DNA of 64,000 bases from Parcubacteria group bacterium GW2011_GWA2_40_23 (GTDB lineage Bacteria > Patescibacteriota > Patescibacteriia > UBA11705 > JABHMO01). The notes beneath the pieces are model-generated. The model did not search any database. It was not told where the DNA came from and saw only the letters and a program-made list of their open reading frames with translations. This document shows positions 1 to 64,000 of this stretch, piece after piece (positions within the stretch are counted from its first letter, which is position 1; each line of letters starts with the position of its first letter). Both the position numbers and the translations under genes were made by a program. The DNA lies in contig LBYP01000001.1 of NCBI GenBank assembly GCA_000996245.1, forward strand, positions 17,197 to 81,196, in the 5' to 3' direction.

Positions 1-543
1 CCCCAAAAGGAAGCCAAAAAAAGCATATGAAATTAAACGTCCGATATTAAACGTGAGGTATGGCGCTAAGCCTTTTTGCGTTTTGGCGGCATTCCATTGT
101 TTTGTCATGGACAAGATTAACCCGCCGACTAATGCGGCACAACTAGAGAGGCCAGCGATAATGCCAAAGATAAAAAATAAAGGGAGGGAAGAATCTTCAT
201 TGACATTAACGATACTCGTCAGGCCAAGTTTGTTTAAGCCTAAAAATAATATGATGATACCGAGAGCAACACCAATGACTCCAAAAATATTTTTTGTTTC
301 CATCCCTTTTTGAACAAAAGGTTTTTCAGAGAACTGATAGCCGTCGCCGTTAAATTTATGGTTAAGTTGCTCGGCTGATGGGAATTCTCCGTTGTAATCG
401 ATCACGACAGTTTCGGTTTTAAGCGAAGCTTCAACTTTCTGAATGTTTTTGTTCTCCAAGAGCTCTCGTTCAATTAATATTTCGCACGATGGACAGTGCA
501 AACCTTTAACAAAGTAAGTTTTAGTTTTTAAATTTTCTGACAT
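1..543 (-). CDS. Heavy-metal-associated (HMA) domain fused to a multi-pass membrane protein. Partial: the C-terminus runs off the window start.
   Basis: Reverse-strand ORF starts with ATG at 543 (MSENLKTKTYFVKGLHCPSCEILIE...). GLHCPSC matches the CopZ-type MxCxxC metal-binding motif. Hydrophobic helices follow (GVIGVALGIIILFLG, LFFIFGIIAGLSSCAALVGG). It sits directly downstream of the csoR-like gene on the same strand. Confidence 0.6.
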   Translation of the reverse strand, partial: MSENLKTKTYFVKGLHCPSCEILIERELLENKNIQKVEASLKTETVVIDYNGEFPSAEQLNHKFNGDGYQFSEKPFVQKGMETKNIFGVIGVALGIIILFLGLNKLGLTSIVNVNEDSSLPLFFIFGIIAGLSSCAALVGGLILSMTKQWNAAKTQKGLAPYLTFNIGRLISYAFFGFLLG

Positions 544-550
544 ATTTTTT

Positions 551-823
551 TTATTTGTTAAATAATTTAGTGACTGTTAAAATTTCTTGAGTCATGTCTT
601 GCTTTTGCCTTTCATTTTTGGTGCTCATAGCATTTTTAAAACAGGTTTGCAGGTGGTTCTCCATAAGTAATTGATGGGCTGATTTTAAAAGTCCAATAGC
701 GGCTAAATTTTGCTGCATGACATTGATGCAATATTCATCACCTTCGATCATTTTGATTATCTTGGCTGTTAGACTGTTGGCTTTTTTGAAACTGATGAGA
801 GCCTTAGCTTTTTGCGTAGTCAT
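551..823 (-). CDS. csoR: CsoR/RcnR-family metal-sensing transcriptional repressor
   Basis: 90 aa. DEYCINVMQQNLAAIGLLKSAHQLLMENHLQTCF aligns with the CsoR signature (x-Y-C ... H-x-x-x-C). Gene order csoR then HMA protein resembles csoR-copZ. Confidence 0.75.
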   Translation of the reverse strand: MTTQKAKALISFKKANSLTAKIIKMIEGDEYCINVMQQNLAAIGLLKSAHQLLMENHLQTCFKNAMSTKNERQKQDMTQEILTVTKLFNK

Positions 824-846
824 AATATAAGTTATTATTTATTTTT

Positions 847-867
847 ACCTATACCCAGGGTATAGGT
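847..867. promoter_or_regulatory. Perfect inverted repeat ACCTATACCC-a-GGGTATAGGT, a CsoR-type operator candidate. It overlaps a predicted minus-strand promoter: -35 TTGACA at 892-897, -10 TACACT about 16 nt downstream.
   Basis: Seen directly. Arms of 10 bp, perfect, centred on 857. The TACCC...GGGTA core is characteristic of CsoR operators. It lies 24-44 bp upstream of the csoR start at 823. Confidence 0.6.
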
Positions 868-921
868 ATAGTGTAGCATGTTTAAAAGTATTGTCAAACC
901 AATAGTATTTTGTTCCTCGGC

Positions 922-1002
922 TAATCATGTTAATTATAGTAATAGCGTTTTGTTTCTAAAATAATCATGGTAATCATACAAATCATAGTTAATCATAGTA
1001 AG
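922..1002. repeat. AATCAT-rich degenerate tandem repeat (family member 1)
   Basis: ctaatcatgttaattatagtaat ... ataatcatggtaatcatacaaatcatagttaatcatagtaag. It shares the AATCATAGTAA(G/T) core with the repeats at 6056-6262 and 16716-16890. Confidence 0.6.
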
Positions 1003-1063
1003 CGAAGCGCACTGATGCTTAAAAACAAAAAAGAGCCATCGTCAGCTCTTTTAAAAGCGTTGT

Positions 1064-2320
1064 TTACTCGTGTCCCAAAGCATCAATCGGGTTTTTATGG
1101 GCCGCTTGTTGCGCAGGATAAAGACCAAAAACTAGCCCCACAAAAACTGACATAAAGACTGCGGCCAAGATGCCTTTCCACGAAACGGAAAAATCCCAAT
1201 TGTAGCCAAGTAATTGCGCTATCACTGAAACTAAATACGAAAGTAAAACACCTAGTACAATGCCGACTAGACCGCCGATTGAGGTTACGATAACTGATTC
1301 AGCGAGGAATTGCCACAAAATGTTTTTATTTTTTGCGCCAAGAGATTTACGTAAACCAATCTCGGGCGTGCGTTCAGTTACAGATACATACATAATATTC
1401 ATGATACCGACTCCGCCGACTATGAGGGAGATGGAACCAAGGGCTAAAAGCAAAATTTGGATGCCATAGATAATTGTTCCGAGCATGTCCATGGCTTGTT
1501 CCATAGTAGTGATAGCAAAATCATCTTTGTCTGGGTCGGTTATTTTATGACGTTCACGCAAAGTTAAGGTGATGTCTTCGGCCGTACTTGAAGAAAGGCT
1601 GGTGTCATAGACTTGAGCCAAGATAAAGCTGACGTAATCAATGCCGAGAAGTCTTTTTTGGATGGTTTGTACTGGGATAAAAGCCATGCCATCCATATCT
1701 AGGGCAAAGCTAGCGCCTTTTTCTTTTAAAATACCAATTACCTGAAATTTTTCTGAACCAATTTTTATGGATTCACCAACTGCAGGGGAGTCACCAAAAA
1801 GATTGTTTTTAAGTTTTGAGCCTAAAACAACCACTTTGCTTAAAGTGCGATCTTCTTCGTTAGTAAAAAACCGTCCAAATTCTACTTCGCTGGTATCGAT
1901 ATCAATAAAACCAGCACCGCAGCCAAAAAGATTCGCTTTTTTAAATTCATTTTCATAACTCAAAATTTCTTGGCCCATGACAGCGGCATAATAGTTTTTG
2001 ACGTTGGGTAATTTGGCAATAGCTTCAGCATCAGTTAATTTTAAAGTTGTAATTACGGAGCCCCCCACCATGCTAAAAGAATTTTCGCTGGAAGTGTGTG
2101 ATGTTTGGGGAGTTTTTACTTCCACTTGAATATAATCTGTTCCAAAAGCCTGTACTTCACCAACAATAAATTGTTTAATGGCTTGTCCAATCGATAAAAC
2201 AGAAATAACTGCGGTAATACCAATGGCTATGCCTAAAATTGTTAATAAAGTGCGTCCCTTGTTTTTGTTTAGGGCGTTTTGTGCAATTTTAACTGAATTG
2301 ATGAGTAATTCTTTATTCAT
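1064..2320 (-). CDS. ABC transporter permease, FtsX/MacB family
   Basis: 418 aa. N-terminal TM helix, large extracytoplasmic domain, then three C-terminal TM helices with the conserved FtsX region (GIMNIMYVSVTERTPEIGLRKSLGA). Confidence 0.8.
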   Translation of the reverse strand: MNKELLINSVKIAQNALNKNKGRTLLTILGIAIGITAVISVLSIGQAIKQFIVGEVQAFGTDYIQVEVKTPQTSHTSSENSFSMVGGSVITTLKLTDAEAIAKLPNVKNYYAAVMGQEILSYENEFKKANLFGCGAGFIDIDTSEVEFGRFFTNEEDRTLSKVVVLGSKLKNNLFGDSPAVGESIKIGSEKFQVIGILKEKGASFALDMDGMAFIPVQTIQKRLLGIDYVSFILAQVYDTSLSSSTAEDITLTLRERHKITDPDKDDFAITTMEQAMDMLGTIIYGIQILLLALGSISLIVGGVGIMNIMYVSVTERTPEIGLRKSLGAKNKNILWQFLAESVIVTSIGGLVGIVLGVLLSYLVSVIAQLLGYNWDFSVSWKGILAAVFMSVFVGLVFGLYPAQQAAHKNPIDALGHE

Positions 2321-3548
2321 AATGAAGAGCTGAAATAGGATCTAATTTGGCGGCTTTTCTGGCTGGATATAAGCCAAAAATTAAACCAACAAGGGAAGAC
2401 ATAAAACAGGCGAGGATGATTGAACTTAACGTAATAACAAAGGTCCAATCATAGCCGAGCTTATTAACGACGATTGAGATGAGATAGGAAAGGAGAACGC
2501 CAATAACAATGCCAATGATTGCTCCGAGAGTAGTAATAACTAAAGTTTCCAATAAAAATTGATAAATAATTTGTTTAGCTTTAGCGCCGACGGCCTTGCG
2601 CAAACCAATTTCTTTAATTCTTTGAGTAACCGCTGCCAACATGATGTTCATAATTCCAATACCACCAACAATTAAAGATATTGAAACAATGGCCAGAAGA
2701 AAAAACTGGAGAGAGTTTGTGATGGTGCCTAACATCACTTGAGCATCATTGGTGTTGCGAACAGAAAAATCATCCTTGCCTGGGTCTTTAATATTGTGTC
2801 TTGTTCTTAATATGTTTTCAACTTCAGAGACAACATAGTCAGTATTATCTTCGCTATCAACTTTGATGCGCATAAATCCAATGTGCTTGATGCCCAAGAT
2901 TCTTGTTTGTGCCGTTGTCACTGGAACAAAAACCATGTTATCAACATTTTGGAAACCAGAAGTGCCTTGTGGAGCCATAATGCCAACGATTGTAAAGCTA
3001 TTTTGTTTGATGTTAATTTTTTGACCGAGCGGATCAGCGCCTTTAAATAAATCATCTTTTATTTGCGAGCCAATAACGGCCACGGTGGCGTTAGTTTTTT
3101 TATCTTCTTCTGTAAAAAAATCACCCGATTCTAATTTGGAATCAGCTATGAGAGGGTAGTCAGACGAAACTCCATAAATTGGTGTAACTGTTTTTTGATC
3201 TTCCCAAGTTGCGGTCTCAGTTGCACTAACATAAGAGCAAGCTGCCACGACGCTTGGTAGTTCTTTTTTAATCGCTTCAGTATCAGAATCTTTTAATGAT
3301 GTAATAACAACGCCAAAAACAGCGGCTGGAGGACCGTTTTCATCTGATTTTCCAGGAAGAACACCGATGACGTTTGAGCCGATGCCACGGATTTGGTTGG
3401 TAATTAAACTTTCAGCCCCAGCCACAACAGAGGTAATGGTAATAACCGAAGAAATGCCGATGATAATTCCCAGCATTGTCAAAAACGAACGCATTTTATA
3501 GCTGCGTAAGTTGGTAAATGATTGTTTGACTGTGGCGCGTATGAGCAT
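2313..3548 (-). CDS. ABC transporter permease, FtsX/MacB family (second copy)
   Basis: 411 aa with the same architecture (GIMNIMLAAVTQRIKEIGLRKAVGA). Overlaps the downstream permease by 8 nt. Confidence 0.8.
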   Translation of the reverse strand: MLIRATVKQSFTNLRSYKMRSFLTMLGIIIGISSVITITSVVAGAESLITNQIRGIGSNVIGVLPGKSDENGPPAAVFGVVITSLKDSDTEAIKKELPSVVAACSYVSATETATWEDQKTVTPIYGVSSDYPLIADSKLESGDFFTEEDKKTNATVAVIGSQIKDDLFKGADPLGQKINIKQNSFTIVGIMAPQGTSGFQNVDNMVFVPVTTAQTRILGIKHIGFMRIKVDSEDNTDYVVSEVENILRTRHNIKDPGKDDFSVRNTNDAQVMLGTITNSLQFFLLAIVSISLIVGGIGIMNIMLAAVTQRIKEIGLRKAVGAKAKQIIYQFLLETLVITTLGAIIGIVIGVLLSYLISIVVNKLGYDWTFVITLSSIILACFMSSLVGLIFGLYPARKAAKLDPISALHYE

Positions 3549-3549
3549 G

Positions 3550-4272
3550 TTATTTTTTTAATTCATCAGTAGCCGAGGCGATCTTGCGGCCTTGAACAAA
3601 TTGGTCAGAAACAATTTCGCCATCTTTAATTTTGATGATTCTTTTGGCATGGTCAGCTGTATCGCTTTCGTGTGTTACGATGATAATTGTTTTACCCTTG
3701 TCGTTTAATTCTTGGAGTAGATGCATAATTTGTCCACCGGTTTTGGAATCGAGGTTGCCGGTTGGTTCGTCAGCTAAAATAATATCTGGATCATTAACTA
3801 AAGCTCGGGCGATTGCAACTCTTTGTTTTTCGCCACCAGAAAGTTGGTTTGATAAATAGTCTTGGCGATGTTCCAGACCAACCTCTTTAATAGCGATTGA
3901 AGCAAGGGAATTATGCTTGGAAACTGCTTGTTTACTATAAATTAAGGGAAGTTTTACGTTTTCAAAGACAGAGGTACGTGGTAGTAAATTAAATGCTTGG
4001 AAAACAAAACCGATTTCTTTGTTTCTAATGTCAGCCATTTCATCATCAGTTAATTTTTCGATGTTTTGGCCTTTGAAGATATATTGACCACCTGTTGGTT
4101 TCGTTAAAAAGCCAATAATATGCATCAGCGTCGATTTGCCCGAACCTGATGGTCCCATGATAGCCACAAATTCACCCTTCTCAATAGTAAAGCTAGCTTC
4201 TTTTAGGGCTAGAGTTTTGACGTCTTCGTTTTCGTAAACTTTTTGTAGTTTTTTAGCTTCAATTAAAGTCAT
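3550..4272 (-). CDS. ABC transporter ATP-binding protein (MacB/LolD-like)
   Basis: Walker [10 protein letters not shown], signature [15 protein letters not shown], Walker [13 protein letters not shown]. The ORF track extends to 4299. The start at 4272 ([13 protein letters not shown]) avoids a 26-nt overlap with the upstream gene and fits the typical N-terminus. Confidence 0.85.
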
Positions 4273-4273
4273 A

Positions 4274-6031
4274 TTATTTTTGAGTAGTAGTGGAGACAAT
4301 TATGACATCGCCCACATTAATGCCTTCAAGAATTTCTATGTTTCCATTGGTGCCGCGAATTCCAGTTGTGACTTTTACTTCTTGAACTTCGGTGGTATTT
4401 TTTAGAATTCGAACAGTTTTATCTCCGTTGGTTCTGATAATTGCTCGTTGCGGTATAGTCACAATATCATTTTTTTCAGCTGTTAAAATATCAACATTAG
4501 CAGTTAAACCGGATTTAATGTTTTCATTCTCCTCTGTAAATTCAAGCGTGACTTTGTAAGTCGGAACGCCATCAATAATAGTTTCAGCTGGATCAACCAA
4601 AATTATTTTGGCTTCAAATTTGGTGTCGCTGCCAAAAGCATCAAGAGTTACAGCGGCAGTGTCGCCGATTTTTACGTTGGCAATATCAACTTCAGCTACA
4701 TTAGCTTCTATTTGGAAGTTATTATCAGAAATTACTTTAATAACAGTTGTGTTTGATTGGATAATTTCACCAACCTTAGCGTCTTGCATGACGACAATGC
4801 CATCAATTGGGGAAACAATATTGTTTTTAGCGATTTGAGCCGAGATGTTTCCGATATTAGCTTGGGCATATTTAATTTGAGCTTGTTGAGATCTGACATT
4901 GGCTTCAGCTAATTTAACCTGAGATTCTTGAGCATTGATTTGTTCTTGAGTGGAACCTGCGCGTTTGAGTAAGAGTGTGTTTTGTGATGATTGTAAAGTG
5001 TTTTGAGAAGTATTGACCGCGGCTAAGGCTGTAGCAATGGTCGAAGTGTTGGTTGCTTTCTGAGCTTTAATTGCATTTTCATTAGTGGCAATAGAAGTTA
5101 TTTGTGCATCTACATAGCTTTTTTGAGTATTGAGGCTGCTGATGTCGGTTGTGGAAAGTGGAGACAATGAAATCGCATTAAAGGTTTGACGTACTTGTTG
5201 CATGGCAGCTTTCGTTGCCGTTAATGCGACATTAATATTTTCTTCAGTCGGGGTTTGAAAGGCGGTGTTGACTAGTCCCTTGGCTCCGCCATTTAAACTG
5301 TTTAATCCTGAGTTGCTCATTCGTCCGGCATTGTAACCACCGAGTAATGAGACTACGGCAAAACTTTTCGCATCGGCGAGGCGGGTTCCTTCTGGAGTGG
5401 AATCTCCAAAATAAGTATTTTGTATGTCTGTAATTGTAAATAGAGCATAAAGACCAACATTTACGGCATCACTTAATCCGGCGTTGGTAACTTCAAGTTG
5501 TTTTTGTAGATCAGTTATGGCTTTTGTTTTAGAATTTTCATAAGCGATTTGGGCATCAGCTAAACTATTTTGGGCGCCGGTGACAGTTTCTTCGGCAATG
5601 ACCATTTCCTCGGGACGGGTGCCACTTTTAAGTTCATTTAATTTTGACTGTTGAGTCGCTAGCGCTGATTCGTAATTCATTAGTAGGGCACGACTACTCT
5701 CGAGAGAAGCAGCCGCTTGACTGCTTTGTGCAAATAAATCATTGCTAGTTAAACTAGCTAGTAATTGGCCAGATTTTACAACATCACCAACTTTAACATT
5801 GATTTTTGCGACTTTTCCGGGTTTTTCAAAGGCTAACTCAACATTATTGGCAGCTTTGACTGTACCAGTAACACTGACTTCTTGTGTTAAGTTCGATTTC
5901 TCTGCTACAACCGTGGTGTAAATGGGGTCTGTGTTCTTTCTTGATAAAAGGATTCCCCCAATCATAATAATTAAAATGATCCCGATAATGATGTAGAATT
6001 TTTTCAGCTTAAAAATTTTGGGTAGATTCAT
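4274..6031 (-). CDS. HlyD-family periplasmic adaptor / membrane-fusion protein (long form)
   Basis: 585 aa. N-terminal TM anchor (IIIGIILIIMIGGILL), a long Ala/Gln/Ser/Thr-rich coiled-coil segment, and C-terminal beta-barrel/lipoyl-like motifs (VKAANNVELAF...GQLLASL). Same operon as the ABC ATPase and two FtsX permeases. Confidence 0.7.
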   Translation of the reverse strand: MNLPKIFKLKKFYIIIGIILIIMIGGILLSRKNTDPIYTTVVAEKSNLTQEVSVTGTVKAANNVELAFEKPGKVAKINVKVGDVVKSGQLLASLTSNDLFAQSSQAAASLESSRALLMNYESALATQQSKLNELKSGTRPEEMVIAEETVTGAQNSLADAQIAYENSKTKAITDLQKQLEVTNAGLSDAVNVGLYALFTITDIQNTYFGDSTPEGTRLADAKSFAVVSLLGGYNAGRMSNSGLNSLNGGAKGLVNTAFQTPTEENINVALTATKAAMQQVRQTFNAISLSPLSTTDISSLNTQKSYVDAQITSIATNENAIKAQKATNTSTIATALAAVNTSQNTLQSSQNTLLLKRAGSTQEQINAQESQVKLAEANVRSQQAQIKYAQANIGNISAQIAKNNIVSPIDGIVVMQDAKVGEIIQSNTTVIKVISDNNFQIEANVAEVDIANVKIGDTAAVTLDAFGSDTKFEAKIILVDPAETIIDGVPTYKVTLEFTEENENIKSGLTANVDILTAEKNDIVTIPQRAIIRTNGDKTVRILKNTTEVQEVKVTTGIRGTNGNIEILEGINVGDVIIVSTTTQK

Positions 6032-6055
6032 ATAGTTTATTATTTTTGGTAAATG

Positions 6056-6262
6056 TTAGTTGCCATTAATCATATTAATCATGATAATCATTGTAATCAT
6101 AGTAATGTTCGTTGCCACTAATCATATTAATCATAAGAATCAGGGTAATCATAGTAATGTTTGTTGCCGCTGCTAATCATATTAATCATGATAATCATTG
6201 TAATCATAGTAATGTTTGTTGCCACTAATCATATTAATCATGATAATCATTGTAATCATAGT
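6056..6262. repeat. Tandem repeat, about 52-55 bp unit x 4 (GTTGCCACTAATCATATTAATCATGATAATCATTGTAATCATAGTAATGTTT)
   Basis: Seen directly: four consecutive near-identical copies between marR (upstream) and the adaptor gene. Contains the palindromic ATCATGAT core. The last copy overlaps the marR stop. Confidence 0.75.
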
Positions 6263-6687
6263 CTTTCGTAATGCTTAAAAAGTTTTTGATATATATTAAT
6301 TAAATCTTTTTTGTCTTTTTCGTTTAGAGGAGAGAGAAAGTTAATCATTTTACTTTTTATGTTTTTCTGTGTTGTTTCCAGGAATTTTTTGCCCGTTTTT
6401 GTTAATTCTAGATAAACGTTACGACGATCTTGTTTCTCGTGCTTACGGGACAGTAGCTTTTTGTCTTCGAGTTTATTAATGAAACAGGTAATAGAGGGTG
6501 GCGTGATACCAAAAAGACGAGCCAGGTCTTTCATGCGGGTCTTTTCTTGACTGTTGATGAAGGAGAGGGCTTCAAATTGAATCATTTTTTCTGCTGAGAT
6601 TTGAGTGGTTTTTTGCAGTTGTGAGAAAATGAGGCGTTTTAGGTTAAAAATGGTTTCGATTAGTTGTTCTGTGTTTTGTGTAGACAT
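6256..6687 (-). CDS. MarR-family transcriptional regulator
   Basis: 143 aa with a winged-helix region (MKDLARLFGITPPSITCFINKLEDKKLLSRKHEKQDRRNVYLELTKTGKKF). First gene of the minus-strand efflux operon. Confidence 0.8.
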   Translation of the reverse strand: MSTQNTEQLIETIFNLKRLIFSQLQKTTQISAEKMIQFEALSFINSQEKTRMKDLARLFGITPPSITCFINKLEDKKLLSRKHEKQDRRNVYLELTKTGKKFLETTQKNIKSKMINFLSPLNEKDKKDLINIYQKLFKHYERL

Positions 6688-6889
6688 ATTTAGTTTATCT
6701 AACTATTATGTTTTCTAAGTATAACAGGGCGGATAAAAAAAACAATGTTTGGCGTTGCGTGAAGATGCTTGGGTTTGTTTTGAAGTGTTCAATTGAAAAA
6801 GACAATTTGGGTGGTTTTTTGATTGATTTTTTATCACAGATGATGTAAAATTGCATTAGTTTGTAAACAATTTAACTTTATTACTAAAT

Positions 6890-8341
6890 ATGTTCGAACA
6901 ATCCTTTAAAAACATTGATAATATTCTCCATACTGATTCTGGCTGTGGAACTGAGTTGGATTATGTTGAGCAAACGTCCTGGATTCTCTTTTTGAAGTAT
7001 CTTGATGACTTAGAAGAGACCAAGAAAACTGAAGCCGCACTTGCCGGTAAAAAGTATGAGTATATTTTGTCCTCTGAGTATCGTTGGAACTCTTGGGCTT
7101 GCCCGAAAAACGGAGGTGGCAAATTGGATCATAATAAATCATTAGACGGTGACGATTTGAAGGATTTTGTGAATAATAAACTTTTCCCATATTTGAAACG
7201 ATTCAAAGCTGAAGAACCAAATACCATCGAATATAAAATTGGAGAAATTTTTTCTGAATTAAAAAATAAAATCTCTAGCGGCTATAAGTTGCGAGAGATT
7301 TTAAATATTGTTGATGACATGCATTTTCGACTTTACGAAGAAAAACATGAGCTGTCGCATCTTTATGAAGCTAAGATCAAGAACATGGGTAACGCGGGTC
7401 GGAATGGTGGTGAATACTATACGCCCCGCCCTTTAATTAAAACAATTGTAAAAGTTGTTGCACCAAAAATTGGTGACACTATTTATGACGGTGCTTGTGG
7501 GAGTGCAGGGTTTTTGGTGGAAGCATATAAATATTTAACAGAAAATCAGGCCAAGCTTTCTTCTAAACAAATGGAAATATTACAGACAAAAACTTTTTAT
7601 GGAAAAGAAATAAAATCCCTCGCTTACATCATTGGCATTATGAATATGATTTTGCACGGCATTGAAGCGCCGAATATCCGCCACATGAACACATTGGCAG
7701 AAAACATTAATGATATTCAAGAAAAAGATCGGTTTGATATTATTTTGGCCAATCCGCCTTTTGGTGCTGGTATTGGACGAGAGATTCAACAGAACTTTCC
7801 AATTAAGACAGGTGAAACTGCTTTTCTTTTCTTGCAACATTTTATAAAAATTTTGAAAGCTGGTGGGCGAGCCGGTATTGTTATCAAAAATACTTTTCTT
7901 TCTAATACAGATAATGCGAGCGTTTCCCTAAGAAAATTACTTTTGGAAAACTGCAATCTGCACACGGTTTTGGATTTGCCTGGCGGTGCTTTTCAAGGTG
8001 CTGGGGTGAAAACTGTAGTTTTATTCTTTGAAAAGGGCGCGCCAACGAAAAAGGTTTGGTTTTATCAGCTTAATCTTGCTCGCAATCTTGGCAAAGGGAA
8101 TCCTTTGAATGAAAATGATTTGGTGGAATTTGTGGAACTGCAAAAAACTAAAGCAGATAGTGAAAATTCGTGGTCGATTGATGTGACAAAAGTTGATCAA
8201 AATACTTTTGATTTGTCGGTGAAGAATCCAACCAAAAGCAATGAGGTGGCTTTGAGAGAGCCGAAGGAGATTTTGGAGGATATGAAAAGTATTGATGATA
8301 ATGTAAAAAATATTTTGGAACAAATTGGGGAAATAATATAA
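6890..8341 (+). CDS. hsdM: Type I restriction-modification N6-adenine DNA methyltransferase subunit M
   Basis: 483 aa. HsdM N-domain, AdoMet motif DGACGSAGFL, catalytic NPPFG (ILANPPFGAG). Confidence 0.85.
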   Translation: MFEQSFKNIDNILHTDSGCGTELDYVEQTSWILFLKYLDDLEETKKTEAALAGKKYEYILSSEYRWNSWACPKNGGGKLDHNKSLDGDDLKDFVNNKLFPYLKRFKAEEPNTIEYKIGEIFSELKNKISSGYKLREILNIVDDMHFRLYEEKHELSHLYEAKIKNMGNAGRNGGEYYTPRPLIKTIVKVVAPKIGDTIYDGACGSAGFLVEAYKYLTENQAKLSSKQMEILQTKTFYGKEIKSLAYIIGIMNMILHGIEAPNIRHMNTLAENINDIQEKDRFDIILANPPFGAGIGREIQQNFPIKTGETAFLFLQHFIKILKAGGRAGIVIKNTFLSNTDNASVSLRKLLLENCNLHTVLDLPGGAFQGAGVKTVVLFFEKGAPTKKVWFYQLNLARNLGKGNPLNENDLVEFVELQKTKADSENSWSIDVTKVDQNTFDLSVKNPTKSNEVALREPKEILEDMKSIDDNVKNILEQIGEII

Positions 8342-8359
8342 TAAATAATTTTATAAGGT

Positions 8360-9184
8360 ATGATAGATGAAACTATAAAGATTTCTCTTAATAAGGGTTA
8401 TGAAAATATAAAAAAAGTTGACGAAAATGGTGTTGAATATTGGCAGGCGAGGGAGCTGATGCCATTGTTGGGTTATGAGGTATGGCAAAAGGCCGAAGAT
8501 GTGATTGGTAGGGCTGCAAGGGCCTGTGTTAATAGCGGTCAGGCTGTGGATAACCATTTTAACCTTTCCAGTAAAATGGTTGAGATAGGCTCAAATACAG
8601 TCCGCGAAGTGCGTGACTGGAAATTGGATCGTTTTGCATGTTATTTAGTTGCACAAAATGGCGACTCGAATAAGCAGGAGATTGCTTTGGCACAGACCTA
8701 CTTTGCCATTCAAACCAGAAGACAAGAGATGTTCGAGCAGCTTACAGAAGATGATAAACGTTTATTTATAAGGGGTGAAGTATCAGATGAGAATAAGAAA
8801 CTGTTTAGCACAGCAAAAAGTGCGGGTGTTACTAAGTTTGGTTCTTTTAATGATGCTGGTTATAGAGGGCTTTATGGAATGTCACTCGTCGAAGTAGAAG
8901 AAAGAAAGAATGTCAGAAAGGGTGAACTGCTTGATAGAGCAGGAACGACGGAGTTGGCGGCTAATTTGTTTCGGATTACTCAAACAAAAGAAAAGATAAA
9001 AAAGGATAATATCCGTGGTGATTATGATGCGTCGCAGACTCATTTTATGGTCGGTGGCAAAGTTAGGCAAACCATAAAAGATATTGGAGGGACTACGCCA
9101 GAAAATTTGCCAGCGGAAAGACATATCAAAGAATTGAAGAGCAGAAAGAAGAAACTCTTAAAAAGGAATAACAGTGAGAATTAA
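8360..9184 (+). CDS. dinD: DinD-like protein (DNA-damage-inducible protein D family)
   Basis: 274 aa. Colinear with E. coli DinD as recalled from memory: YWQARELMPLLGY, DRFACYLVAQNGD, QTYFAIQTRRQE, GTTELAANLF, HFMVGGKVRQTIKDIGGT. Same length class. Confidence 0.75.
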   Translation: MIDETIKISLNKGYENIKKVDENGVEYWQARELMPLLGYEVWQKAEDVIGRAARACVNSGQAVDNHFNLSSKMVEIGSNTVREVRDWKLDRFACYLVAQNGDSNKQEIALAQTYFAIQTRRQEMFEQLTEDDKRLFIRGEVSDENKKLFSTAKSAGVTKFGSFNDAGYRGLYGMSLVEVEERKNVRKGELLDRAGTTELAANLFRITQTKEKIKKDNIRGDYDASQTHFMVGGKVRQTIKDIGGTTPENLPAERHIKELKSRKKKLLKRNNSEN

Positions 9185-9190
9185 TTTTAT

Positions 9191-9823
9191 ATGAATGAAA
9201 AAATTTTACAAAAATATATTCAACTAATTAACGATGTCGATTCTTCTATCCGAGTCGCGTGCGATGGTTGGCCTGATACAACAGTTGTAAGTAGAGTTGT
9301 AACGGAGGCGATGAATTTAATAAAAAAAACCTGTGGCGAAGCGAGCGATCATTATATCCGTCTAAAAGAAATTACAAAAGGGGATAATTATCACCCCGAT
9401 AATGCAACTCAGTATAAAGGTGTCATAGAAGCTGCCTATAATGATTATAGGGATGGTTTCGCTAATCTTGATTTTTTTGTAAGAGCAGAAATTTTTGAGG
9501 ATTTTTTATCTATGGCTGAATATCTTCTTTCAGAAGGATATTATGTCCCAGCCGCATCTTTGGTTGGTGGTGTACTTGAAGATTTTTTGAGAAAATTGTG
9601 TGATAAAAACGTTGTTTCTTATCAGACGAAAACAAAGATTAATTCTCTGAATGTTGATTTGGCAAAAGCTGGTGTTTATACTGCTTTGGTCTCAAAAGAG
9701 ATTATTGCAAAGGCTGATATTAGGAATAATGCTGATCATGGTAAACCAAATGCATTTAACAAACAGGATGTTGAAGATATGGTAAAATGGGTTCGTAGGT
9801 TTATTGTCGATTTCTCACAATAA
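9191..9823 (+). CDS. Hypothetical protein embedded in the hsd operon
   Basis: 210 aa, no family recognised by eye. Tightly packed between the dinD-like gene and hsdS (gaps of 6 and 12 nt). Confidence 0.5.
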   Translation: MNEKILQKYIQLINDVDSSIRVACDGWPDTTVVSRVVTEAMNLIKKTCGEASDHYIRLKEITKGDNYHPDNATQYKGVIEAAYNDYRDGFANLDFFVRAEIFEDFLSMAEYLLSEGYYVPAASLVGGVLEDFLRKLCDKNVVSYQTKTKINSLNVDLAKAGVYTALVSKEIIAKADIRNNADHGKPNAFNKQDVEDMVKWVRRFIVDFSQ

Positions 9824-9835
9824 AATTTAAAAGAT

Positions 9836-10399
9836 ATGGACTGGCAAACAAAAAAACTTCGTGATGTTTGTGATGTAATTGCTGGCCAATCGCCAGAAGG
9901 TAAATTTTATAATAAGTCTGGAAATGGTGTACCCTTTTATCAGGGCAAAAAAGAATTTGGCGAAAAAATAGTTGGAAAACCAACAACTTGGACAACTAAA
10001 GTTACAAAGGAAGCATTGAGTGGCGATATTCTAATGTCGGTGAGAGCACCGGTTGGACCAACTAATTTTGCTACAGAAAAAATCTGTATCGGTCGTGGTC
10101 TTGCCGCAATTAGGGTTGGTAAAGATATCGATAAGTTTTTTCTATTTAATTTTTTGCAGTTATATGAAAGTAAAATAGTTGGTAATAAAGGTGCTGTGTT
10201 TGATTCAATTAGCAAAACACAGATAGAAAATATTGAGATATTATTGCCACCTCTACCCGAACAGAAATCCATCGTCGCCAAACTCGACGCTCTTTCCACT
10301 GAAACTAAAAAACTGGAAGCAATTTATAAACAAAAACTGGCGGATTTGGAAGAATTGAAAAAGTCAGTGTTGAAGAAGGCGTTTAGTGGGGTGTTATAA
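9836..10399 (+). CDS. hsdS: Type I R-M specificity subunit S, half-size (single target-recognition domain)
   Basis: 187 aa. TRD followed by the conserved C-terminal coiled-coil repeat (LPPLPEQKSIVAKLDALSTETKKLEAIYKQKLADLEELKKSVLKKAF). Confidence 0.7.
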   Translation: MDWQTKKLRDVCDVIAGQSPEGKFYNKSGNGVPFYQGKKEFGEKIVGKPTTWTTKVTKEALSGDILMSVRAPVGPTNFATEKICIGRGLAAIRVGKDIDKFFLFNFLQLYESKIVGNKGAVFDSISKTQIENIEILLPPLPEQKSIVAKLDALSTETKKLEAIYKQKLADLEELKKSVLKKAFSGVL

Positions 10400-10533
10400 T
10401 GCTGGTTCTTGATTTTCGAAAGAATGCTTTAAAGTTATAATTGTAAATCAGATCTTGTAGTTTACTGTTAATTATGTTAAAATTAGCAGTAAGTTAACAG
10501 AAGGGATAAAAATAATAAATTTAGCCAAATAAT

Positions 10534-11856
10534 ATGATTGAAAAACCTCCCAAATGGGAAGAACTATTATCAGGGGAGCTTATTAGGAAAGTTCATGATT
10601 CTAAGGAAACTCAAGAAATTTTGAGTAAGGCACAAAAGGAATATGTTTATTGGGATAAATTTAAGTATTATTTATTTCCTAAAAATGTAACACCCAAAGA
10701 GGCCTGGGCATTCTTAAAAATTTCAAGATCCTCAAATGAAAAAACTCCCATTAAGTCTATTACAGGGAGCACTTTTACTTATAATCTTCCAAAAAGTTTA
10801 TATCAAAAATTAAATTTTATTGACACTCACGGAGCGGGTTTGCTTAAGAGTTTTAAAGACAGACCTTCAAGTACACAGACAGTAAAATATATAATTAGCA
10901 GTTTGGCTGAAGAAGCTATCGCTTCTAGTCAAATTGAGGGCGCTAATACTACACATAAGGTGGCGAAAGAAATGATTTTATCTCAAAGAAAACCACGTAA
11001 CAGAAGTGAACAAATGATCGTAAATAACTATTTGGCTATGCAAAGGGTCTCCGAATGGAAAGACATGGATTTAACAGAACAAATGTTGCTTGATCTGCAA
11101 AAGACCATCACAGACCAAACAATTGATGAGCCTACTAGTGTTGGTAGGTTTAGGAATGATGAGGATCAAATAGTTGTAAGCGATCCAATAACAGGCGAGA
11201 TAGCGCATATTCCGTTTAAACGAGAAAAGATGTTGTCTGAATTAAAGAGGTTGATTGATTATGCTAATAAGCCGGAGGACGATGATGACTTTACTCATCC
11301 TGTTGTAAAAGCGACTATTTTGCATTTTTGGTTTGCCTATTTACACCCTTTTGTAGACGGTAACGGGAGATCCTCAAGAGCTCTTTTTTATTGGTATTTA
11401 TTAAAAAATAATTATTGGCTTATAGAGTATATTTCTGTTTCTAGAACAATTAAACAAAGTAGAAAAGCATATGACAATGCGTTCTTGTATAGCGAAAATG
11501 ATGATAATGACTTGACCTATTTTTTGCTTTATAATGCCGAGATATTCAAAAAATCAATTCTTCAATTTTTGGAATATTTTGCGGAAAAAATGAAAGAGGT
11601 TGATGAATCGAAGAAGACCACTTCGTTGTTGGGTATATTTAATTCCAGACAAGTTATGTTGCTTAAATATTTTCTTTCTCATATTGATGAATACACTGAC
11701 GTTATAACACATCAAAATAAGCACGGAATATCACGTCCTTCCGCTTATAATGATCTTAGCTTTTTGGTGGGAAAAGGATATCTTGCGAAGACAAGAAAAG
11801 GAAAGAGGTTAGTGTATATGCCAAATGCAACAAAAATTAAAGAAATATTTAATTAG
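10534..11856 (+). CDS. fic: Fic/DOC-family protein (AMPylation/filamentation induced by cAMP)
   Basis: 440 aa. Canonical Fic motif HPFVDGNGRSSR (HxFx(D/E)GNGRxxR) and a C-terminal winged-helix-like region. Confidence 0.8.
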   Translation: MIEKPPKWEELLSGELIRKVHDSKETQEILSKAQKEYVYWDKFKYYLFPKNVTPKEAWAFLKISRSSNEKTPIKSITGSTFTYNLPKSLYQKLNFIDTHGAGLLKSFKDRPSSTQTVKYIISSLAEEAIASSQIEGANTTHKVAKEMILSQRKPRNRSEQMIVNNYLAMQRVSEWKDMDLTEQMLLDLQKTITDQTIDEPTSVGRFRNDEDQIVVSDPITGEIAHIPFKREKMLSELKRLIDYANKPEDDDDFTHPVVKATILHFWFAYLHPFVDGNGRSSRALFYWYLLKNNYWLIEYISVSRTIKQSRKAYDNAFLYSENDDNDLTYFLLYNAEIFKKSILQFLEYFAEKMKEVDESKKTTSLLGIFNSRQVMLLKYFLSHIDEYTDVITHQNKHGISRPSAYNDLSFLVGKGYLAKTRKGKRLVYMPNATKIKEIFN

Positions 11857-11858
11857 TT

Positions 11859-14162
11859 ATGAATGAATCAGAAACTAGAGCTGAATATATTGACCCCAAA
11901 CTCAAAGCAAGTGGTTGGGGTGAAGTCGAAGGGTCAAAAGTTCTAAGAGAATTTAGAATTACCGATGGTCGTATCCAAACGGGCGGACTTCGAGGTAAAC
12001 CTGAAATTGCTGATTACATTTTAGTTTATAAAAATTGTAAGATTGGTGTAATTGAAGCCAAGGCTGAAAATTTAGAAGCAACTGAAGGTGCAGCACAAGC
12101 AAAATCTTATGCGCAAAAACTGCAAATAGATTATACCTATGCCACAAATGGCAAAGAGATTTATGAAATATCGATGGGTACGGGTAAAGAAAAAAGTATT
12201 GCTGATTTCCCGACACCTGATGAATTGTGGAATAAAACTTTTTCAAATCAAAATGAATGGAAAGAAAAATTTGCTAATCAACCAAACGAAGGCGAATATG
12301 GGAAACGTTATTATCAAGAAATTGCAATTAATAATGTGTTAAATGCTGTTGCAGAAGACAAAACAAGAATTCTTTTGACCATGGCCACTGGAACTGGGAA
12401 AACAGCGGTGGCATTCCAAATCGCCTGGAAACTTTTTCAAACTCGTTGGAGTTTAAACCCAGACGGTGGTCGACGGCCAAGAATTTTATTTTTAGCAGAT
12501 CGAAATATTTTAGCTGATCAAGCTTTTAATTCATTCTCAGCTTTCGATAAAGACGCACTTGTTCGCATAAATCCGTTAGATATTCGTAAAAAAGGCGCAG
12601 TTCCAAAAAGTGGAAGCGTCTTTTTCACTATTTTTCAAACTTTTATGAGTGGCCCTGATGGGACGCCTTATTTTGGGGATTACCCAGCAGATTTTTTTGA
12701 TTTTATAGTTATTGATGAGTGCCATAGAGGTGGAGCTAACGACGAAAGTAATTGGCGCGGAATATTAGAATATTTCTTTCCAGCCGTACAACTTGGTTTA
12801 ACAGCTACGCCAAAGCGCAAAGATAACGTCGATACATATAAATATTTTGGCGAACCTGTATATACATATTCGCTTAAGGAAGGTGTTAATGATGGTTTTT
12901 TGACTCCATTTAAGGTTAAAAGAATTCAAACTACCTTAGATGATTATGTTTATACTTCGGATGATCAAATAATTGAAGGAGAAGTTGAGGTTGGTAAAGT
13001 TTATACGGAACCAGAGTTCAATAGAACTATTGTAATTGAACAACGAGAAGCAAAACGTGTAAAAGTATTTCTTGATGACATTAATCAAAACGAGAAGTCA
13101 ATCATTTTCTGTGCAACTCAGGGACACGCTCTTTTGATTCGTGATTTAATAAATCAAATGAAAAACAGTAAAGATCCTAATTACTGTGTACGAGTAACAG
13201 CAAATGACGGCGCACGAGGAGATCAATTTTTGAGAGAATTCCAAGATAATGAAAAGACCATCCCAACGATTTTAACTACATCACAAAAACTTTCAACAGG
13301 TGTTGATGCACGCAACATTCGTAATATAGTATTAATGCGTCCAGTAAACTCGATGATTGAATTCAAACAAATTATTGGGCGAGGGACTAGACTTTTTGAT
13401 GGGAAAGAATATTTTACCATCTATGATTTCGTTGATGCATATAAGCATTTTTCTGATCCAGAATGGGATGGTGAACCTGTAGATGAGTCTACCGAGAGAG
13501 AACCGAAGATCAAAAAATTGAAAGCTGTAGTGGAAACATTACCACAGCCTGAACCAATATATGAACCAATGGAAAAGTTGAAAATAAAGTTGCGTGATGG
13601 TAAGGAGCGAGAAATTAAACATATGATTTCTACTTCATTTTGGAGTGCCGACGGGAAACCAATATCCATCCAGGAATTTATGGATAACATGTTTGGTGCT
13701 ATGCCTGAGTTCTTTAAGAGTGAAGAAGAATTACGGAAAATTTGGTCGAATCCAACTACACGTAAAGTGTTTTTAGATAAAATTGCTGAAAAAGGCTATG
13801 GCAAGGATGAATTAGAGACTTTGCAAAAAATGGTTGATGCTGAACAAAGCGATTTATTTGACGTTCTAACTTATATTTCATTTTTAACACAACCTATTTC
13901 AAGAGTGGAAAGAGTTGAACAAACAAAAGATAAAATTTTCAAAGGACTTGATGCAAAACAAAAGGAATTTTTAGATTTCGTTTTGACAAAATATGAAGAG
14001 AAAGGTGTTGAAGAATTAGATGAGGACAAGTTGCCCATACTGTTAAATTTAAAATATCATGCCATAGCTGATGCTGAACAATTGCTCGGAAGCGTCGATG
14101 ACATCCGATCAATTTTCTTCAATTTTCAGAAGAATTTATATGCTAAACTAAGTAATAAATAA
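11859..14162 (+). CDS. hsdR: Type I restriction enzyme R subunit (helicase/endonuclease)
   Basis: 767 aa. N-terminal nuclease region, Walker A TMATGTGKT, DEAD-like VIDECHRG, helicase C motifs (QIIGRGTR). Confidence 0.85.
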   Translation: MNESETRAEYIDPKLKASGWGEVEGSKVLREFRITDGRIQTGGLRGKPEIADYILVYKNCKIGVIEAKAENLEATEGAAQAKSYAQKLQIDYTYATNGKEIYEISMGTGKEKSIADFPTPDELWNKTFSNQNEWKEKFANQPNEGEYGKRYYQEIAINNVLNAVAEDKTRILLTMATGTGKTAVAFQIAWKLFQTRWSLNPDGGRRPRILFLADRNILADQAFNSFSAFDKDALVRINPLDIRKKGAVPKSGSVFFTIFQTFMSGPDGTPYFGDYPADFFDFIVIDECHRGGANDESNWRGILEYFFPAVQLGLTATPKRKDNVDTYKYFGEPVYTYSLKEGVNDGFLTPFKVKRIQTTLDDYVYTSDDQIIEGEVEVGKVYTEPEFNRTIVIEQREAKRVKVFLDDINQNEKSIIFCATQGHALLIRDLINQMKNSKDPNYCVRVTANDGARGDQFLREFQDNEKTIPTILTTSQKLSTGVDARNIRNIVLMRPVNSMIEFKQIIGRGTRLFDGKEYFTIYDFVDAYKHFSDPEWDGEPVDESTEREPKIKKLKAVVETLPQPEPIYEPMEKLKIKLRDGKEREIKHMISTSFWSADGKPISIQEFMDNMFGAMPEFFKSEEELRKIWSNPTTRKVFLDKIAEKGYGKDELETLQKMVDAEQSDLFDVLTYISFLTQPISRVERVEQTKDKIFKGLDAKQKEFLDFVLTKYEEKGVEELDEDKLPILLNLKYHAIADAEQLLGSVDDIRSIFFNFQKNLYAKLSNK

Positions 14163-14202
14163 TGTCTGATTAAATTGGTTCACTTAAAAGGAGTAAATTT
14201 TT

Positions 14203-14931
14203 ATGTCGCCTAAATACAACTTAGACAAAATTAAACATGCCACTGATGCACCTACCTTCCAAAAGGCGATTGGTTTGTATGAGGGTGGCAAAGTCATAAA
14301 CTTTCATGAGGATTTTGGTCGTTTTAGTGCGACAGTTTTAGGCACAGAACCGTATATGGTTTATGTTGATGGCAATCATTATGGTCAAGGTGCTTGTGAT
14401 TGTTATCTGGGGCAAAACGATACTCTTTGTAAACACATGGTGGCAGTAGCAATTTACGCTGTTTTGAATGGTCAGGAGTTGAGTTCTACGGATAAAAATA
14501 TAATTACAGAACTTGTTTGTAGTGCTAAGTCGGGAGCATTAAACAAAGAAGATTTAGCGGTGGTTAAAAAAAATATCACTTCTTCTATTAAGTATATTAA
14601 AGCTTATGTCGGTCCGTCGAGGACTTGGTTTGCCTATCAAAACTCCTTGGATGAGGGGTGCTCCCGTTTGTCAGAGATTGTGTGCAGTCTGCCCATTAGT
14701 CTGCAAACTGCAAAATTAATTGTTAATTTGCTTTTACGTCTTGATAAGAAGTTATGCCAGGGTGGAGTTGATGATTCCAACGGTACCGTTGGTGGATTTA
14801 TAGAAGAACTTGTTAAAGTCCTGGAAGACTTTGTAAAAGCTGATGCTTCTTGTTTAGCATCTTTTAATGAATTAAAAAACAGGGAAACATGTTTTGGCTG
14901 GGAAGAGCCTCTTCTTAAATTACTTATCTAG
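14203..14931 (+). CDS. SWIM zinc-finger domain protein
   Basis: 242 aa. CDCYLGQNDTLCKHMVAV has the CxC-x(n)-CxH SWIM pattern. SD AAAGGAG lies upstream. Confidence 0.6.
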   Translation: MSPKYNLDKIKHATDAPTFQKAIGLYEGGKVINFHEDFGRFSATVLGTEPYMVYVDGNHYGQGACDCYLGQNDTLCKHMVAVAIYAVLNGQELSSTDKNIITELVCSAKSGALNKEDLAVVKKNITSSIKYIKAYVGPSRTWFAYQNSLDEGCSRLSEIVCSLPISLQTAKLIVNLLLRLDKKLCQGGVDDSNGTVGGFIEELVKVLEDFVKADASCLASFNELKNRETCFGWEEPLLKLLI

Positions 14932-15028
14932 TTTTTGTGTTTTATGCTCCCTGTTCTATCACGAATCAGGAATTTTGTTTTCTTGTTCTCGAATGCTACG
15001 ATATCATTATAAAACCTAAAAATAAATT

Positions 15029-16675
15029 ATGTTAAAACGTTTTGCGTTCGTGATGATTTTGGCTTTCCTTTTATTACCGCAAATTACTTTGGCCGATGGT
15101 GCTGCTTTTATTCCTGGCCCATACGATGATCGTTGGGATTATAATCAGGAATCCACTCAGTCGGCCATCATTGATTTTAAAAATGGCACGCAAAAAATGC
15201 TTTTGAATGTAGGTTTTGAATCTGCTGAAGTCGACACAGTTTGGCTTTTCCCGGTGCCAGCTCAACCAGAAAAAATAATTATTGATGTAGTCGAAGATGT
15301 TCCAAATCTTCGTGGAGAAGAACTAGGTGATAGTGCCAAATCACAGCTGGATATTTCTAGACGTGGTTTGTTGGCCTTACAAGTGTATGCTATTCCTTTT
15401 GCGTTAAGTCATAGATATTCTGGTTCTGGTGGAACAGGCGTGTCTTTGGGTGGTGCTGGTTTTGGTGCGTCAGATGGCAAGTCCGCAGATGTTCTTGTCT
15501 ATGAAACCATTGAAAAAGAGGGCATTACGTCACAAATAATTACCGCCAAGACTTCTGTTGGACTTTTTAAATATTTAAGAGAAAAGAATCTGAATATTAA
15601 GGGTGGCAGTATTCCTGCACTGGACGAATATGTTGGTAAAGATTTTTCTTTTGTGGTTTCTTGGATTTCAACACAAAATAAGCCGGATAAGAGTCGCCAA
15701 GAGGTAGAAGATAAACTTTTACGCTTTTCTAATAATTATTTTCAAGAGTCTAATGGTATTAAAAAAGATTTTTTGAAAGGAATTCAAACGCAATTTCCTG
15801 ATAATTATCTTGCTTATACGTCAGCCGTTTATCAGGGATCGCATGTCGGAGGTGATTATCTAATTATAAATACTGAGTTTAAGAACAAGTTGGTGGATTT
15901 GTTACTGCAATCGCCAGAATTACTAATAGAAGATACGTATTATGATTATAGGGGGGCTGAGAGTAAGGTCCGTGGCGTTTTCGTTAGTTTCCCTACGGAA
16001 AAAGCTTTTTATCCATTAAAGTTGACGAGTGTCTATGGCAGTGAAATTATTCCTACTGATATTCGTCTTGTTGGGTATGTGGAACCGCAAACTTATAAGG
16101 ATATTGCCCCGTATGTTGAGACAAGTTATTATTTTGAGTCTGATTATTATGATACTTATGGTACTCCTAAGAATTTGTTTGGGTGGGAAAATAATCAGTC
16201 GATACGTTATACAAAAGTTACTTTGAAGGCACCATCTAAATTATTTACACAAGATCTTTGGTTTACCCCGAATAATAGTATCAAGTTGTCTGTTCTTGAA
16301 TTGCTTGGTCGATCTTTCTTTTTCACTTTTATACCGTTATTTCTGATTTGTTCATTTTTAGCTGGTATCTTTGCTGCTTGGATTGCGTTTTGGGGAAGAT
16401 TGGAATCTCGTCGTAAACTATGGAGGTATGGTTTATTAAGTTGGTTTAATTTTTTTAGTATATTTGCAGTCATGTTAGTTGTTTTCTTCTCGAGAACAAG
16501 AAGTTTAGACGAAGCACATAAGGCAACTCTAGTTGGATTAAAGTCCCAGGGTTTATCAACCTGGGCTATTCATTCAAAGGACTATGGTCGAAAATTGTTG
16601 TTCGTGATATTGTTCTCTTTGACTTATGTCGCCCTGGTTTTATTCTTTTGCTGGATTTTGCGTGTAATTCTGTAA
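15029..16675 (+). CDS. Secreted/membrane-anchored hypothetical protein
   Basis: 548 aa. N-terminal signal peptide (MLKRFAFVMILAFLLLPQITLA), a large extracytoplasmic domain with a Gly-rich loop, and three C-terminal TM helices. Confidence 0.55.
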   Translation: MLKRFAFVMILAFLLLPQITLADGAAFIPGPYDDRWDYNQESTQSAIIDFKNGTQKMLLNVGFESAEVDTVWLFPVPAQPEKIIIDVVEDVPNLRGEELGDSAKSQLDISRRGLLALQVYAIPFALSHRYSGSGGTGVSLGGAGFGASDGKSADVLVYETIEKEGITSQIITAKTSVGLFKYLREKNLNIKGGSIPALDEYVGKDFSFVVSWISTQNKPDKSRQEVEDKLLRFSNNYFQESNGIKKDFLKGIQTQFPDNYLAYTSAVYQGSHVGGDYLIINTEFKNKLVDLLLQSPELLIEDTYYDYRGAESKVRGVFVSFPTEKAFYPLKLTSVYGSEIIPTDIRLVGYVEPQTYKDIAPYVETSYYFESDYYDTYGTPKNLFGWENNQSIRYTKVTLKAPSKLFTQDLWFTPNNSIKLSVLELLGRSFFFTFIPLFLICSFLAGIFAAWIAFWGRLESRRKLWRYGLLSWFNFFSIFAVMLVVFFSRTRSLDEAHKATLVGLKSQGLSTWAIHSKDYGRKLLFVILFSLTYVALVLFFCWILRVIL

Positions 16676-16715
16676 TCATTTAATCATGGTAATCATTTAA
16701 TCATAGAAATCATAG

Positions 16716-16890
16716 TAATGGTGCTGTGTCTGAGCTAAATCACAGTCATCATAAAAATCATAGTTAATCATAGTAATGGTGCTGTGTCGAGCTAAATCAC
16801 AGTCATCATAAAAATCATAGTTAATCATAGTAATGGTGCTGTGTCTGAGCTAAATCACAGTCATCACAAAAATCATAGTTAATCATAGTA
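16716..16890. repeat. Tandem repeat, about 58 bp unit x 3 (GTAATGGTGCTGTGTCTGAGCTAAATCACAGTCATCATAAAAATCATAGTTAATCATA)
   Basis: Seen directly: three near-identical copies, preceded by degenerate AATCAT repeats from 16672. It abuts the start of the phosphoesterase gene at 16894. Confidence 0.75.
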
Positions 16891-16893
16891 AGT

Positions 16894-17595
16894 ATGGTCA
16901 GAAAGTATAACAATGTCTTTGTAACTGGCGACACGCATTTGGGCGATGTTGTTTTTAATTATGAGGACAAGCTTGTTGATGCCATAAAACAAGATAATTT
17001 TGATGCCATTATCTTCGGCGGAGATACTTTTGATTCTTGGCGTGGAGGCTCTATTAAAGATATTCTTGCTAAGTACGATCAGTTGTTTAAGTTTTTACAA
17101 AAATTGAAAAGTAAGGTCGTATTTATCAGAGGGAACCATGATCCGCATATCGATGTGTTGAAAAGATTGGGGTTCTCAGTACGTAAACGATTTAAATATA
17201 TTGGATCATTAGGTGAGCGTGTTAAGGTTGTTCATGGGCATGAGTTTGATGATACTTGTAAGCGTTGGGAGTTTTTTATCAAGAGAATTGCTTATATTGA
17301 GAATAAAATTAATCAATGTCTCACAAAAGTAGACAATGAAACTTTTATTCGTTTTATGAATTTGATTAAACTTAACAAAATTGATTTACAAAGAGTTTTG
17401 AGTAGTTTCCGCGAGCGAGTTAATAATTATCGTAATACCGACGCCTTCCTCTTTGGACACACTCATTTGCCTATGACAGAGGAGCTGGGGAAGGTGAAGT
17501 TTTACAATTGGGGTGGCTGGCAAAAGGATTTTGGATCAAACCCACATTTCATTATCCACAAAGACGGTAAGTTTAGTAATATTGATATAAAATAA
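16894..17595 (+). CDS. Calcineurin-like metallophosphoesterase
   Basis: 233 aa with motifs GDTHLG, GGDTFD, GNHD, HGH, GHTH. Confidence 0.75.
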   Translation: MVRKYNNVFVTGDTHLGDVVFNYEDKLVDAIKQDNFDAIIFGGDTFDSWRGGSIKDILAKYDQLFKFLQKLKSKVVFIRGNHDPHIDVLKRLGFSVRKRFKYIGSLGERVKVVHGHEFDDTCKRWEFFIKRIAYIENKINQCLTKVDNETFIRFMNLIKLNKIDLQRVLSSFRERVNNYRNTDAFLFGHTHLPMTEELGKVKFYNWGGWQKDFGSNPHFIIHKDGKFSNIDIK

Positions 17596-17630
17596 AAATT
17601 CCGTGGCTTATTGGCCGACGGGATTTTTTA
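17594..17630. terminator. Bidirectional rho-independent terminator between convergent genes
   Basis: AAAAATTCCGTGGC-ttattg-GCCGACGGGAT-TTTTTT: an A-run, a bulged stem-loop, then a T-run. Confidence 0.5.
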
Positions 17631-17646
17631 TTCTGTCTACAACGTC

Positions 17647-17820
17647 TTATTTAGTCTTTGCCAAAGTTTTTATGCAACGTGTGCAGGCCTTTGTTCTCTT
17701 GCCATCAATAGTTTTGATTTGAAGATTTGGATATTGTCTTGCTTTGGTGGCAATACGAGAATGACTGCGTGTGGTTGTTGCTTTTGGACCTTTACCGCAA
17801 ATTTCGCAAATTCTTGACAT
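17647..17820 (-). CDS. rpmB: 50S ribosomal protein L28
   Basis: MSRICEICGKGPKATTTRSHSRIATKARQYPNLQ... is a typical L28 N-terminus. The ORF-track start at 17859 is probably an N-terminal over-extension. Confidence 0.8.
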   Translation of the reverse strand: MSRICEICGKGPKATTTRSHSRIATKARQYPNLQIKTIDGKRTKACTRCIKTLAKTK

Positions 17821-17883
17821 ATAATAGGTTAATATCTTTAGATGGTCATATACTAACATGTATGATATAATTTATCAAGTTTT

Positions 17884-18525
17884 ATGATATTAATGAATTT
17901 TTTCGACAATCCCATTATTATCATCCCTTGGCTAGCCGCTATTATTATTGCTTTAACGGTGCACGAATTTTCTCATGCATTGGCAGCGACATTATTGGGC
18001 GATTCAACAGCCAAGGATGAAGGTCGGTTGACTCTAAACCCTCTGGCACATGTCAGTTGGATCGGTTTTTTTATGCTGTTGCTTGTTGGTTTCGGTTGGG
18101 GAAAACCAGTCCCGTTTAACCCCTATAACCTCAAATATCAGCGTTTTGGGCCAGCTTTAGTTGCTGTTGCTGGACCATTTTCTAACCTAATTTTAGCTAT
18201 TATTTCTGGTGTTGCCCTTAAATTAGTTGTTATTTCAGGTTTTGTTTCAGTAAATAATCTTCTTTTTCAGTTTTTATTCACTTTGATTTCGTTAAACATT
18301 GTTTTACTATTATTCAATTTGTTACCTTTTCCTCCTTTAGACGGCTCAAAGATCCTTTTTGCCTTTTTATCTGGACCAAAATATTACGCATTTAGACAAT
18401 TGTTAGAAACTCAAGGACCATTCTTTTTGATGTTATTGCTAATTTTCGACAATTTTTTGAATATTAACATTTTTGGCTCTATTTTTTCAGTTGTGATCAA
18501 TTTCGTTTACAGTATTTTGCTTTAA
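17884..18525 (+). CDS. Membrane zinc metalloprotease, M50 (site-2 protease) family
   Basis: 213 aa multi-pass protein. HExxH within TM1 (LTVHEFSHALAA), and a later LLPFPPLDGSKIL motif typical of M50/SpoIVFB-like proteases. Confidence 0.65.
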   Translation: MILMNFFDNPIIIIPWLAAIIIALTVHEFSHALAATLLGDSTAKDEGRLTLNPLAHVSWIGFFMLLLVGFGWGKPVPFNPYNLKYQRFGPALVAVAGPFSNLILAIISGVALKLVVISGFVSVNNLLFQFLFTLISLNIVLLLFNLLPFPPLDGSKILFAFLSGPKYYAFRQLLETQGPFFLMLLLIFDNFLNINIFGSIFSVVINFVYSILL

Positions 18526-18544
18526 AATCTTCAGGATCAGCTTC

Positions 18545-18573
18545 TTGACGTATATTATTTCATGTGCTATCCT
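18545..18573 (+). promoter_or_regulatory. Candidate sigma70-type promoter of the str operon (TTGACG-17-TATCCT with upstream TG)
   Basis: Seen directly, about 60 nt upstream of rpsL. Confidence 0.4.
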
Positions 18574-18630
18574 GTGGTTAATTATTATAGCCTAAATTAA
18601 GCTAATTTTTATTTTCCGAGAACATAATTT

Positions 18631-19050
18631 ATGCCAACAACTAATCAATTGATTCGAAAAGGACGCCAAAGCACAAGCAAAAAGACAAAGTCTCCTGCCA
18701 TGCAAACTGTTTTGAATACAATCAAGAGAACTCGCAATACGCTACCAAAAGGTGCTGCTTTTAAGCGTGGTGTTTGTGTTAAAGTAACTACAACAACACC
18801 AAAGAAACCTAACTCAGCTCTCCGAAAAATTGCTCGTGTTCGTTTATCAAATGGACAAGAAGTTACCGCCTATATTCCGGGAGAAGGACATAATTTACAA
18901 GAACACTCAATCGTCATGATCCGTGGTGGACGTGTGTCAGATTTACCAGGTGTTCGTTATCATATTGTACGTGGTGTTTACGATACCCATGGAGTAGAGG
19001 GAAGAAAGAATTCTCGTTCACTTTATGGCGCTAAGAAAGCTACTAAATAA
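18631..19050 (+). CDS. rpsL: 30S ribosomal protein S12
   Basis: [13 protein letters not shown]... with the conserved [10 protein letters not shown]. Confidence 0.95.
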
Positions 19051-19061
19051 TTGAATCGCTT

Positions 19062-19556
19062 ATGAGAGGAAAACAAGCTCCAAAAAGAAAAATTAAGCCA
19101 GATAGTAAGTATAATAGTACTTTAGTGGCTAAATTTATTAATTACATCATGGAACGTGGCAAAAAATCAGTCGCTGAACAAATTGTTTACGATTGTTTTA
19201 ATATTATTGATGATCAAATTAAATCAGGTAAGATTGCTAAGGAAAATGAAAATGCTCTTAATGTTTTTGATCTCGCAGTAAAAAACGTTTCACCGCAAAT
19301 TGAAGTTAAAAGTAAACGGGTTGGTGGTGGTAATTATCAAATCCCAATTCCAGTTCGTGGCGAACGCAAATACTATTTAGCTTTTCATTGGTTAATCAAT
19401 GCTGCTACTTCAAAAAAAGGTAGACCAATGGCCAAAAAGTTAGCTGACGAATTAATTGCTGCTTTGAATAATGAAGGTGATGCTATTAAAAAGAAAAATG
19501 ATGTGCATCGTATGGCAGAAGCCAATCGCGCCTTTGCTCATTTCGCACGTGGTTAA
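19062..19556 (+). CDS. rpsG: 30S ribosomal protein S7
   Basis: 164 aa, S7 family. Sits in the position between rpsL and fusA. Confidence 0.9.
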   Translation: MRGKQAPKRKIKPDSKYNSTLVAKFINYIMERGKKSVAEQIVYDCFNIIDDQIKSGKIAKENENALNVFDLAVKNVSPQIEVKSKRVGGGNYQIPIPVRGERKYYLAFHWLINAATSKKGRPMAKKLADELIAALNNEGDAIKKKNDVHRMAEANRAFAHFARG

Positions 19557-19583
19557 ATATTAAATTATTAGTTTTAAAATTGT

Positions 19584-21662
19584 ATGCCTCGTGAATATAG
19601 CCTTGAAAACACCCGTAATATCGGGATTATTGCTCACATTGATGCTGGTAAAACAACAGTTTCAGAACGTATTTTGTTTTATACTGGCAAGAAACATAAA
19701 ATAGGTGAAGTTCATGAAGGCGCAGCTGAAATGGATTGGATGGATCAAGAGCGAGAACGCGGTATTACTATTACTTCAGCCGCTACGACTTGTTTTTGGA
19801 AGGGGATACGCATCAATTTAATTGATACTCCCGGGCACGTTGATTTTACTGCAGAAGTTGAACGTTCACTCCGTGTTTTAGACGGCGGTGTGGTTGTTTT
19901 TGATGGCGTTGCTGGTGTGGAACCACAATCAGAAACTGTGTGGCATCAAGCGGACAAATATCATGTGCCACGCATTGCTTTTATTAACAAAATGGATCGC
20001 ATGGGCGCTGATTTCTACGCTGATTTAGCTTCCATCCACGATCGTTTAACTAAAGATGCTCACCCAATTCAATTGCCAATAGGATCAGCTGAAACCTTTA
20101 AAGGTATTATCGATTTATTAACTCGCGTTGCCTATATTTTTGAAGATGATTTAGGTGTCAAGGTGACCGAAATAGAAATCCCAGCTGATATGAAAGATAA
20201 AGTTGAAGAATATCGCGCCAAGTTGGTTGAGGCGATTGCTGAAAATGATGAAGTGCTGATGGACAAATATTTAAATGGTCAAGAAATTTCAATTGAAGAG
20301 TTAAAGCCAGTTTTGCATAAAGCGATTGTTGATAATAAGATTGTTCCTGTGGCTACAGGTAGCGCTTTAAAGAATAAAGGAATTCAACAATTGTTAGATG
20401 CTGTTGTTGATTACTTGCCAAACCCCTTAGAAATTCCACCACTAGAAGCTATTGATCCCAAGGATCCTGAAAAAACAATCACTATTAAGCCAGATGATAC
20501 TGCATCATTTGCAGGTTTAGCTTTTAAAATTGCGACTGACCCCTTTGTGGGCAAGTTGTGTTTTGTGCGTGTTTATTCTGGTGTTTTAAAATCAGGTTCT
20601 TATATTGTTAATGTTAATACTGGAGAAAAAGAACGTGTCGGACGTTTGGTACGTATGCACGCTAACCACCGCGAAGAAATTACTGAAGTTTATGCTGGTG
20701 AAATTGCAGCTATTATTGGTTTAAAAAATACTTTTACTGGTCACACTCTTTGCGATGAAGATCATAAGGTTCTTTTGGAAATGATTACCTTTCCTGAACC
20801 AGTTATTGATTTGGCTATTGAACCAAAAACAAAGGCTGATCAAGAGAAAATGGGTATTGCATTACAAAAATTGGCTGAAGAAGATCCAACGTTCAGAGTA
20901 CGCACAGACGAAGAAACTATGCAGACTGTTATTGCTGGTATGGGTGAATTACACCTTGAAGTTTTGGTCGAACGAATGAAACGTGAGTTTAAGGTAGAAG
21001 CCAATGTTGGAAAGCCTCAGGTTGCTTTTAAAGAAACAATTAAAAAAGAAGCAGAAGCGGAAGGCAAATATATTAAACAATCTGGAGGCCGTGGACAATA
21101 TGGTCATTGTTGGATTAAAGTTGCACCGCTAGAACGTGGTGGTGGCTTTCAATTTGTGGATGAAGTTAAAGGTGGTTCTATTCCACGTGAATATATCCCT
21201 GCTATTGAAAAAGGTATTAAAGAAGCTTTAAGCCGTGGTATTTTAGCTGGTTATCCTGTTTTAGATATTAAGGCTACTGTTTTTGATGGTTCCTTCCATG
21301 AAGTTGACTCTTCTGAAGCTGCTTTCAAAATCGCTGGTTCAATGGCTTTCCAAGAAGCTGCCCGTAAGGCTGAGCCAGTTGTATTAGAGCCGATTATGAA
21401 GATTGAAGTTGTTGTGGCTGAAAAATATTTGGGGGATGTTGTGGGAGATCTAAATTCTCGCCGCGCCCAAATTAGTGAAATGAAAGACAGAGGAAATACC
21501 AAAGTTATCGATGCTACAGCACCTCTTTCTGAAATGTTTGGATACGCTACACAATTACGTTCAATTACACAGGGTCGCGGTAGTTATTCAATGGAATTTA
21601 AGCATTATGCTGATGTCCCAGGTAATGTTCTTAAGGAAATGCTAGAAGCTAAAAAGAAATAG
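19584..21662 (+). CDS. fusA: Elongation factor G
   Basis: 692 aa. G-domain motifs [21 protein letters not shown]. Confidence 0.95.
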
Positions 21663-21685
21663 AAGCTAAAAGAGAAAGAAATATT

Positions 21686-22000
21686 ATGTTGATAGATAAA
21701 TGGACAAAAATATTTTCTTTAGTGAAAAAAACAGGGGATAAAGTCATCATCTTTGATGAAAAAGGTATTGATACGTTAGTGGTTATGCCCTTTGATCAGT
21801 ATGAGCGACTTATTTCTCAATCTACGCAGGTAAAAGGGTTGACAGAAGATGAAATGTTAGATAGAATAAACCAGGATATTGCGCGCTGGCAGGCGACGCA
21901 AAAAGAAACACAACCAGTAGTTGAAAATTTAGAAAAAGAATCTGTTTCTGATGATAAAGATGAAGAAGACGAACGTTATTATGTCGAACCGTTAGAATAG
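21686..22000 (+). CDS. Hypothetical acidic protein inserted between fusA and tuf
   Basis: 104 aa ORF with an acidic C-terminus (DDKDEEDERYYVEPLE). No recognised family. Confidence 0.45.
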   Translation: MLIDKWTKIFSLVKKTGDKVIIFDEKGIDTLVVMPFDQYERLISQSTQVKGLTEDEMLDRINQDIARWQATQKETQPVVENLEKESVSDDKDEEDERYYVEPLE

Positions 22001-22002
22001 CC

Positions 22003-22030
22003 TTGCCAAAAAGAGAAATTGTGATATAAT
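22003..22030 (+). promoter_or_regulatory. Candidate promoter for tuf (TTGCCA-16-TGaTATAAT, extended -10)
   Basis: Seen directly. A 5'-UTR hairpin AGCGAC...GTCGCT follows, at about 22067-22108. Confidence 0.45.
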
Positions 22031-22118
22031 TTATATACGTAAAAATTTTAAATAATTAATTTTAAGCGACTGGATGAAACCCTACTTTAGGTGGGGGTCG
22101 CTGACGGAGAAATATACA

Positions 22119-23309
22119 ATGGTCGCAACATTTGAACGAACTAAACCGCATGTAAACATCGGAACAATTGGTCACGTTGACCACGGTAAGACAACATTAA
22201 CTGCCGCTATTTTGAAGTACTTACGAGGCAAGGGTGGAGTAGCACAAGACAAGGGTATTGATGACTTGGATAAAGCTCCAGAATCAAAGGCTCGTGGTAT
22301 TACTATTGCTACAGCTCACGTTGAGTATGAGACAGAAAAAAGACACTATGCACACGTAGATTGTCCGGGGCATGCTGATTATGTAAAAAACATGATTACT
22401 GGTGCTGCTCAGATGGATGGTGCTATCGTTGTTGTAGCTGCTACTGATGGTCCTATGCCTCAAACTCGCGAACACATTTTGTTAGCTCGCCAAGTAGGTG
22501 TGCCATCAATCGTCGTTTTCTTAAACAAAGTTGATTTAGTTGAAGATAAAGAATTAATTGACCTAGTTGAAGAAGAAGTTCGTGATTTATTAAAGAAATA
22601 TGAATTCCCAGGAGATGAAACACCAATTATTCGTGGTTCAGCTCTAAAAGCTTTAGAAAATCCAACAGATCCAGAAGCTACAAAGTGTATCCAGGAATTG
22701 CTTGATGCTGTTGATTCATTTATCCCGGAACCAGTTCGTGAAATCGATAAACCTTTCTTGATGCCTATTGAAGACATCTTCTCAATTGAAGGTCGTGGTA
22801 CAGTTGTTACTGGACGTGTCGAACGTGGTATGGTAAAGGTTAATGAAGACATTGAAATTATCGGTTTAAAAGCAACCGCTAAGAGCGTGGTAACTGGTAT
22901 CGAAATGTTCAATAAACAATTACAAGAAGGCCGTGCTGGAGATAATGCTGGTATCCTTTTACGCGGCATCAAAAAGGAAGACGTTGAGCGTGGTCAAGTT
23001 ATTGCTAAACCAGGTTCAGTTACTCCTCATTCAGAGTTTGAAGGTAAAGTCTATGTTTTATCAAAAGACGAAGGTGGTCGTCATAAACCATTCTTCAAAG
23101 GATATAAGCCACAATTCTATATTAGAACAACAGATGTTACGGGTGAGGTAGAATTACCAGCAGGAACTGAAATGGTTATGCCTGGTGATACTGTTGTTTT
23201 GAATATTAAATTGATTTCACCTGTTGCGCTCGAAGAACAACAACGTTTTGCTATCCGCGAAGGTGGAAAGACTATTGGTGCTGGTGTTGTTAATAAGATT
23301 ATTAAATAA
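22119..23309 (+). CDS. tuf: Elongation factor Tu
   Basis: [38 protein letters not shown]. Start chosen at 22119, with GGAG 9 nt upstream. The ORF track extends to 22074. Confidence 0.95.
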
Positions 23310-23315
23310 ACAGAC

Positions 23316-23645
23316 ATGGCAGACGAGAAGATAGACAAGAATATCCAGCGTGTTAGGATCAAAATCAAAGCCTATGATCACAAGGTTATTGATCAATCGA
23401 CACAGAAAATTATGGAAGCTTGTGAGCGTACTGGGGCAGAGATTCGAGGCCCCATACCTTTGCCAGTAGCGAAAAAACGCTATACTGTAAACCGTTCTAC
23501 CTTTGTTCATAAGGATGCTCGGGATCAGTATGAAATGCGTGTCCATAAGCGTCTTATTGATATCCTTAACCCAACAGCGAAAACGATAGATTCTCTTATG
23601 AATTTGAATTTACCAGCTGGGGTTGACATAGAAATAAAAATGTAA
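23316..23645 (+). CDS. rpsJ: 30S ribosomal protein S10
   Basis: [20 protein letters not shown] is typical S10. It lies only 6 nt after the tuf stop. Confidence 0.9.
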
Positions 23646-23801
23646 TAGAATACATTCGAAATCCCCTGGGCTAGCGGCGCAATAACCGTTTACACGAAGT
23701 GTTGTGTTGCCGACCAGAGAGGAGCGGAGAATAGCAACTTGAAACGCGACATAAAAATTTAAGACAAGCGACTTATAAAACCGGGGGTTATAGAACCCAT
23801 T

Positions 23802-23826
23802 GACCGGACTTAAGTCCGGTCTTTTG
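23802..23826 (+). terminator. Intrinsic-terminator-like hairpin inside the S10 operon (GACCGGACT-taa-AGTCCGGTC-TTTTgatt)
   Basis: Perfect 9-bp stem plus a T-run, at the 3' end of an unusually long (about 190 nt), relatively GC-rich rpsJ-rplC spacer. Confidence 0.5.
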
Positions 23827-23839
23827 ATTATAAAGTAGT

Positions 23840-24556
23840 ATGAAATTCCTTATTGGCAAAAAACAAGAGATGCAGCAGGTCTTTGCTGAAGATGGAACAG
23901 CTCAAACAGTTACTTCTGTTATAGCTGGTCCCTGTTTTGTTACTGCCAAGAAAAGTATTGAAAAAGACGGTTATTCTGCTGTTCAATTCGCTTGGGAAGA
24001 ACTTCCAGCTAAAAAAGCCAATAAACCCTTATTGGGTTTTTTGAAAAAGATTTTTAATAAAGATATTGCTTACCGTCACATCAGAGAATGCCGTTTCCCA
24101 GAAGGAGACAAAATGATTAATGAGTTAACACCAGGGCAAAAGGTGGACGTTAGTATGTTTAATGTTGGAGATTTGGTTGATGTTGTAGGTACTTCAAAGG
24201 GTCGTGGGTTTCAAGGTGTAGTTAAACGTCATGGATTTCATGGTATGCCTAAATCACACGGACATAAAGATCAAGAGAGAATGCCTGGTTCTATTGGTGC
24301 GGGTGGTGTTCAACGTGTGTTTAAAGGAAAGCGTATGGGTGGTCACATGGGGGATCAATCTGTAACTGTAAAAAATCTTAAAGTAGTAGCTATTGATTTA
24401 GATACAAATAAATTACTTCTTGGTGGCTCTATCCCGGGTTGTCGCAATGGTCTTTTATTCATGCGCACTAAAGGTGATTTTGAAATTAATAAACCTGCCG
24501 CACCGGTTGTTGAACCTGTAGTTGAGGTAGAAAAGAAAGAAGAAACCAACATTTAA
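23840..24556 (+). CDS. rplC: 50S ribosomal protein L3
   Basis: 238 aa, L3 family (GKGFQGVVKRHGF). Confidence 0.9.
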   Translation: MKFLIGKKQEMQQVFAEDGTAQTVTSVIAGPCFVTAKKSIEKDGYSAVQFAWEELPAKKANKPLLGFLKKIFNKDIAYRHIRECRFPEGDKMINELTPGQKVDVSMFNVGDLVDVVGTSKGRGFQGVVKRHGFHGMPKSHGHKDQERMPGSIGAGGVQRVFKGKRMGGHMGDQSVTVKNLKVVAIDLDTNKLLLGGSIPGCRNGLLFMRTKGDFEINKPAAPVVEPVVEVEKKEETNI

Positions 24557-24563
24557 TAAAAGT

Positions 24564-25193
24564 ATGGTCAAAGCCAAATTATACAATAAAGAAGGGCAGG
24601 AAAAGGGTGAGGTTCAATTGAACCCAAAGATTTTTGAAATTGAAGCTAACGAAATCTTGGTTAAGCAAGCTATTGAGGCTGTTTTGGCAAATCGTCGTTT
24701 AGTTATAGCAGACACAAAAAATCGTGGCGAAGTTCGAGGTGGTGGGAAAAAACCATGGAATCAAAAGGGTACTGGGCGCGCTCGTCATGGTTCTATACGT
24801 TCTCCTCTTTGGAGAGGCGGTGGTGTTACCTTCGGTCCAAATACAGATAGAAATTTCACCAAGAAAATAAACAAGAAGGTTCGTACTACGGCTTTGTTAA
24901 TGGCATTATCAGATAAGGTGAAAAATGAAAAAACAATAGTTATTGACGAGTTGAATGCAGCAACTGGTAAGACCAAGGAATTATCACAGGCTTTGAAAGG
25001 AATGAAATTTAACCGTGGTTTAATTGTTTTGCCTAAGATGGAGAAAAATTTAGTGCGAGCATTGAATAATTTGCCACGCATTGAACTCATCGCCGCTAAT
25101 AGTTTAAATGTTTATGATGTCGTGAAGGCCTATCGAGTATTGTTTGTGGAGGCTGCCTTAAAAGAAACTGAAAAAACATTTTTGAGTAAATAA
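24564..25193 (+). CDS. rplD: 50S ribosomal protein L4
   Basis: 209 aa, L4 family (RGGGKKPWNQKGTGRARHGS). Confidence 0.9.
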   Translation: MVKAKLYNKEGQEKGEVQLNPKIFEIEANEILVKQAIEAVLANRRLVIADTKNRGEVRGGGKKPWNQKGTGRARHGSIRSPLWRGGGVTFGPNTDRNFTKKINKKVRTTALLMALSDKVKNEKTIVIDELNAATGKTKELSQALKGMKFNRGLIVLPKMEKNLVRALNNLPRIELIAANSLNVYDVVKAYRVLFVEAALKETEKTFLSK

Positions 25194-25195
25194 GT

Positions 25196-25627
25196 ATGAG
25201 TTTTTTAAATAAAATATTAAAGAAGACTGATGACGAAACTCTAGAGAAGAAAGAGCCTGTAGTTAAAGTTGCAAAGAAAGATGAAGAAAAAAAAGAAGAG
25301 GTTTTGTTAACTCATCAGAACAAAACAAAGAAACATGACGATCCATTGGCTTATCGTGTTATCTTGAAGCCTCTGATAACGGAAAAATCAACAGATTTAG
25401 CACAGTTGAATAAATATGTCTTTGTTGTCCCTGTGACAGCAAACAAGAACTCTGTTGCTGAAAGAATCTTCGGTATTTATGGAGTTAAACCAGTTAAAGT
25501 TAATATAATCAGACGCCCAGGCAAAGTGGTTCGCTCTGGACGCAAATCCGGCACCACTAAGAGCTATAAAAAAGCAATTGTTACCTTAGCTCCGGGTGAA
25601 AAAATTGAAGTCTACGAAGGAGTTTAG
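25196..25627 (+). CDS. rplW: 50S ribosomal protein L23, with an N-terminal Lys/Glu-rich extension of about 50 aa
   Basis: L23 core YRVILKPLITEKS...YVFVVPVTANK. 143 aa, against about 95 aa typical. Confidence 0.85.
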   Translation: MSFLNKILKKTDDETLEKKEPVVKVAKKDEEKKEEVLLTHQNKTKKHDDPLAYRVILKPLITEKSTDLAQLNKYVFVVPVTANKNSVAERIFGIYGVKPVKVNIIRRPGKVVRSGRKSGTTKSYKKAIVTLAPGEKIEVYEGV

Positions 25628-25636
25628 AATTAATAT

Positions 25637-26485
25637 ATGGCGATAAAAATTTACAAACCAACCGGAAATGCACGACGCCAAATGAGCGTGGTAGATTCTT
25701 CTAATCTTTCCAAAGCTCGTCCAGTAAAGAGATTGATTTCGATTATCAAAAAAACGGGTGGTCGTAATTCTCAAGGCAAGATTACTATTCGTCATCATGG
25801 TGGTGGCGCCAAGCAGTTTTATCGCATGGTTGATTTTAAGCGAGATAAATTTAATATTCCGGCTACTGTTAAGGCTTTGGAATATGATCCAAATCGTACT
25901 GCACACATCGCTCTATTACAATATGCTGATGGTGAAAAAAGATATATTATTGCCCCAGCAGGTATTCAAGTTGGCGATTCATTAATATCATCAAAAGAAA
26001 GCGTAAAGATACAAGTTGGTAATTGTACAAGATTAGAAAATATTTCAGTTGGCTCTTTAATTCATAATGTTGAATTATCAGCCGGTATGGGAGCAAAAAT
26101 GGTGCGTACAGCAGGTGCCTGGGCTAAGCTCATGGCGATTGAAGGAAAGTATGCCCAAATAAAAATGCCTTCTTCTGAAGTCCGCCTAATCGATAAGAAT
26201 TGTATGGCAACGCTAGGTGAAGTTGGTAATGCCGAGAAAATGCATGTTAAAATAGGTAAGGCCGGCCGTAATCGCCATCTGGGTATTCGTCCAACCGTTC
26301 GTGGTAAGGCTATGAACCCAGTAGATCACCCACATGGTGGTGGTGAGGGGCACAACCCGATTGGTCTGAAGCACCCAAAGACGCCTTGGGGCAAGCCAGC
26401 GCTTGGTGTGTTAACACGAAAGCGAAAGAAACAATCAAGCAAGTTCATTGTTCGTAAACGACAGAATAAGAGACTCAAGAAATAA
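25637..26485 (+). CDS. rplB: 50S ribosomal protein L2
   Basis: 282 aa ([22 protein letters not shown]). Confidence 0.95.
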
Positions 26486-26502
26486 TCACGAAAATATTAC
26501 AT

Positions 26503-26832
26503 ATGTCACGAAGTCTTAAAAAAGGACCATATATAGATCCTAAGTTGATAAAGAAGATCTTGAACCTGAAACCAGGAGAAAAGAAAACTATCAAGACTTG
26601 GGCTCGAAGATCAACAATCACTCCAGAAATGGTCGGACATACTTTTGGTGTGCATAATGGTAAGGATTTTCTTGATGTTTACGTTGTTGAGAATATGGTT
26701 GGCCATAAGTTGGGAGAATTTTCATTAACGAGAAAGTTTATTGGTCATGGTGGTAAGATGGCGAAAGAACAAGCTAAAGGACCAGCACCCGTTGTTAGTA
26801 AGCCTGCAGCTAAACCAGCTACTAAAAAATAA
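26503..26832 (+). CDS. rpsS: 30S ribosomal protein S19 (C-terminal extension)
   Basis: [15 protein letters not shown]...GHKLGEF, plus a C-terminal tail of about 20 aa rich in Ala/Lys/Pro. Confidence 0.9.
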
Positions 26833-26840
26833 TCAATGAT

Positions 26841-27365
26841 ATGCAAGTAAAGGCAAAAGCAAAATACATCCACATCGCACCAAGAAAAGTTCGCCTCGTC
26901 GCTGGGGTAGTGCGTGGTCTTGATGTTGACTTGGCTTTACAAAAGTTATCTGTCATGGACAAACGTTCTGTGGCTCCGGTTCAGAAGTTATTAGATTCAG
27001 CCATTGCTAGTGCTGAGCACAATTATGAATTAACAAAAAACAATTTATTTATAGAAAGAATTATAGTTAATGATGGCCCAACAAATTTTCGGTGGATGCA
27101 AAAAGCTTTTGGTCGTGCGACTCCACTTAGACATCGTACTTCCATAATTGATATTATATTGGCTGAAAAGAATCCGGAAAGTAAGTCGAAAGCAAAGAAG
27201 AAAAAAGGAAAAGAGCAAATTGCTACAGAAGTAATTGCAGACGAGGTTAAGGAAACAAAGGACATTAAGAAAGATGATCATAAGGTTGCGAAACATCCAG
27301 GTTTGCGGAAGGGAAGTGAAAAAAGTTTAATAAAGAAAGTTTTTCGCAGAAAAACCGGAATGTAA
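26841..27365 (+). CDS. rplV: 50S ribosomal protein L22 (Lys-rich C-terminal extension)
   Basis: 174 aa. L22 core followed by a basic tail of about 60 aa. Confidence 0.9.
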   Translation: MQVKAKAKYIHIAPRKVRLVAGVVRGLDVDLALQKLSVMDKRSVAPVQKLLDSAIASAEHNYELTKNNLFIERIIVNDGPTNFRWMQKAFGRATPLRHRTSIIDIILAEKNPESKSKAKKKKGKEQIATEVIADEVKETKDIKKDDHKVAKHPGLRKGSEKSLIKKVFRRKTGM

Positions 27366-27376
27366 AAATATTTAAT

Positions 27377-28042
27377 ATGGGTAAAAAAATAAATCCAAAA
27401 GTATTCCGACTAGGGCAAACGAGAACTTGGGACTCGCGCTGGTTTTCTAGTAAAAATTTTAGCAATCTTTTGCAACAAGATATTTTAATCAAAAAGTTTT
27501 TAAATAAAAAGTTAGAAGGTGCTTTTGTTTCAAGAATTGAAATCGAAAGAACCGCTAAAGAAGTTAATGTTATTGTTACTTCTGCTCGTCCTGGTGTCAT
27601 CATCGGTCGTGGCGGGGTAGGAGTAGAAGATCTAAAGAAGGAAATCAAAAGACAATATTTGAAAGATAGAAAAATTGCTGTAAATATTAATATTAAGGAA
27701 GTAGAGAATGTTAATACTGATGCCACAATTGTTGGTTTGGGTATTAAGGCAGATATTGAAAAGCGTATCCCTTTCCGTCGCGCCATGAAGCAAGCTATTA
27801 ATAAGGTAGAGAAGGCTGGCGCCAAGGGGGTTAAGGTTCAAATATCTGGACGTTTAAATGGAGTAGAAATTGCGCGTTCAGAAAAATTATTATCAGGTAA
27901 AGTTCCATTACATACTATCCGTGCTGATGTAGATTATGCGCAGATAGAAGCCTTCACTCTTTATGGAGTTATCGGTATAAAAGTGTGGATTTACCGCGGT
28001 GACATTTTTAATGTAAAAAAAGTAGAAACTACAAAAGAATAA
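27377..28042 (+). CDS. rpsC: 30S ribosomal protein S3
   Basis: KH domain followed by the S3 C-terminal domain (GRLNGVEIARSE). Confidence 0.95.
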   Translation: MGKKINPKVFRLGQTRTWDSRWFSSKNFSNLLQQDILIKKFLNKKLEGAFVSRIEIERTAKEVNVIVTSARPGVIIGRGGVGVEDLKKEIKRQYLKDRKIAVNINIKEVENVNTDATIVGLGIKADIEKRIPFRRAMKQAINKVEKAGAKGVKVQISGRLNGVEIARSEKLLSGKVPLHTIRADVDYAQIEAFTLYGVIGIKVWIYRGDIFNVKKVETTKE

Positions 28043-28053
28043 GATATTAAGAT

Positions 28054-28467
28054 ATGTTAACGCCAAAAAAAGTAAAACATCGTAAATGGCAGAAGGGTCG
28101 TGGACGCGATAGAGAATCGGTCGCTACCCGCATGGTTGATATTTCTTTTGGGCAATATGGTTTAAAGGCTATAACAGCTGGTTGGATTGATTCTAGACAA
28201 ATCGAGGCTTCTCGCCGAGCGATTACACGTCATATTAAACGTGGTGGTAAGGTCTGGATTCGTATTTTCCCAGATAGACCAGTTAGCTCTAAGGGATCAC
28301 AAACAACTATGGGTGGCGGTAAAGGCAACCCTGACAAATATGTTGCCGTTGTAAAACCAGGAACAATTATGTTTGAAATGGATGGTGTTGCAGAGGATAT
28401 TGCTAAAGAAGCCTTAAGATTGGCATCACATAAGTTGCCAGTAAAGACAAGATTCATTGCTAAGTAA
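28054..28467 (+). CDS. rplP: 50S ribosomal protein L16
   Basis: [16 protein letters not shown]... Confidence 0.95.
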
Positions 28468-28475
28468 TTTATTAT

Positions 28476-28670
28476 ATGAAGCTGCGCGAATTAAAAGATA
28501 AAACAACAGACGAATTACAGAAACTCTATAAAGAGCTTTGTGTTAAAAGACAAGAGTTTAATTTTAAAGTTGCCAGCAAGCAAATGAAGAATGTTCGTGA
28601 TATGCGCAAGCTAAAGATTAATACAGCTCAAATCTTAACGATTTTAAAGATAAGAAAAGAAGTAAAATAA
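28476..28670 (+). CDS. rpmC: 50S ribosomal protein L29
   Basis: 64 aa, MKLRELKDKTTDELQK... Confidence 0.85.
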   Translation: MKLRELKDKTTDELQKLYKELCVKRQEFNFKVASKQMKNVRDMRKLKINTAQILTILKIRKEVK

Positions 28671-28674
28671 TTAT

Positions 28675-28929
28675 ATGGAACAAGCAGCAAAAAAAATCAG
28701 CCGCCGTTTTGAAGGCGAAGTGGTAAGTACCAAAATGGATAAAACAGCTGTAGTTTTAGTTGCTCGAACTGTTAGACACAAAAAGTATTTAAAACAATAT
28801 ATCGTGAGCCGTAAATATAAGGCTCATGATGAGAAAAATGAATGTAAAGTTGGTGAAAAAGTTGAAATCCGTGAATGTTGTCCTATGAGTAAAGATAAAA
28901 AATGGATTATTGTTAGAAAAGTTAAGTAA
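28675..28929 (+). CDS. rpsQ: 30S ribosomal protein S17
   Basis: 84 aa, [20 protein letters not shown]... Confidence 0.9.
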
Positions 28930-28937
28930 TATTTTAT

Positions 28938-29309
28938 ATGATACAACACAGAACTATGTTAAAATCCGCGGATAATACAGGAGCTAAAATTCTCCAATGT
29001 ATTAGAGTTCTTGGTGGATATAAAAAGCGCTATGCGCGTATTGGTGATGTTGTTAATATTACTATTAAAGTAGCTAAGCCACATAGTATGGTTAAAAAAG
29101 GTGAGGTTCATCATGCTGTGGTTGTCAGAACTGCCAAGGAAGTCCGTCGTCATGATGGGTCATATATACGTTTTGATGAAAATGCTGTTGTGCTTATCGA
29201 TAATAAAACCAAGGAACCAAAAGGCACACGTATTTTTGGACCAGTAGCTAGAGAATTAAGACAATTCGGATTTAATAAAATTATTTCATTAGCACCCGAG
29301 GTGCTTTAA
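28938..29309 (+). CDS. rplN: 50S ribosomal protein L14
   Basis: [17 protein letters not shown]... Confidence 0.95.
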
Positions 29310-29312
29310 ATA

Positions 29313-29678
29313 TTGGATATGAAGTTAAGAAAAGGCGATAAAGTACAAATTATTAAAGGTAAAGACCGCGTCCGCAAGACAAAAGCGGGCGAAAAAATGA
29401 CCAAGGGTAACCAAGGTAAAGTTATTGCGGTTTTGCCAGAGAAAGCACGCCTAGTAATTGAAGGTTTGAATTTACGTTATAAACATATTCGTCCAAAACG
29501 TGAAGGTGAAAAAGGCCAAAGAGTTGAATTACCAACTTCAATTTCAATATCTAACGTAATGTTGGTTTGTCCTAAGTGTAGTAAAGCTACACGCGTTGGT
29601 TACCGTCTTTTGGACTCAGATATTAAGGGTAAGAAAAAGGTACGTATTTGTAAAAAATGTGGAGAAGCAATTGATTAG
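29313..29678 (+). CDS. rplX: 50S ribosomal protein L24 with a C-terminal Cys4 zinc ribbon
   Basis: KOW motif (KGDKVQIIKGKDR) plus CPKC...CKKC. Confidence 0.85.
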   Translation: MDMKLRKGDKVQIIKGKDRVRKTKAGEKMTKGNQGKVIAVLPEKARLVIEGLNLRYKHIRPKREGEKGQRVELPTSISISNVMLVCPKCSKATRVGYRLLDSDIKGKKKVRICKKCGEAID

Positions 29679-29689
29679 TATATAAATTT

Positions 29690-30241
29690 ATGAATAATTT
29701 GTTAAAACAATATCGAGAGACAATTGCCCCAGCATTGATGGCCAAGTTTAGTTATAAAAACAAAATGGCTGTGCCAAACCTAAATAAGGTTGTGCTTAAT
29801 GTTGGTATGGGACAATCATTGAAAGACAAAGAATTCATTGAAGCTGTGGTGAAAACCTTAGAAAGAATCACAGGGCAAAGACCAGTAAAAACAATAGCAA
29901 AAAAAGCTATTTCAAACTTTAAGATTCGCGAAGGACAAGTTATTGGTGCTATGGTAACGTTACGTGGAAACATGATGTGGGATTTTATAGAAAAACTAAT
30001 TAAGGTCACATTACCACGTGTACGCGACTTTAGAGGTATTTCAACCACTGGTTTTGATAAAAAGGGTAGTTATTCATTAGGATTAAAAGAATATATTTGT
30101 TTCCCAGAAATACAGCAGGATGAAGTTGAACGTTTGCATGGTTTGCAAGTAAACGTAGTCACTACAGCACAAACAGCAGCTGAAGGCAGAGAATTATTGA
30201 CATATCTTGGATTTCCATTTAAAACAGAAGAGAATAAATAA
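29690..30241 (+). CDS. rplE: 50S ribosomal protein L5
   Basis: 183 aa, L5 family. Confidence 0.95.
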   Translation: MNNLLKQYRETIAPALMAKFSYKNKMAVPNLNKVVLNVGMGQSLKDKEFIEAVVKTLERITGQRPVKTIAKKAISNFKIREGQVIGAMVTLRGNMMWDFIEKLIKVTLPRVRDFRGISTTGFDKKGSYSLGLKEYICFPEIQQDEVERLHGLQVNVVTTAQTAAEGRELLTYLGFPFKTEENK

Positions 30242-30246
30242 TATAT

Positions 30247-30432
30247 ATGGCAACAGAAGCACAAATCGCAAAATCAAAAGGAAAGCAGAAATTTCCAACA
30301 CGAAAAGTTAATCGTTGCTGGAAGTGCGGTCGCCGACATGGTTATATGCGAGACTTTGATTTATGCCGTATTTGTTTTCGTGAATTAGCTGACCGTGGTG
30401 AGATCCCGGGCATAACAAGAAGTAGTTGGTAA
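30247..30432 (+). CDS. rpsZ: 30S ribosomal protein S14, zinc-binding type Z
   Basis: 61 aa, CWKCGRRHGYMRDFDLCRICFRELA. Confidence 0.9.
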   Translation: MATEAQIAKSKGKQKFPTRKVNRCWKCGRRHGYMRDFDLCRICFRELADRGEIPGITRSSW

Positions 30433-30468
30433 TTATTAATGATAAATTAAGTGACTAAGTAAAACACT

Positions 30469-30855
30469 ATGATGGATCCTATTGCTGACATGTTAACTAG
30501 AATTCGCAACGCAGCGATGGCGAAAAAGAAAGAAGTTTTGGTTCCATATTCCAGAATAAAGTTTGAAATTGCAAAAATTTTAGAAAAAGAAAGATATGTG
30601 GCTAGTGTCGGAATAAGTGAAGAAGGAGCTAAAATGTTAATATTGGGATTAAAATATACCGATTCAAAGTCTGTTATTTCTAGTATTAAAAGAATCAGCA
30701 CTGTGGGACGAAGAATGTATATTAAGTATGGTGATATTAAACCAGTTTTAAATGGATTTGGTATCATGATTATATCAACCTCAAGTGGTATTATGACTGG
30801 TAGGGAAGCGAAACGTGCGAAGATGGGTGGTGAGGTGCTTTGCGAGATTTACTAA
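30469..30855 (+). CDS. rpsH: 30S ribosomal protein S8
   Basis: MMDPIADMLTRIRNA... Confidence 0.9.
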   Translation: MMDPIADMLTRIRNAAMAKKKEVLVPYSRIKFEIAKILEKERYVASVGISEEGAKMLILGLKYTDSKSVISSIKRISTVGRRMYIKYGDIKPVLNGFGIMIISTSSGIMTGREAKRAKMGGEVLCEIY

Positions 30856-30872
30856 AAAGTTAGAAAGAATAT

Positions 30873-31421
30873 ATGTCAAGAATCGGAAAAAAACCAATTG
30901 AACTTACAGACAAAGTCGAAGTAAAAATCGAGGGTGATTTAATTACTGTTAAAGGACCTAAGGGAACTTTAACTCAAAAAATTCATCCCTTAGTTAAGGT
31001 TGCTGTTCAAGACGGTCAGATCCTTGTATCAGTTGATAAGCCAGAAGATTGTAATGAAAATGCTCTCTGGGGTTTGTTCCGAAGTTTGATCAATAATATG
31101 GTTGTTGGTGTTACTAATGGCTTTGAAAAGAAATTGGAAATTAATGGTGTCGGTTATAAAGCAAGAGTTGAAGGATCAAAGAAATTAATTTTGAATGTCG
31201 GGTATTCTCATCCAGTTGATTTTGAATTAGCACCTGGTATTTTTTGCCAAGTAGAAAACAATGTTATTACAATTACCGGAATCGACAAGCAATTAGTAGG
31301 TGAAACTGCTGCTAATATTAGAAAAGTAAGAAAACCAGAACCATATAAAGGTAAAGGTATTAAGTATGCTGATGAAGTTCTACGTCGAAAAGCAGGTAAA
31401 ACTGCAGCCAAGTCAGCCTAA
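30873..31421 (+). CDS. rplF: 50S ribosomal protein L6
   Basis: MSRIGKKPIEL... Confidence 0.9.
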   Translation: MSRIGKKPIELTDKVEVKIEGDLITVKGPKGTLTQKIHPLVKVAVQDGQILVSVDKPEDCNENALWGLFRSLINNMVVGVTNGFEKKLEINGVGYKARVEGSKKLILNVGYSHPVDFELAPGIFCQVENNVITITGIDKQLVGETAANIRKVRKPEPYKGKGIKYADEVLRRKAGKTAAKSA

Positions 31422-31431
31422 AGATTAATAT

Positions 31432-31794
31432 ATGCCACAAAGAGAACAACAAAAAAGACAGTTGAATGTAATTTTACGAAAGAACCGTACCAGAAAACAA
31501 ATTATTGGTAAGACTGAACAACCACGTCTCTCTGTTTTTCGCAGCTTAAAACATTTTTATTTACAAATTATTGATGATAATAAAGGTATTACTCTTTGTG
31601 CTGCTAGCGACAAAGATGTTGCAGCTAAGGGGAAGACTGGTATGGAAATAGCTATTGCGGTGGGAACTGAAATTGCTAAACGCGCAGTAGAAAAAAAGAT
31701 TAATCAGGTCGTTTTTGATCGAGGTGCTTATAGATATCATGGTTGCGTCAAGGCAGCAGCTGATGCTGCTCGAGCTGGCGGCTTAAAATTTTAA
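31432..31794 (+). CDS. rplR: 50S ribosomal protein L18
   Basis: 120 aa, [19 protein letters not shown]... Confidence 0.9.
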
Positions 31795-31817
31795 ACATTG
31801 AATAGATAAGATACAAT

Positions 31818-32390
31818 ATGGAAGATCAAAAAACACGTGGAAAAGAAGGTGGACGAGACAAATTCCGACGTACAGCTTCAAAGGAACCACAAGAGTTTGA
31901 ACAAAAAATTGTGGATTTAGCACGTGTCACACGTGTTATGGCTGGCGGCAAGAGAATGCGTTTCCGCGCCTGTGTTGCTTTAGGCGACAAAAAGGGTCGT
32001 GTGGGTTTTGGTTTGGCTAAGGGTGCTGATGTAACTATCGCTGTAACAAAAGCCGTCAACAAAGCAAAAAAAGACTTAATTCAAATTCCGATTATTAATG
32101 AAACAATCCCACATCAAATCGTTTTTAAAAAAGGTGCTGCTTTAATTTTATTGAAACCCGCACCTAAAGGAACTGGTATTAAGGCGGGTGGTGCTATGCG
32201 TATTGTTTTAGAATTAGCCGGTGTGCCAAATGTGGTTGGTAAAATTCTTGGAACAAATAACAAAGTAAGTAATGTTAAAGCTTTGATTGAAGCGTTAACG
32301 TCATTTAAGACACGTCCTGTAAAGAGATCAGCTGTGGCTAGGATAGAGAAGACAGTTGAAAAGACTCCAATAAAGAAGGAGACAAAATAA
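31818..32390 (+). CDS. rpsE: 30S ribosomal protein S5
   Basis: 190 aa, RVTRVMAGGKRMRFRACVALGD... Confidence 0.9.
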   Translation: MEDQKTRGKEGGRDKFRRTASKEPQEFEQKIVDLARVTRVMAGGKRMRFRACVALGDKKGRVGFGLAKGADVTIAVTKAVNKAKKDLIQIPIINETIPHQIVFKKGAALILLKPAPKGTGIKAGGAMRIVLELAGVPNVVGKILGTNNKVSNVKALIEALTSFKTRPVKRSAVARIEKTVEKTPIKKETK

Positions 32391-32391
32391 T

Positions 32392-32862
32392 ATGGAAATT
32401 ACATTACATACTCTAGGCCATAAACATAAAACCCGAAAAAACCTTGGTCGTGGCAATGCCTCTGGTCATGGTACTACTGCTGGTCGTGGTAGCAAGGGAC
32501 AAAGATCACGTTCTGGTGGAAAAAAGGGGTTAAAGTTAAAAGGCTTCAGACAAAATTTACTTAATTTACCAAAATTCAAGGGCATGAAGAGCCCACGTTC
32601 TAAGAATCAGATTGTTAAATTAAGTGATTTAGTCAAAAAGTTTACTTCTGAGAAGCTAGTAAACCCAGGAACATTATTGGAAAAAGGATTAATACGAAAT
32701 ACAGTTGATCCTGTTAAGGTGTTGCTTGATGTAAAAGAGATTAAATTAGAACAACAATTTGAAATTTCTTCAATATTGGTCTCAAAAACAGTTCGTGAAA
32801 TTTTAGAAAAGGCTGGTGCTAAGTTTTTAGACCCAGAAGAAGACAAAGCAGAAGTCGTGTAA
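32392..32862 (+). CDS. rplO: 50S ribosomal protein L15. It directly follows rpsE, with no rpmD/L30 in between.
   Basis: 156 aa, Gly/Arg-rich N-terminus (GRGNASGHGTTAGRGSKGQ). The gap between rpsE and rplO is 1 nt. Confidence 0.9.
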   Translation: MEITLHTLGHKHKTRKNLGRGNASGHGTTAGRGSKGQRSRSGGKKGLKLKGFRQNLLNLPKFKGMKSPRSKNQIVKLSDLVKKFTSEKLVNPGTLLEKGLIRNTVDPVKVLLDVKEIKLEQQFEISSILVSKTVREILEKAGAKFLDPEEDKAEVV

Positions 32863-32875
32863 AAAATAGAAATTT

Positions 32876-34147
32876 ATGCTAGAAAAACTAACACAAATCT
32901 GGAAGCTGAAAGAATTGCGCAACAAGATTTTATTTGTTTTGGCCATGTTATTGGTTTTTCGTTTTACAGCACATATACCGATTCCAGGAGTGAACTTGGA
33001 AAATTTAAAAGACTTTTTTTCTTCAAATCAGATTTTAGGTTTAATGAACATCTTCTCTGGTGGTGGGATGCAGAACTTTTCCATTGTTATGATGGGGGTA
33101 GCGCCATATATTACAGCTTCAATTATTTTTCAATTGTTAGCCATGATTATCCCTAAATTGGAAGAATGGATGAAAGAACCAGCTGGTCGTCAAAAAGTTA
33201 ATTTGTATACTCGTATTGCAACCGTACCTTTGTCAATATTGCAGGCCTATAGCATGATTTCTTTGCTTAGAAATTCGCCCAAACCAATTATTGAAAATTT
33301 AGATTGGTTCAATCTAAGCGCCATGTTAATTACTATCACTGCCGGTACGATGCTTTTGATGTGGATTGGAGAATTGATAACAGAAAAAAAGATCGGGAAT
33401 GGAATTTCATTATTGATTTTTGCTGGTATCGTAGCTCGAGTGCCTCAGGCGATATCTGAAGTCGTCTTGAATTTTAATCAACAACAAGTTACTAACTTTG
33501 TAATTTTTGGCATTATTGCCTTAATTACTATTATCGGTGTTGTGATTATAACTGAAGGGCAGAGAAACATTCCAGTATCTTATGCTAAGCGTGTTCGTGG
33601 AATGAAAATGTATGGCGGAATGAATACCCATTTACCAATTCGTGTTAATACAGCCGGTGTTATCCCAATTATTTTTGCAATTTCAATTATTCTTTTTCCG
33701 CCGATGATTGCACAATTTTTGATGAGGGTGCAGAATGCTATTGTTCATAATGTTGCCCAGACAATCATTAATGTGTTTAATAATCAATTGTTCTACGGTA
33801 TTCTATACTTTATTTTAGTTTTTGGATTTACATATTTTTATACCGCGGTTATTTTTCATCCATATCAAATTGCAGAAAATTTGCAGAAGAATGGGGGTTT
33901 CATCCCAGGTATACGTCCAGGAACACATACTGCACAATATTTACAAAATACTATTAGCCGAATTACATTAACAGGAGCTTTGTTTCTAGGTATTATTTCT
34001 GTTTTACCGCTTCTTATGCAAAATGCAACAGGCATGCAATCTATGGTGATTGGCGGGACAAGTTTATTGATCGTTGTAAGTGTGGTCATTGAAATGATTA
34101 AACAAGTCGAAGCGCAAATGACCATGCGCGATTATGAAGGATTCTAG
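32876..34147 (+). CDS. secY: Preprotein translocase subunit SecY
   Basis: 423 aa with 10 TM helices, conserved after rplO. Confidence 0.95.
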   Translation: MLEKLTQIWKLKELRNKILFVLAMLLVFRFTAHIPIPGVNLENLKDFFSSNQILGLMNIFSGGGMQNFSIVMMGVAPYITASIIFQLLAMIIPKLEEWMKEPAGRQKVNLYTRIATVPLSILQAYSMISLLRNSPKPIIENLDWFNLSAMLITITAGTMLLMWIGELITEKKIGNGISLLIFAGIVARVPQAISEVVLNFNQQQVTNFVIFGIIALITIIGVVIITEGQRNIPVSYAKRVRGMKMYGGMNTHLPIRVNTAGVIPIIFAISIILFPPMIAQFLMRVQNAIVHNVAQTIINVFNNQLFYGILYFILVFGFTYFYTAVIFHPYQIAENLQKNGGFIPGIRPGTHTAQYLQNTISRITLTGALFLGIISVLPLLMQNATGMQSMVIGGTSLLIVVSVVIEMIKQVEAQMTMRDYEGF

Positions 34148-34162
34148 TCAATTAAATAAAAA

Positions 34163-34188
34163 GAGCTGGTCAGGTACCAGCTTTTTTG
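34163..34188 (+). terminator. Rho-independent terminator after secY (GAGCTGGT-cagGT-ACCAGCT-TTTTTT)
   Basis: Seen directly. Confidence 0.6.
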
Positions 34189-34216
34189 TTAAACTTAAAA
34201 TAGTTAAATTAACACT

Positions 34217-34876
34217 ATGAAACAAAAAAGGAAATTGTTCATTTTTATTGGTCCTCCTGGGTCAGGTAAGGGGACACAAGCTGAATTACTAACTCGTGAA
34301 TATAACATTAATTATTTTTCTGTGGGTGAAATTTTGCGTACCGAGGTTAGGAATAAAACAAAACTCGGACGTGAAGTAGCGGCCTATTTACGCTCAGGAC
34401 AATTAGCTCCAGATGAGGTTGTATCTAAAATTATGTTTGGTAAGCTAAAAAGAAGTCGTAAAGATATTATTTTTGATGGATTCCCTCGTAATGTAGATCA
34501 GGCAGTTTCTTTGGATATGGAACTTGATAAGATGAAGATTCAGCGTGTTGTCTTTGAGATAACCTTACCAACAAAAAAAATCGTTGAAAGAATTATGGGA
34601 CGTCGCTATTGTGTCTGCGGAAAGACTTACCATATAAAACATAATCCACCCGTGAGAAACAATGTTTGTGATAGCTGCGGCCGACGTTTAAAAACTAGGG
34701 CTGATGCTAAATCAGATGTTATTGTCAAGAGACAAGAAATTTATTTATTACAAACAGCAAAAGTTCTGCATTTTTATAAAGCGGATGGAGGCTATTTGTT
34801 GAAGAAGATTAATGGGGATAGAACGATACCAGTTATAAATCAGGAAATAAATAATATTATTAAAGAGTTAAAATGA
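34217..34876 (+). CDS. adk: Adenylate kinase (zinc-finger lid)
   Basis: P-loop GPPGSGKGTQ. Lid CVCGKTYH...CDSCG. Confidence 0.9.
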   Translation: MKQKRKLFIFIGPPGSGKGTQAELLTREYNINYFSVGEILRTEVRNKTKLGREVAAYLRSGQLAPDEVVSKIMFGKLKRSRKDIIFDGFPRNVDQAVSLDMELDKMKIQRVVFEITLPTKKIVERIMGRRYCVCGKTYHIKHNPPVRNNVCDSCGRRLKTRADAKSDVIVKRQEIYLLQTAKVLHFYKADGGYLLKKINGDRTIPVINQEINNIIKELK

Positions 34877-35637
34877 TCCGTTTAAAAAGTCCAGATGAAA
34901 TTAGTTTATTAAGACAGGGCGGTAAAATATTAGCCTCAGTTTTGCGTCAAGTTGTAGCTGAAACAAAAGCTGGAAAAACAACAGCAGAACTGGACGCTCT
35001 GGCTGAACGTCTTATATTGGAGGCCGGAGGGGAACCTTCATTTAAAGGCTATGGAGGGCCTAAAAACCCCTTTCCAGCGACTCTTTGTACCTCTGTTAAC
35101 TCAGAGTTAGTTCATGGGATCCCTAATGATTATATCTTACGCGATGGGGACATAGTTAGTCTTGATGTAGGAATGCGTTATCCTAAAAAAACAGGTTTAT
35201 ACACTGATATGGCTACCACGGTTATAATCGGTAAAGTAAGCCCTGCAGTTGAAAAGCTAGTTAAGGTTACAAAGAAGGCTCTTCAATTATGGATTAAATT
35301 AATAAAACCAGGAGAACAGTTAAATTATATTGGTGGCAAAGTTCAAGATTATATTGAAAATGAGGGTTTTGGTGTAGTGCGTGATTTGGTTGGTCATGGA
35401 GTTGGTCATGAGGTACATGAGGACCCACCAATTCCAAATTATTTTACAAATGGTTTAAAAGTAGAGTTAAAAGAAGGTATGGTTTTAGCCTTGGAGCCAA
35501 TGGTTAGCCTTGGCGATTATCGAATCAGAACATTAAACGATGAGTGGACAGTTGTTATGCGAGACAATAGTTTATGCTCCCACGAGGAACATACAATTGT
35601 TGTTACAAAACGTGGCTGTGAAGTTTTAACCGAGTAA
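34873..35637 (+). CDS. map: Methionine aminopeptidase type I
   Basis: 254 aa. Pita-bread-fold motifs (DGDIVSLDVG, GHGVGHEVHE). Confidence 0.9.
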   Translation: MIRLKSPDEISLLRQGGKILASVLRQVVAETKAGKTTAELDALAERLILEAGGEPSFKGYGGPKNPFPATLCTSVNSELVHGIPNDYILRDGDIVSLDVGMRYPKKTGLYTDMATTVIIGKVSPAVEKLVKVTKKALQLWIKLIKPGEQLNYIGGKVQDYIENEGFGVVRDLVGHGVGHEVHEDPPIPNYFTNGLKVELKEGMVLALEPMVSLGDYRIRTLNDEWTVVMRDNSLCSHEEHTIVVTKRGCEVLTE

Positions 35638-35639
35638 AT

Positions 35640-35900
35640 ATGCGTATTGAAAAGAAAATTTTACCAGAATATTTCAAGAAAGTGGCTTGTGGTGATAAAA
35701 ATTTTGAATTGCGTTTAGCAGATTGGGAGTGCCACCCCGGAGATGTTCTTATCCTTCGTGAGTGGGATTTAAAAACAAAGCAATATACTGGTTCATCAAT
35801 TGAAAAAGAAGTTACCTGTGTGCTCAAAACAAAGGATCAAACTTTTTTTAGCGATGAAGATGTTAACAAATACGGTTTTCAAGTAATTGGTTTTAAATAA
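35640..35900 (+). CDS. Small hypothetical protein (possibly an ASCH-like beta-barrel fold)
   Basis: 86 aa ORF occupying the slot where infA/rpmJ usually follow map. Confidence 0.4.
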   Translation: MRIEKKILPEYFKKVACGDKNFELRLADWECHPGDVLILREWDLKTKQYTGSSIEKEVTCVLKTKDQTFFSDEDVNKYGFQVIGFK

Positions 35901-35901
35901 T

Positions 35902-36294
35902 ATGAATTGTTTAGGTCTTGATTGGGGTAAAAGTAAATTGGGCGTCGCACTAGGTGACGATGGGATCAAAATTTCCACACCTTTTAAAATTATTAAGTTC
36001 AAAACATACTCCGAGGCAATTCAAGACCTCAAAAAACTTATTTTAGAAGAGCAGGCAGGGCGCTTGGTAATTGGTCGACCAAAAAATTTGGCTGGATTGG
36101 AGTTTGTATCAAATGATTTTGAGAATTTTTTAACAGAATTAAAAAAGCTGAATCTTCCAATCAGCTTCGAAGATGAACGTCTTTCAACAAAAGTGGCAGT
36201 CAAAAAGAATATCGAAAGACGTAATCATAGAAATCAAGATGATGATGACTTAGCCGCTTCAGAAATTTTGCAATCTTACTTTGATAAATTGTAA
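35902..36294 (+). CDS. ruvX: Holliday-junction resolvase-like nuclease RuvX/YqgF
   Basis: MNCLGLDWGKSKLGVALGD... (RNase H-like YqgF N-terminus). The ORF-track start at 35887 is probably extended. Confidence 0.8.
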   Translation: MNCLGLDWGKSKLGVALGDDGIKISTPFKIIKFKTYSEAIQDLKKLILEEQAGRLVIGRPKNLAGLEFVSNDFENFLTELKKLNLPISFEDERLSTKVAVKKNIERRNHRNQDDDDLAASEILQSYFDKL

Positions 36295-36296
36295 TT

Positions 36297-37016
36297 ATGG
36301 ATAAAGCCTTTAAAACAGAGGCGATAGTCCTCACTAAAAAAAACTGGAGGGAAAATGATCTCCTTTTTTCTTTCTATACAAAAGATTTTGGTAAAATTGA
36401 AGCAGTTGTTACGGGTGCCAGAAGATCCAAGAGTAAGTTGATCGGTCCACTTTCTAGCGTTGGCTTGATTGAAATACTTTTTGTTAAAGGAAAGGTTCAA
36501 AATAAAATTACGCATACTTATTTATTGTCGCCGTGGCCATTCAAAACCCTAGAAGAATTCCATTTTTTGTTAGCTGTGCGTGAAATTATCGCTCGTTTTG
36601 TTCAGGTTGGAGTTCCCAGTAAACCATTGTGGCAACTTTTGAAATGGTTTTCGGAAAAGTTAGTTGCATCTGAGAATAATGAGACAAAAAGATTACTGCT
36701 TAATATTTTCATGATTAGGTCTTTGCAGATTTTAGGTTATGATTTAAAAACAGACAACTGTGTCCAATGTGAATTACCAATTAATTCAGTCAGAAGATTT
36801 AGTTTTAATCACAAAGGTTTTGTGTGTACGAAATGTCACGGTGGGGATATGAACACTTCACAAAAAATGTTTGAAACAATAAAAAAAATCCAGAATCAGG
36901 ATTTTATTAAGGAATTAAGTATCGATAAATCTTCTAACAAAGAACTGTTTATTTTTTTAAAGAAGTATCTGCAGTATTTTCTAGAAAGGGAAGTGCGAAG
37001 TTTGTCTCTAATTTAA
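36297..37016 (+). CDS. recO: DNA repair protein RecO
   Basis: 239 aa. N-terminal OB fold and a C-terminal zinc finger CVQC...CTKCHG. Confidence 0.7.
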   Translation: MDKAFKTEAIVLTKKNWRENDLLFSFYTKDFGKIEAVVTGARRSKSKLIGPLSSVGLIEILFVKGKVQNKITHTYLLSPWPFKTLEEFHFLLAVREIIARFVQVGVPSKPLWQLLKWFSEKLVASENNETKRLLLNIFMIRSLQILGYDLKTDNCVQCELPINSVRRFSFNHKGFVCTKCHGGDMNTSQKMFETIKKIQNQDFIKELSIDKSSNKELFIFLKKYLQYFLEREVRSLSLI

Positions 37017-37799
37017 TTTTGTTAGTCCGTTGGCAATATCCAGGCAGGCCTGGGTATATTTTTTTAGGTTTGTTTTCTGTTTCTCGGTAATTTTATCACA
37101 AGCCCAGCCCCAATGATAAGAAATATTATCTCCAATCGTTGGATTTTGTAAAAAACTTTTGTGTAAAAGTTTAAAAGATATGTTTTTATCAATTGTCTCT
37201 GACAGTTTTAGCCTATTATTTTCGTAAACTAAGCGTTGTGTTTCAACGATTAAATCGTTCTCGGAAATTTTTTTAACTTTACCCCAACCAATGCGGCAAC
37301 TATCCATTGATTCAAGCGTATGGGGAACTGCTAAATGACCAGTCCTAAAATATATATTCAAAACATGAAAACAGTGATGGGGGATGGCACCTCGAGGGAT
37401 TTTACCCATGAGCAACTCTAAGTCTTTTGGTTGGAGTTTTTTCTTAAGATGGAGGCCATCAACAAAGTGCGAGTATAAACGTTTCATCGAAACATTCTCA
37501 AGCAATTCATTCCCGAGCCAATAAGCTTCGACTATACGTGCGTCAAAAACATCCTTTATTTTATTCGATTCAGCAATCAATTTTAAATAGGGAAAGAGTG
37601 TTTGAAATTCTTTTAATAACGCAGATAAGCCAGGATCACTGACATTCTCGGTATTATAAGCAAAAAGTTCCTCATTGTTTGGGCCACCACAATATTGCAG
37701 CCGGTTGGGCATGAAAGCATAACGGGCACAGGTGAGGAGCCCATTAGATTGTGGCTGGTTCTGTTTTATGAAGTCGGTTAAAGACATAAGTGAAAGCAA
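37008..37799 (-). CDS. Hypothetical protein
   Basis: 263 aa, no family recognised. The 5' end overlaps the upstream transporter ORF by up to 56 nt, so the true start may be internal (for example the Met at 37712). Confidence 0.5.
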   Translation of the reverse strand: MLSLMSLTDFIKQNQPQSNGLLTCARYAFMPNRLQYCGGPNNEELFAYNTENVSDPGLSALLKEFQTLFPYLKLIAESNKIKDVFDARIVEAYWLGNELLENVSMKRLYSHFVDGLHLKKKLQPKDLELLMGKIPRGAIPHHCFHVLNIYFRTGHLAVPHTLESMDSCRIGWGKVKKISENDLIVETQRLVYENNRLKLSETIDKNISFKLLHKSFLQNPTIGDNISYHWGWACDKITEKQKTNLKKYTQACLDIANGLTKLN

Positions 37800-38649
37800 T
37801 GGCTGCGATAATTAGAATAACTGAACTGCTGAGCTGTTGAAGATTGTATTTGTGAGTGACAAAAATTGAGTTCAAGGCGGTCGTTATGGGTGAGGCAATA
37901 ACTAAAACACTGGTAACAACTGTTGCTGGGAGTTTTTGTAGCGCTTGATACCAAGTAAGAACGTACCCAAGTAAAAAGGCTGAACTAATTGTCAGCCATA
38001 ACCATTGGGTTGAATTTAAGGCGATGAGTCCCGCGGTTTGATTCGTCAAAACCAAATAACTGAGAAGGAAAAGTGCACCAAAAAACATTCTGCCCCAGCT
38101 GACAATTTTAGCATCAACATTCTGTAAAATCTTTTTCGCTATGACAAATTCAATTGCCCAAAGCAAGGTTGCTCCAAGTATTAAAAAGTCAGCGTACGAA
38201 AATTTCCAGGTTTTTACCCCCACTAAAAAATAATTTCCCAGTAAAAGAACAGCTAAGGCAAACCATTGAACTTTACTAAGTTTTTCTTTCAAAAAAGGAA
38301 TGGCTAATAATGTGACCCAAATAAAAAGTGTTTTGTGAATGAAGCCAGCATTAACTGCAGAAGTTAAACTTAAACCTTTGAAGAACATTAGGAAAGGGAT
38401 ACTTCCTCCGATTAGTCCAATCAAAACGAGCTTTAACCAATCATTTCTTTGTAGAAGTTTTAGTTTTTTGAAAACAAAGGGAGTGAGAATAAAAAGAGAA
38501 AGTACCAATGCGACTAAAATGTTCTTGGCAGTTGTTAGAACGCTTGGGTTTGTGATAACTTTGGTGGCAAAACTATTGAAGAATACTGAGCAGCCGCTGA
38601 TAATGGCGGTGCCAAAGACGAGAAGTAGAGCTTTTTGTTTTGAGGTCAT
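37744..38649 (-). CDS. EamA/DMT-superfamily transporter
   Basis: 301 aa, about 10 TM helices, two EamA-like repeats. Confidence 0.75.
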   Translation of the reverse strand: MTSKQKALLLVFGTAIISGCSVFFNSFATKVITNPSVLTTAKNILVALVLSLFILTPFVFKKLKLLQRNDWLKLVLIGLIGGSIPFLMFFKGLSLTSAVNAGFIHKTLFIWVTLLAIPFLKEKLSKVQWFALAVLLLGNYFLVGVKTWKFSYADFLILGATLLWAIEFVIAKKILQNVDAKIVSWGRMFFGALFLLSYLVLTNQTAGLIALNSTQWLWLTISSAFLLGYVLTWYQALQKLPATVVTSVLVIASPITTALNSIFVTHKYNLQQLSSSVILIIAAIAFTYVFNRLHKTEPATI

Positions 38650-38650
38650 T

Positions 38651-38854
38651 TTATTTTAAAATATTTATTAATTCTTGAGCTTCTTCGTTGGATATTTTTT
38701 GTATTGCTAGATTACCATTAATCATAATCCAATCATTGATTTGTGGATTTTTTATGGTGCTAATCAAAATATTCTGCTCTTGGTTGTTATGTGTTTTAAC
38801 AAGCGCAGTTTGTCCATCTATTTTTATGATTTGAGCAGGAAGAGTTAGGCACAT
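38651..38854 (-). CDS. hypC: HypC/HupF-family protein (hydrogenase maturation chaperone-like)
   Basis: 67 aa starting MCLTLPAQIIKIDG, which matches the invariant MCL(A/G)(I/V)P N-terminus. No hydrogenase genes are in the window. Confidence 0.55.
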   Translation of the reverse strand: MCLTLPAQIIKIDGQTALVKTHNNQEQNILISTIKNPQINDWIMINGNLAIQKISNEEAQELINILK

Positions 38855-38884
38855 AAGTATCTTAATAGTACAAGAAATTTAGGT

Positions 38885-38923
38885 AAAAAAGAAGTCCCCA
38901 CACCGATGCCGATGTGAGGACTT
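38885..38923 (-). terminator. Rho-independent terminator of the GC-rich island-1 gene
   Basis: On the minus strand: AAGTCC-(20 nt loop)-GGACTT-c-TTTTTT. A second hairpin GTCCC...GGGAC lies at 38924-38939. Confidence 0.55.
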
Positions 38924-38949
38924 GTCCCGTGAGAGGGACGGGGGACAGG

Positions 38950-40026
38950 CTACGCCTTGGCGCCGTCGCGGATGGCGCGGCAGCGGGCGAAGCCGAAGGG
39001 GAACAGGGGGCAGGACGAGCCGGCGCAGATGCCCATGAGGCACATGGCGGCGTGCTCTGCCGCGTAGTAGCGGGGGTCGAGCGCGATCTTCACGATCTGG
39101 ATCAGCCGCTCGAACGGGATCTTGGTCGGGTCGATGCCCTTGGCAGAGTGCGACCCGTTCAGGATGCTGTGACCGTGTGCGAAGTGCCACACGCTTTCTT
39201 CGTCGTCGCCGCGCAGCTTCTTCTCTTCTACCTCGATGGCGTTGGCGAGGTCGCTCAGGTCCAGTCCCAGGCGCTGGTCGGTCTGGATCGCCACGTTCCC
39301 GCGGGAGTCGATCTTGACGACGACCGCGGCGTTGGCACCATGCTGGCTACGAGCGTAGCGCATGATCGCCATCGAGTCGCTCCGCACCGAGCACAGGGTG
39401 ATGTCCCCCTTGCTGCTGCGGATGGTCTCGATCTTGGAGTTGGCCTCGAAGTCCTTCTTGGAGGTCTCCACGAAGTCGAAGTGATCGAACACCTTCGCCT
39501 CCATCCCCAGCTCCAGCCATTTTTTCCAGTTCCTCTTGTCCTGGGCCAGCAGCATTGCGATGAGCTGAAGGCTGTAGTCGTTCGACGGGTTCAGCTCGCC
39601 GATCTTGACGTCGAAGGCCGCGTAGGCCCACTCCAGCATGTCGACGGCAGGGACGTTCTGCATCCCCATGAAGGTGAGGATCCTGCAGAGGTTGAAGGGT
39701 TGGTCGCCGGAGTTCGTGTCGTTCTTGTGCACGTAGTTCAGCAACCCCGCGATCTGCGGGGTGTGCTCGACGTGCAAAGCGTTGGCCAGCAACATGGCGC
39801 TGCTGGTTTCGCCAGACTTCATCAGGTGGTCGTTGAAGCGACCCTTGCCCACGCCGAACTCCAGGATGCCTTCGGGCGAGGCGTACTCGCGCAAGAAGGC
39901 GGGCGTGCCCCAATTTTCGGCGATGTAGCAGCACAGAAACTCGTCCGGGTGAGGGTTGGTATGCGTCACCACGATGATTTTGCGTCCCGCCACTTTGACG
40001 GGAATGCGGATCGTCTCTCTGGCCAT
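38950..40026 (-). CDS. GC-rich island-1 gene: putative UPF0160/MYG1-like metal-dependent hydrolase
   Basis: 358 aa with normal amino-acid composition and strong G/C third-position bias. VVTHTNPHPDEFLCCYIA resembles the MYG1 THxGxFHxDEALAC motif. GVGKGRFNDH and HFAHGHSILNGSH resemble later MYG1 metal-site segments. Consensus SD GGAGG lies 7 nt upstream. Confidence 0.6.
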   Translation of the reverse strand: MARETIRIPVKVAGRKIIVVTHTNPHPDEFLCCYIAENWGTPAFLREYASPEGILEFGVGKGRFNDHLMKSGETSSAMLLANALHVEHTPQIAGLLNYVHKNDTNSGDQPFNLCRILTFMGMQNVPAVDMLEWAYAAFDVKIGELNPSNDYSLQLIAMLLAQDKRNWKKWLELGMEAKVFDHFDFVETSKKDFEANSKIETIRSSKGDITLCSVRSDSMAIMRYARSQHGANAAVVVKIDSRGNVAIQTDQRLGLDLSDLANAIEVEEKKLRGDDEESVWHFAHGHSILNGSHSAKGIDPTKIPFERLIQIVKIALDPRYYAAEHAAMCLMGICAGSSCPLFPFGFARCRAIRDGAKA

Positions 40027-40085
40027 GAAAGCACCTCCAGTAAATGGTTTTTGTTGACTCTTAACTGTGTCCTTTTGAACTAGCC

Positions 40086-40127
40086 ATTATAGCATACTTT
40101 TATCTTTTTGTCAACTCTTTTTGTCAA
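40086..40127 (-). promoter_or_regulatory. Perfect-consensus sigma70 promoter driving island-1 gene (TTGACA-17-TATAAT), with a second TTGACA 13 nt upstream
   Basis: Seen directly on the minus strand: -35 at 40109-40114, -10 at 40086-40091, extra TTGACA at 40122-40127. Confidence 0.6.
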
Positions 40128-40294
40128 CTGTGAGTATAAGGGTTTTCTTTAACTGCACAGCAAGTCCATTTAAAGGAATGATAAATATTTTTATCTAAAT
40201 TTAAACGTTTTTTGTCTTTAACAAAACAAAAAAAAGACAATTTTTGTCTTTTTTTAAAAGGTTTACCATGAAGTCACACTTCGTGTGTACTTCA

Positions 40295-40373
40295 TGGTGG
40301 ACGCTAGTGGGGTCGAACCACTGACCTCCTCGACGTCAACGAGGCGCTCTAGCCAACTGAGCTAAGCGTCCAC
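40295..40373 (-). tRNA. tRNA-Val (anticodon GAC)
   Basis: GTGGACGCTTAGCTCAGTTGGCTAGAGCGCCTCGTTGACGTCGAGGAGGTCAGTGGTTCGACCCCACTAGCGTCCACCA. 7-bp acceptor stem, anticodon loop TTGACGT, encoded CCA. Confidence 0.85.
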
Positions 40374-40616
40374 AAAGTACAGACTTTGCCTGACTTTATG
40401 GCAAGCCCCTAGTCGGCAAAGCTGTTTTTGATGGACAATAGATTTGTTTTTTATTAACGTGGCTTGTCACGTACTGACGTATGGTTCACCAGGAAGTACA
40501 CACGAAGTGTGACTTCATGGCAAGCCAGGCAGTATAAACAGAGTTTAACTTCATAGCAAGCCTAAAGCTATGCTGTCGTATGGTTCACCATAAAGTCACG
40601 CGTAGCGTGTACTTTA

Positions 40617-40693
40617 TGGTGGGCCTGATGGGACTCGGACCCATGACCCCCACTTTATAAGAGTGGTGCTCTAACCAGCTGAGCTACAGGCCC
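40617..40693 (-). tRNA. tRNA-Ile (anticodon UAU)
   Basis: GGGCCTGTAGCTCAGCTGGTTAGAGCACCACTCTTATAAAGTGGGGGTCATGGGTCCGAGTCCCATCAGGCCCACCA. Ile-type body (resembles tRNA-Ile GAU) but the anticodon loop is CTTATAA. The T-loop is TCCGAGT (C at position 55). Confidence 0.7.
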
Positions 40694-40851
40694 TGAACTA
40701 CTCGTTCCTCGAGTTCAGGGCAAGCCCGAATCGAGGATGCGGAAAAATAGTGTGCTTCGCTCGGGTTTCGGGCAAGCCCTTCATCGAGGAAAGCGATCAA
40801 ACGTGATTGAATAATATCAAATATCAAACTATTTGTCGAGGTAAGAAGCAG

Positions 40852-42006
40852 CTAAAGTATTATTTGGGCAGCGGTTTCTAGAATGCTTTGCTTATTGGTA
40901 TTGAAAGGGAATTTAATCAAAGTCTTTTGACCTTGTGGGTTATAAATACTAAAGTAATTCCTTAAATCAACACCTTTTTCTGATTTAATAATGGAATAGG
41001 TTTGATTTCCTTTTTGAAAGAAAATTATTGAAAGTTCCACTGTCGGTATGTTGCTGATTAACTCCTCAAGAACACCTGAGAGGTCTTTTTCATCTGTCCT
41101 AGTATCAAAAAAGTCTTGTTCTGTAATTTCGGTCCAAGCAATCTTTTGTCTAACATCCGTCTCAAGTTTTAAAAGTGTTTTACCCCACAAGCGAAGAGTA
41201 TTTACTGATCTTGTCTGATAAAGGTTTTTGATAATAGAATCTCGTTCGGCCCCTGCAGCCATAAGTTGGCTGGCGATATTTAAGCTTTTGGGAGTAATTG
41301 TTGGAATTTTAAAACTCTTGGTTCTTTCTATCATGCCGGTTAAAAGATGCGTGGCCATTTGCTCATCCATAAGGCTAGGATCGAGCGAATCAATTAAATC
41401 ATAAAGGATTTCGGAAACTGAGGTTGCAGTTATATTAATCAAATTGATATGGCCATAATGTTCGTTTTCTGGTGAATAATCAATGTTGATAATGGGTACA
41501 TTGAAGAAAAATTCAGTATTGTCTTCGTAAAATTTTTCTAGTGATGAAAGATCTGGTGTATTCAAGGTAATAATCAGATCATGTTTATAGCTGGTTTCAG
41601 AAATTTTAATATTTTCTTTGGTAAAATCAGCTTGATCTGAGTTAATGTGAATATGTAACTGATTGTCTCGTTCTTCATGCTCTAGATGATGGCTTCTAAT
41701 GGCTGGGTGATCAAGCGAGATCGTGACCCGTTTAAGGTTAGTACTTTGTCTTTTAATCTTTTCAACCCCTTCTAAAAATTTAAAATTGTCCGGCAATTCG
41801 TATTGCGGCGCAATGATATCACAAGAGCGATTCCATTTTTTAAGTAAGCGACCAAGAGCTAGGCTGCTGGCAACCACATCACCGGTTGCTTCTTTGTGGA
41901 AGGTGATGAGTGGGTACTGACTTTTCTGGATCGTTTCGTAGAGTTGTTGTTGCTGTGTTAAAGACATAAATGAAAGTGACGGGGTAGCTACCTTAAAGCC
42001 ACACAA
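40852..42006 (-). CDS. DHH-family phosphoesterase (NrnA-like nanoRNase/pAp phosphatase)
   Basis: HKEATGDVVASSLAL resembles the NrnA HxxPDGDAxGSxxAL motif. The C-terminal DHHA1-like region is present. The true start may be the internal Met (MSLTQQQQ, about 41964). Confidence 0.65.
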   Translation of the reverse strand: MCGFKVATPSLSFMSLTQQQQLYETIQKSQYPLITFHKEATGDVVASSLALGRLLKKWNRSCDIIAPQYELPDNFKFLEGVEKIKRQSTNLKRVTISLDHPAIRSHHLEHEERDNQLHIHINSDQADFTKENIKISETSYKHDLIITLNTPDLSSLEKFYEDNTEFFFNVPIINIDYSPENEHYGHINLINITATSVSEILYDLIDSLDPSLMDEQMATHLLTGMIERTKSFKIPTITPKSLNIASQLMAAGAERDSIIKNLYQTRSVNTLRLWGKTLLKLETDVRQKIAWTEITEQDFFDTRTDEKDLSGVLEELISNIPTVELSIIFFQKGNQTYSIIKSEKGVDLRNYFSIYNPQGQKTLIKFPFNTNKQSILETAAQIIL

Positions 42007-42156
42007 TCAAGATATTGTATAGAAAACAGTAACTACTGTCAAGGTATGAGTGGGGGTAAACCATAACTGCTTTATTGTGTCAATTTTGTTGTAATTTTGG
42101 GGGTTATATGGTATTATTTAGGCAGTTAGTTTGTGGTAAATTAATATTTTTTTAGT

Positions 42157-45100
42157 ATGGAAATTGATAAAGCTTATAGCCCCCAGGAAAAAGAAGAAAA
42201 AATTTATACTGATTGGCAAAAAAAAGGACTTTTTAATCCAGATACTTTAAATAGAAAAGGCGCCAAGGCTTTCTCAATTGTTTTACCGCCGCCAAATGTT
42301 ACCGGCACTTTGCATTTGGGGCATGCTTCGATGTTGGCTATTGAAGATTTAATGATCCGCTATAAACGCATGCAAGGTTTCGATACTCTATGGGTACCAG
42401 GGACAGACCATGCGGCTATTGCCACTCAAAATGTGGTTGAGAAAAAAATTTATAATGAAGCCAAAAAGACTCGTCACGATTTTGAGCGTGATGATTTTTT
42501 ATCTTTAGTGGCTGATTTTGCTGAAAAATCAAAAGAGACAATCCGCAATCAAGTGCGAAAAATGGGTTCAAGCTTAGATTGGAGTCGCGAAGCTTATACG
42601 TTGGATGAGGTTAGAAGTAAGGCTGTCAAAAAAGTTTTCAAAATGATGTCTGACGATGGTTTGGTTTATCGTGGATACCGTATCGTCAATTGGTGCCCGC
42701 GATGTCACACAACTTTAGCTGACGATGAAATTGTATACAAGGAAACAAAGAGTAAATTATATTGGATAAAATATGGTCCGTTTGTTTTAGCTACAACTAG
42801 GCCTGAAACAAAGCTGGGAGATACGGCTGTAGCTGTAAATCCAGGCGACGAACGTTATAAAGACATGGTCGGAAAGAAATATATGATCCCAGGGGTTTTG
42901 GGAGAGTTTGAAATTACTGTTATTGCTGATGAAGCAGTTGATCCTGTCTTTGGTTCTGGCGCAGTTAAAGTTACGCCAGGACATAGTGTAGTTGATTATG
43001 ACATGGCTATGCGTCATCACATTAAAGTTAAAAAGATTATCGACGAAGATGGTCGCATGATGGCAAATTGTGGAAAGTATGCCGGCATGACAACGTTCGA
43101 AGCGCGCGAAGCGATTGTCAAAGATATGCAAGCTATGGGTTTGATCGAAAAGATTGATGAAGATTATGATAATAAATTGTCAGTTTGTTATCGTTGCAAA
43201 ACAATCGTGGAACCATTGCCATCGTCTCAATGGTTTATTGATGTTAATAAAAAAATTATTAAGAAAGATAATAAGTATTTTAAAAATGGAGCTTCGCTTA
43301 AAGAAGTATCGCTCAAAGTTGTGCGTGATGGAGAAATTAAAATTATTCCTGAGAGATTTGAAAAAACATATTTTCAATGGATGGAAAATTTGCGTCCTTG
43401 GTGTATTTCACGTCAAATATGGTTTGGCCATCGCATTCCTGTTTGGTATAAAAAACAAAAATCTTTTTTGGTTATGGCTTCACGTCACGGAGAAGCTAAA
43501 AATAATCACGAAAAGCTTTTAAATTCAGATATAAACTATCGTTCATATACGTTAACTGAAAAAGGCAGAGCCGATATTGCCGCTGATGCTGAAAGATTGA
43601 AACGAGAAGGACATAAATTCGATATAATTTTTACTTCAGACTTTGAAAGAACAATGCAAACTGCAAAAGTTTTTGCAGAAGCTTTTAAGGCTGAAATTAT
43701 TCCAGAAAAACGTTTACGTGAAGTCGGTATGGGTGAGTTTGATGGGCAAGAAGATGTGCCCGAAGGACCATTTGACCAATTGCGTAATAATTTTGAGGGC
43801 TGGCATCACAATAGTCCAAAGGGAATTGAATCTTTTGATAGTTTAAAGATACGGGTCGAATCCTTTCTTAATGAAATTAAAGCTAAATATCCAGATAAGA
43901 AAGTTATGATTGTAACTCATGGTGACCCACTGAGAATTATAAATGGATACGGCACAGATTTTTCTGACGAAGAAATATTTAATTTGGGTTTTCCTGGAGT
44001 CGGTGAACAGATTTGGATTGATTTAGCTCGTAAAAAAGAACGAGTTGTGACAGAAGAGGTTTTGGATTCTAGTGAATGGGAACAAGATTCAGACACCCTT
44101 GATACTTGGTTCTCGGCCGGACTTTGGTCATTTACAACTTTGTTGCCAAAGGATTGGGACGGCAAAGACTTCAAGTCCGCTGACATGAAACGATTTCACC
44201 CCACAACAGTTTTAGAAACAGGTTATGATATTATTTTCTTTTGGGTAGCGCGTATGATTCTTATGACCACTTATGTTTTGGGTGAAGTGCCATTTGAAAA
44301 TGTTTATTTACATGGTTTGATCCGGGATATAGACGGCGAAAAAATGTCAAAATCAAAACCGGAGACATCCATCGATCCATTAGACGCGGGGAACAAATAT
44401 GGTTTTGATGCGGTTCGTCTCAGCCTCTTGATTGGCAACTCTGCTGGCAATGATATTCGTTTATACGATGAAAAAATTGAAAGCTATCGTAATTTCGTTA
44501 ATAAACTTTGGAATGTGGCTCGTTTCATTTTAACTTCGGTTTCAGATATCTCAGTTGACACCAAGAATCTTGTGGGAGACACTTTAGCTGATAAGTGGAT
44601 TCTGTCCCGATTCAACACTTTGAAACGCGAAGTTACTAGATTATTAGATGAATACAATTTTTCTTTGGCTGGTGAAATGCTACGAGATTTTACTTGGTAC
44701 GAACTCGCTGATTGGTATTTGGAAATTGCTAAAGTCGAAAAAAATAAAGATGCTATTTTGATGAGTATACTTAAAGAGGTTTTGGCTATGTGGCATCCAT
44801 TCGTTCCATTCGTTACAGAAGCGATTTGGAGTAATCTTAATCAACCAGAACAATTGATCGTCAGCGCTTGGCCGGAGACACAGAAAGATTTTATCGACGA
44901 AAAGATCGAAAAACAATTTGAAGTTATTAAACAGATCACAGTCGGAATCCGAAACGTCAGAGCTGAATATAATATTCCATATTCAAAAGACATTGAAGCG
45001 ATCGTCGCTGTAAATTCAGATGCCGAAATGATTGAATCAAATCAAGATGTTGTGAAAAGAATTACACGATTAACAGAATTCAAAGTTGTCGAAGTCGCTA

Positions 45101-45390
45101 AGGGCACAGAATATCCTCAACCAGAAGGTTATGTTTCTGGCGGAACATTTAGTCTCGGGACAGTTTTTGTTAATCTTTCCGGTGCAGTAGATTTGAGTAA
45201 AGAAAGGGAACGCTTACAAAAAGAATTAGATAGTTTAGAAAAATATCTTTCTGGATTAGAAAAGAAATTGTCGAACGATGAGTATGTTAAAAATGCTCCG
45301 GCGAATATTGTGGAAGCAGATAAGGCTCGTCAACTTGAGTCTCAGGAGAAAGTCACGAGCTTGAAAGCACAAATTGCAGAATTAAAATAA
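42157..45390 (+). CDS. valS: Valyl-tRNA synthetase with an inserted histidine-phosphatase (PGAM-like) domain
   Basis: HIGH-type PPNVTGTLHLGHA, KMSKS, and the C-terminal coiled coil. Between WFGHRIPVWY and DSDTLDTWFS lies an in-frame segment of about 210 aa (nt about 43450-44086). Within it, SRHGEAKNN ... IIFTSDFERTMQTA ... VMIVTHGDPLR match the histidine-phosphatase branch-1 signature. Confidence 0.9.
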   Translation: MEIDKAYSPQEKEEKIYTDWQKKGLFNPDTLNRKGAKAFSIVLPPPNVTGTLHLGHASMLAIEDLMIRYKRMQGFDTLWVPGTDHAAIATQNVVEKKIYNEAKKTRHDFERDDFLSLVADFAEKSKETIRNQVRKMGSSLDWSREAYTLDEVRSKAVKKVFKMMSDDGLVYRGYRIVNWCPRCHTTLADDEIVYKETKSKLYWIKYGPFVLATTRPETKLGDTAVAVNPGDERYKDMVGKKYMIPGVLGEFEITVIADEAVDPVFGSGAVKVTPGHSVVDYDMAMRHHIKVKKIIDEDGRMMANCGKYAGMTTFEAREAIVKDMQAMGLIEKIDEDYDNKLSVCYRCKTIVEPLPSSQWFIDVNKKIIKKDNKYFKNGASLKEVSLKVVRDGEIKIIPERFEKTYFQWMENLRPWCISRQIWFGHRIPVWYKKQKSFLVMASRHGEAKNNHEKLLNSDINYRSYTLTEKGRADIAADAERLKREGHKFDIIFTSDFERTMQTAKVFAEAFKAEIIPEKRLREVGMGEFDGQEDVPEGPFDQLRNNFEGWHHNSPKGIESFDSLKIRVESFLNEIKAKYPDKKVMIVTHGDPLRIINGYGTDFSDEEIFNLGFPGVGEQIWIDLARKKERVVTEEVLDSSEWEQDSDTLDTWFSAGLWSFTTLLPKDWDGKDFKSADMKRFHPTTVLETGYDIIFFWVARMILMTTYVLGEVPFENVYLHGLIRDIDGEKMSKSKPETSIDPLDAGNKYGFDAVRLSLLIGNSAGNDIRLYDEKIESYRNFVNKLWNVARFILTSVSDISVDTKNLVGDTLADKWILSRFNTLKREVTRLLDEYNFSLAGEMLRDFTWYELADWYLEIAKVEKNKDAILMSILKEVLAMWHPFVPFVTEAIWSNLNQPEQLIVSAWPETQKDFIDEKIEKQFEVIKQITVGIRNVRAEYNIPYSKDIEAIVAVNSDAEMIESNQDVVKRITRLTEFKVVEVAKGTEYPQPEGYVSGGTFSLGTVFVNLSGAVDLSKERERLQKELDSLEKYLSGLEKKLSNDEYVKNAPANIVEADKARQLESQEKVTSLKAQIAELK

Positions 45391-45425
45391 CCCACGCCTT
45401 TCTCGAAAGGCGGGATACAAATTAT

Positions 45426-46610
45426 ATGCCAACTGACACTGATTCTAAAAAAATTGAAGAATTATTAACGCGTGGTGTTGAGGAAGTTATCGATCGTGAA
45501 AGTTTAAAGAAAAAACTTCAAAGTGGAAAAAAATTACGCATTAAGTTCGGAGTTGATCCAACTTCTCCTGATTTACATGTTGGGCATGCTGTTCCATTAC
45601 GAAAGCTGAGACAATTTCAAGACGCGGGGCATCAAGTTATTCTGCTCATTGGTGATTATACAGCAATGGTCGGAGATCCAAGTGGGAGGAATGAAACTCG
45701 TCCAATGTTGGCACGGGAAGATGTTGAGAAGAACATGAAAACGTATATAGAACAAGCAACTCGTATTTTGAAAATGGATGATGTTGAGTTGCGTTATAAT
45801 AGTGAGTGGTATGAAGATAAGGGCTGGAACTTTATTATGTCTCTAACGGGGAAAATTACTGTTGCTCGTGTTTTAGATAGAGATGATTTTCAAAAGAGAT
45901 TAAAAGAGGGTTCAGATATTCAAATGCAGGAAATATTGTATCCTCTTATGCAGGGGTATGATTCTGTCGAATTGAAGGCGGATGTTGAAATTGGTGGTAC
46001 TGATCAGAAATTTAATATGTTGATGGGAAGAAAGCTACAAAAAAAATATAATGAACCCGAACAGGATGTGATAACAATTCCATTGCTTGTGGGTCTTGAT
46101 GGTGAAAAAAAGATGAGTAAAAGCTATGGTAATTACATTGCTCTTACGGATTCGGTTGAGGAAATGTTTGGGAAAATTATGTCTATTCCTGATCATCTGA
46201 TTATAAAATATTTTGAGTTAGCCACGGCAACATCAATGGAGAAGATTGAAGAGATTAAACATAGAATGGAGAACGGAGAAAATCCACGCGACTTAAAGTT
46301 AGAGTTGGCTGGAGCTGTCGTCGAAATATATTATGGCGTTAAAGCTGCCACTGAAGCCAAGGAAAACTTTTTACAAATGTTTCAAAAGAAAGAAGTGCCA
46401 GATGATATTGCAGAATTGAAATTAGCAGGTGCTTCCATCATCGATGTTTTGGTTGAAGCAAAGTTTGTGACTTCAAAAACCGATGCTCGTCGTAACATTG
46501 AACAAAAAGGCGTCAAGTTGAATGGGGCTGTCGTCTCGGATCTTGCTCAAACTGTAAAAAGCGGGGACATAATTCAAAAAGGTAAAAGGTTTTTCATCAA
46601 AATAAAATAA
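45426..46610 (+). CDS. tyrS: Tyrosyl-tRNA synthetase
   Basis: HVGH, KMSKS, and a C-terminal S4-like domain. Confidence 0.9.
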   Translation: MPTDTDSKKIEELLTRGVEEVIDRESLKKKLQSGKKLRIKFGVDPTSPDLHVGHAVPLRKLRQFQDAGHQVILLIGDYTAMVGDPSGRNETRPMLAREDVEKNMKTYIEQATRILKMDDVELRYNSEWYEDKGWNFIMSLTGKITVARVLDRDDFQKRLKEGSDIQMQEILYPLMQGYDSVELKADVEIGGTDQKFNMLMGRKLQKKYNEPEQDVITIPLLVGLDGEKKMSKSYGNYIALTDSVEEMFGKIMSIPDHLIIKYFELATATSMEKIEEIKHRMENGENPRDLKLELAGAVVEIYYGVKAATEAKENFLQMFQKKEVPDDIAELKLAGASIIDVLVEAKFVTSKTDARRNIEQKGVKLNGAVVSDLAQTVKSGDIIQKGKRFFIKIK

Positions 46611-46614
46611 AAGT

Positions 46615-47055
46615 ATGAAAATTTTGGTCTTGCTCGAAAATTTAGTTCTAAACCCAGACGCAGATTATGCTGTCATCGAATCATCAATGAATAAAATCCA
46701 TAAATGGTTAGACGCTGGTGCTGAGGTAGAATATTTAACAGGTATCAATAAGTTTTTAGAACTTAAAAAGATTGATGATCGTTTTCATGACCTTGATTTA
46801 CCAGATGCCAAGGTTCATAAAAAACAGGAAACAGAAAAATTTAAAGAAGTTTTAGAAATGGTTTCCCCCAGTTTCTTTATTGATTTAAAAGGAAGTTTGG
46901 ATGGCGAAAAAGACATCTCTTCTCAACTAAATGGTGAAAATAAAATTGCAGCTATTGTTTTAGCTGATTTGGCCGAAATGACAAAACTGCCGGATTATCT
47001 CGAAGAACTGAAAGATTATTTAGAGGAAGAAGAAGTTGTTGAAGAAGTAGAATAA
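46615..47055 (+). CDS. Hypothetical acidic protein
   Basis: 146 aa, Glu-rich C-terminus, no family recognised. Confidence 0.45.
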   Translation: MKILVLLENLVLNPDADYAVIESSMNKIHKWLDAGAEVEYLTGINKFLELKKIDDRFHDLDLPDAKVHKKQETEKFKEVLEMVSPSFFIDLKGSLDGEKDISSQLNGENKIAAIVLADLAEMTKLPDYLEELKDYLEEEEVVEEVE

Positions 47056-47056
47056 T

Positions 47057-48751
47057 ATGATTGATATTAAAACACAACTCAGCCGCGAAATCGGGAAGAT
47101 AGTCAATCTCGCGGTTAGTGCTATGGATTTCGCGGCACCGCCAAATGTGAATTTGGGCGATTTAGCATTTCCATGTTTTAATTTGGCTAAGGAATTAAAG
47201 ACAAATCCAAATGAAGTAGCTAATAATATTGCCGAAAAATTAAGTTCCAGTAAGATTGTCTCAAGTTGTAAGGCCGCTGGACCTTATGTCAATATTATTG
47301 TTAAAGACGAAGCTTTAATAAATTTACTCAGCGAAAATATTTTAGCTAATGAACAATTCGGAGTCGGCCAAGACAAGAAAACGAAATTGATGGTTGAGTT
47401 TGCTCATCCAAATACTTTAAAATCTTTTCATATTGGTCATCTTCGCAATATTGTGACGGGTGAAAGCATCGCTCGTATTTTGCAAAATGATGGTTATGAA
47501 GTAGTTAGAGCCAATTATCAAGGTGATGTGGGCTTGCATATTCCAAAAGCTCTTTGGGGGATCAAACAACTTTGGGGTGAATATGAGTCAATTAAAAAAG
47601 CTTCGGTAGAAAAGCGAGTAGCCTTTTTAGGTAAGGCCTATGCTTTTGGTTCTCAGAATTTCGAAAAAGATGAAGCGGTTAAAACTCAAGTATATGAGTT
47701 AAATGAAAAAATTTATAAGTTAAGTCCAGATATTGAAGAACTCTATCAAGAAACCAGAACTTGGAGTTTAGAATATTTTGATCATATCTATGCCAGAGTT
47801 GATACCAAATTTGATCGTCTGTATTTTGAATCAGAAACTTTCAAACGCGGGAAAGAAATAGTCGAAAAATTTATTAAAAAGGGAATTTTTGAAAAAAGCG
47901 AAGGTGCCATAATTTTCCCAGGCGAGAAATTCGGATTACACAATCGAGTTTTTATTAGTAGTAAGGGCGCGCCAATGTACGAAGCCAAGGATATTGCTTT
48001 AGCTGAAATGCAGTTTAAAGAATTTAATCCGAAAAAAATTATTCACGTTGTCGGCAAAGAACAAACAGAATATTTTAAAGTTATTTTTGAAGCTTTGAGT
48101 CAGGTTTTCCCAAAGTTAAAAGGGCGCGAGTTCCATTTAGCATATGGATGGGTTTCTTTAAAGCATGGTAAAATGAGTTCACGTACTGGCCAAGTTGTTT
48201 TGGGTGAATGGCTTTTGGATGAAGTAGAAAAACAAGTTCAAGAGATCATGAAGGATTCAGATATCAAGAAAAAGGATGCGACGATCAGCGCCGTATCTTT
48301 AGCGGCTGTTAAATATGCTTTACTAAAAGTCGGAGTAAAAATTGATTTGGCTTTCGACATAAACGAATCTGTTAGTCTTTCTGGCGACAGCGGACCATAT
48401 TTACTTTATATTAATGCCCGTATTAATAGTATTCTAGCCAAAGCATCAGGTAAAATAGTAGGGCGTAAATTGGGAATTGATACAATCCATTCAAGCGAGA
48501 AAAAAATAATAATGAGTTTGTCCAATTTTGCTGAAGCCACCGAGAAGGCCGCGGACGAACTTGATCCCTCAGTCATTGCTCGATATTTATTTAATTTAGC
48601 GCAAGATTTTAATACTTTTTACGCTGAATGCCCAGTTTTGCAAGCCGAAGAGAAGATTAAAATATGGAGACTTCAAATAATTACAGCCGTACGTGATGTG
48701 ATGAATAGCGGTTTAAACCTGTTGGGCATCCCTGTTGTCGAGAAAATGTAG
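47057..48751 (+). CDS. argS: Arginyl-tRNA synthetase
   Basis: 564 aa. HIGH variant HIGHLRN and the C-terminal DALR anticodon-binding region. Confidence 0.9.
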   Translation: MIDIKTQLSREIGKIVNLAVSAMDFAAPPNVNLGDLAFPCFNLAKELKTNPNEVANNIAEKLSSSKIVSSCKAAGPYVNIIVKDEALINLLSENILANEQFGVGQDKKTKLMVEFAHPNTLKSFHIGHLRNIVTGESIARILQNDGYEVVRANYQGDVGLHIPKALWGIKQLWGEYESIKKASVEKRVAFLGKAYAFGSQNFEKDEAVKTQVYELNEKIYKLSPDIEELYQETRTWSLEYFDHIYARVDTKFDRLYFESETFKRGKEIVEKFIKKGIFEKSEGAIIFPGEKFGLHNRVFISSKGAPMYEAKDIALAEMQFKEFNPKKIIHVVGKEQTEYFKVIFEALSQVFPKLKGREFHLAYGWVSLKHGKMSSRTGQVVLGEWLLDEVEKQVQEIMKDSDIKKKDATISAVSLAAVKYALLKVGVKIDLAFDINESVSLSGDSGPYLLYINARINSILAKASGKIVGRKLGIDTIHSSEKKIIMSLSNFAEATEKAADELDPSVIARYLFNLAQDFNTFYAECPVLQAEEKIKIWRLQIITAVRDVMNSGLNLLGIPVVEKM

Positions 48752-48810
48752 TTTTTGACTTAAGAGGGGCAATATATTAAGATAGCTTTTAATGGAGGGG
48801 TTTATAAATA

Positions 48811-49233
48811 ATGTCAAAGCGTATGTTTAAAAACAATGAGGATGAGGGTTATGGTCCTGAAACCAATGGGGTAGAGGATACTTTGATTGGTAGTTCAATA
48901 AAAATTGAAGGTGATTTGGTTAGTAATGGCAGTATCAACGTTGAAGGTGAAGTTGTAGGAAGTTTGAAAACTGAAAAACGCTTACGTGTGGGAGAAAAGG
49001 CCAAGGTTGTAGCTGATGTTAAAGCTCAAGAAGCTTTTATTTCTGGCACAATTCAAGGCAATATTACGGTTGGTGGACGCTTGGAATTATCAAGCACGGC
49101 TAGAGTTACAGGGGACATTCAATCTGCGACACTTTCAATTGCTGCTGGTGCTATTTTTAATGGCAAATCAACAATGCAAGAAATTTCAAGTATTAAAGTT
49201 GAGAAGAAACAAGAAGAAGTTGATGAAGAATAG
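48811..49233 (+). CDS. Bactofilin-family cytoskeletal protein
   Basis: 140 aa. Repetitive beta-helix motifs (GSINVEGEVVGSL..., GTIQGNITVGGRLEL..., VTGDIQSATLSIAAGA). Confidence 0.75.
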   Translation: MSKRMFKNNEDEGYGPETNGVEDTLIGSSIKIEGDLVSNGSINVEGEVVGSLKTEKRLRVGEKAKVVADVKAQEAFISGTIQGNITVGGRLELSSTARVTGDIQSATLSIAAGAIFNGKSTMQEISSIKVEKKQEEVDEE

Positions 49234-49241
49234 ATTTAGCT

Positions 49242-50030
49242 ATGTACTATTATGTTTATGATACTTTTTTGAGTGATAAAAAATACGAAAAAGTTTTGGA
49301 TAAAATAAAAGTGGCGTTGCTTGATTTGGACATTCAGGGCAAGCATGAGCGTTTAACTTTACTCAAAAGTATCGATGAATTAATTAAAGACGAAGTCAAA
49401 CGAGGTATTAATACCTTGATTGTTTTGGGTAATGATAAGACTTTGTTGCGTGTAATCGATACGGTTGGACGTCACAATATTACATTGGGGATGATTCCTA
49501 TCGGTCCTGACAATAAAATTGCAGAATGCTTAGGTATTCCACCTGAAGAAGCTGCCTGTGAAATTATCGCCGCACGAAAAATTATTCAGCTCGATTTAGG
49601 CAAGGCTAATGATCAATATTTTTTCTCAAGTTTAAAAGTTGAAAAAAATATCAATCGCGTTAGTATTCATAAAGATAATTATAGAATAGTGCCTCAACCG
49701 AATTGTGTGGAATTTGATATTTATAATTTTTATTATCCTGCAGTGGCCGAAAATTATGAAAAAGAGATGAAGAAATTTTCGCCTCAAGACGAAAAATTGG
49801 AATTGGTAATACGCAAGCAAGGCAAACGACAAGGCTGGTTTAAAAAGAAAGACGTTCTAAAACCAATTGATAGTATTATTCAAAGTAAAGTTTTTAAAAT
49901 AAAGAGTTTTGAATATCTCCCCGTAGTTTTAGATGGTTATAAAGTAATTAAGACTCCGGTCATAGTTGAATTAGCTCCATGTAAACTGAAAATGATAGTG
50001 GGTAAAGATCGCTTAAAACATATTCAATAA
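49242..50030 (+). CDS. DAGK_cat-like (YegS/BmrU lipid-kinase-like) protein with a degenerate glycine motif
   Basis: LIVLGNDKTLLRVID...LGMIPIGPDNKIAECLGIP parallels GGDGT...PxGTGNDFAR. The GGDGT box is replaced by GNDKT. Confidence 0.5.
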   Translation: MYYYVYDTFLSDKKYEKVLDKIKVALLDLDIQGKHERLTLLKSIDELIKDEVKRGINTLIVLGNDKTLLRVIDTVGRHNITLGMIPIGPDNKIAECLGIPPEEAACEIIAARKIIQLDLGKANDQYFFSSLKVEKNINRVSIHKDNYRIVPQPNCVEFDIYNFYYPAVAENYEKEMKKFSPQDEKLELVIRKQGKRQGWFKKKDVLKPIDSIIQSKVFKIKSFEYLPVVLDGYKVIKTPVIVELAPCKLKMIVGKDRLKHIQ

Positions 50031-50048
50031 AAAATAAAATATAAGTCT

Positions 50049-50237
50049 ATGACACCAAAAGTAAACAAAGAAGCTTGCATTGGTTGCGGCACATGCGTTT
50101 CTCTTGCTGGTGATATTTTTCAAATGGGATCAGATGGCAAAGCAGAAGTTATCCCAGGCTGTGATTGTGCTGGTAAGGAAGAATTAGTCAATCAATCTAA
50201 GGATGCTTGCCCGGTTCAGGCAATTAGCGTAGAATAG
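50049..50237 (+). CDS. Small 4Fe-4S ferredoxin
   Basis: 62 aa, CIGCGTC...C...CP. Confidence 0.8.
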   Translation: MTPKVNKEACIGCGTCVSLAGDIFQMGSDGKAEVIPGCDCAGKEELVNQSKDACPVQAISVE

Positions 50238-50251
50238 TTTTATCGTTTGGT

Positions 50252-50279
50252 GTAGGGACAAGTCCCGACCTGTCCCTAC
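50252..50279 (+). terminator. Hairpin after the ferredoxin gene (GTAGGGACA-agtcccgacc-TGTCCCTAC)
   Basis: 9-bp perfect stem, followed by an A/T tract and then tRNA-Leu. Confidence 0.4.
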
Positions 50280-50290
50280 ATTAAAAATTT

Positions 50291-50377
50291 GCTCAGGTGG
50301 CGAAATTGGTACACGCACTACCTTGAGGTGGTAGCGGCCGCAAGGCCATGGAGGTTCAAGTCCTCTCCTGAGCACCA
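50291..50377 (+). tRNA. tRNA-Leu (anticodon GAG), with a long variable arm
   Basis: GCTCAGGTGGCGAAATTGGTACACGCACTACCTTGAGGTGGTAGCGGCCGCAAGGCCATGGAGGTTCAAGTCCTCTCCTGAGCACCA. Encoded CCA. Confidence 0.85.
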
Positions 50378-50522
50378 TAAAGTACACGATTCTCGTGACT
50401 TTATGGCTGGTCATGGAGTTAACTTCTGGTATACTTCAGGGTGAACCATGGTTTTAAATAGATGAATTTAATAGTCCTTAAGTGTTATTTTTTTGACATG
50501 CCATGTCCCAGTTGACGAAACA

Positions 50523-50552
50523 GATTTTTGGTGTTAAAGTAATGAGTCCATT
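50523..50552 (+). promoter_or_regulatory. Candidate promoter for island-2 (TTGACG-17-TAAAGT), followed by the SD GGAAGGGAGAG
   Basis: Seen directly in the AT-rich leader immediately before the GC-rich block. Confidence 0.4.
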
Positions 50553-50597
50553 GAACAGTGCAAAACCTGATTCCGCGGGAGGCGGAAGGGAGAGAAA

Positions 50598-51324
50598 AAT
50601 GCGTCCTATACCTTTACCCGATCGCCTGGACCTAAAACTCCAAGAGATCAACACGAAGCTACGAGGCTTCGGTGTTCCGTTCGACCTGTCTCGTTTGGGG
50701 AATTTCCGCAAGGGAGATTGGCAGATTGACGATGTCATTTCTGTCTTTGCTCATCGGGAGTTCAAGATCGCGGTCTGTTTCATCCTTTTGAAGCCGTGGA
50801 CTGGTGAGCGAACTGAGTATTGGTGCCAGTTCAATAGCACCTACTCGAGCGAAGCTCTGTCCGGCCACATCGTGATTCCCGTGGTGAACGGAACGCACTT
50901 TTTGATGATCAAGTCGTACGGGACTTTCATCGGAGTAGCGCCGCTCCTTTTTCCCCGAGGATTCATCCCGAAGTCGAAAGAGGATTTGCCGGCCGTGGTA
51001 GTTGCGCAGAGTTTGATCGAGCGCAAGCTCGGGGATTGCCTTACGGCTGTCCAGGGTGAAGTTCAAGGTCAAGCTCAGCTTCTGCGTGGTGAGCGCGGCA
51101 CCTTGCGTCTGGCCGAAGATCAGAGCACCAGCGGAAACTGGGTTACAGTCTCGGTCGTCCAGATCAAACTGGATATGGCCAAGTTCGAAGAACGACCCAA
51201 GGATTTCCGTGCGTTCAAGTTGGTTGCCATCAGCGATTTCCTTCAGCGAGTTGTCGCAGGCGAGATCGTTGATATGCACTCTCTTTCCGCATACGTGATG
51301 TACACGGCGGCGAGCAAAGGCTAG
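50598..51324 (+). CDS. GC-rich island-2 gene A: degenerate Nudix-fold-like protein
   Basis: Start chosen at MRPIPLPD, with SD GGAAGGGAGAG 5 nt upstream. The track's 50503 start lies in the AT-rich promoter. LFPRGFIPKSKEDLPAVVVAQSLIERKLG occupies the Nudix-box position but lacks the canonical REx2EE. Confidence 0.5.
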
Positions 51325-51399
51325 CGGGAGGCTAGTCTGGACAATTCTGTTTTCTGACTGTTTAGACGGGAGGTCTGACAGTGAGAAGGCAAGGTTGCT

Positions 51400-52077
51400 A
51401 TGATTCGAGATCTGTTGAAGGCACTCGCTCAGGGTGCCACGGCGGGTTGGAAGCTCCGTGTCAACGGAGTGGAAGTCCCGGCGAACGAAGTCGAGCTCGA
51501 GAACCTCAAGTTCGGGATGATCCGTTGGGGTTCCCTCGGGAGCTACGACTCCTGGGGCTTCCAGGAGGTGGGCGGTGGTGGTGCGGTCCTCGTGCCGTAC
51601 TTCGTCCACCCCGAGCGTGGCATCGTGGTCGGCCTGGTGCAGCAGCCCCGGCCGTTCATGTCCGAGAAGCCGGTGTGGAACCTGCCGCGCGGCTTCATGA
51701 ACCCGGGCCAGACGCACTTCAAGTCGGCCACGGGTGAAGCCCTCGAGGAGATCGGCTCCACCGACGGCAATCGCATCTTCCTGCTGAACGGTGAGCCGGC
51801 CAACCCCAACTCGACCTTCTTCGTCACTCGTGGCAACAACGCCGACGGCAGCCCCAAGGGCATCCGCTTCTACGGCGTCGGCTTCCTGCCCAGCGAGTTC
51901 GAGCCCGAGGGCAACGGCTTCAAGTTCAAGCCTGGCGTGGTCGTTCCGGCCACCAAGGACGCCGAGAAGATCATGGGCTGCCGGTTCGTCGACTGGATGG
52001 AAGCGACGCAGCTCGGCTGCATGATGACCATCTCGGGCGTCGCTCGTCTCGTCGTGTACAAGTACACGGATCTCTGA
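51400..52077 (+). CDS. GC-rich island-2 gene B: Nudix-hydrolase-like (ADP-ribose pyrophosphatase-like) with a variant Nudix box
   Basis: GGGAVLVPYFVHPERGIVVGLVQQ...WNLPRGFMNPGQTHFKSATGEALEEIG = G-x5-Q-x7-GE-x2-EE-xG. The canonical Nudix box is G-x5-E-x7-RE-x2-EE-xG. Confidence 0.55.
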   Translation: MIRDLLKALAQGATAGWKLRVNGVEVPANEVELENLKFGMIRWGSLGSYDSWGFQEVGGGGAVLVPYFVHPERGIVVGLVQQPRPFMSEKPVWNLPRGFMNPGQTHFKSATGEALEEIGSTDGNRIFLLNGEPANPNSTFFVTRGNNADGSPKGIRFYGVGFLPSEFEPEGNGFKFKPGVVVPATKDAEKIMGCRFVDWMEATQLGCMMTISGVARLVVYKYTDL

Positions 52078-52084
52078 TCCACAA

Positions 52085-52120
52085 CCCCCATTCGATGCAA
52101 GGTCGAGTGGGGGCATTTTT
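52085..52120 (+). terminator. Terminator of island-2 (CCCCCA-t-TCGA-tgcaagg-TCGA-g-TGGGGG-catTTTTT)
   Basis: Seen directly. Confidence 0.55.
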
Positions 52121-52139
52121 GTTGCGAGGAACGATAGTG

Positions 52140-52495
52140 ACGAAGCAATCTGTTGTTACGAATAACTTCATAAAGTTGAAGGTTACGAATTATTTCTTAC
52201 GAATAGAATATTCTAATTGGAAGTTTCGAATTATTGTTAACATCTAATTGTTAAGCAGGCAGGTAACATCAAAATAGATGGTTCTATTCGTGAAACGGGA
52301 GCAGTAATTAGTAACATCAATATAGAATGTCTTATTCGTAACCATTTTGTCGAACCTCGTGGTTCATGCTATAATTTTAGTGAAAATATAATAACAAATA
52401 CAAGCTCATAGCTTATAGCAAGTTAGCTTATAGGTGCTAAGCCTTTGGATCATAAGTACCTAGAAGCTATAAGCTAGATTGCTAAAAGCTATATA
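52140..52495. promoter_or_regulatory. Repeat-dense intergenic region: six or more copies of TTACGAATA/TATTCGTAA, plus AGCTTATAG/CTATAAGCT direct and inverted repeats
   Basis: TTACGAATA-type copies at about 52155, 52183, 52199, 52227 (direct) and about 52285, 52330 (inverted). GTAACATCAA(A/T)ATAG occurs twice. AGCTTATAG occurs twice, with CTATAAGCT once, at 52410-52480. Confidence 0.4.
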
Positions 52496-52501
52496 AAAAA
52501 T

Positions 52502-52738
52502 ATGCTTGGACGTATCATCCTTGGTCTGATTTTGTGTGTGGTGGGTTACTTCTTTGTCTGGAAACCCTTAACCTTTCTTGATCTCATCGGCCCGATACCC
52601 TTTGCTGAAAAATGGTTTGGCAATAGTGTGTCTTTTTATAAATTCGTGGGCGTTTTTATTATTATGATTGGTTTTTTAGCCATTACTAACCTTCACGGAC
52701 GTGTACTTGAGTGGTTAGTTGGTTTTATAGCAAGATAA
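52502..52738 (+). CDS. Small membrane protein
   Basis: 78 aa with two TM helices. Confidence 0.45.
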   Translation: MLGRIILGLILCVVGYFFVWKPLTFLDLIGPIPFAEKWFGNSVSFYKFVGVFIIMIGFLAITNLHGRVLEWLVGFIAR

Positions 52739-53103
52739 TGTTGGGTCAAAACAAAAAAATTGGAAAATGGGGTGAACAATTAGCCAAAGATTTTTTAATT
52801 AAGGCCGGCTATCAAGTTATTGCTGATAATTGGACCAGGAAAATAGGGGAGATTGATCTTGTTGCCATTAAAGATAATGATATAGTCTTCGTGGAGGTTA
52901 AAACGCGTTCAACTCCATTTTGCGGTTGGGGCGAGGAGGCGGTTAATCATGCTAAGAAGAAAAAAATTAGTTTGCTCATCGATCGTTATCTTTTGGAAGA
53001 AAAGAAGTACCAGGATTTTTTTCCACGTTTTGATATTATCATTGTTGAACTTATTTCTCTCACGCCAAAATTTATTCATTATGAAAATGTATTATTAACT
53101 TAA
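52738..53103 (+). CDS. YraN-family (UPF0102) endonuclease-like protein
   Basis: KIGEIDLVAIKDNDIVFVEVKTR is a PD-(D/E)xK-like signature. The start at MLGQNKK overlaps the upstream stop by 1 nt. Confidence 0.7.
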   Translation: MLGQNKKIGKWGEQLAKDFLIKAGYQVIADNWTRKIGEIDLVAIKDNDIVFVEVKTRSTPFCGWGEEAVNHAKKKKISLLIDRYLLEEKKYQDFFPRFDIIIVELISLTPKFIHYENVLLT

Positions 53104-53107
53104 TTTT

Positions 53108-53455
53108 ATGGAAACTCCAAATAAAAAAGAAACGCCTCGCGATCCTCATGTTGCTGACAATAATAAAATTCTCGCAGCTATGAGTTATTTAGGTTTTTTG
53201 TGTTTCGTCCCTTTGTTTCTAAAAAAATCTAGTCCCTTTGTGCAATTTCATGCCAAGCAGGGTTTGGTTTTATTTATAGCTGAAGTTATTATTTCTTTTA
53301 TTAATATCATTCCATTTTTGGGACAATTGGTTTGGTTCTTGGCCATTGTTGTGTTTTGTATAGTTTCAATTAAGGGCATGATTAAAGCCTGGGACGGAGT
53401 TTATTGGAAAATACCGGTGTTATCTGACTATGCCAAAAAAATTAATTTAGATTAA
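53108..53455 (+). CDS. Small multi-pass membrane protein (DUF4870/TM2-like)
   Basis: 115 aa with three hydrophobic helices. Confidence 0.45.
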   Translation: METPNKKETPRDPHVADNNKILAAMSYLGFLCFVPLFLKKSSPFVQFHAKQGLVLFIAEVIISFINIIPFLGQLVWFLAIVVFCIVSIKGMIKAWDGVYWKIPVLSDYAKKINLD

Positions 53456-53457
53456 AT

Positions 53458-54867
53458 ATGAAAAGAACGAAAATTGTTTGTACTATAGGTCCGGCTTCAG
53501 ATAAACCAGAGACGCTCAAGAAATTAATCAAGGCCGGCATGAATGTGGCGCGACTTAATTTTTCGCATAATGTGTTGGCCTATCATGCTAAAGTTATTAA
53601 AAATATTCGACAATTAGCACAAGAGTCTAACCAGCCAATAGCTATTATTCAAGATCTGCAAGGGCCACGTATCCGTTTAGGTGATTTACCATTAGTGGGG
53701 ATTGAATTAAAAAAGAACACTGAAGTGATTTTGACGACAGGAAAAAGGAACGCGAAAAAAATAAGCGTGACTTATAAAAACATGCATTTGGATGTTAAAC
53801 CCAAGCAAAGAGTTTTAATTGCTGATGGAACCATTGAGTTGCTGGTTGAAAAAGTGAAGGGGCAGGATGTTATTTGTCGCGTTGTTGTTGAAGGAACAAT
53901 TTTTTCACACAAAGGAATAAATTTGCCTGACACGAATGTCCGTATTCAATTATTTTCTGACAAAGACAAGAAGGATTTGATTTTTGGTGTTAAACAAGAG
54001 GTTGATTATGTGGCTTTGTCATTTGTCCGAACAGCTCAAGATGTTTTGACTTTAAAGAAAATGATAAAAGCAGCCTCTATTAAACTAAAAAAGACCAAAC
54101 TTGATATCAAAGTAATCGTTAAAATAGAAAAACCTGAAGCCATCAAAAATTTTGATGCGATTTTAGCGGTAACTGATGCAGTTATGATTGCTCGAGGTGA
54201 TTTGGGTATAGAAATGTCGGCTGAAGATATTCCTGTTATTCAGAAAATGATTATCAACAAATGTTTGCATGCATCAAAGCCAGTTATTGTAGCGACACAA
54301 ATGCTCGACTCAATGATAAATAATCCAAGACCAACACGAGCTGAAGCGAGCGACGTGGCTAATGCAGTAATTGATCATACAGATGCAGTTATGCTTTCGG
54401 GCGAAACAGCTAGCGGTAAATATCCTGTCGAAGCAGTCGAAACTATGAGTCGCATCATCAATAAAACAGAAAATTCTGTTTACGATAATATGGTTTTAAA
54501 AGAAATTGCACGTTTTGCTACCGCCACGGACGATGTTATGGCGAATGTGGTTAAAAAGATTTCCACTAAAGTTAGACCACGGGCAATAATCGTCGCCACA
54601 CGTTCGGGTTATTCCGCTCGGATTGTTAGCCGCTATAGACCGGAGGTTTCTATGTGGGTTGTTTCTGAAAATCGTAAAACAGCTCAGCAACTAAATCTGT
54701 GTTGGGGCATAACTTCTTTCGTCTTGCCTCGAGTAAAAGATTATGAAGAGTTGCTTAATCAGGCCATCCAATATTTAAAAGAGAATAAAAAGATTAAAGC
54801 CGGTGATAAACTGGTAGTTATTGCCGGTCTTTTAGAATTAAATAGAGTTGAAATTAGAGTTGCTTAA
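53458..54867 (+). CDS. pyk: Pyruvate kinase
   Basis: MKRTKIVCTIGPAS...NFSH...MIARGDLGIE. Confidence 0.95.
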   Translation: MKRTKIVCTIGPASDKPETLKKLIKAGMNVARLNFSHNVLAYHAKVIKNIRQLAQESNQPIAIIQDLQGPRIRLGDLPLVGIELKKNTEVILTTGKRNAKKISVTYKNMHLDVKPKQRVLIADGTIELLVEKVKGQDVICRVVVEGTIFSHKGINLPDTNVRIQLFSDKDKKDLIFGVKQEVDYVALSFVRTAQDVLTLKKMIKAASIKLKKTKLDIKVIVKIEKPEAIKNFDAILAVTDAVMIARGDLGIEMSAEDIPVIQKMIINKCLHASKPVIVATQMLDSMINNPRPTRAEASDVANAVIDHTDAVMLSGETASGKYPVEAVETMSRIINKTENSVYDNMVLKEIARFATATDDVMANVVKKISTKVRPRAIIVATRSGYSARIVSRYRPEVSMWVVSENRKTAQQLNLCWGITSFVLPRVKDYEELLNQAIQYLKENKKIKAGDKLVVIAGLLELNRVEIRVA

Positions 54868-54868
54868 T

Positions 54869-55993
54869 ATGAAACTGGGTTTTTGGGAAGCTATTGCAGC
54901 TATGGTCGGCACCATGATTGGTGCTGGTGTTTTGGGTTTGCCTTATGTCATAAGTAAAGTTGGTCTGTCTATTGGTTTGGTCATGTTATTGCTTTTAGGC
55001 GTCGCGGCCTTAATCCTCAACCTTATGCTGACCGAGGTTGTCTTGCGTACAACAGCCTCACATCAACTTGCTGGTTATGCAAAAAAATATTTAGGGGTAA
55101 TCCCGTATCGTTTCGAAACCTTAGCTGTTATTATTGGAACTTATGGTGGTTTAACAGCTTATCTCATCGGAGAAGGAAAAGTTTTATCGATTTTATTGGG
55201 AGGTAAGGAATTAACTTATAGTTTATTTTTTTTCGTAATCATTAGTTTTTTGTTACTATTTGAAATTAAAACTATTAAAATTTTTGGATTGATAATTGTT
55301 TGCTGCTTGTTGGTCGTTGTTTTTGCCATAGTTCTTCTTGGGGGAGGCTCACTTAAGATTGAAAACATGAACTACTCTGATTTTTCTAATATTTTTATTC
55401 CCTATGGTGTTATTTTGTTCGCTTATGGCGGTGCGGCTGCGGTAGTGACAGTGCGACAAATTTTACGCAGGAATGAGAAAAAAATATTGCCTGCAGTTTT
55501 GATTGGCACATTAATTCCAATAGTCATTTATGTAATTTTTACTTTAGTTATTGTTGGCGTTACGGGAAGGGCTACGACAGAAATTGCAACCGTGGGATTA
55601 GGACAAGCTTTGGGACCATGGATGTTGCTTTTTGGTAATTTATTCGCATTTTTTGCTATGGGTTCGGTTTTTTTAAATGGGGGACTCATTTTACGCGAGT
55701 TTTATCAATACGATTTTCATATACATAAAATTTGGGCCTGGCTTTTGGTTATTTCTGTACCGTTAGTTCTGTTTTTGTTTGTGGCTCATGATTTTGTTAA
55801 GACTATGGGCGTAGCCGGTGGTCTGGCTTATGGTATTACCGGAATTACAATTGTCTCTTTATTTTGGAAAGCCAAGCAAAAAGGAGATCGTCAGCCGGAA
55901 TTTTCATTACCACGGTTTAGGATAATCGGCAGTGTTTTAATACTAACTTTTATACTCGGAATGATTTATACTCTAGTCACATTTAAACTTTAA
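54869..55993 (+). CDS. Amino-acid permease-family membrane transporter
   Basis: About 11 TM helices. N-terminal GTMIGAGVLGLPYV is typical of amino-acid/aromatic amino-acid permeases. Confidence 0.6.
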   Translation: MKLGFWEAIAAMVGTMIGAGVLGLPYVISKVGLSIGLVMLLLLGVAALILNLMLTEVVLRTTASHQLAGYAKKYLGVIPYRFETLAVIIGTYGGLTAYLIGEGKVLSILLGGKELTYSLFFFVIISFLLLFEIKTIKIFGLIIVCCLLVVVFAIVLLGGGSLKIENMNYSDFSNIFIPYGVILFAYGGAAAVVTVRQILRRNEKKILPAVLIGTLIPIVIYVIFTLVIVGVTGRATTEIATVGLGQALGPWMLLFGNLFAFFAMGSVFLNGGLILREFYQYDFHIHKIWAWLLVISVPLVLFLFVAHDFVKTMGVAGGLAYGITGITIVSLFWKAKQKGDRQPEFSLPRFRIIGSVLILTFILGMIYTLVTFKL

Positions 55994-56063
55994 AAGCACT
56001 TCGCCGTCTGCGGACGGAAGGCTTGATTTTTCTCTAAATTTATGGTATATTCTCTAAGCTAAT

Positions 56064-57551
56064 ATGAAGCCAGAAACCAAATATTATAGGCTCTTAGAGA
56101 TGATCCCAGGTGCTCTTATCTGGACAACTTTGTTGTTGTCCGTCATCGTATCTTTTTGGCAGCCCCTCTGGGTAATTTTCTTTATCATTGCTTTTGATCT
56201 TTTTTGGCTTTTTCGTATTGCACACTTTATCTTCTTTGTAAGTTTATCATTCTTCAAGTATAAACAAGTGGTACAAGTCAACTGGTTTGAAAAAGTTAAA
56301 CAAATTGATAATTGGGAACGTCTTTTTCATATAATTTATTTGCCGACTGCTGGCGAACCAGTAGAAGTTTTACGTAGTACTTTTCGAAGCTTATTAAATA
56401 GTGAATATCCTGCGCAAAAAATGATTGTGGTTTTGGGTGGGGAGGGTAGAATGGAAAATGATTTTTTACCAAAAGCCGAGGCGATAAAAAGAGAATTTAC
56501 TTCTAAATTTTTTCGTGTTTTTATAACATTACACCCAGGGGACCTGCCAGACGAAATGAAAGGCAAGGGTGCTAATGCTAATTGGATGGGACACGAGTCC
56601 AAAAAGAAGATTGATGAACTTAATATTCCTTACGAAGACTTGATCGTCTCGTATTTTGATAGTGATACTTGTGTGCATCCTCAATACTTTTCGTATTTGA
56701 CGTACAAATATTTAACGCACCCTACACCGATGCGAGTTTCTTATCAACCAGCTGTTTTGTACAATAATAATATCTGGGATGCACCGGCGGCCATGCGTGT
56801 AACGGCTTTTGGTACTATCTTTTGGCTATTAACAGAATTGATGCGTCCAGAACGTATGTATACTTTTTCTTCTCATAGTATGAGTTATAAAGCACTGATT
56901 GATGTTGATTTTTGGCAAAAAGATATTGTCACTGATGATTCACGCATATTTTTACAATGTTTTTTTAAGTATCATGGGGAGTATGCTGTAGAGCCAATGT
57001 ATATTCCAGTTTCTATGGATACAGTTATGGATAAAAGTTATTGGAGAAGTTTTCGTAATTTGTATAAGCAACAACGACGTTGGGCCTGGGGAGTGGAACA
57101 TTTCCCTTATATGATGTGGAACTTTAAAAAAGATAAATTAATACCTTGGTATAAAAAAGTAAAATATACTTGGAATTTAGTTGAGGGGATGTATTCTTGG
57201 GCCACAGCGCCAATTCTTATTTTTATTCTTGGTCGTTTGCCACTTTGGGTGGCTGGACGTGGAGCTGAATCAACTTCAGTGATTGTCCAAAATGCACCTT
57301 TTGTCTTGGAATGTTTAATGCAGATATCGATGCTTGGTATTACAGTTTCCGCAATTATCAGTGTCTTGCTTTTGCCGGCACGACCAAAAGGGCACTCGAA
57401 ATGGAAGTATCCTGTTATGTTATTGCAATGGATATTGCTGCCGGTAACTTTAATTCTTTTTGGATCTATCCCCGCCATAGAAGCGCAAACGCGTTTGATG
57501 TTGGGTAAAAAATTTCATTTAGGTTTCTTTGTAACTCCAAAATCACGTTAA
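56064..57551 (+). CDS. Integral-membrane family-2 glycosyltransferase (processive, cellulose/chitin-synthase-like)
   Basis: N- and C-terminal TM helices, DxD-type FDSDT, and the Q(Q/R)xRW motif YKQQRRWAWG. Confidence 0.75.
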   Translation: MKPETKYYRLLEMIPGALIWTTLLLSVIVSFWQPLWVIFFIIAFDLFWLFRIAHFIFFVSLSFFKYKQVVQVNWFEKVKQIDNWERLFHIIYLPTAGEPVEVLRSTFRSLLNSEYPAQKMIVVLGGEGRMENDFLPKAEAIKREFTSKFFRVFITLHPGDLPDEMKGKGANANWMGHESKKKIDELNIPYEDLIVSYFDSDTCVHPQYFSYLTYKYLTHPTPMRVSYQPAVLYNNNIWDAPAAMRVTAFGTIFWLLTELMRPERMYTFSSHSMSYKALIDVDFWQKDIVTDDSRIFLQCFFKYHGEYAVEPMYIPVSMDTVMDKSYWRSFRNLYKQQRRWAWGVEHFPYMMWNFKKDKLIPWYKKVKYTWNLVEGMYSWATAPILIFILGRLPLWVAGRGAESTSVIVQNAPFVLECLMQISMLGITVSAIISVLLLPARPKGHSKWKYPVMLLQWILLPVTLILFGSIPAIEAQTRLMLGKKFHLGFFVTPKSR

Positions 57552-57552
57552 T

Positions 57553-58530
57553 ATGAGTAAAGTTTCAATCAATCTAGTTACTTGGAACGGAGCCAAATAT
57601 ATAGACAATTGTTTGCGCTCTGTTTTTGCTCAGACGTTTAAAGATTATTCCATTCTAATAATTGACAATGGTTCTTCCGATGAGACTTTGGCGATTATAA
57701 AAGAGCAATATCCGCAACTTAAAGTTATCGAGCATAAAAAAAATATCGGGTTTGCTAAAGCGCACAATCAAGCTATTCATTGGAGCAAGTCTGATTATGT
57801 TTTGCTCTTAAATCAGGATGTGGTTTTAGCATCGGGATATTTAAATGATTTAGTTAATTTTTTGGATAATAATTCCATGGCCGGTTCTGTCGCAGGAAAA
57901 ATTTTGCGTCTTCAAGACGAAGAAAAAACTAATTATATTGATTCTGTTGGTTTGCGTATTTATAAAAATTATCGAGTCGTGGATATGGGGGCGGGGGAAG
58001 TTGATGAAGGGCAATATGACGCTATTACGGAAATTTTTGGTGTTTCTGGCGCTTTGCCAGTTTATCGACGTAAAGCTTTGGAAGAAATAATGTACCAACA
58101 AGAATATTTAGATGAATCATTTTTTAGTTATAAGGAAGATGTTGATTTAGCGCATCGGTTGATCACTGCCGGTTGGCAATCCTGGAGAGTGCCGACAGCG
58201 GTTGCCTATCATGACCGGACGGTAAGTTCTCCATATGAAAAAATGACCGCAGTGAAGGTGGCTCAAAACCGTCAAAAAAAATCAAAATTTGCTAAATTCT
58301 ATTCTTACCGTAATCATCTATATTTTTTGAAAAAGAATTTATCTCGTTTGACCTTGGCAGTATTTTTTTATGAGTTAGTAAAGGCAGTATATGTGTTGTT
58401 GTTTGAACCACGTAATTTGAGAGCGTGGAAAGACTATTTTCATGTCCGCAAGGAATTAAAAGCCAAAAGGGATTTAATTCAAAAACGACGTAAAATTTCT
58501 GAAGAAAAATTAAGCTCTTGGCTCAGTTGA
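57553..58530 (+). CDS. Glycosyltransferase family 2
   Basis: VSINLVTWNGAKYIDNCLRSV...IIDNGSSDET, with a DxD motif. Confidence 0.8.
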   Translation: MSKVSINLVTWNGAKYIDNCLRSVFAQTFKDYSILIIDNGSSDETLAIIKEQYPQLKVIEHKKNIGFAKAHNQAIHWSKSDYVLLLNQDVVLASGYLNDLVNFLDNNSMAGSVAGKILRLQDEEKTNYIDSVGLRIYKNYRVVDMGAGEVDEGQYDAITEIFGVSGALPVYRRKALEEIMYQQEYLDESFFSYKEDVDLAHRLITAGWQSWRVPTAVAYHDRTVSSPYEKMTAVKVAQNRQKKSKFAKFYSYRNHLYFLKKNLSRLTLAVFFYELVKAVYVLLFEPRNLRAWKDYFHVRKELKAKRDLIQKRRKISEEKLSSWLS

Positions 58531-58531
58531 T

Positions 58532-59329
58532 ATGGAGATTTCAATTGTTATTCTAAATTATAAAATGAAGGGCCTGGTTAAAAATTGTTTACAGGCTATT
58601 TTTGAATCACAAATTTCTGTTCCGTACGAAATTATTGTGGTTGATAATGACTCGCATGATGGAGTTGAGCAACTGATTAAAGAAAAATTTCCTACAGTTC
58701 GTTTTATTCAAACTGGTCAAAACCTGGGTATGGGTGGGGGAAATAACGTGGGGATCAAGGCTGCTGTTGGTAAATTTATTTTGATCATGAATCCGGATAT
58801 CTTTGTCTATCCTAATTCTATTCAACAAATGTATGATTATATCAAAGCTAGGTCTGATGTTGGCTTGGTGGCACCGCGTTTGTTAAATCCGGATAAAAGT
58901 TTACAGTATTCTTGTTATCGCTGGTACAACTATCTGACCCCATTATATCGCCGTACAGTTTTAGGCAAATTAAAATTTGCACAGAAAGAAGTTGATCGTT
59001 TTTTAATGACTGATTGGGACCATGCGACTACGAGAGAAGTAGATTGGATACAGGGTTCTTGTTGGTTGGTTCCCAAAAAGGTTTTTGACGAAGTCGGTGT
59101 GTTCGATGAAAAGTTTTTTATGTATTTTGAGGACACAGATTTGTGTCGTCGAATTCATAATGCAAAATATAAAATAATGTATTTAGCTCAGAGCGAAGTT
59201 TTGCATCTTCACCGGCGGCAATCTGCTGACAGTCAATTTTGGGGTGTAGTTTTAAATAAATTAACACGGATACATATTGTGAGTTGGCTGAGATATTTGT
59301 GGAAGTGGCGGGAGAAAAATGTTTTATAG
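58532..59329 (+). CDS. Glycosyltransferase family 2
   Basis: ISIVILNYKMKGLVKNCLQAI...VVDNDSHDG. Confidence 0.8.
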   Translation: MEISIVILNYKMKGLVKNCLQAIFESQISVPYEIIVVDNDSHDGVEQLIKEKFPTVRFIQTGQNLGMGGGNNVGIKAAVGKFILIMNPDIFVYPNSIQQMYDYIKARSDVGLVAPRLLNPDKSLQYSCYRWYNYLTPLYRRTVLGKLKFAQKEVDRFLMTDWDHATTREVDWIQGSCWLVPKKVFDEVGVFDEKFFMYFEDTDLCRRIHNAKYKIMYLAQSEVLHLHRRQSADSQFWGVVLNKLTRIHIVSWLRYLWKWREKNVL

Positions 59330-59330
59330 G

Positions 59331-59360
59331 CAGATTCGTTTAGAGGGAATCTGTTTTATT
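59331..59360 (+). terminator. Terminator after the glycosyltransferase operon (CAGATTC-gtttagagg-GAATCTG-TTTTatt)
   Basis: Seen directly. Confidence 0.5.
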
Positions 59361-59446
59361 GATCGTTTTTCTGATACAATTTAGCTAGCTGAGATGTTGT
59401 TTGTTTTGAGTTACGGAAAAGGGTGGTATAAACTTAACTTTATTCA

Positions 59447-60292
59447 ATGCTCAATATGAAGAAATCAAACTCGGTAATATTATTTAACCAAAAGCAAGTT
59501 CGTCGTTTTTACGATGACGGTAAAGAAACTTGGTATTTTTCTATTATTGATGTTATTGAGATTTTGACTGACACTAGTATCCCAAGGAGATATTGGAGTG
59601 ATTTAAAAAATAAGCTGAAAAACGAGGGTAGTGAAGTGTACGAAAAAATCGTACAGTTGAAAATGACTGCTCCTGATGGAAAACAAAGAAAAACAGACTC
59701 TTTTTCTACGGAAGACTTGCTTCGTGTAATCCAATCGATTCCTTCTCCAAAAGCAGAGCCATTTAAATTATGGTTGGCAAAAGTTGGGTACGAACGGATA
59801 GAAGAAACGGAAGATCCTGAACTTGCCATTGATAGGGCAATGAAAACTTATTTGAAAAAAGGTTATTCAAAAGAATGGATAAATCAACGTCTAAAAAGTA
59901 TTGAAGTACGCAAAGAATTAACTGATGAATGGCAAGAGCGCGGAATGAAAGAAGGGCTGGAATATGCGATATTAACTGATGAAATTACCAGAGCGTGGGC
60001 AGATAGAAGCGTGAGAGATTATAAAAAGTTTAAGGGCTTAAAAAAGGGGAATCTGAGAGATAATATGACTAATCTTGAGTTGATATTGAATATGCTCGCT
60101 GAAGCATCAACAGCAGAAATATCAAAGAAGAAAAAGCCCAATGGGTTAGAAAACAATAAACAAGTTGCCAGAAAAGGAGGATTTGCCGCAAAAAAGGCGA
60201 GACTTGAAATAGAAAAGCAAATGGGGGAAAGTATAATAACCGCTAAGCGGGCAAAAAAAATAAAAGTAAAACAAAACTTTTTTTTAGAGTAA
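59447..60292 (+). CDS. Bro-N/KilA-N-like DNA-binding domain protein (phage antirepressor-like)
   Basis: The N-terminal region (VRRFYDDGKETWYFSIIDVIEILTD...RYWSDLK) resembles Bro-N. C-terminal basic helical region. Confidence 0.5.
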   Translation: MLNMKKSNSVILFNQKQVRRFYDDGKETWYFSIIDVIEILTDTSIPRRYWSDLKNKLKNEGSEVYEKIVQLKMTAPDGKQRKTDSFSTEDLLRVIQSIPSPKAEPFKLWLAKVGYERIEETEDPELAIDRAMKTYLKKGYSKEWINQRLKSIEVRKELTDEWQERGMKEGLEYAILTDEITRAWADRSVRDYKKFKGLKKGNLRDNMTNLELILNMLAEASTAEISKKKKPNGLENNKQVARKGGFAAKKARLEIEKQMGESIITAKRAKKIKVKQNFFLE

Positions 60293-60327
60293 CGTTCTGC
60301 TAGAAATTAGATATAGTAAACGTCATT

Positions 60328-62352
60328 ATGCACAGTCACAAACAAAACTTCATCTTTAAACCCCCAAAAAGAAAGTTGCCTGAACATCTTAGTTTTTTAG
60401 GTAATGTTTTGGTTGTCAGTCTGCGTTTATTACCATATTTGTTCATATTATTTATTTGTTTAATTGTTTGCTTGTTGATTATTGTCGCCGCAGGGGTAGT
60501 GCCACATTATGCTTCTTTGAAAAATGTTTATGTGGAAGCACAGCTCGGTCAGCAGCACATGTTAACAGCAGAAGCCCAGGTACGTGAGTATGAATTCGCC
60601 AAAGCTGAGACGGAGTTGCAACTAGCCAAAGAAAGTTTTGTCGAGGCGCAAAAAAGTTTAGCTGTTGTCGATGATTCATTTCTCATGAAGAGTAGCTATT
60701 TACGTAATCAATATGATGTTGCTAGCGATGTTTTGTTTATCGGTGAAGAATTAGCCAATTCAGTCAATGGTTTGTGTGTCATAGGCGCTCGGGCCATGGA
60801 CGCGGTTTCAGATAAGAATATGAGTTTTGAAAAGATTGATGCTACGACTAAGGGCGAACTCTTGGCGGTTCTCATATCTTCAATGAATGAACTCAAAGAC
60901 GTGCGTCGTAATATCGGTATAGTGGGAGAAAAGCTCCGAGAAATTAACACTAAACAACCACTATTCATTTTTGATAAAGTCGTAGATCCATTACAAGCAA
61001 AAATCCCACAAATCGAAAAAGCTTTTGATGCTTCACTGTCATTTTTACGTGCCTTGCCTTGGCTTACAGGTTACCCAGAAGAAAAAACATATTTGTTTAT
61101 ACTCGAGAATAACAGAGAAATGCGTCCGGCCGGTGGTTTTATTGGCACATACGGAATTTTTCAAGTTGCCAATGCTGAAATTAAAAATTTTTATACAGAT
61201 AATAGTTATAATTTAGATGTCAAAGTTAAAGATACTCAAAAGATTCCGGCGCCAAAACCAATGGAAAAGTATATGGCGCAACCAAATTGGTTTTTTCGTG
61301 ATTCTAACTGGTGGCCAGATTGGCCAACTTCAGCCGAAAAGATTGCTTGGTTTTATGATCAAGAGGGCGGCACGGAAAAACTTGATGGGGTAATTGCTAT
61401 TACTCCGACAGTTATTGAACAGTTACTGGGATTCCTCGGTGAATTTGAAATTGGTGGTTTAAAATTCAACCAACAAAATTTTTGGGAACAATTACAATAC
61501 CAAGTTGAGTACGGTTATTATAAACAGGGAATAGATGCAGCAGACCGCAAAGATATTATCGGTGACCTCAGTCGCGAAATGATTAAACGTCTTTATTCGT
61601 ATCCGATTTCGCAGTGGCCAGCTTTGATTGATACTATTTCTAAATCAGTCAAAGAAAAACATATTCTGATTTATTTCTTCGATCCATTAGCTCAGTCAGT
61701 GTCAGTGGAAAATGGTTGGGCTGGGGAAGTGAAGCCAAATCCAGGTGATTATGTGATGCTTGTCGATGCGAATCTAGCAGCTCTCAAAACTGATTCTGTT
61801 ATGGCGCGCACGATGGTTTATAATTTACATGAGAACAAAGATGGAGCAGTGCTCGCTGAAACTCGCGTCAATTATCAAAACATGGGGACCTTTACTTGGA
61901 AAACAACTCGTTATCGATCTTATACTCGTTTATATGTTCCAGAAGGCAGTCAACTGATTTCTGTCGAAGCTGGTGGTAAAGTTTATAAACCAGAGGATGT
62001 TGATACTGTTAATGAATTTGGTAAAACTTCATACGCAGTTTTCTTTGAGGTAGAACCGCAGACATCCAAAGAAGTTGTGTGGAAATATCAATTACCAAAT
62101 TCTATTGTCGAACAAATTAAAAACGGAGAATATCAACTTTTAGTTCAAAAACAACCTGGGATTGAGAAAATGAATTTACAACTTAATCTTAATTTTTCGA
62201 CTGAAGTTCGTGATCTTGGTGTTGAGGAACAATTAAATGCTTTAGATATCAGCAAAAAAGCAAAAAAGCAAGAAAGCAAACAGATTGTGAAACAAGCTAC
62301 TGTCTTGCGACAAGATCAGGAATATTCTGTGTGGTTTAATGCAAAAAAATAA
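60328..62352 (+). CDS. Membrane-anchored extracytoplasmic protein, DUF4012-like
   Basis: 674 aa. N-terminal TM helix, a coiled-coil segment, and ENNREMRPAGGFIGTYG resembling the DUF4012 core (NNAE(I/L)RATGGFIGS). Confidence 0.55.
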   Translation: MHSHKQNFIFKPPKRKLPEHLSFLGNVLVVSLRLLPYLFILFICLIVCLLIIVAAGVVPHYASLKNVYVEAQLGQQHMLTAEAQVREYEFAKAETELQLAKESFVEAQKSLAVVDDSFLMKSSYLRNQYDVASDVLFIGEELANSVNGLCVIGARAMDAVSDKNMSFEKIDATTKGELLAVLISSMNELKDVRRNIGIVGEKLREINTKQPLFIFDKVVDPLQAKIPQIEKAFDASLSFLRALPWLTGYPEEKTYLFILENNREMRPAGGFIGTYGIFQVANAEIKNFYTDNSYNLDVKVKDTQKIPAPKPMEKYMAQPNWFFRDSNWWPDWPTSAEKIAWFYDQEGGTEKLDGVIAITPTVIEQLLGFLGEFEIGGLKFNQQNFWEQLQYQVEYGYYKQGIDAADRKDIIGDLSREMIKRLYSYPISQWPALIDTISKSVKEKHILIYFFDPLAQSVSVENGWAGEVKPNPGDYVMLVDANLAALKTDSVMARTMVYNLHENKDGAVLAETRVNYQNMGTFTWKTTRYRSYTRLYVPEGSQLISVEAGGKVYKPEDVDTVNEFGKTSYAVFFEVEPQTSKEVVWKYQLPNSIVEQIKNGEYQLLVQKQPGIEKMNLQLNLNFSTEVRDLGVEEQLNALDISKKAKKQESKQIVKQATVLRQDQEYSVWFNAKK

Positions 62353-62388
62353 CCCTTTGAAGCTTTAGCGGAGAAGGATACAAAGTTA

Positions 62389-62419
62389 AGAGCCGGAACG
62401 ATGAGATCGTTCCGGCTCT
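62389..62419. terminator. Bidirectional terminator: a perfect 14-bp stem (AGAGCCGGAACGAT-gag-ATCGTTCCGGCTCT)
   Basis: Seen directly between convergent genes. It marks the left edge of GC-rich island-3. Confidence 0.65.
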
Positions 62420-62426
62420 TGTTGTC

Positions 62427-62714
62427 TTAGCTTCGTGATTTGATCTGCTCGGCACGATCCCACGCAGCCTGGATCGTAGCGGAGGTCGGGCCAAGATCCG
62501 GGTTCTCGTACGGATATTGGCGTCCTGGAAAGAGGGTCGGATTTTCTTGGCCACAGGAACAGAACCACCCCGTAGCGTCGCTATTCAAGACATTGGCTGT
62601 TTTGTGGCATTTGCCACAAGTGGCGCCTGTCATGCCTGGATAAGCAGCCCAAGTGGTCATGGCCTCGACCAGCTCGTCTTCGGTGTAGCTGTGGAAACGG
62701 TCCTTCGCCATCAT
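62427..62714 (-). CDS. GC-rich island-3 gene: small Cys-rich zinc-ribbon-like protein
   Basis: 95 aa, with CGKCHK...CSCGQE. Confidence 0.5.
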   Translation of the reverse strand: MMAKDRFHSYTEDELVEAMTTWAAYPGMTGATCGKCHKTANVLNSDATGWFCSCGQENPTLFPGRQYPYENPDLGPTSATIQAAWDRAEQIKSRS

Positions 62715-62722
62715 AGCCTCCT

Positions 62723-63319
62723 TTACACGGTCGCTTGCGCGACCGGTTGCGCAAATTGGTGTCGTTGCTTCTTGAGCGGTTCGCGCAGATAGATGACGAC
62801 GAGCTGGAAGTCGTTATAACTGCGCTTACGCCATTGACGCCATGACCCACAGGAGGCACCGAGGTTCGTTCCCTTGAGGACGAACCAGGGAGCCAAGTGT
62901 CCGTACGGATTGGGGATGATCTCGAGTTCATGGTAGCCGGGTGCGAGAGCGATGGGGTCCTTGCATTTGGGCTGGTTGCTATCATAGACCGTGTGCTGTG
63001 ATCCTCGAACCAGCGCGTAGATGTGCTTGGTCTTGCGGTAGTGGAGGGTCACGCCGCTCTCGGGGTCGGCGGACTTGGCCTGCCAGGCGTCGCTGGCGAT
63101 GCCGGTCATGGTGCCGGTGAGGACGTACCACGGCGAGCCGTGATCGAAGCCGTACGGATTTTCCACTTCTTCGAGCTGGTAGTAGCCAGGCTCGAGAGTG
63201 TAGTCCGCGAAATCAGGATCACGGTCGAGATCGCGGTCTGCCTCGGTCTGAGGAACGTGCTCGAACAGCCGAATTGGCTTGCGCACCAGGGCGAAGATGA
63301 ACTGTTTTCTTTCGATCAT
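62723..63319 (-). CDS. GC-rich island-3 gene: protein built from two copies of an unrecognised ~90-aa domain
   Basis: Repeat 1 is FIFALVRK...PGYYQLEEVENPYGFDHGSPWYVLTGTMTGIASDAW. Repeat 2 is HIYALVRG...PGYHELEIIPNPYGHLAPWFVLKGTNLGASCGSW. Confidence 0.55.
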   Translation of the reverse strand: MIERKQFIFALVRKPIRLFEHVPQTEADRDLDRDPDFADYTLEPGYYQLEEVENPYGFDHGSPWYVLTGTMTGIASDAWQAKSADPESGVTLHYRKTKHIYALVRGSQHTVYDSNQPKCKDPIALAPGYHELEIIPNPYGHLAPWFVLKGTNLGASCGSWRQWRKRSYNDFQLVVIYLREPLKKQRHQFAQPVAQATV

Positions 63320-63331
63320 CGCCGTTACTCC

Positions 63332-63622
63332 TTACGCTGTTACGATGAGGGTGGGCGGCGGGGTCAACTTGATGTTGAGCGGCGTGTCCTGGATGATTAC
63401 CGTCGGCCAGTAGTTCTTGCAGGCGCCGATCTTGCTGCCCTTGATCACGTACCAGGGAATTTCGTGTCCCAGCGGGTTCTTGATCTCTTCCAGTTCGTAG
63501 TCGCCGGCCGCGAGCTCCAACTTGGCGTGGTAGTATTCCGGCTTTCCAGCGAGGTTACCTTGGAAGACTGTGAATCCGGGGAGCTTGAGGTGGACGTAGA
63601 TGAACTTTTCTTGCGTAGCCAT
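63332..63622 (-). CDS. GC-rich island-3 gene: single-domain paralog of the same ~90-aa domain
   Basis: FIYVHLKL...AGDYELEEIKNPLGHEIPWYVIKGSKIGACKNYW. SD AAGGG lies upstream. Confidence 0.55.
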   Translation of the reverse strand: MATQEKFIYVHLKLPGFTVFQGNLAGKPEYYHAKLELAAGDYELEEIKNPLGHEIPWYVIKGSKIGACKNYWPTVIIQDTPLNIKLTPPPTLIVTA

Positions 63623-63661
63623 CTCGTGGCCCTTTCAGGTTGTTACTCAAAGCAACTTGGA

Positions 63662-63690
63662 ATATTATCAGAAAGTGCAAAATTTGTCAA
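63662..63690 (-). promoter_or_regulatory. Near-consensus promoter for the island-3 operon (TTGACA-17-TAATAT)
   Basis: Seen directly on the minus strand: -35 at 63685-63690, -10 at 63662-63667. It shares the intergenic region with the divergent dnaE. Confidence 0.5.
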
Positions 63691-63781
63691 TATTAGTAAT
63701 AAAATTAGTGAAAAACACGAAATTCCACCCTGGCAATTTTATCTATCTATGATAAAATAATGACACATTAAAGAAATATTT

Positions 63782-64000
63782 ATGGCTTTTGTCCCACTCC
63801 ACGTACATACTCATTACAGCTTGCTAGATGGTCTAGCCAAGGTTGATGATATAGTCCAAAAAGCCAAAACTGACGGCATGACCGCGGTGGCTATTACTGA
63901 CCATGGGGTTATGTATGGCGTGATTGAGTTTTACAAAAAATGTCGCGCGGCTGGTATCAAACCAATTATTGGAGTGGAAGCTTATATCGTCAATGATAGA
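63782..64000 (+). CDS. dnaE: DNA polymerase III alpha subunit, N-terminal PHP domain (partial; continues beyond the window)
   Basis: MAFVPLHVHTHYSLLDGLAKVDDIVQKAKTDGMTAVAITDHGVMYG... Confidence 0.8.
   Translation, partial: MAFVPLHVHTHYSLLDGLAKVDDIVQKAKTDGMTAVAITDHGVMYGVIEFYKKCRAAGIKPIIGVEAYIVNDR

Follow-up and report, generated by a model that had tools for sequence, protein, structure and literature searches.

Three GC-rich transcription units in an AT-rich Parcubacteria genome: inheritance, turnover and a bias in synonymous substitution

Three short stretches of an AT-rich genome carry genes whose codon usage resembles that of a high-GC organism. Are these islands imports, as an earlier note on this DNA proposed when it spoke of recurrent acquisition or a cassette mechanism, or are they residents that keep a composition of their own? 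We address this question in a window comprising 64 kb of the genome (the whole stretch of DNA that was analysed) and in the corresponding loci of relatives. A literature search found no published description of such islands.

Composition and layout of the islands

The islands lie at about 38890-40030, 50540-52120 and 62380-63640, have sharp edges, and reach a GC content of 0.56-0.62 against about 0.36 elsewhere. At third codon positions the two classes do not overlap: GC3 is 0.21-0.38 in 63 of the 63 native ORFs of the window and 0.62-0.90 in the six island ORFs. Codon usage is reversed in all amino-acid families of the island genes, TTA, CTA and ATA do not occur in those of the window, and amino-acid composition (GC1 and GC2) is GC-like in all island orthologues. 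GC3 is reduced across the first 30 codons, and the leaders before the ORFs are AT-rich. The earlier note held that three GC-rich islands exist and that the pattern is not ordinary; both claims are borne out.

Each island consists of an AT-rich sigma70-type promoter, a Shine-Dalgarno (SD) sequence of the GGAGG or AAGGAG(G) type, one to three ORFs and a hairpin terminator. Island 1 is read from the minus strand. Its promoter (40086..40114), TTGACA-17-TATAAT with an extended TG, matches the consensus at 12/12 positions and is the sole perfect match in the 64 kb; the TTGACA box recurs 13 nt upstream as part of a tandem 13-mer (40103-40128). An AT-rich 5' leader (40027..40085, minus strand) with the SD GGAGG at 40034-40038 and no match in Rfam precedes an ORF of 358 aa (38950..40026, minus strand; GC 0.62, GC3 0.90). 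The encoded protein has a divergent DHH/DHHA1 fold (RecJ/NrnA-like) with a C-terminal four-cysteine motif. The unit ends in an intrinsic terminator (38886..38923, minus strand), a 14-bp stem (hairpin 38892-38923) followed by a T run.

Island 2, on the plus strand, starts with the promoter TTGACG-17-TAAAGT with TG (50512..50540; 9/12). Its ORF a (50599..51324, plus strand; 241 aa, GC3 0.64) belongs to no known family, and most likely starts at 50599 and not at 50503, the start of the longest ORF, because of its orthology with the closest sibling, L010. ORF b (51400..52077, plus strand; 225 aa, GC 0.64, GC3 0.87) is NUDIX-like, the Pfam NUDIX score of 18.5 bits falling under the cut-off of 21.1. 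The terminator (52085..52120, plus strand) has a 12-bp stem (hairpin 52085-52113) and then a T run.

Island 3 is again on the minus strand, with the promoter TTGACA-17-TAATAT with TG (63662..63690; 10/12). ORF a (63332..63622, minus strand; 96 aa, GC3 0.80) encodes a single copy of a small, beta-rich domain whose motif is YELEEIxNPxG...WYVIKG, and ORF b (62723..63319, minus strand; 198 aa, GC3 0.74) two copies of it; ORF b has only two database homologues, and AF2 models it with low confidence (pLDDT 62). ORF c (62427..62714, minus strand; 95 aa, GC3 0.62) is a putative gene with a strong SD, AAGGAGG, and a zinc-ribbon-like CxxC...CxC motif. The terminator-like hairpin (62388..62420, minus strand) has a perfect 15-bp stem and a weak T tail, and is located between convergent genes.

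The SD sequences, ORF counts and hairpins agree with the earlier description, the poor T tail of island 3 apart. Its near-consensus sigma70 promoters with 17-nt spacing hold for islands 1 and 3; 'near-consensus' is generous for island 2. Promoters matching at 11/12 positions also precede native genes (for example at 42014-42042, 21839 and 23623), so the island promoters are like those that the host itself uses.

Structured noncoding RNAs are a common basis of GC-rich intergenic regions in AT-rich genomes, and the conspicuous GC-richness of these stretches invites such a reading, or one in which GC is kept high to preserve the full-length antisense ORFs at 38914-40083 (plus strand), 50659-52116 (minus strand) and 63023-63760 (plus strand). 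We regard both versions as very improbable. The island ORFs are coding: three-base periodicity is strong in the sense frame, with GC3 far above GC2, indels are in frame, and dN/dS is below 1 (0.1-0.66). These signals and a search of the islands that gave no Rfam match rule out structured RNA. The antisense frames are closed in less GC-rich orthologues, and for most island ORFs the missing TTA, CTA and TCA codons explain them in full, a codon-shuffle null giving P 1.00 for all high-GC3 copies of the island 1 ORF, of island 2 ORF b and of island 3 ORF a. Antisense preservation is thereby ruled out for most frames; the exception is the 221-codon frame opposite island 2 ORF a, which was reached in 0/300 shuffles (null P 0.00).

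Residence, synteny and turnover

Comparison with siblings, which the earlier note had called for, shows that the islands keep their loci: at least nine assemblies, independent of one another and of graded divergence (sources Logan, JGI, ENA and GTDB), have them in the same places. Identical or orthologous islands are found in L001, L002, L003/L004, L006, L010, L018, L047 and L049, and P0002 and P0016 match island proteins exactly. That the region might be a mosaic or an engineered insert, as the earlier note had allowed, or an assembly chimera or contamination, draws on the abrupt change in composition only. The junctions of AT-rich flank and GC-rich ORF repeat in all these assemblies, and the promoters and terminators are conserved and of native type; we put the chance of this explanation close to nil.

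A further alternative is recurrent or recent acquisition from a high-GC pool (a host bacterium, a GC-rich CPR lineage or a mobile element), with ORFs exchanged between conserved promoter and terminator arms. The codon usage and the GC-like amino-acid composition of all orthologues would be expected of such genes. By the earlier note's own reckoning, top hits that are CPR proteins of the same lineage and of similar GC would count against transfer from a high-GC donor, and the top hits are of this kind: they are similarly high in GC and lie in AT-rich contexts. All homologues for which DNA context was retrieved (about 15 contexts sampled) are on AT-rich or mid-GC contigs of CPR type. The islands have no relatives in IMG/VR or among the PHROGs. 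As the earlier note stated, no flanking direct repeats were found around the islands, nor did att or attC-like repeats appear there. Integrase and transposase domains are absent from the ORFs scanned within 37-62 kb, that is, all but 50049-50237 (a ferredoxin ORF on the 48-aa scale), 52502-52738, 57553-58530 and 58532-59329; precomputed assignments for the L003 orthologues of these four are ferredoxin and glycosyltransferase.

Two islands do adjoin tRNA genes, as had been observed, but not in a way that marks integration. Upstream of island 1, at a distance of 270 bp, is a tRNA-Val(GAC) gene (40295..40371, minus strand). The same tRNAs occupy the same neighbourhood in L002 and L053, and a search for repeats of the tRNA 3' end gave none; the gene is a member of a conserved neighbourhood and no integration site. 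Island 2 has a tRNA-Leu(GAG) gene (50291..50377, plus strand) 220 bp upstream. The position of this gene is incidental, since L010 has no tRNA before island 2; in L003, a radical-SAM gene separates the two.

Island 2 appears to be inherited vertically. Across five genomes its protein identities follow those of the flanking genes, down to a pyruvate kinase identity of 55-64%. ORF a is 93% identical to its L010 orthologue (dN/dS 0.11) and has further orthologues in L006, L003 and L049; the promoter is kept in L010 and L003, and in part in L006. The NUDIX-like protein has 14 homologues, all of those with a retrieved contig in CPR-type context. Genes are nevertheless gained and lost within the island, as would be expected under acquisition: L010 and L006 carry a GC-rich gene of 323 aa that is missing from the window.

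For island 1 the synteny is very old, which again speaks against acquisition. The gene is flanked by hypC and a tRNA/DHH/ValRS block in the window and in L002, and in L001 and L047 the promoter, the terminator and the flank with hypC are shared. At 28% identity, in L052 and L053, the family still adjoins RecO-RuvX-MAP-ADK-SecY, with HypC on the other side in L052 and DHH-ValRS in L053, and with GC3 of 0.61 against 0.18-0.40 (L052) and 0.64 against about 0.5 (L053). The -10 block GTATGCTATAAT is kept in L001, L002 and L047, and the terminator with the next intergenic stretch is 73-82% identical in all pairs among four sibling loci. Two observations favour exchange of the ORF. Between the window and L047, the promoter/leader (leader 78%) and terminator arms are 78-81% identical in nucleotides, whereas the proteins share just 38% of their amino acids; and between L001 and L002 the ORF products are 77% identical against 60% for hypC (only 67 aa), an incongruence that suggests some horizontal exchange of alleles.

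Turnover is most evident at island 3, which we regard as a diversifying, paralogue-expanding locus. Its promoter is conserved in L010 and L018, and its flanks (DUF4012 and DnaE) are 85-99% identical between these and the window, yet ORF b is hypervariable, at 40-48% identity (dN 0.47 between window and L010), as acquisition of alleles would predict. ORF a is 81% identical to its L010 orthologue and has three diverged paralogues in L018, paralogue number differing between genomes; ORF c is lacking in both.

Cassette-like turnover thus exists in some measure, in the variability of island 3, the 323-aa gene of island 2 and the hint from island 1. As the cause of the islands, recurrent acquisition or a cassette mechanism is mostly unsupported, the islands being syntenic in distant relatives, and the neutral decay expected after transfer is not seen in the substitution data. 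We consider acquisition quite unlikely. The comparisons show the islands to be long-resident and not recent imports, apparently inherited vertically and in synteny across deep divergence. The GC-like amino-acid composition that every orthologue shows would be compatible with a transfer in the distant past, from a donor rich in GC; such a transfer would leave the undecayed GC3 unexplained.

Asymmetric synonymous substitution and its possible causes

What keeps the islands GC-rich? Between the window and L010, dS is 0.75-1.5 in native genes and 0.19-0.39 in the islands, at similar or higher dN. Between the window and L002, pS is saturated in native genes (0.69-0.80) and 0.46 in island 1, despite twice the native pN. 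Synonymous changes were polarised by parsimony with distant outgroups, and counts are small (5-12 events per gene). In the NUDIX-like gene, G/C-to-A/T (S>W) changes per S site amount to 0.04 against 0.28 in native genes, a six-fold depletion (Fisher p ~4e-8); W>S changes are as frequent as in native genes. With the one depleted and the other normal, the GC-richness of this gene is actively maintained, and the implied equilibrium GC3 of 0.84 is close to the observed 0.87. A recent recombination tract as the source of the window-L010 similarity in island 2 would lower W>S changes and dN to the same extent, and they are not so lowered.

GC3 of the NUDIX-like gene is 0.87 in both the window and L010, 0.83 in L049, 0.93 in L006 and 0.64 in L003. 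In a second, unrelated context (L050), the family has a GC3 of 0.74 against 0.38-0.55; in a third (L007) the rise is only marginal, 0.42 against 0.28-0.44 in the neighbours. The maintaining force is lineage-dependent or losable, since GC3 of the same genes is far lower in L003 and L007. The shift of all codon families, including two-fold families with a single tRNA, fits a force acting at the level of composition, and by itself does not discriminate between selection and GC-biased gene conversion.

The explanation we think probable, by some way short of certainty, is that the islands are long-resident units of native type whose ORFs are subject to a fixation bias against G/C-to-A/T changes. 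They would be accessory transcription units of a Parcubacteria-type (CPR) lineage, encoding CPR-restricted, uncharacterised families (a DHH/RecJ-like phosphoesterase-fold protein, a NUDIX-like protein with its partner, and a small repeat-domain family) and passed on with the chromosome at fixed sites between core genes. A bias confined to the ORFs would purge synonymous G/C-to-A/T changes while A/T-to-G/C changes accumulate as usual, holding each gene at its own high-GC equilibrium and sustaining GC3 up to 0.90-0.96 in genomes of GC3 ~0.3. Residence, synteny, coding status and asymmetry are read from the comparisons; the agent, we infer, is most likely selection on the coding transcript, favoured because the effect begins at the start codon and ends past the terminator, is weaker in codons 1 to 30, and tracks the gene family into other contexts. 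Such selection may act on mRNA stability or structure, or on translation, if codons that the genome seldom uses place it under separate regulation. Selective exclusion of G/C-to-A/T changes from genes of an AT-rich ultra-small bacterium would be unusual.

The main rival to transcript selection is GC-biased gene conversion, in which repair at recombination hot spots favours G/C without benefit to the cell, and frequent recombination among population variants, for example by natural transformation, holds GC3 high. It predicts precisely the asymmetry between S>W and W>S changes, and would account for the joint shift of all codon families and, weakly, of GC1 and GC2; the mosaic of nucleotide identity along the region between window and L010 and the allele replacement or incongruence at island 3, and perhaps island 1, point the same way. 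We nonetheless judge it unlikely. In several lineages the effect has its edges no more than tens of bases from ORF start and terminator, and GC3 is already 0.24 in hypC, at 95 bp from island 1 on the downstream side. Signs of exchange are fewest in the NUDIX-like gene, the richest of all in GC; the genes of island 3, which are most prone to exchange, have lower GC; and the elevation follows gene families across differing contexts. Reported bacterial effects of gene conversion on GC3 are of a few percent, against 60 points here.

Comparison with known systems

Like tRNA-associated integrative islands, these units show a sharp compositional break and accessory genes of unknown function, two of the three lying by tRNAs. 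They differ in lacking integrase, att repeats and mobility genes, in the conservation of loci and genes in deeply diverged relatives, in a tRNA adjacency that is not conserved, and in a composition that has not decayed to the genome value. Phage 'morons' are autonomous promoter-ORF-terminator units of deviant GC inside prophages. The islands are built in the same way, with a sigma70 promoter of their own ahead of one or a few ORFs and a terminator behind them, and likewise differ in composition from their surroundings; unlike morons, they lie between core housekeeping genes, have a long vertical inheritance and are without phage or viral relatives in PHROG and IMG/VR.

In the amelioration model attributed to Lawrence and Ochman, third positions of transferred genes reportedly move fastest. 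The 'foreign-like' GC1 and GC2 of the islands and a GC3 that varies by lineage (0.42-0.96) recall this model, but GC3 is unmoved in 4/5 sibling lineages despite saturated neutral divergence, and suppression of S>W changes is opposite in direction. A further comparison is with GC-biased gene conversion or selection on GC content in bacteria (Hildebrand et al. 2010; PMC2936529), a hypothesis attributed to Lassalle et al. (2015). The islands share with it a synonymous fixation bias that favours G/C against AT-biased mutational input. Their effect differs in being delimited by genes and enormous, GC3 going from 0.9 to 0.3 within 100 bp, where the comparison would have a shift of a few percent that is genome-wide or correlated with recombination.

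In Streptomyces, bldA and its TTA codon form a codon-based regulon, in which a rare codon is proposed to link expression to physiological state. The islands recode whole ORFs in all amino-acid families and not single regulatory codons, any dedicated tRNA or regulator here would be hypothetical, and the direction is inverted, with GC-rich codons in an AT-rich genome. What the islands have in common with this regulon, and with gene transfer agent genes, whose elevated GC is described by Kogay et al. (2020; PMC7360931), is a small gene set with genome-rare codons or deviant GC, a deviation proposed to link expression or cost to physiological state.

Composition and layout of the islands

The window averages about 36-38% GC, and three segments within it (about 38890-40030, 50540-52120 and 62380-63640 in the GC profile) reach 0.56-0.62 GC and locally exceed 0.70. 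Tabulated one by one, the ORFs fall into two classes: GC3 is 0.21-0.38 in 63/63 native ORFs (the window's other ORFs), and the six island ORFs are distinct. These are I1 in island 1 (38950-40026, minus strand, GC3 0.90), I2a and I2b in island 2 (50599-51324 and 51400-52077, plus strand, GC3 0.64 and 0.87), and I3a, I3b and I3c in island 3 (63332-63622, 62723-63319 and 62427-62714, minus strand, GC3 0.80, 0.74 and 0.62). Translational selection of highly expressed genes was rejected as the cause, since the genes for ribosomal proteins, EF-G and EF-Tu belong to the native class, with GC3 of only 0.21-0.30.

The layout described in an earlier note (promoter, SD, ORFs, terminator) was found in all three islands. 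Each has SD sequences and hairpin terminators, the latter being the only inverted repeats that a repeat search returned at the islands. The promoter of island 1 (TTGACA-17-TATAAT with an extended TG) is the sole perfect match within 64 kb, that of island 3 (TTGACA-17-TAATAT) matches at 10/12 positions, and that of island 2 (TTGACG-17-TAAAGT, 9/12) is weaker, yet kept in siblings. Promoters of a similar kind (11/12) were found at native genes, and the island promoters thus belong to the host's own repertoire. An 11-mer, GGGACAAGTCC, at 38918 and 50255 was considered as a shared border element and rejected, since two matches also occurred in 5/100 shuffles.

As also claimed, two islands adjoin tRNA genes, with tRNA-Val(GAC) upstream of I1 and tRNA-Leu(GAG) upstream of I2. 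This adjacency is incidental. It is not conserved in the closest sibling, L010, where a different gene and terminator lie upstream of the same I2 promoter, or in the sibling L006, which lacks the tRNA; in a further sibling, L003, a radical-SAM gene separates the tRNA from island 2. Both tRNA-linked integration and co-regulation with the adjacent GNN-anticodon tRNAs were rejected on these grounds.

Several small elements lie nearby. The genes for tRNA-Val, tRNA-Ile and tRNA-Leu are flanked on both sides by palindromic elements of about 30 nt (CATnAAGTnACAC...GTGTnACTTnATGG; window 40260-40302, 40370-40407, 40484-40562, 40566-40619 and 50378-50406), a copy of which also stands at the start of L001, a 1.8-kb contig of a relative; they are possible hairpins for tRNA processing or for termination. 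The tRNA-Ile (40617-40693, minus strand) has a TAT anticodon, which replaces the usual lysidine-modified CAT tRNA for AUA codons and is conserved in the relatives L002 and L053. A small hairpin in the island 2 leader, TTCCGCGGGAGGCGGAA (50572-50598), overlaps the SD-like GGGAGG and is conserved in L010 (about 235-261) and L003 (about 9146-9171); it may be a translational control element.

Relatives of the islands and tests of mobility

The I1 protein had one word-index homologue among 5.8 billion proteins, and an exact look-up returned nothing on record. An exhaustive profile search placed it in an unannotated family of 1109 representative clusters at E <=0.001. On L001, the contig of that homologue, the promoter, leader, terminator and downstream hypC/EamA genes are as in the window, and the ORF has 65% GC between AT-rich flanks. 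The GTDB species representative, L002 (ArgRS 71% identical), carries an I1 orthologue at the same place with a GC3 of 0.96, and L047 has the promoter, leader, terminator and hypC in common with the window, with a GC3 of 0.86 vs 0.30 in its neighbours. Two distant relatives (L052 and L053, 28% identity) keep the family gene in the same, ancient neighbourhood, SecY-ADK-MAP-RuvX-RecO ... HypC or DHH-ValRS, with GC3 of 0.61 vs 0.18-0.40 and 0.64 vs about 0.5 in the respective neighbours. The family gene of L046 has a GC3 of 0.66 between AT-rich flanks; that of L048 is not elevated.

For I2b, 14 homologues were found, and every retrieved contig has a CPR-type context. The gene is syntenic in the siblings L003/L004, L006, L010 and L049, and stands at another locus on Candidatus Azambacteria-like contigs (L007-L009, L050 and L051). 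A metagenome scan with the DUF4012 protein that flanks island 3 led to L010 (91% identical) and to another sibling, L018 (85%), and in both the I2 and/or I3 positions are taken by GC-rich genes; the islands are absent from more distant DUF4012 loci. All sibling loci that cover the island sites are occupied by orthologous GC-rich genes, with no empty sites, and presence/absence variation is limited to individual genes within islands.

These loci bear directly on the origins that had been proposed. The same GC-rich islands occur at syntenic loci in sibling assemblies, which excludes an assembly artefact and an engineered mosaic. Recent horizontal transfer was to be judged, by a test set beforehand, on whether the top matches are same-lineage CPR proteins of similar GC; the best matches are indeed such proteins, with similarly high GC, and by that test it is refuted.

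The absence of integrase, transposase and flanking direct repeats noted earlier was confirmed by domain scans and a repeat search. Pfam, PHROG and NCBIfam scans found no integrase, transposase or recombinase in the island ORFs and most neighbouring ORFs, the direct scan covering all but four ORFs between 37 and 62 kb, whose orthologues in L003 were assigned to ferredoxin and glycosyltransferase. No flanking direct repeats (attL/attR, including the tRNA 3' end) surround any island, and no repeats of at least 40 nt anywhere in the window involve them. The islands thus differ from tRNA-targeted integrative genomic islands, whose integrase, att repeats and empty sites are all missing here, and from integron cassettes, which are promoterless units with attC ends served by IntI and an attI site, whereas each island has its own promoter and no integrase. 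Phage morons, too, are promoter-ORF-terminator units of deviant composition; however, morons sit in a prophage or phage genome, and the islands do not, being flanked by hypC/EamA, tRNAs, DHH, ValRS, ferredoxin, UPF0102, pyruvate kinase, DUF4012 and dnaE. In sum they look much like morons or small genomic islands, yet lack the mobility features that define these. A viral origin was rejected, as the island proteins have no PHROG matches and scans of IMG/VR with I3b and an I1 alignment found no relatives. Hypermutation of island 3 of the DGR type was likewise rejected: there are no TR/VR repeats and no adenine-specific skew, the third positions of the islands' sense strand having lost A and T about equally, and no reverse-transcriptase domain was found among the scanned ORFs, which lie beyond the first 37 kb.

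The suggestion of a cassette mechanism fared less simply. Its machinery is not seen, as there are no integrase, attC-like or flanking repeats; local turnover is. I3b is 40-48% identical among the window, L010 and L018, with flanking DUF4012 and DnaE at 85-99%, and its dN between window and L010 is 0.47. Island 2 genes have been gained, lost, duplicated and reordered among relatives: L010 and L006 carry a GC-rich gene of 323/300 aa, and a second NUDIX paralogue occurs in L049. Between L001 and L002 the I1 ORFs are 77% identical in amino acids and the (short) hypC genes 60%, which hints at exchange of I1 alleles among relatives; between window and L047, the I1 promoter/leader and terminator are better conserved than the ORF. 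As a separate observation, the extra 323-aa gene of L010 takes the position of an AT-rich spacer that follows the island 2 terminator in the window (52120-52500), with direct and inverted repeats of the TTACGAATA type.

Substitution pattern and the nature of the bias

Recent horizontal transfer is as a rule recognised by atypical base composition, and amelioration serves as its clock. In the window, genes with a GC3 of 0.9 in a genome with a GC3 of 0.3 appear to have kept their loci and their composition while the neutral sites around them became saturated. The identities of I2a and I2b track those of the adjacent membrane protein, UPF0102, DUF4870 and pyruvate kinase across the window, L010, L049, L006 and L003 (0.60-0.62 vs 0.64-0.74 in the flanks for window-L006, and 0.55-0.57 vs 0.55-0.69 for window-L003), and the GC3 of I2b is 0.87, 0.87, 0.83, 0.93 and 0.64, respectively, in these five. 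This indicates vertical inheritance, with GC kept high. Between window and L002, flanking housekeeping proteins are mostly 67-77% identical, with TyrRS at 54% and I1 at only 48%; native synonymous sites are saturated (pS 0.69-0.80), and for I1 the pS is 0.46, even though its pN (0.35) is double that of native genes. Between window and L010, native genes have dS of 0.75-1.5 and dN of 0.02-0.10; dS and dN are 0.39 and 0.043 in I2a, 0.19 and 0.054 in I2b, and 0.27 and 0.11 in I3a.

With L006 or L003 as outgroup, synonymous changes at third positions were polarised along the branches leading to the window and to L010. By this parsimony count, which involves distant outgroups, small numbers and a comparison set of four native genes, changes from G/C to A/T (S>W) occurred at 0.04 per S site in I2b vs 0.28 in the native genes (Fisher p about 4e-8), and at 0.10-0.16 in I2a (p 0.001-0.03); the reverse changes (W>S) per W site did not differ between island and native genes. 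The equilibrium GC3 implied for I2b is 0.84, close to the 0.87 observed. Under neutrality, by a two-state estimate, GC3 would already have fallen from 0.87 to about 0.75 in the time since window and L010 separated, and would have decayed nearly completely over deeper splits. Amelioration would be expected to carry such genes toward the genome composition, and the islands behave in the opposite way. A merely younger coalescence of the islands could be considered for their low dS, but reduced S>W together with normal W>S and normal dN argues against it; the same asymmetry speaks for a bias of fixation in favour of G/C, which would be confined to island genes.

The codon-usage reversal is complete in each amino-acid family, with TTA, CTA and ATA missing from the window's island genes, and NNC/NNG is preferred even in two-fold families with a single tRNA. 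This pattern points to a force that would act at the level of composition, and not to codons being adapted to individual tRNAs. Irrespective of GC3, GC1 and GC2 show a moderate rise that hardly varies among orthologues. An AT-rich leader precedes the elevation, which sets in with the start codon and ceases past the terminator; 95 bp downstream of I1, the GC3 of hypC is 0.24. Within the ORFs, GC3 in the first 30 codons vs the rest is 0.73 vs 0.92 in I1 and 0.63 vs 0.90 in I2b. The NUDIX family is also GC-elevated in a different genomic context (L050), and marginally so in L007. Given boundaries that are delimited by ORFs and an effect that is linked to the gene family, we infer that selection on the coding transcript is a likelier cause than a regional process such as GC-biased gene conversion (gBGC).

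Other readings of the high GC were rejected. TA is depleted (rho 0.22-0.35 in I1 and I2b vs 0.6-0.7 in natives), but codon structure at high GC3 confounds any reading of this depletion as RNase escape through UA or motif avoidance. Non-coding RNA is contradicted by periodicity, in-frame indels, dN/dS <1 and the lack of an Rfam match, tRNAs being the only hits at gathering and E-value thresholds. For most island ORFs, antisense genes are not indicated either: the open frames opposite these ORFs recur in 100% of synonymous-codon shuffles, vanish in less GC-rich orthologues, and follow from the missing TTA, CTA and TCA codons. The exception is the frame opposite I2a (50659-51324, minus strand, 221 codons), which appeared in 0/300 such shuffles (null P 0.00); the corresponding frame in L010 is broken between I2a and I2b.

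It is possible, though we consider it rather unlikely, that this Parcubacteria clade keeps a selected, long-held GC-rich 'codon dialect' for a few self-promoted genes, decoupling their expression from the AT-rich transcriptome. The set would comprise nucleotide-phosphate hydrolase-like proteins, a diversifying small-protein family and predicted secreted proteins, and decoupling might be achieved through RNase-resistant, long-lived mRNAs, rarely used tRNAs or the supply of G/C nucleotides. In an obligate episymbiont, G/C supply could report attachment to the host, or starvation away from it. A still bolder, hypothetical version would have the transcripts adapted to function within a GC-rich host.

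Mechanistically, the nearest parallels are codon-based regulons on the one hand and selection on GC or gBGC on the other. To our knowledge, neither is known at this amplitude and gene-level resolution, and full-text literature searches turned up no account of such a pattern in CPR or other bacteria. Should the pattern, here drawn from 64 kb of genome and small substitution counts, be confirmed genome-wide, it would offer a clean natural system in which to separate selection on GC or mRNA properties from gBGC in bacteria, warn against calling such CPR genes host-derived, and point to a layer of gene regulation, or a class of genes, that has gone unrecognised in ultra-small symbiotic bacteria.

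Island proteins and neighbouring genes

When the island proteins were scanned against Pfam, PHROGs, NCBIfam and PADLOC, the sole match was a sub-threshold one to NUDIX, by I2b (18.5 bits vs a Pfam cut-off of 21.1). A precomputed PF00293 match is present in 8/14 I2b homologues. Read by eye, the Nudix box (canonical GX5EX7REUXEEXGU) is G-x5-Q-x7-GEALEEIGS, with the EE pair retained and the first E and the R replaced, and I2b is probably a divergent NUDIX-like protein. No family could be detected for I2a, the 323-aa protein or the proteins of island 3. Island 3 encodes one- and two-copy forms of a small beta-rich domain with the motif YELEE-x-NP-x-G...WYVIKG, of which there are two to four paralogues per genome; I3c is present in the window and absent from L010 and L018. 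The AF2 model of I3b (pLDDT 62) was too poor for a fold search.

The I1 sequence has no Pfam, NCBIfam or PDB match, a PDB profile search returning only noise. Its protein has the two-domain DHH plus DHHA1 fold by which the DHH/DHHA1 superfamily is recognised, and the family-invariant residues H22, D28, E29, H67 and D103 resemble the canonical DHH metal-binding motifs and are candidates for them. The family of 1109 clusters thereby gains a first structural handle, namely a DHH/RecJ-like fold that ends in a Cys4 tail and is linked to hypC. The hypC-like gene beside I1 lies at 38651-38854 (minus strand). In L052 (7259-9882), the hypC-like gene forms a fusion with a radical-SAM protein, and a radical-SAM/BATS protein comes next; this arrangement suggests that the DHH-fold/Cys4 protein may act in a metallocofactor maturation context. 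Nearby, ValRS (42157-45390, plus strand) has a histidine-phosphatase (His_Phos_1) insert at about aa 442-617 inside its catalytic domain, an architecture also seen in L003 and L053.

More GC-rich, self-promoted genes were found in siblings and on a more distant CPR contig: L018 7553-8449, L050 557-1117 and L011 5033-5509, all on the plus strand. They are family-less, with signal-peptide-like or hydrophobic N-termini, and make the GC-rich class larger than the three islands. The one in L018 forms a further GC-rich island and encodes a 298-aa protein with a signal-peptide-like N-terminus.

The window holds further features. A Bro-N domain gene (59447-60292, plus strand) has normal GC and is missing from L010; it is probably an accessory insertion of ordinary composition in the island region. 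Intergenic arrays of the TAATCAT type, with a 9-nt period and super-repeats of 52-58 nt, occur at 933-1001, 6015-6314 and 16708-16891 and may be arrays of protein-binding sites. Finally, a run of ORFs of normal GC at 6890-14162 (plus strand) looks, from ORF sizes and N-terminal sequences, like a putative type I restriction-modification system.

Follow-up and report, generated by a model that had tools for sequence, protein, structure and literature searches.

Aminoacyl-tRNA synthetases (aaRS) are among the most conserved enzymes, and the new catalytic domains they carry are usually terminal appendages, in eukaryotes. In the window, by which we mean the whole stretch of 64,000 nucleotides analysed here, from a groundwater bacterium of the Patescibacteria (CPR), the housekeeping valyl-tRNA synthetase (ValRS, gene valS) contains a second and, by its sequence, apparently active enzyme within its catalytic core.

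The host is an intact housekeeping ValRS

42157..45390, + strand: valS, the complete ValRS open reading frame with the inserted domain (1077 aa plus stop; ORF list)
42313..42324, + strand: HIGH signature (HLGH, aa 53-56) of the class I catalytic site, aligned to HMGH of 1GAX
42754..43167, + strand: CP1 editing domain (about aa 200-337), TTRPETKLGD motif conserved; aa 200-337 match 1WKA/1WK9, structures of the T. thermophilus ValRS editing domain on its own
43420..43449, + strand: WFGHRIPVWY (aa 422-431), final strand of the core ahead of CP3, which anchors the cassette on its upstream side, from motif position
44086..44115, + strand: DSDTLDTWFS (aa 644-653), downstream anchor, aligned to DEDVFDTWFSS of 1GAX
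44341..44355, + strand: KMSKS loop (aa 729-733), aligned to KMSKS of 1GAX
44590..45000, + strand: anticodon-binding domain (aa 812-948), Pfam Anticodon_1, E=1.2e-33
45190..45387, + strand: C-terminal coiled-coil tRNA-binding arm (aa 1012-1077), Pfam Val_tRNA-synt_C, E=7e-15
40852..42006, - strand: DHH-family gene upstream of valS (Pfam DHH, weak)
45426..46610, + strand: tyrS (TyrRS), downstream neighbour, Pfam tRNA-synt_1b, E=8.8e-79, conserved in relatives
47057..48751, + strand: argS (ArgRS), downstream neighbour, Pfam tRNA-synt_1d and DALR_1, conserved in relatives

A single reading frame, unbroken from end to end, encodes the protein. The NCBIfam valS families NF004349 (985 bits, cutoff 704) and TIGR00422 (914 bits, cutoff 612) both match it in two parts, with the break falling precisely at the insert, Pfam finds tRNA-synt_1, Anticodon_1 and Val_tRNA-synt_C, and alignment to T. 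thermophilus ValRS (1GAX) pairs residues 1-433 with chain residues 1-418 and residues 634-1073 with chain residues 439-858, in agreement with an earlier note on this DNA that had described the flanking ValRS motifs as intact. Within a 52-sequence alignment, H56 of the HIGH region is nearly invariant; fully invariant are H53 and G55 of that region, T213, R215, P216, E217, T218, H276 and D280 of the editing domain, G424, H425 and P428 of the upstream anchor, L648 to S653 (LDTWFS) of the downstream anchor, and K729 and K732 of the KMSKS loop, whose M730, S731 and S733 are conserved at 90% or more. By residue count from the 1GAX alignment, the Trp of DSDTLDTWFS is W456 of that structure, which we take to line the valine pocket, and the full-length AF2 model forms the C-terminal arm from long helices (residues 1013-1076).

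The gene order DHH-valS-tyrS-argS-DAGK is common to relatives whose valS has no insert or another insert (the DHH-family neighbour is present in loci L009, L010 and L012-L015), and the window holds one ValRS gene; because the DHH-valS-tyrS-argS synteny is conserved and this is the sole ValRS in the window, the locus is the orthologous housekeeping one. As far as its sequence tells, the host protein is the organism's housekeeping ValRS, with HIGH, KMSKS, CP1, anticodon-binding and coiled-coil elements intact. That insert-free valS genes occupy the orthologous syntenic position lends indirect support to valine-specific charging of tRNA-Val.

The fusion also holds up in the assemblies. An identical protein lies on 11 contigs of 20-200 kb and assemblies from three independent sources (ENA, JGI, Logan) contain a 93% identical orthologue in the same gene order, which excludes misassembly or a frameshift as far as the assemblies show, and orthologous syntenic loci (DHH-valS-tyrS-argS) exist with and without an insert. 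The same insert is recurrent in related CPR ValRS rather than a one-off, with PF00300 present in 57 of the 120 closest sequences; the 54 of these inserts that could be extracted and aligned all lie at the same site. There is next to no chance that the gene is an assembly chimera or frameshift by which a ValRS and a phosphatase gene were fused, a reading favoured by nothing except the metagenomic origin of the window and opposed by these recurrences, by a continuous frame of uniform composition (35.6% GC in the insert, 38.0% in the remainder of valS) and by a full-length AF2 model that is confident across both insert junctions.

A complete histidine-phosphatase domain sits at the tip of the CP3 hairpin

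43450..44085, + strand: CP3 insert (aa 432-643), 212 aa where insert-free relatives have 27 aa
43480..44007, + strand: His_Phos_1 (PF00300) domain proper (aa 442-617), from Pfam, AF2 and Foldseek
44008..44085, + strand: CP3 beta-hairpin return arm (aa 618-643), leading back into the Rossmann fold, from AF2 strands
43483..43488, + strand: R443-H444 of the RHG motif, predicted phosphate-binding Arg and nucleophilic His
43648..43650, + strand: R498, second phosphate-pocket Arg (SDFERTMQTA), conserved in 54/54 inserts
43720..43722, + strand: E522, general acid in His_Phos enzymes (RLREVGMGEFDG), conserved in 54/54
43918..43920, + strand: H588, distal catalytic His (VTHGD), conserved in 54/54

The earlier note had placed an in-frame histidine-phosphatase domain, within a segment of about 210 aa, between WFGHRIPVWY and DSDTLDTWFS. 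Both the size and the identity are borne out: in the uninterrupted open reading frame Pfam assigns residues 442-617 to His_Phos_1 far beyond chance (E=4.5e-33, 115 bits, cutoff 21.7), the insert alone scores 118.5 bits against the same cutoff (E=3.7e-34), and the quoted motifs SRHGEAKNN, IIFTSDFERTMQTA and VMIVTHGDPLR all fall within the insert. The note's span of 43450-44086 is right at its start and one nucleotide long at its end, which lies at 44085, since 44086 already belongs to the next codon. The linker of canonical enzymes is indeed short, but not of the 35-40 aa assumed; by our own motif definition the spacing between the two anchors in insert-free Patescibacteria ValRS is 27 aa, and this shorter baseline strengthens the observation.

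All canonical parts of T. thermophilus ValRS (1GAX/1IVS) are shared, including the Rossmann fold and the first zinc site (CPRC...CYRC), whereas the window ValRS lacks the second zinc knuckle (CP3, 1GAX residues about 417-441) and carries instead a histidine phosphatase of about 185 aa at the hairpin tip. In the 1GAX alignment the insert replaces the zinc-knuckle segment at chain residues about 418-448. With a zinc knuckle in 1GAX and a 27-aa hairpin in insert-free relatives at this point, the architecture is non-standard for an aaRS, as had been suspected. The insert folds as an independent domain when modelled alone (AF2 pLDDT 93.5, pTM 0.88), and that model matches many His_Phos structures in Foldseek (probability 1.00, TM 0.65-0.74). 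Downstream of the domain, the return arm forms strands at 618-622, 629-631 and 641-643 in the full-length model and aligns with the 'EIYVGExAPxGxGW' baseline hairpin of insert-free relatives. Almost certainly, then, a complete branch-1 histidine-phosphatase domain sits in frame at the tip of the CP3 hairpin, the position of the T. thermophilus zinc knuckle.

The insert is a generic phosphatase that is probably active

Within the PGAM superfamily the domain falls short of every curated equivalog cutoff. The earlier label, PGAM/SixA-like, was right about the superfamily and wrong about SixA, whose family (TIGR00249) gives 30.3 bits against a cutoff of 74.5 and aligns only with insert residues 12-81. 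The alpha-ribazole phosphatase CobC is likewise rejected (TIGR03162, 73-77 bits, cutoff 162.9). Cofactor-dependent phosphoglycerate mutase (dPGM) has the acid motif E-R-H-Y-G and a C-terminal cap tail. The window domain shares with dPGM (GpmA) the superfamily and the N-terminal RHGE...N motif, and many dPGM structures appear among the Foldseek matches, but those alignments have an rmsd of 4.7-10 A and cover mainly the N-terminal half. Its scores are below cutoff for TIGR01258 (52.8-56.7 bits, cutoff 81.7), NF038349 (dPGM_arch; 89-94, cutoff 225) and NF010713 (42-48, cutoff 305). Read from the sequence, the context of E522 is of the phosphatase type, REVGMGEFDG rather than ERHYG, and there is no free C-terminal tail, the chain rejoining the ValRS hairpin after the HGD strand. 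Nor is the insert an intein: inteins have a Hint domain and nucleophilic Cys, Ser or Thr at their junctions, whereas the Pfam scan finds no Hint or intein family and no endonuclease domain in the window ValRS, the junctions are Y431|K432 and Q643|D644, and the insert is a complete enzyme fold.

The closest counterparts are PspA of Hydrogenobacter (4IJ5/4IJ6; rmsd 2.7-2.8 A), Rv2419c of M. tuberculosis (4PZ9; 3.6 A) and PhoE of Bacillus (1H2E/1EBB), which have the fold, the catalytic residues, the phosphatase-type acid motif and a similar size in common with the insert. They are the best low-rmsd and sequence matches, yet are only 20-27% identical, and they are free-standing whereas the window domain is tethered to the synthetase at both termini; the PspA equivalog itself scores 57-60 bits against a cutoff of 350. 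Judged from profiles and model, the insert is a generic phosphatase of the PGAM superfamily, and small phosphatases of the PspA and Rv2419c kind come closest to it. Rv2228c-type RNase H/acid phosphatases (NF005567) also fuse a His_Phos domain to a nucleic-acid enzyme, and the insert scores 64-67 bits over their phosphatase half (cutoff 326), but theirs is a terminal fusion with another partner enzyme and not an internal insertion.

Among the 54 alignable inserts, which come from ValRS of 46-93% identity, H444 is conserved in all, R443 in 50 and N450 in 53. Because the nucleophilic His, the second Arg, the Glu and the distal His are invariant in these inserts, the domain is probably an active phosphomonoesterase. 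We consider it quite likely, from sequence and model together, that it works by the canonical mechanism and as a phosphatase rather than a phosphoglycerate mutase; H444 would be transiently phosphorylated, with the phosphate held by R443, R498 and H588 and with E522 acting as the acid.

Patescibacteria ValRS and IleRS exchange enzyme cassettes at a few loops

An exhaustive HMMER scan of 1.84 billion representatives with the window's domain returned, among its best 150 matches, 67 proteins of at least 330 aa, nearly all of them scoring as isoleucyl-tRNA synthetases (IleRS; most), as ValRS (about 8) or as fragments of these; the top free-standing protein ranks 16th. The IleRS chimeras, seen as database entries only (for example P0286, from Candidatus Peregrinibacteria), carry the same domain family at the homologous CP3 position and occur in Peregrinibacteria, Gracilibacteria and Altimarinota. 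Unlike the window protein, they often contain His_Phos twice, or have a GNAT or P-loop kinase domain besides it at a second loop. IleRS-embedded copies score at least as high against the window's domain as any free-standing protein, and free-standing relatives of 160-210 aa, at around 40% identity, are about as similar as the IleRS-embedded copies. BLAST ranks place 19 of the 54 ValRS inserts below IleRS-embedded and free-standing copies, so that by this measure the inserts are not monophyletic, which implies repeated recruitment. His_Phos domains occupy two or more sites in ValRS (CP3 and, in P0130, the loop after DTWFSS) and three or more in IleRS, or at least five for the two enzymes together.

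Exchange is also visible between strains. Pairs of valS genes that are 98-99% identical in DNA differ only by an exact replacement of the CP3 segment, the replacement in relatives begins right after the VWY codons, and one exchanged segment has a foreign 21% GC within a gene of 38% GC. The window's clade keeps its cassette from 64% to 93% identity, while the distribution on the core tree is patchy and some close relatives lack the cassette entirely, so that it must be dispensable for ValRS function. The partner modules vary as well. An ASCH domain (PF04266) adjoins His_Phos in P0049 (27.4 bits, above cutoff) and in P0017 (19.6 bits, just under it); next to His_Phos, the IleRS P0305 has a P-loop kinase, which among PDB structures is most similar to Pnkp1, an RNA-repair kinase (4XRP; E=1.1e-5, 28 bits); and GNAT and serine-hydrolase modules co-occur in other relatives. 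NCBIfam NF040702 (ileS_w_GNAT), a curated precedent, shows that annotators already recognise a subfamily of class Ia synthetases in which an unrelated enzyme is embedded, but its host is IleRS and its inserted fold GNAT, and the window protein, at 183 bits against a cutoff of 1999, is not a member. These comparisons establish, at the level of sequence, that CP3 and two loops next to it on the catalytic body are ports at which ValRS and IleRS of Patescibacteria acquire enzyme cassettes by horizontal exchange. Within the searchable literature, we found no publication that describes such swappable cassettes. As a side observation, DUF559 (endonuclease-like) and Y1 transposase domains lie inside related IleRS genes.

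A possible role at the tRNA acceptor end

We tentatively propose, as our leading reading though one that falls short of being probable, that the phosphatase works with aminoacylation: anchored next to the synthetic site, it would strip off a phosphate that blocks the acceptor end of the tRNA, or one on a nucleotide bound at the same place, and so render the tRNA chargeable. There is precedent for phosphoryl groups that block the 3' end of a tRNA: toxSAS enzymes pyrophosphorylate the CCA end and block aminoacylation (bioRxiv 10.1101/2021.04.30.441581; PMC11559606). Candidate substrates would be a 3'-(pyro)phosphate of the kind that toxSAS toxins add to the CCA end, a 3'-phosphate, or what a 2',3'-cyclic phosphate yields on opening, and the insert would serve as an end-healing or counter-toxin accessory module. 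IleRS relatives combine this module with a polynucleotide-kinase-like domain and GNAT, and ASCH or a serine hydrolase accompanies it elsewhere. The concentration of its large hosts in two class Ia synthetases, at several sites of each, speaks for a coupling to these enzymes. The earlier note had speculated on a phosphorylated nucleotide or tRNA-end substrate; the partner domains of relatives, ASCH and the Pnkp1-like kinase, are circumstantial evidence for such a role, and a QueC-His_Phos fusion is a further RNA-related pairing. ASCH proteins deacylate N4-acetylcytidine, including in tRNA (PMC6972931; bioRxiv 10.64898/2026.02.27.708502). The exact replacement of CP3 between nearly identical valS genes is the turnover expected of genetic conflict.

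Other observations argue against a role at the tRNA end. The window's domain is acidic (pI 5.3) and embedded copies are no more basic than free-standing relatives, so nothing suggests that the domain itself has a surface for binding RNA; nor is it visibly specialised, given that free-standing relatives are about as similar to it as IleRS-embedded ones. Close relatives, moreover, do without the cassette altogether. The similarity to Pnkp1 is modest and comes from IleRS relatives, not from the window protein. A P-loop kinase joined to His_Phos is also the architecture of the metabolic PFK-2/FBPase-2, and we know of no histidine phosphatase with an established RNA 3'-end substrate. Polynucleotide kinase-phosphatases join a 3'-phosphatase of the HAD or metallophosphoesterase type to a P-loop 5'-kinase and act on RNA ends, and the E. 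coli CCA-adding enzyme is likewise a tRNA-end enzyme with a built-in phosphatase, its HD domain. These end-healing enzymes (Pnkp/Pnkp1-Rnl-Hen1, T4 Pnkp) are comparable to the window protein by functional analogy only: they handle RNA or tRNA ends and have a phosphatase built in, but their phosphatase folds (HAD, metallophosphoesterase, HD) are unrelated to His_Phos. By Pfam scan the window protein, with no kinase, no ligase and a phosphatase of a different fold, does not belong with the polynucleotide kinase-phosphatases.

A broader form of the proposal is doubtful: CP3 and the two loops would be a dedicated docking port for His_Phos, Pnkp1-like kinase, GNAT, serine hydrolase and ASCH, forming a synthetase-embedded system for acceptor-end repair or defence against toxins that strains swap by gene conversion. 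The synthetase would then de-block its own tRNA (3'-phosphate or pyrophosphate, aberrant acyl or acetyl groups) just before charging, and gene conversion, anchored on the invariant flanking motifs, would proceed in the manner of an arms race.

Alternative explanations

The main rival to this proposal, unlikely though far from implausible, is that the domain is an ordinary small-molecule phosphatase (acting, for example, on phosphoserine, sugar phosphates or nucleotides) with no functional tie to aminoacylation, and happens to sit in a structurally permissive surface loop of ValRS, whose gene, in a streamlined genome, is essential and constitutively expressed. Catalytic residues that are conserved although no equivalog is matched, equally similar free-standing relatives, an acidic domain without an RNA-binding signature, a cassette that close relatives dispense with, metabolite phosphatases (PspA, Rv2419c) as nearest structures, and the structural variability of CP3 among IleRS (PMC7191050) all fit such a passenger. 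It leaves unexplained, however, the near-exclusive choice of IleRS and ValRS as large hosts in the HMMER scan, the five or more insertion sites in these two enzymes, and the co-insertion of ASCH, GNAT, a Pnkp1-like kinase and serine hydrolase instead of random metabolic enzymes.

Microcin-C-type immunity enzymes include MccE (GNAT), MccF (a serine peptidase) and a HIT-family phosphoramidase. By analogy, the cassettes might protect the active site by inactivating aminoacyl-adenylate-mimic antibiotics or phosphorylated nucleotide by-products that poison ValRS and IleRS, which we judge improbable. The set of GNAT, serine hydrolase, phosphatase and amidohydrolase-like ASCH does parallel the immunity enzymes for peptide-nucleotides that target aaRS, the insert adjoins the adenylate site in the 1GAX alignment, cassette turnover is rapid, and NF040702 already records a GNAT-containing IleRS subfamily. 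Yet the substrates of histidine phosphatases are phosphomonoesters, and the phosphorus of an adenylate mimic carries substituents on both sides; we know of no such ValRS inhibitor in these habitats, and the argument is wholly one of analogy.

HipA-type toxin kinases inhibit other aaRS by phosphorylation, and the His_Phos members PGAM5, Sts-1 and SixA are protein or phospho-histidine phosphatases. The insert could on this model be a cis-acting phosphatase that clears inhibitory phosphorylation from ValRS, or a sensor that binds a phospho-metabolite and tunes aminoacylation, and the weak, partial SixA match and the kinase domains that co-occur in IleRS relatives point the same way. We hold this to be very improbable: the SixA equivalog cutoff is missed, there is no kinase in the window ValRS or beside valS in the window, and the PDB structure that the partner kinase matches best is that of a polynucleotide kinase rather than a protein kinase.

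There is similarly little chance that the insert is selfish or neutral filler, a tolerated bulge kept only by the essential gene around it and by conserved flanks that favour gene conversion. Exact replacement between conserved codons, the foreign 21% GC segment, the DUF559 and Y1 transposase domains of related IleRS genes and the patchy core-tree distribution are what filler might produce, but catalytic residues invariant across lineages down to 46% identity are unexpected for it, the GC of the window cassette is nearly host-like, the clade retains its cassette from 64% to 93% identity, and the window ValRS has neither an endonuclease nor a Hint domain.

Implications

A pattern that recurs at several ValRS and IleRS sites across many Patescibacteria, with exchange of cassettes at strain level, has consequences under either of two readings. 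Should the phosphatase act on the tRNA end or on active-site ligands, as we tentatively propose, it would add a new layer of quality control or defence within the charging enzyme, and a role at the tRNA end would be the first RNA-end role of a histidine phosphatase to our knowledge. Should it be a mere metabolic passenger, it would still show how functions are packaged in ultra-small genomes, and would mark CP3 as a naturally validated, insertion-tolerant site for the engineering of class Ia synthetases. In practice, essential aaRS genes may go unnoticed when CPR genomes are reconstructed. Automated annotation labels such proteins 'class I tRNA ligase family protein' or even 'GNAT family N-acetyltransferase', and one JGI entry is named 'isoleucyl-tRNA synthetase/phosphohistidine phosphatase SixA/...GNAT'.

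Histidine phosphatase domain within valyl-tRNA synthetase

The window holds one valyl-tRNA synthetase (ValRS) gene, valS, a single uninterrupted ORF in which a histidine-phosphatase domain is lodged inside the catalytic core.

valS and its insert
42157-45390, + strand: valS, 1077 aa
aa 422-431, + strand: WFGHRIPVWY motif
43450-44085 (aa 432-643), + strand: insert, bounded by the anchor motifs, which end at aa 431 and begin at aa 644
aa 644-653, + strand: DSDTLDTWFS motif

The earlier note had placed the insert between these two motifs in a continuous frame, as the single 1077-aa ORF confirms, and the three motifs it quoted are all found in the insert. Pfam matches tRNA-synt_1 in two stretches (E=3.6e-120), together with Anticodon_1 and Val_tRNA-synt_C, and places His_Phos_1 (PF00300, E=4.5e-33) at aa 442-617, in the break that separates these stretches; the insert alone also passes the His_Phos_1 profile search (E=3.7e-34). 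The Pfam scan of the protein rules out an intein. The flanking synthetase is intact, as had been claimed: the NCBIfam valS equivalogs score well over their cutoffs (985 and 914 bits), each in two stretches, and the Thermus thermophilus enzyme (1GAX) aligns on both sides, with residues 1-433 corresponding to chain positions 1-418 and residues 634-1073 to positions 439-858. From the gap in this alignment, about 200 residues stand in for the second zinc knuckle of about 20-30 residues, which in 1GAX lies just ahead of DTWFSS; the Trp of DTWFSS is W456 of 1GAX by residue count from the alignment, a residue that lines the valine pocket. The GC content of the insert is 35.6%, versus 38.0% in the remainder of valS.

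Eleven contigs of 20-200 kb carry exactly this protein, the displayed one coming from a groundwater metagenome assembly (PRJNA268031), and a 93% identical orthologue is present in ENA, JGI and Logan assemblies. At the level of assemblies, this recurrence rules out the misassembly against which the earlier note had advised a check, and we give an artefact practically no weight. The gene lies in the order DHH (- strand), valS, tyrS, a 146-aa ORF, argS, bactofilin and DAGK, and the DHH-valS-tyrS-argS(-DAGK) synteny is common to two more distant loci, L009 and L010, whose valS has another insert or none. The synteny with insert-free orthologues in this comparison excludes a paralogous second ValRS. 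Neither a second His_Phos gene nor an isoleucyl-tRNA synthetase (IleRS) was found within the 64-kb window.

The insert is predicted to form an independent histidine-phosphatase fold. Modeled with its hairpin arms from a 24-sequence alignment, it reached a pLDDT of 93.5 and a pTM of 0.88 and displayed the expected alternating beta/alpha pattern; in the full-length prediction (pLDDT 87.3, pTM 0.76), blocks of the insert scored 86-95. Predicted beta-strands at 429-432 and 438-443 on one side and at 618-622, 629-631 and 641-643 on the other suggest that the phosphatase sits on the beta-hairpin of CP3, the subdomain by which CP2 is connected with the latter part of the Rossmann fold. This subdomain binds zinc in T. 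thermophilus IleRS, while the enzymes of S. aureus and Candida show other topologies (PMC7191050). Foldseek against the PDB returned histidine-phosphatase folds only, the tightest superpositions being to PspA, a phosphoserine phosphatase (26-27% identity; 4IJ5/4IJ6 at rmsd 2.7-2.8 A), and to glucosyl-3-phosphoglycerate phosphatase Rv2419c (4PZ9, 3.6 A). The rmsd to the dPGMs is 4.7-10 A, and PDB sequence searches concur with these neighbors.

Catalytic residues and subfamily

The survey of related CPR enzymes that the earlier note had proposed found the same insert widely: among the 120 best ValRS matches to the whole protein, a list biased toward its query, 57 contain PF00300, and these are 1034-1750 aa long, apart from two that are partial (926 and 978 aa). 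By the names given in their sources, they come from Falkowbacteria, Komeilibacteria, Peregrinibacteria, 'Parcubacteria group' and 'Patescibacteria group', on contigs of up to 1.13 Mb.

Residue conservation in the 54 extractable His_Phos-class ValRS inserts (all of about 200 aa), numbered as in the window protein
Nucleophilic His (H444): 54/54
Second Arg (R498): 54/54
Glu (E522): 54/54
Distal His (H588): 54/54
N450: 53/54
RHG Arg (R443): 50/54

The four inserts that do not have the RHG Arg form a separate 'xHGTT' subclass; the window copy is fully canonical. Its acid motif, REVGMGEFDG, is like those of small phosphatases and unlike the 'ERHYG' of dPGM. The insert fell below cutoff for the curated NCBIfam equivalogs of dPGM, CobC, PspA, SixA and GpmB, which rules out dPGM, CobC and SixA as its identity; of the earlier 'PGAM/SixA-like' label, histidine phosphatase therefore stands and SixA does not. 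Because the catalytic residues are conserved, the acid motif is phosphatase-like and the curated equivalogs are missed, we read the insert as probably a working phosphomonoesterase.

CP3 as a cassette port

Comparison of the segment between the two anchor motifs shows that the histidine phosphatase is one of several CP3 contents.

CP3 contents in Patescibacteria ValRS
Baseline: 27-aa hairpin, 'KEDEIYIGETAPQGEGWI'
Zinc knuckle: 30-47 aa
His_Phos insert: 200-232 aa
Alpha/beta Ser_hydrolase insert: 201-226 aa (PF06821, E=4.7e-15)
Module resembling the ASCH module of P0049: about 150 aa, itself with no significant Pfam match
Family-less segment: 102-115 aa
Composite, His_Phos and ASCH: P0017, P0049
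Composite, His_Phos and hydrolase: P0103
Composite, two His_Phos around an unassigned ASCH-like module: P0038
Composite, the P0038 arrangement plus hydrolase: P0051

The ASCH assignment (PF04266) is over cutoff in P0049 (27.4 bits) and just under it in P0017 (19.6 bits); Pfam finds no family in the 102-115-aa cassettes (P0028, P0071, P0106) or in the middle module of P0038. Several relatives retain CxxC...CxC around the His_Phos domain, from which we infer that it was inserted into the tip of the zinc knuckle.

Cassettes are exchanged among closely related enzymes. On a crude neighbor-joining tree of insert-less cores (BLOSUM distances), cassette-bearing and cassette-free ValRS are intermixed, and three pairs (P0012/P0029, P0014/P0028 and P0071/P0066) have unrelated inserts on cores that are 96-100% identical. 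L009 and L010 share 98.3-99.4% DNA identity over 8.6 kb and differ solely in CP3, where 277 nt in L009 (4294-4570) and a 52-nt hairpin in L010 (4294-4345) replace each other exactly between the VWY and QDPDTL codons. The L009 cassette, at 21% GC in a gene of 38% GC, codes for 102 aa in which no family is detected. This swap is a recent horizontal exchange of cassettes, anchored on invariant flanks. A scan of genome contigs with the window protein matched only insert-free ValRS, through the flanking motifs.

Relatives of the domain in IleRS and other hosts

A word-indexed search with the insert alone, limited in sensitivity, gave one weak free-standing match. Run exhaustively over 1.84 billion representatives, HMMER yielded 6872 matches to the insert. 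Among the best 150 of these, 67 are of at least 330 aa, and nearly all of the 67 score as IleRS (most), ValRS (about 8) or their fragments, apart from a single QueC-His_Phos fusion and a handful of proteins that comprise little beyond two His_Phos copies; the best free-standing protein ranks 16th. The fusion, P0144 (579 aa), pairs QueC of queuosine-precursor biosynthesis (PF06508, 64 bits) with His_Phos_1 among the closest relatives of the window domain, and is a further tie to tRNA-modification metabolism.

Besides CP3, which it occupies in both synthetases, the domain is found in the loop that follows D(T/V)WF(S/D)S (ValRS fragment P0130; IleRS P0126, P0175 and P0123) and at a site after KMSKS (IleRS P0126 and P0133). 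P0130 (422 aa) has kept its zinc knuckle intact, and His_Phos lies instead between DTWFSSGLWTFSTL and FHPTxVLETGYDI; this loop is an independent second ValRS insertion site. In the BLAST ranking against the window domain, a proxy for phylogeny only, no more than 35 of the 54 ValRS inserts come before the first copy from an IleRS or a free-standing protein, and other classes behave alike; this mixing indicates that the domain was acquired or replaced several times independently.

About 90 of the 120 best relatives of IleRS P0149, again a query-biased list, contain PF00300, on contigs of up to 1.6 Mb that are assigned by source name to Peregrinibacteria, Gracilibacteria, Altimarinota and others. 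A second loop of these enzymes often holds a GNAT domain or a P-loop kinase (AAA_33/AAA_18/Zeta_toxin). The kinase has its best PDB match in Pnkp1 (4XRP, E=1.1e-5), which serves a bacterial RNA-repair complex as its polynucleotide kinase, with the next matches far weaker; the GNAT partner matches generic acetyltransferases only. On top of these cassettes, the CP1 region carries in-frame a DUF559/REase-like endonuclease in P0288 and P0298 and an IS200-type Y1 transposase in P0296, and precomputed PF04480 matches (presence only) are listed for the Patescibacteria IleRS P0350, P0355 and P0390. Such domains may be what is left of mobile agents responsible for moving the cassettes.

Possible role of the phosphatase

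Sequence and predicted structure together describe a canonical ValRS with an independent His_Phos fold, its catalytic residues intact, at CP3. The ValRS part would charge and edit as normal, and the His_Phos part would hydrolyze phosphomonoesters via phospho-H444. We tentatively favor a substrate linked to aminoacylation, in which the phosphatase would act on the acceptor end of the tRNA, or on a nucleotide bound at the synthetic site, and strip off a blocking phosphate. This reading is favored because the large hosts of the subfamily are almost exclusively two paralogous synthetases, because recruitment was repeated and at several sites, because the partners (ASCH, Pnkp1-like kinase, GNAT, esterase-type hydrolase) are RNA- or aminoacyl-oriented, and because cassette turnover resembles that of genetic-conflict loci. 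It also has chemical precedent, since 3'-(pyro)phosphorylation of the CCA end by toxSAS is an established block to charging (bioRxiv 10.1101/2021.04.30.441581, PMC11559606) and ASCH proteins deacylate ac4C, including in tRNA (PMC6972931, bioRxiv 10.64898/2026.02.27.708502).

Several observations weigh against a link to aminoacylation. The window domain is acidic, its free-standing homologues are at least as basic, and net charge and pI show no difference between embedded and free-standing domains that would favor RNA binding; free-standing homologues are just as similar; and close relatives do without the cassette, which is thus dispensable. The pairing of a kinase with His_Phos is also the arrangement of PFK-2/FBPase-2, and to our knowledge no histidine phosphatase acts on RNA ends. 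The main rival, an unrelated metabolite phosphatase that a permissive loop in an essential gene happens to house, is only slightly less probable in our estimate. Detoxification of adenylate-mimic inhibitors is improbable, and a phosphatase or sensor acting on proteins in cis and a selfish or neutral filler each appear still more so.

Annotation and neighboring features

Neither a histidine-phosphatase chimera of ValRS or IleRS nor CP3 cassette exchange turned up in full-text searches of the literature. Database annotators have already met such proteins, which are named 'class I tRNA ligase family protein', 'GNAT family N-acetyltransferase' or, at JGI, 'isoleucyl-tRNA synthetase/phosphohistidine phosphatase SixA/...GNAT', and an NCBIfam exception model, 'IleRS, N-acetyltransferase domain-containing', already exists. 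Synthetases with an accessory domain are a known category, and greater novelty lies in the cassette port as a broader phenomenon. For IleRS P0292 and P0309 (1378-1418 aa; contigs of 0.34-1.56 Mb), the embedded domain has led NCBI to the name 'GNAT family N-acetyltransferase', and naming an essential IleRS in this way could make CPR genomes look IleRS-less.

Other features near valS
46615-47055, + strand: acidic 146-aa ORF between tyrS and argS, with no Pfam match
40617-40693, - strand: tRNA-Ile, anticodon UAU, reported by Rfam at gathering threshold
40295-40371, - strand: tRNA-Val(GAC), ARAGORN only, none from Rfam at gathering threshold
about 40290-40640, - strand: similar elements of about 40 nt, 'CCAT(A/G)AAGT(A/C)ACAC...GTGACTT...GGTGAACCATACG'
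38950-40026, - strand: 358-aa ORF, no Pfam family
38914-40083, + strand: 389-aa GTG-started ORF

The 146-aa ORF is kept in loci L012-L014 of the related protein P0002 and is missing from L009 and L010, where argS directly follows tyrS. In L010, tyrS is split into two ORFs of 252 and 142 aa (5645-6836), either by a strain frameshift or pseudogene or by an assembly error; it is intact in L009 and the window. Both tRNA genes lie upstream of valS and encode the 3' CCA; tRNA-Ile(UAU) is rare in bacteria, in which AUA is normally read by a lysidine-modified CAU tRNA. The 40-nt elements follow each tRNA gene and are repeated between them, in a region of 0.47-0.49 GC versus about 0.36 around it, and may be terminators or members of a small family of repeats. 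The 389-aa ORF, rich in G, A, V, D, R and L, overlaps the 358-aa ORF in antisense and is almost certainly a non-coding shadow ORF.

Follow-up and report, generated by a model that had tools for sequence, protein, structure and literature searches.

A Conserved GC-Rich Pair of Nudix-Fold Genes in AT-Rich Parcubacteria

Introduction

The canonical Nudix box, GX5EX7REUXEEXGU, contains the glutamates that bind metal. Among the enzymes that carry it, the ADP-ribose and NDP-sugar diphosphatases work as a domain-swapped dimer. They consist of an N-terminal dimerisation domain and a Nudix domain; examples are NudF and NudE of E. coli, NudF of Bdellovibrio (5c7q), and human NUDT5 and NUDT14. The ADP-ribose diphosphatases are marked by an X-loop proline that follows the box (PMC5389931).

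The Nudix fold also occurs in non-enzymatic proteins, such as NrtR, NadQ, TRPM2 (NUDT9-H), CFIm25, and the C-terminal domain of MutY. Others of its members act on nucleotide sugars. GDP-mannose mannosyl hydrolase (NudD/WcaH), which is encoded in the colanic-acid cluster, cleaves at the sugar C1. NDP-hexose 2,3-dehydratases of the EvaA kind use the product of RmlB, dTDP-4-keto-6-deoxyglucose, in a pathway leading to dideoxy sugars. Of the two Nudix-fold domains in EvaA, one is inactive, a remnant of a duplication (PMC8987622).

A different kind of comparison is offered by islands of horizontally transferred genes, described by the amelioration model and found in Patescibacteria; in these, ancient transfers are expected to lose their GC signal (PMC12455944).

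The locus described here lies in a window of 64,000 nucleotides from Parcubacteria group bacterium GW2011_GWA2_40_23, an AT-rich groundwater organism (contig LBYP01000001.1, positions 17,197 to 81,196). It contains two Nudix-fold genes, A and B, and was compared with related loci, which are referred to by L numbers. As a whole, the region is best explained as a conserved, self-contained two-gene operon of the Parcubacteria (CPR), made up of promoter, leader hairpin, A, B, and terminator, a reading with slightly more than an even chance of being right. Literature searches found no account of this A-B pair.

Organization of the Locus

All elements of the cassette lie on the forward strand. A tRNA-Leu(GAG) gene on the same strand (50291..50377, found by ARAGORN and Rfam) is a landmark outside it. 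A consensus scan places the promoter at 50512..50540, with a -35 box TTGACG (50512-50517), a 17-nt spacer, and a -10 box TAAAGT (50535-50540). Next comes a leader hairpin (50566..50592), in which UUCCGC (50571-50576) and GCGGAA (50582-50587) enclose a GGGAG loop, with the Shine-Dalgarno (SD) sequence GGGAG (50588-50592) directly 3' of the helix. Gene A (50599..51324) encodes a Nudix-fold protein of 241 aa with a dead catalytic box, and gene B (51400..52077) a Nudix protein of 225 aa that resembles ADP-ribose/NDP-sugar diphosphatases. The two genes share one reading frame. Because a terminator scan found nothing inside the 75-nt spacer between them (51325..51399), they are read as co-transcribed. 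The intrinsic terminator (52085..52120) consists of CCCCCATTCGATGCAAGGTCGAGTGGGGG, which forms a 12-pair stem, and a T run.

Boxes of the form TTACGAAT...GTTGAAGGTTACGAAT, which belong to direct repeat D1 (52153..52234), lie 3' of the terminator. They mark the boundary of the cassette and the region 5' of a 78-aa gene.

The start of A at 50599 is M33 of a 273-aa ORF that opens at 50503. It was chosen because the homologues are all about 241 aa long and the conserved SD sequence lies 6 nt upstream; the promoter falls within the spurious N-terminal extension of the longer ORF.

The first-pass annotation had given the pair its own promoter, SD sequence, and terminator. Both TTGACG-17-TAAAGT and CCCCCA...TGGGGG with its T run are confirmed, and promoter, leader hairpin, and terminator accompany the pair in nine lineages. 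In an alignment of the nine lineages with gene A, neither TTGAC nor the TAA of the -10 box varies, regardless of genomic context, and B lies 75-125 nt 3' of A in 9/9. The same type of hairpin terminates B and the extra genes C and B2 in the relatives L001, L013, L076, and L077.

The leader hairpin is paired in 96% of the alignment cells, with compensatory changes in four of its six pairs. Its covariation score was reached by none of 500 shuffles and slid controls were 43-63% paired, in a comparison whose power is limited by a short helix and nine related sequences. RNAalifold lengthens the helix into the SD sequence; CCU (50566-50568) could pair with the three leading G residues there. The hairpin is present in the minimum free energy fold of the single sequence, and the stability of that fold does not exceed that of shuffled sequence (z = 0.06). 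Standing beside the SD sequence, this small covarying hairpin is a candidate element for the control of translation.

Other explanations of the region were considered and rejected. An assembly chimera is contradicted by junctions that are identical in independent ENA, JGI, and Logan assemblies. For a structured RNA, Rfam gave no match at the gathering threshold over 50380-52520 and a single chance-level match at E up to 1. That the region is coding is shown by its pattern of GC over codon positions and by confident Nudix models. A 485-aa antisense ORF (50659..52116, minus strand), if it were a gene, would explain constrained silent sites. Instead, GC-rich codon usage accounts for it: the ORF occupies the codon-aligned antisense frame, is open only at high GC3 (GC content at third codon positions), and is interrupted by 4-15 stops in AT-rich homologues of A and B.

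Public gene calls nevertheless annotate the antisense ORF in place of A and B, both in L072 (4158-5615, minus strand) and in L001. Gene callers trained on an AT-rich genome pick this ORF, so that A and B are largely absent from protein databases. The wrong-strand call in L001 makes B look as if it had been replaced; tblastn locates it there at 90% identity.

The Two Nudix-Fold Proteins

Both proteins are predicted to form the alpha/beta/alpha sandwich of the Nudix fold, as the first-pass annotation had proposed, and the PRGF(I/M) segment that it noticed is found in both. In the profile search that it suggested as a check, B reaches 18.5 bits, under the Pfam NUDIX cut-off of 21.1, and A has no Pfam match at E up to 10.

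From its sequence, B looks like a Nudix diphosphatase of the ADP-ribose/NDP-sugar type, with an N-terminal beta domain, a Nudix domain, and all three metal-binding glutamates intact. Its box, G98-x5-Q104-x7-G112-E113-x2-E116-E117-x-G119, is exactly the motif G-x5-Q-x7-GE-x2-EE-xG first described, and slightly departs from the canonical form. E113, E116, E117, and P136 are invariant in the B family. P136 is located 16 residues past the last box residue and belongs to an invariant NPN motif of the X-loop. Alternatively, P133 may be the equivalent proline, since HMM alignment puts the DPG of NUDT5 on EPG. The B-family profile matches NUDT5 (E 0.003), and B aligns structurally with NudF, NudE, and ADPRases over 147-160 residues.

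B thus has the domain architecture, the REx2EE glutamates, and the X-loop proline in common with the diphosphatases listed above. The identity to them is just 12-17%, however, and the Pfam NUDIX score of this copy is below the cut-off. The B family also differs from them in having its own GGGG and NPN motifs, in being limited to CPR-like contigs, and in being partnered by a dead Nudix-fold gene in nine lineages.

The activity of B may be altered or relaxed, for two reasons. The box changes E104Q and R112G occur in the window, L001, and L076, other members of the family having a canonical box. The ratio of non-synonymous to synonymous change is also raised: relative to L001, B shows 23 amino-acid differences and 24 silent ones, against 40 and 188 in pyruvate kinase.

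In A, the residues R142-K143-L-G-D146-C147 stand where RE-U-x-EE is expected. The alignment that shows this includes distant relatives bearing RELxEE. In A, K143 does not vary, and residue 147 is in every case hydrophobic or Cys. With two of the three catalytic glutamates lost, A would not be a classical hydrolase and is probably a pseudo-enzyme or partner. The eroded box reported earlier is accordingly real, RK...DC replacing RE...EE. The distant relatives retain RE..EE, and two of them exceed the Pfam NUDIX cut-off. Invariant motifs specific to the family, which has only 26 representatives, include GVPF..L.RLGN, FN.TYS.EA, FP(R/H)GF, and LAED.(S/G)TSGN. The first 90 residues of A are modelled with low confidence.

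A differs from the non-enzymatic Nudix-fold proteins mentioned above in lacking any recognisable DNA-binding or channel domain and in always being encoded directly 5' of an apparently active Nudix gene. Its family is also distinguished from them by its very small size and by distant members with an intact box.

A and B had been described as paralogous. Paralogy cannot be demonstrated from their sequences (BLASTP E = 0.73, hhalign probability 2%); the two belong to different Nudix subfamilies and are not close paralogues. Gene C was also tried as a possible third Nudix paralogue; its in-register similarity is weak (hhalign probability 1-5%).

Composition and Inheritance

The GC content of A is 0.53 and that of B 0.64, compared with 0.32-0.39 in the flanking genes. 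GC3 reaches 0.64 in A and 0.87 in B. Against 61 background ORFs of the window (mean 0.297, sd 0.042, maximum 0.389), these values correspond to z = 8.2 and z = 13.7. The cassette of about 1.6 kb had been called GC-rich. The coding anomaly is indeed real and highly significant, but the promoter and leader (50378-50598) have a GC content of only 39%, so that GC-richness is confined to the coding sequences.

The third positions of B are C (0.51), G (0.36), T (0.10), and A (0.03). This profile resembles the codon usage of high-GC genomes and is nearly identical to that of an unrelated gene in another GC-rich island, island 1 (38950-40026). It could be explained if the pair, together with island 1 and island 3 (62427-63622), had come from GC-rich donors and been refreshed by repeated transfer or by gene conversion with a hidden GC-rich master copy as donor. 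The master copy might reside on a plasmid, in a virus, or in GC-rich CPR relatives such as the L032 organism. Homologues of B do occur on the GC-rich contigs L032, L043, and L051, and about 2 kb separates the one in L032 from an island-1 gene homologue. Cassettes also rearrange. Gene C is found 5' of A in L013 and 3' of B in L001, where the terminator and box are duplicated on both flanks of this extra GC-rich gene, and L077 has a second B (B2). Finally, copies in L010, L011, and L017 have near-normal GC, as expected after amelioration.

Repeated import is nonetheless considered unlikely. Among 5.8 billion proteins and 241 million metagenome records, no close copy with GC-rich flanks was found, all close relatives being in the same AT-rich syntenic locus, and viral relatives were likewise not found. 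Outside its coding sequences, the cassette has the composition of the host.

The locus itself is alike in the window, L001, L016, L076, L077, L013, and L004, with a ferredoxin gene on one side of the pair and the 78-aa gene, UPF0102, a MamF-like gene, and pyruvate kinase on the other. In all seven, the pair is GC-rich. The identity of A and B to the window is 55-93% and that of the flanks 55-98%, with the same rank order over seven lineages, again at odds with repeated import. In each lineage, A and B are as similar as the flanks or somewhat less so. This synteny and matched divergence argue for vertical inheritance at the locus. As a caveat, neighbour-joining trees, which carry no support values, put the AT-normal copies of L010 and L011 among the GC-rich ones.

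Silent third positions provide a further test of a foreign origin. They were compared between the window and L001 by unpolarised exchange probabilities, which were used instead of parsimony polarisation because the latter is biased with distant outgroups. A site that is G/C in one genome is A/T in the other with a probability of 0.53 for the flanks, 0.14 for A, and 0.05 for B; for an A/T site that is G/C in the other, the values are 0.20, 0.23, and 0.38, respectively. These exchange rates predict a GC3 of 0.27 for the flanks, 0.62 for A, and 0.88 for B, and the observed values are 0.30, 0.64, and 0.87. Thus, the GC3 of each gene is its own stationary value. A/T silent sites of A and B turn over at least as fast as those of the flanks, while G/C sites are 4-10 times more stable, a stationary pattern and not that of a young copy. 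The result recurs between the window and L016 and between the window and L076, in comparisons where silent sites of the flanks are saturated.

The high GC of A and B is therefore held at compositional equilibrium across the clade and is no fading mark of recent transfer. The first-pass annotation had regarded the pair as compositionally foreign, in the sense of recently acquired, which does not agree with clade-wide inheritance at the locus and GC3 at equilibrium. It had also named the opposite case, a locus conserved in relatives with normal composition. Here the locus is conserved, but its composition is abnormal.

Selection on silent sites and biased gene conversion are the leading candidates for the cause of this maintenance. 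Translational selection was rejected: GC3 of the background ORFs is at most 0.39, the shift is seen in no other ORF of the window, and B favours G- and C-ending codons. The B family has a higher GC3 than flanking ORFs at 24 of 26 CPR loci. It is possible, though doubtful, that AT-rich CPR genomes contain a few accessory genes whose GC3 is kept over very long periods at extreme values (0.6 to 0.94), each gene having its own. These would include the Nudix pair, its occasional companions C and B2, and probably the island 1 and island 3 genes. Acting on coding sequence only, the force could be silent-site selection (for mRNA stability, resistance to A/U-specific nucleases, or expression throttling) or strongly biased gene conversion. 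Literature searches found no account of maintained GC-rich genes in CPR.

Mobility

Proximity to a tRNA gene, which had been suggested, is not supported as a property of the cassette. The same tRNA-Leu follows the ferredoxin gene in L001, L004, and L016. In relatives, however, the interval from tRNA to A holds anything from 0 to 8.6 kb of other genes and is a variable spot. Five other lineages have the pair without a tRNA within 7 kb, and in four of these the contig is long enough for the absence to be judged.

Features of a tRNA-targeted integrative island were not found. The flanking genes have housekeeping Pfam domains, with no integrase or recombinase among them, and there are no att repeats. 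The sole bracketing repeat, att-like and 15 nt long with 13/15 matches (50380 and 52060), was dismissed as chance level in 2.4 kb, where about three are expected by our own estimate. Integron-type cassettes were likewise rejected, as the neighbourhood has no IntI integrase and the cassette-end hairpins lack the attC core (GTTRRRY). These hairpins are terminators, having G+C-rich stems followed by T runs. The pair is similar to islands of horizontal transfer in its sharp GC and codon contrast, its tRNA-side position, and the variable gene content of the spot in relatives. It differs from them in lacking integrase and att repeats, in an anomaly restricted to coding sequence, in inheritance across seven lineages, and in a GC3 that is stationary.

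Possible Function

At 43 non-redundant B loci, the neighbours include an RmlA-type nucleotidyltransferase (14 loci), an RmlB-type dehydratase (12), RmlC (5), and an IMPase-family protein (8). In L017, the A-B pair is located between rmlB and an rmlD-rmlA fusion. There are no rml genes within the 64-kb window, and the link to sugars comes from other lineages, mostly from B without A. Most likely, the pair would trim or sense a pool of nucleotide sugars or ADP-ribose-like compounds tied to envelope sugar (dTDP-rhamnose) metabolism, with A probably assisting B, either as its non-catalytic partner or as a subunit that binds the ligand. NudD offers a limited parallel. Its Nudix subfamily and chemistry are different, it has no partner pseudo-enzyme, and the pair in the window lineage lies outside any sugar cluster.

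EvaA provides another model, in which A and B would be the halves of a split NDP-hexose 2,3-dehydratase. EvaA has one active and one remnant Nudix pocket (PMC8987622), and the rml genes around the L017 pair and beside B in 12-14 loci would supply the appropriate context. This model is improbable, because B occurs without A at most rml-linked loci and has hydrolase-type REx2EE glutamates in an ADPRase-type architecture. Neither a sequence match to the EvaA family nor two fused Nudix-fold domains were found; at E up to 10, A and B match no Pfam family but NUDIX.

The first-pass annotation had instead raised phage defence or anti-defence, in which the pair would destroy or sense NAD, ADP-ribose, or a signalling nucleotide. 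An active-looking and a dead Nudix protein with a private promoter, odd composition, and a variable spot beside a tRNA do resemble accessory defence loci, and B is of the ADP-ribose-diphosphatase type. PADLOC gave no match at E up to 1, though, and PHROGs one marginal match to a generic Nudix protein; IMG/VR contained no relatives. Neither A nor B matches a defence-protein model or has the neighbours of a defence island, and no effector or sensor partner was found. Recurrent neighbours are housekeeping and sugar-nucleotide genes, those of dTDP-rhamnose among them, and in the window they are ArgRS, bactofilin, diacylglycerol kinase, ferredoxin, UPF0102, and pyruvate kinase. Inheritance is stable across the clade, without sporadic turnover. 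A role in defence thus seems very improbable, and one in the sugar-nucleotide pool is preferred.

Significance

The locus exposes a systematic annotation error, in which an antisense ORF takes the place of two genes. It also offers a case, concrete and open to checking, that runs against the usual rule by which atypical GC is taken as evidence of recent horizontal transfer. Here both island-prediction tools and the amelioration clock would be misleading, because the anomaly is inherited and has reached equilibrium. If a set of accessory genes is indeed held at extreme GC3, such genes, "compositionally insulated", would represent something not described before, and atypical composition in these genomes would be no reliable sign of recent transfer.

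The conserved operon joins an active-looking Nudix protein to a dead one, whose subfamily is very small and undescribed. The pair lends itself to biochemical work on enzyme and partner, in organisms nearly without experimental data.

Gene layout and composition

The window comes from a Rifle groundwater Parcubacterium (contig k127_1415298, PRJNA268031) and is AT-rich overall, with a GC content of about 36-38%. Across 50.5-52.1 kb, GC rises to 0.52-0.66, and this stretch is filled by two plus-strand ORFs, 50503-51324 and 51400-52077. Homologues of the first are all about 241 aa long and align from its M33, and a conserved GGGAG lies 6 nt upstream of that ATG. Gene A is therefore placed at 50599-51324. 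Gene B occupies the whole of 51400-52077.

GC at codon positions 1, 2 and 3 is 0.58, 0.39 and 0.64 in A and 0.61, 0.43 and 0.87 in B, against about 0.47, 0.30 and 0.30 in neighbouring genes. Measured against 61 background ORFs of the window (third-position GC, or GC3, 0.297 +/- 0.042, maximum 0.389), A deviates by 8.2 sd and B by 13.7 sd. The stretch between tRNA-Leu(GAG) (50291-50377) and A has 39% GC, and the non-coding parts of the cassette show no GC enrichment.

A minus-strand ORF of 485 aa (50659-52116) spans both genes. It is their codon-aligned antisense frame, A and B happening to be in one reading frame, and it stays free of stops only through their avoidance of TTA, CTA and TCA codons. 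It was rejected as a gene, since AT-rich homologues show 4-15 stops in the same frame. Public gene calls give this spurious ORF in place of A and B (contig L072, 4158-5615, 485 aa), and in the closest relative, L001, B is masked by a similar wrong-strand call (10760-11467, 235 aa). As a result, A and B are under-represented in protein databases, and homologue counts from predicted proteins are too low.

The B homologue of another relative, L010 (10804-11481), is an outlier among AT-normal copies. Its GC3 is just 0.40, yet its 217 codons include no TTA, CTA or TCA and the antisense frame is fully open. It may be a once GC-rich copy now undergoing amelioration.

The two proteins

B falls just under the Pfam NUDIX cut-off (18.5 bits against 21.1). 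Its 13 database relatives, all on contigs of Candidate Phyla Radiation (CPR) type, mostly carry a precomputed NUDIX match, weak wherever its strength is listed, and most have the canonical box GX5EX7REX2EEXG. The copies in the window, L001 and L076 have Q for the first E of the box and G for the R; E113, E116 and E117 are invariant in the family. The best solved relative by family profile is the ADP-sugar pyrophosphatase NUDT5 (E 0.003). The proline of an invariant NPN motif falls 16 residues past the box, in the X-loop region; ADP-ribose diphosphatases have their marker proline in the X-loop (PMC5389931). B has a Nudix fold with intact catalytic glutamates and the architecture of an ADPRase or NDP-sugar hydrolase. 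In the sub-lineage of the window, the ratio of amino-acid to silent change in B is raised, in addition to the Q and G box changes.

Gene A has no match in Pfam, NCBIfam, PADLOC or PHROGs and none by sequence in the PDB. Only 26 relatives emerged when 1.84 billion representatives were searched exhaustively with a profile. The distant ones retain RELxEE, and two pass the Pfam NUDIX cut-off. Aligned to these, A reads R142-K143-L-G-D146-C147; its family has an invariant K143 and no acidic residue at position 147. A is therefore a Nudix fold with a dead catalytic box, a dead member of a once-active subfamily.

The first-pass annotation had described two paralogous Nudix-fold proteins. The fold was correctly recognized, while the paralogy was overstated: A and B share (V/I)P..., a gap of about 20 residues and then PRGF, with no other detectable similarity (BLASTP E 0.73, hhalign probability 2%). 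Both are new, divergent members of the well-known Nudix superfamily. No description of the dead-partner subfamily or of an A-B operon was found in the literature searched.

Operon and regulatory signals

A is present in nine distinct lineages, and all nine have B on the same strand, 75-125 nt further downstream. Upstream of A, each of the nine has the preceding gene's terminator, an invariant TTGAC, a -10 element TAA(A/G)(G/T)T, a leader of about 50 nt and a hairpin abutting the Shine-Dalgarno sequence (SD). The A-then-B order is obligate and comes with regulatory signals common to the lineages. In the window, the promoter-like TTGACG-17-TAAAGT (50512-50540) and the terminator (52085-52113, followed by a T run) are both present as first annotated.

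The leader hairpin, UUCCGC-GGGAG-GCGGAA (50571-50587), shows covariation. Over the nine sequences it is 96% paired, with changes on both sides in four of six pairs; none of 500 shuffles reached its covariation score, and slid controls were only 43-63% paired. In the RNAalifold consensus the helix is longer, CC(U/C) pairing with the leading Gs of the SD, which hints at a role in restricting ribosome access. Folded alone, the window leader is no more stable than shuffled sequence, and the region matches no Rfam family.

Gene neighbours and possible function

Among 43 non-redundant B loci, the recurrent neighbours are RmlA-type nucleotidyltransferases (14), RmlB-type dehydratases (12), RmlC (5), IMPase-family phosphatases (8) and an RNaseH-like protein (7). 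In L017, a relative outside the clade, A-B lies between rmlB and an rmlD-rmlA fusion. B-family genes are associated with dTDP-rhamnose genes; the window itself holds no rml genes.

B would hydrolyse an NDP-sugar or an ADP-ribose-like compound, and A may be its non-catalytic partner or a ligand sensor. Enzymes of the ADPRase type form domain-swapped dimers in which both chains contribute to the sites (PMC5389931). Such a pair could adjust the sugar-nucleotide pool for envelope synthesis. It is improbable that A and B together form a split EvaA-like 2,3-dehydratase (PMC8987622). A role in defence or anti-defence, first proposed for a tRNA-adjacent Nudix pair, appears very unlikely; A and B have no relatives in IMG/VR and no PADLOC match.

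Inheritance of the locus

The order ArgRS, bactofilin, DAGK, ferredoxin, tRNA-Leu, A-B, 78-aa gene, UPF0102, MamF-like, pyruvate kinase is identical in seven lineages: the window, L001 (with L002, L003 and L012), L016 (Parcubacteria GW2011_GWC2_38_7), L076, L077, L013 and L004 (with L005, L007 and L014). Protein identities to the window for A, B and the flanks are 93%, 90% and 89-98% in L001; 79%, 62% (partial) and 82-90% in L016; 61%, 60% and 63-76% in L013; and 55%, 57% and 55-74% in L004. Because A-B identities run alongside those of the flanks, the pair has evidently occupied this locus since before the seven lineages split, though its divergence somewhat exceeds that of the flanks in L016 and L013.

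The distance from the tRNA to A varies: no other gene intervenes in the window and L016, L001 has 8.6 kb of glycosyltransferase genes there, and L004 has a radical-SAM gene along with a 143-aa gene. A 15-nt direct repeat, AAGTACACG(A/G)(T/A)TCTC, just past the tRNA (50380-50394) and at the 3' end of B (52060-52074), was rejected as an att site, being at chance level in this region. Beyond the clade, A-B is found in different surroundings, its composition being close to normal in L010/L018, L011 and L017; in L020 it lies on a GC-rich contig. B without A is found in about 35 further lineages.

Additional cassettes and GC-rich islands

Additional GC-rich cassettes appear and disappear among clade members, with a shared type of CCCC...GGGG-T terminator at the end of each. 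Gene C (300 aa, motif EFPRGI) lies 5' of A in L013 (8129-9034) and 3' of B in L001 (11689-12591), the two copies being 68% identical, and is absent from the window. It resembles the N-terminus of B and the PRGF region of A weakly but in register (hhalign probability 1-5%) and may be a third Nudix-fold relative. In L001 it is flanked on both sides by a duplicated terminator and TTACGAAT box (11530-11620 and 12630-12730), so its absence from the window can be explained as a simple deletion between repeats. L077 (366-1887) has tandem B genes, P0003 and P0009, with GC3 of 0.83 and 0.55. A TTGAC-containing promoter-like sequence precedes the second, and both are followed by a CCCCCATTCGATGCA-type terminator.

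The neighbouring repeat array of the first-pass annotation corresponds to TTACGAAT and ATTCGTAA boxes, direct and inverted, at 52153-52342 of the window, between the B terminator and the 78-aa gene. They could act as operators of the 78-aa/UPF0102 operon, or be scars left by recombination.

Two other GC-rich islands lie in the window. Island 1 is a single 358-aa ORF (38950-40026, minus strand) with GC3 of 0.90 (z = 14.5), a third-position profile almost identical to that of B, and no family match. It has just two relatives, P0025 at 48% identity and, at 25%, a gene on the GC-rich contig L032 (1988-3175) that lies amid sugar-transferase genes some 2 kb away from a B homologue. In L068 the public call is instead a 195-aa ORF, apparently the out-of-frame ORF at 39347-39934 of the window. 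The island adjoins two minus-strand tRNA genes. One is tRNA-Val(GAC) (40295-40371), called by ARAGORN but absent from the Rfam hits at the gathering threshold; the other is tRNA-Ile (40617-40693), given by ARAGORN the anticodon UAU, an uncommon means of reading AUA. Island 3 (62427-63622, minus strand) has three small ORFs (95, 198 and 96 aa; GC3 0.62-0.80) with no Pfam match. A module akin to the 96-aa protein occurs twice in the 198-aa protein.

Maintenance of the composition

A-B is GC-rich in all seven lineages (GC3 0.54-0.70 in A and 0.62-0.94 in B, against 0.29-0.37 in the flanks). For the window and L001, the probability of finding the opposite class (G/C against A/T) in the other genome was estimated at silent third positions of conserved residues. 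Pooled over six flanking genes, it is 0.53 (range 0.26-0.61) for G/C sites and 0.20 for A/T sites, giving an equilibrium GC3 of 0.27 (observed 0.30). The corresponding values are 0.14, 0.23 and 0.62 for A (observed 0.63-0.66) and 0.05, 0.38 and 0.88 for B (observed 0.87). Comparisons with L016 and L076 have the same outcome, with equilibria of 0.60-0.62 for A and 0.75-0.82 for B; flank silent sites are saturated there (0.60-0.68).

In a neutral foreign gene undergoing amelioration, loss of G/C would be expected to keep pace with the flanks, which is not the case for A and B. A recently shared copy should show little turnover of A/T sites, and in A and B such sites turn over at least as much as in the flanks. 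The composition is being maintained rather than lost.

Across CPR, B-family GC3 exceeds that of neighbours in 24 of 26 loci (median excess 0.15), so the tendency belongs to the gene family and not to the window genome alone. Among NNY codons B favours C over T by 40 to 3, and among NNR codons G over A by 29 to 4; host genes lean the other way (48:220 and 76:234). Ordinary translational selection is an unlikely cause, since no background ORF of the window exceeds a GC3 of 0.39. Candidate causes are selection on silent sites at the mRNA or DNA level, biased conversion, and conversion from an unseen GC-rich copy. All close relatives found occupy the AT-rich syntenic locus, which counts against such a copy; refreshment of A-B from GC-rich donors seems unlikely.

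The cassette had first been read as a foreign island. A gene-specific, long-term GC3 equilibrium contradicts this default interpretation of such islands. What is unusual about A-B is that such an equilibrium is long-lived inside an AT-rich genome.
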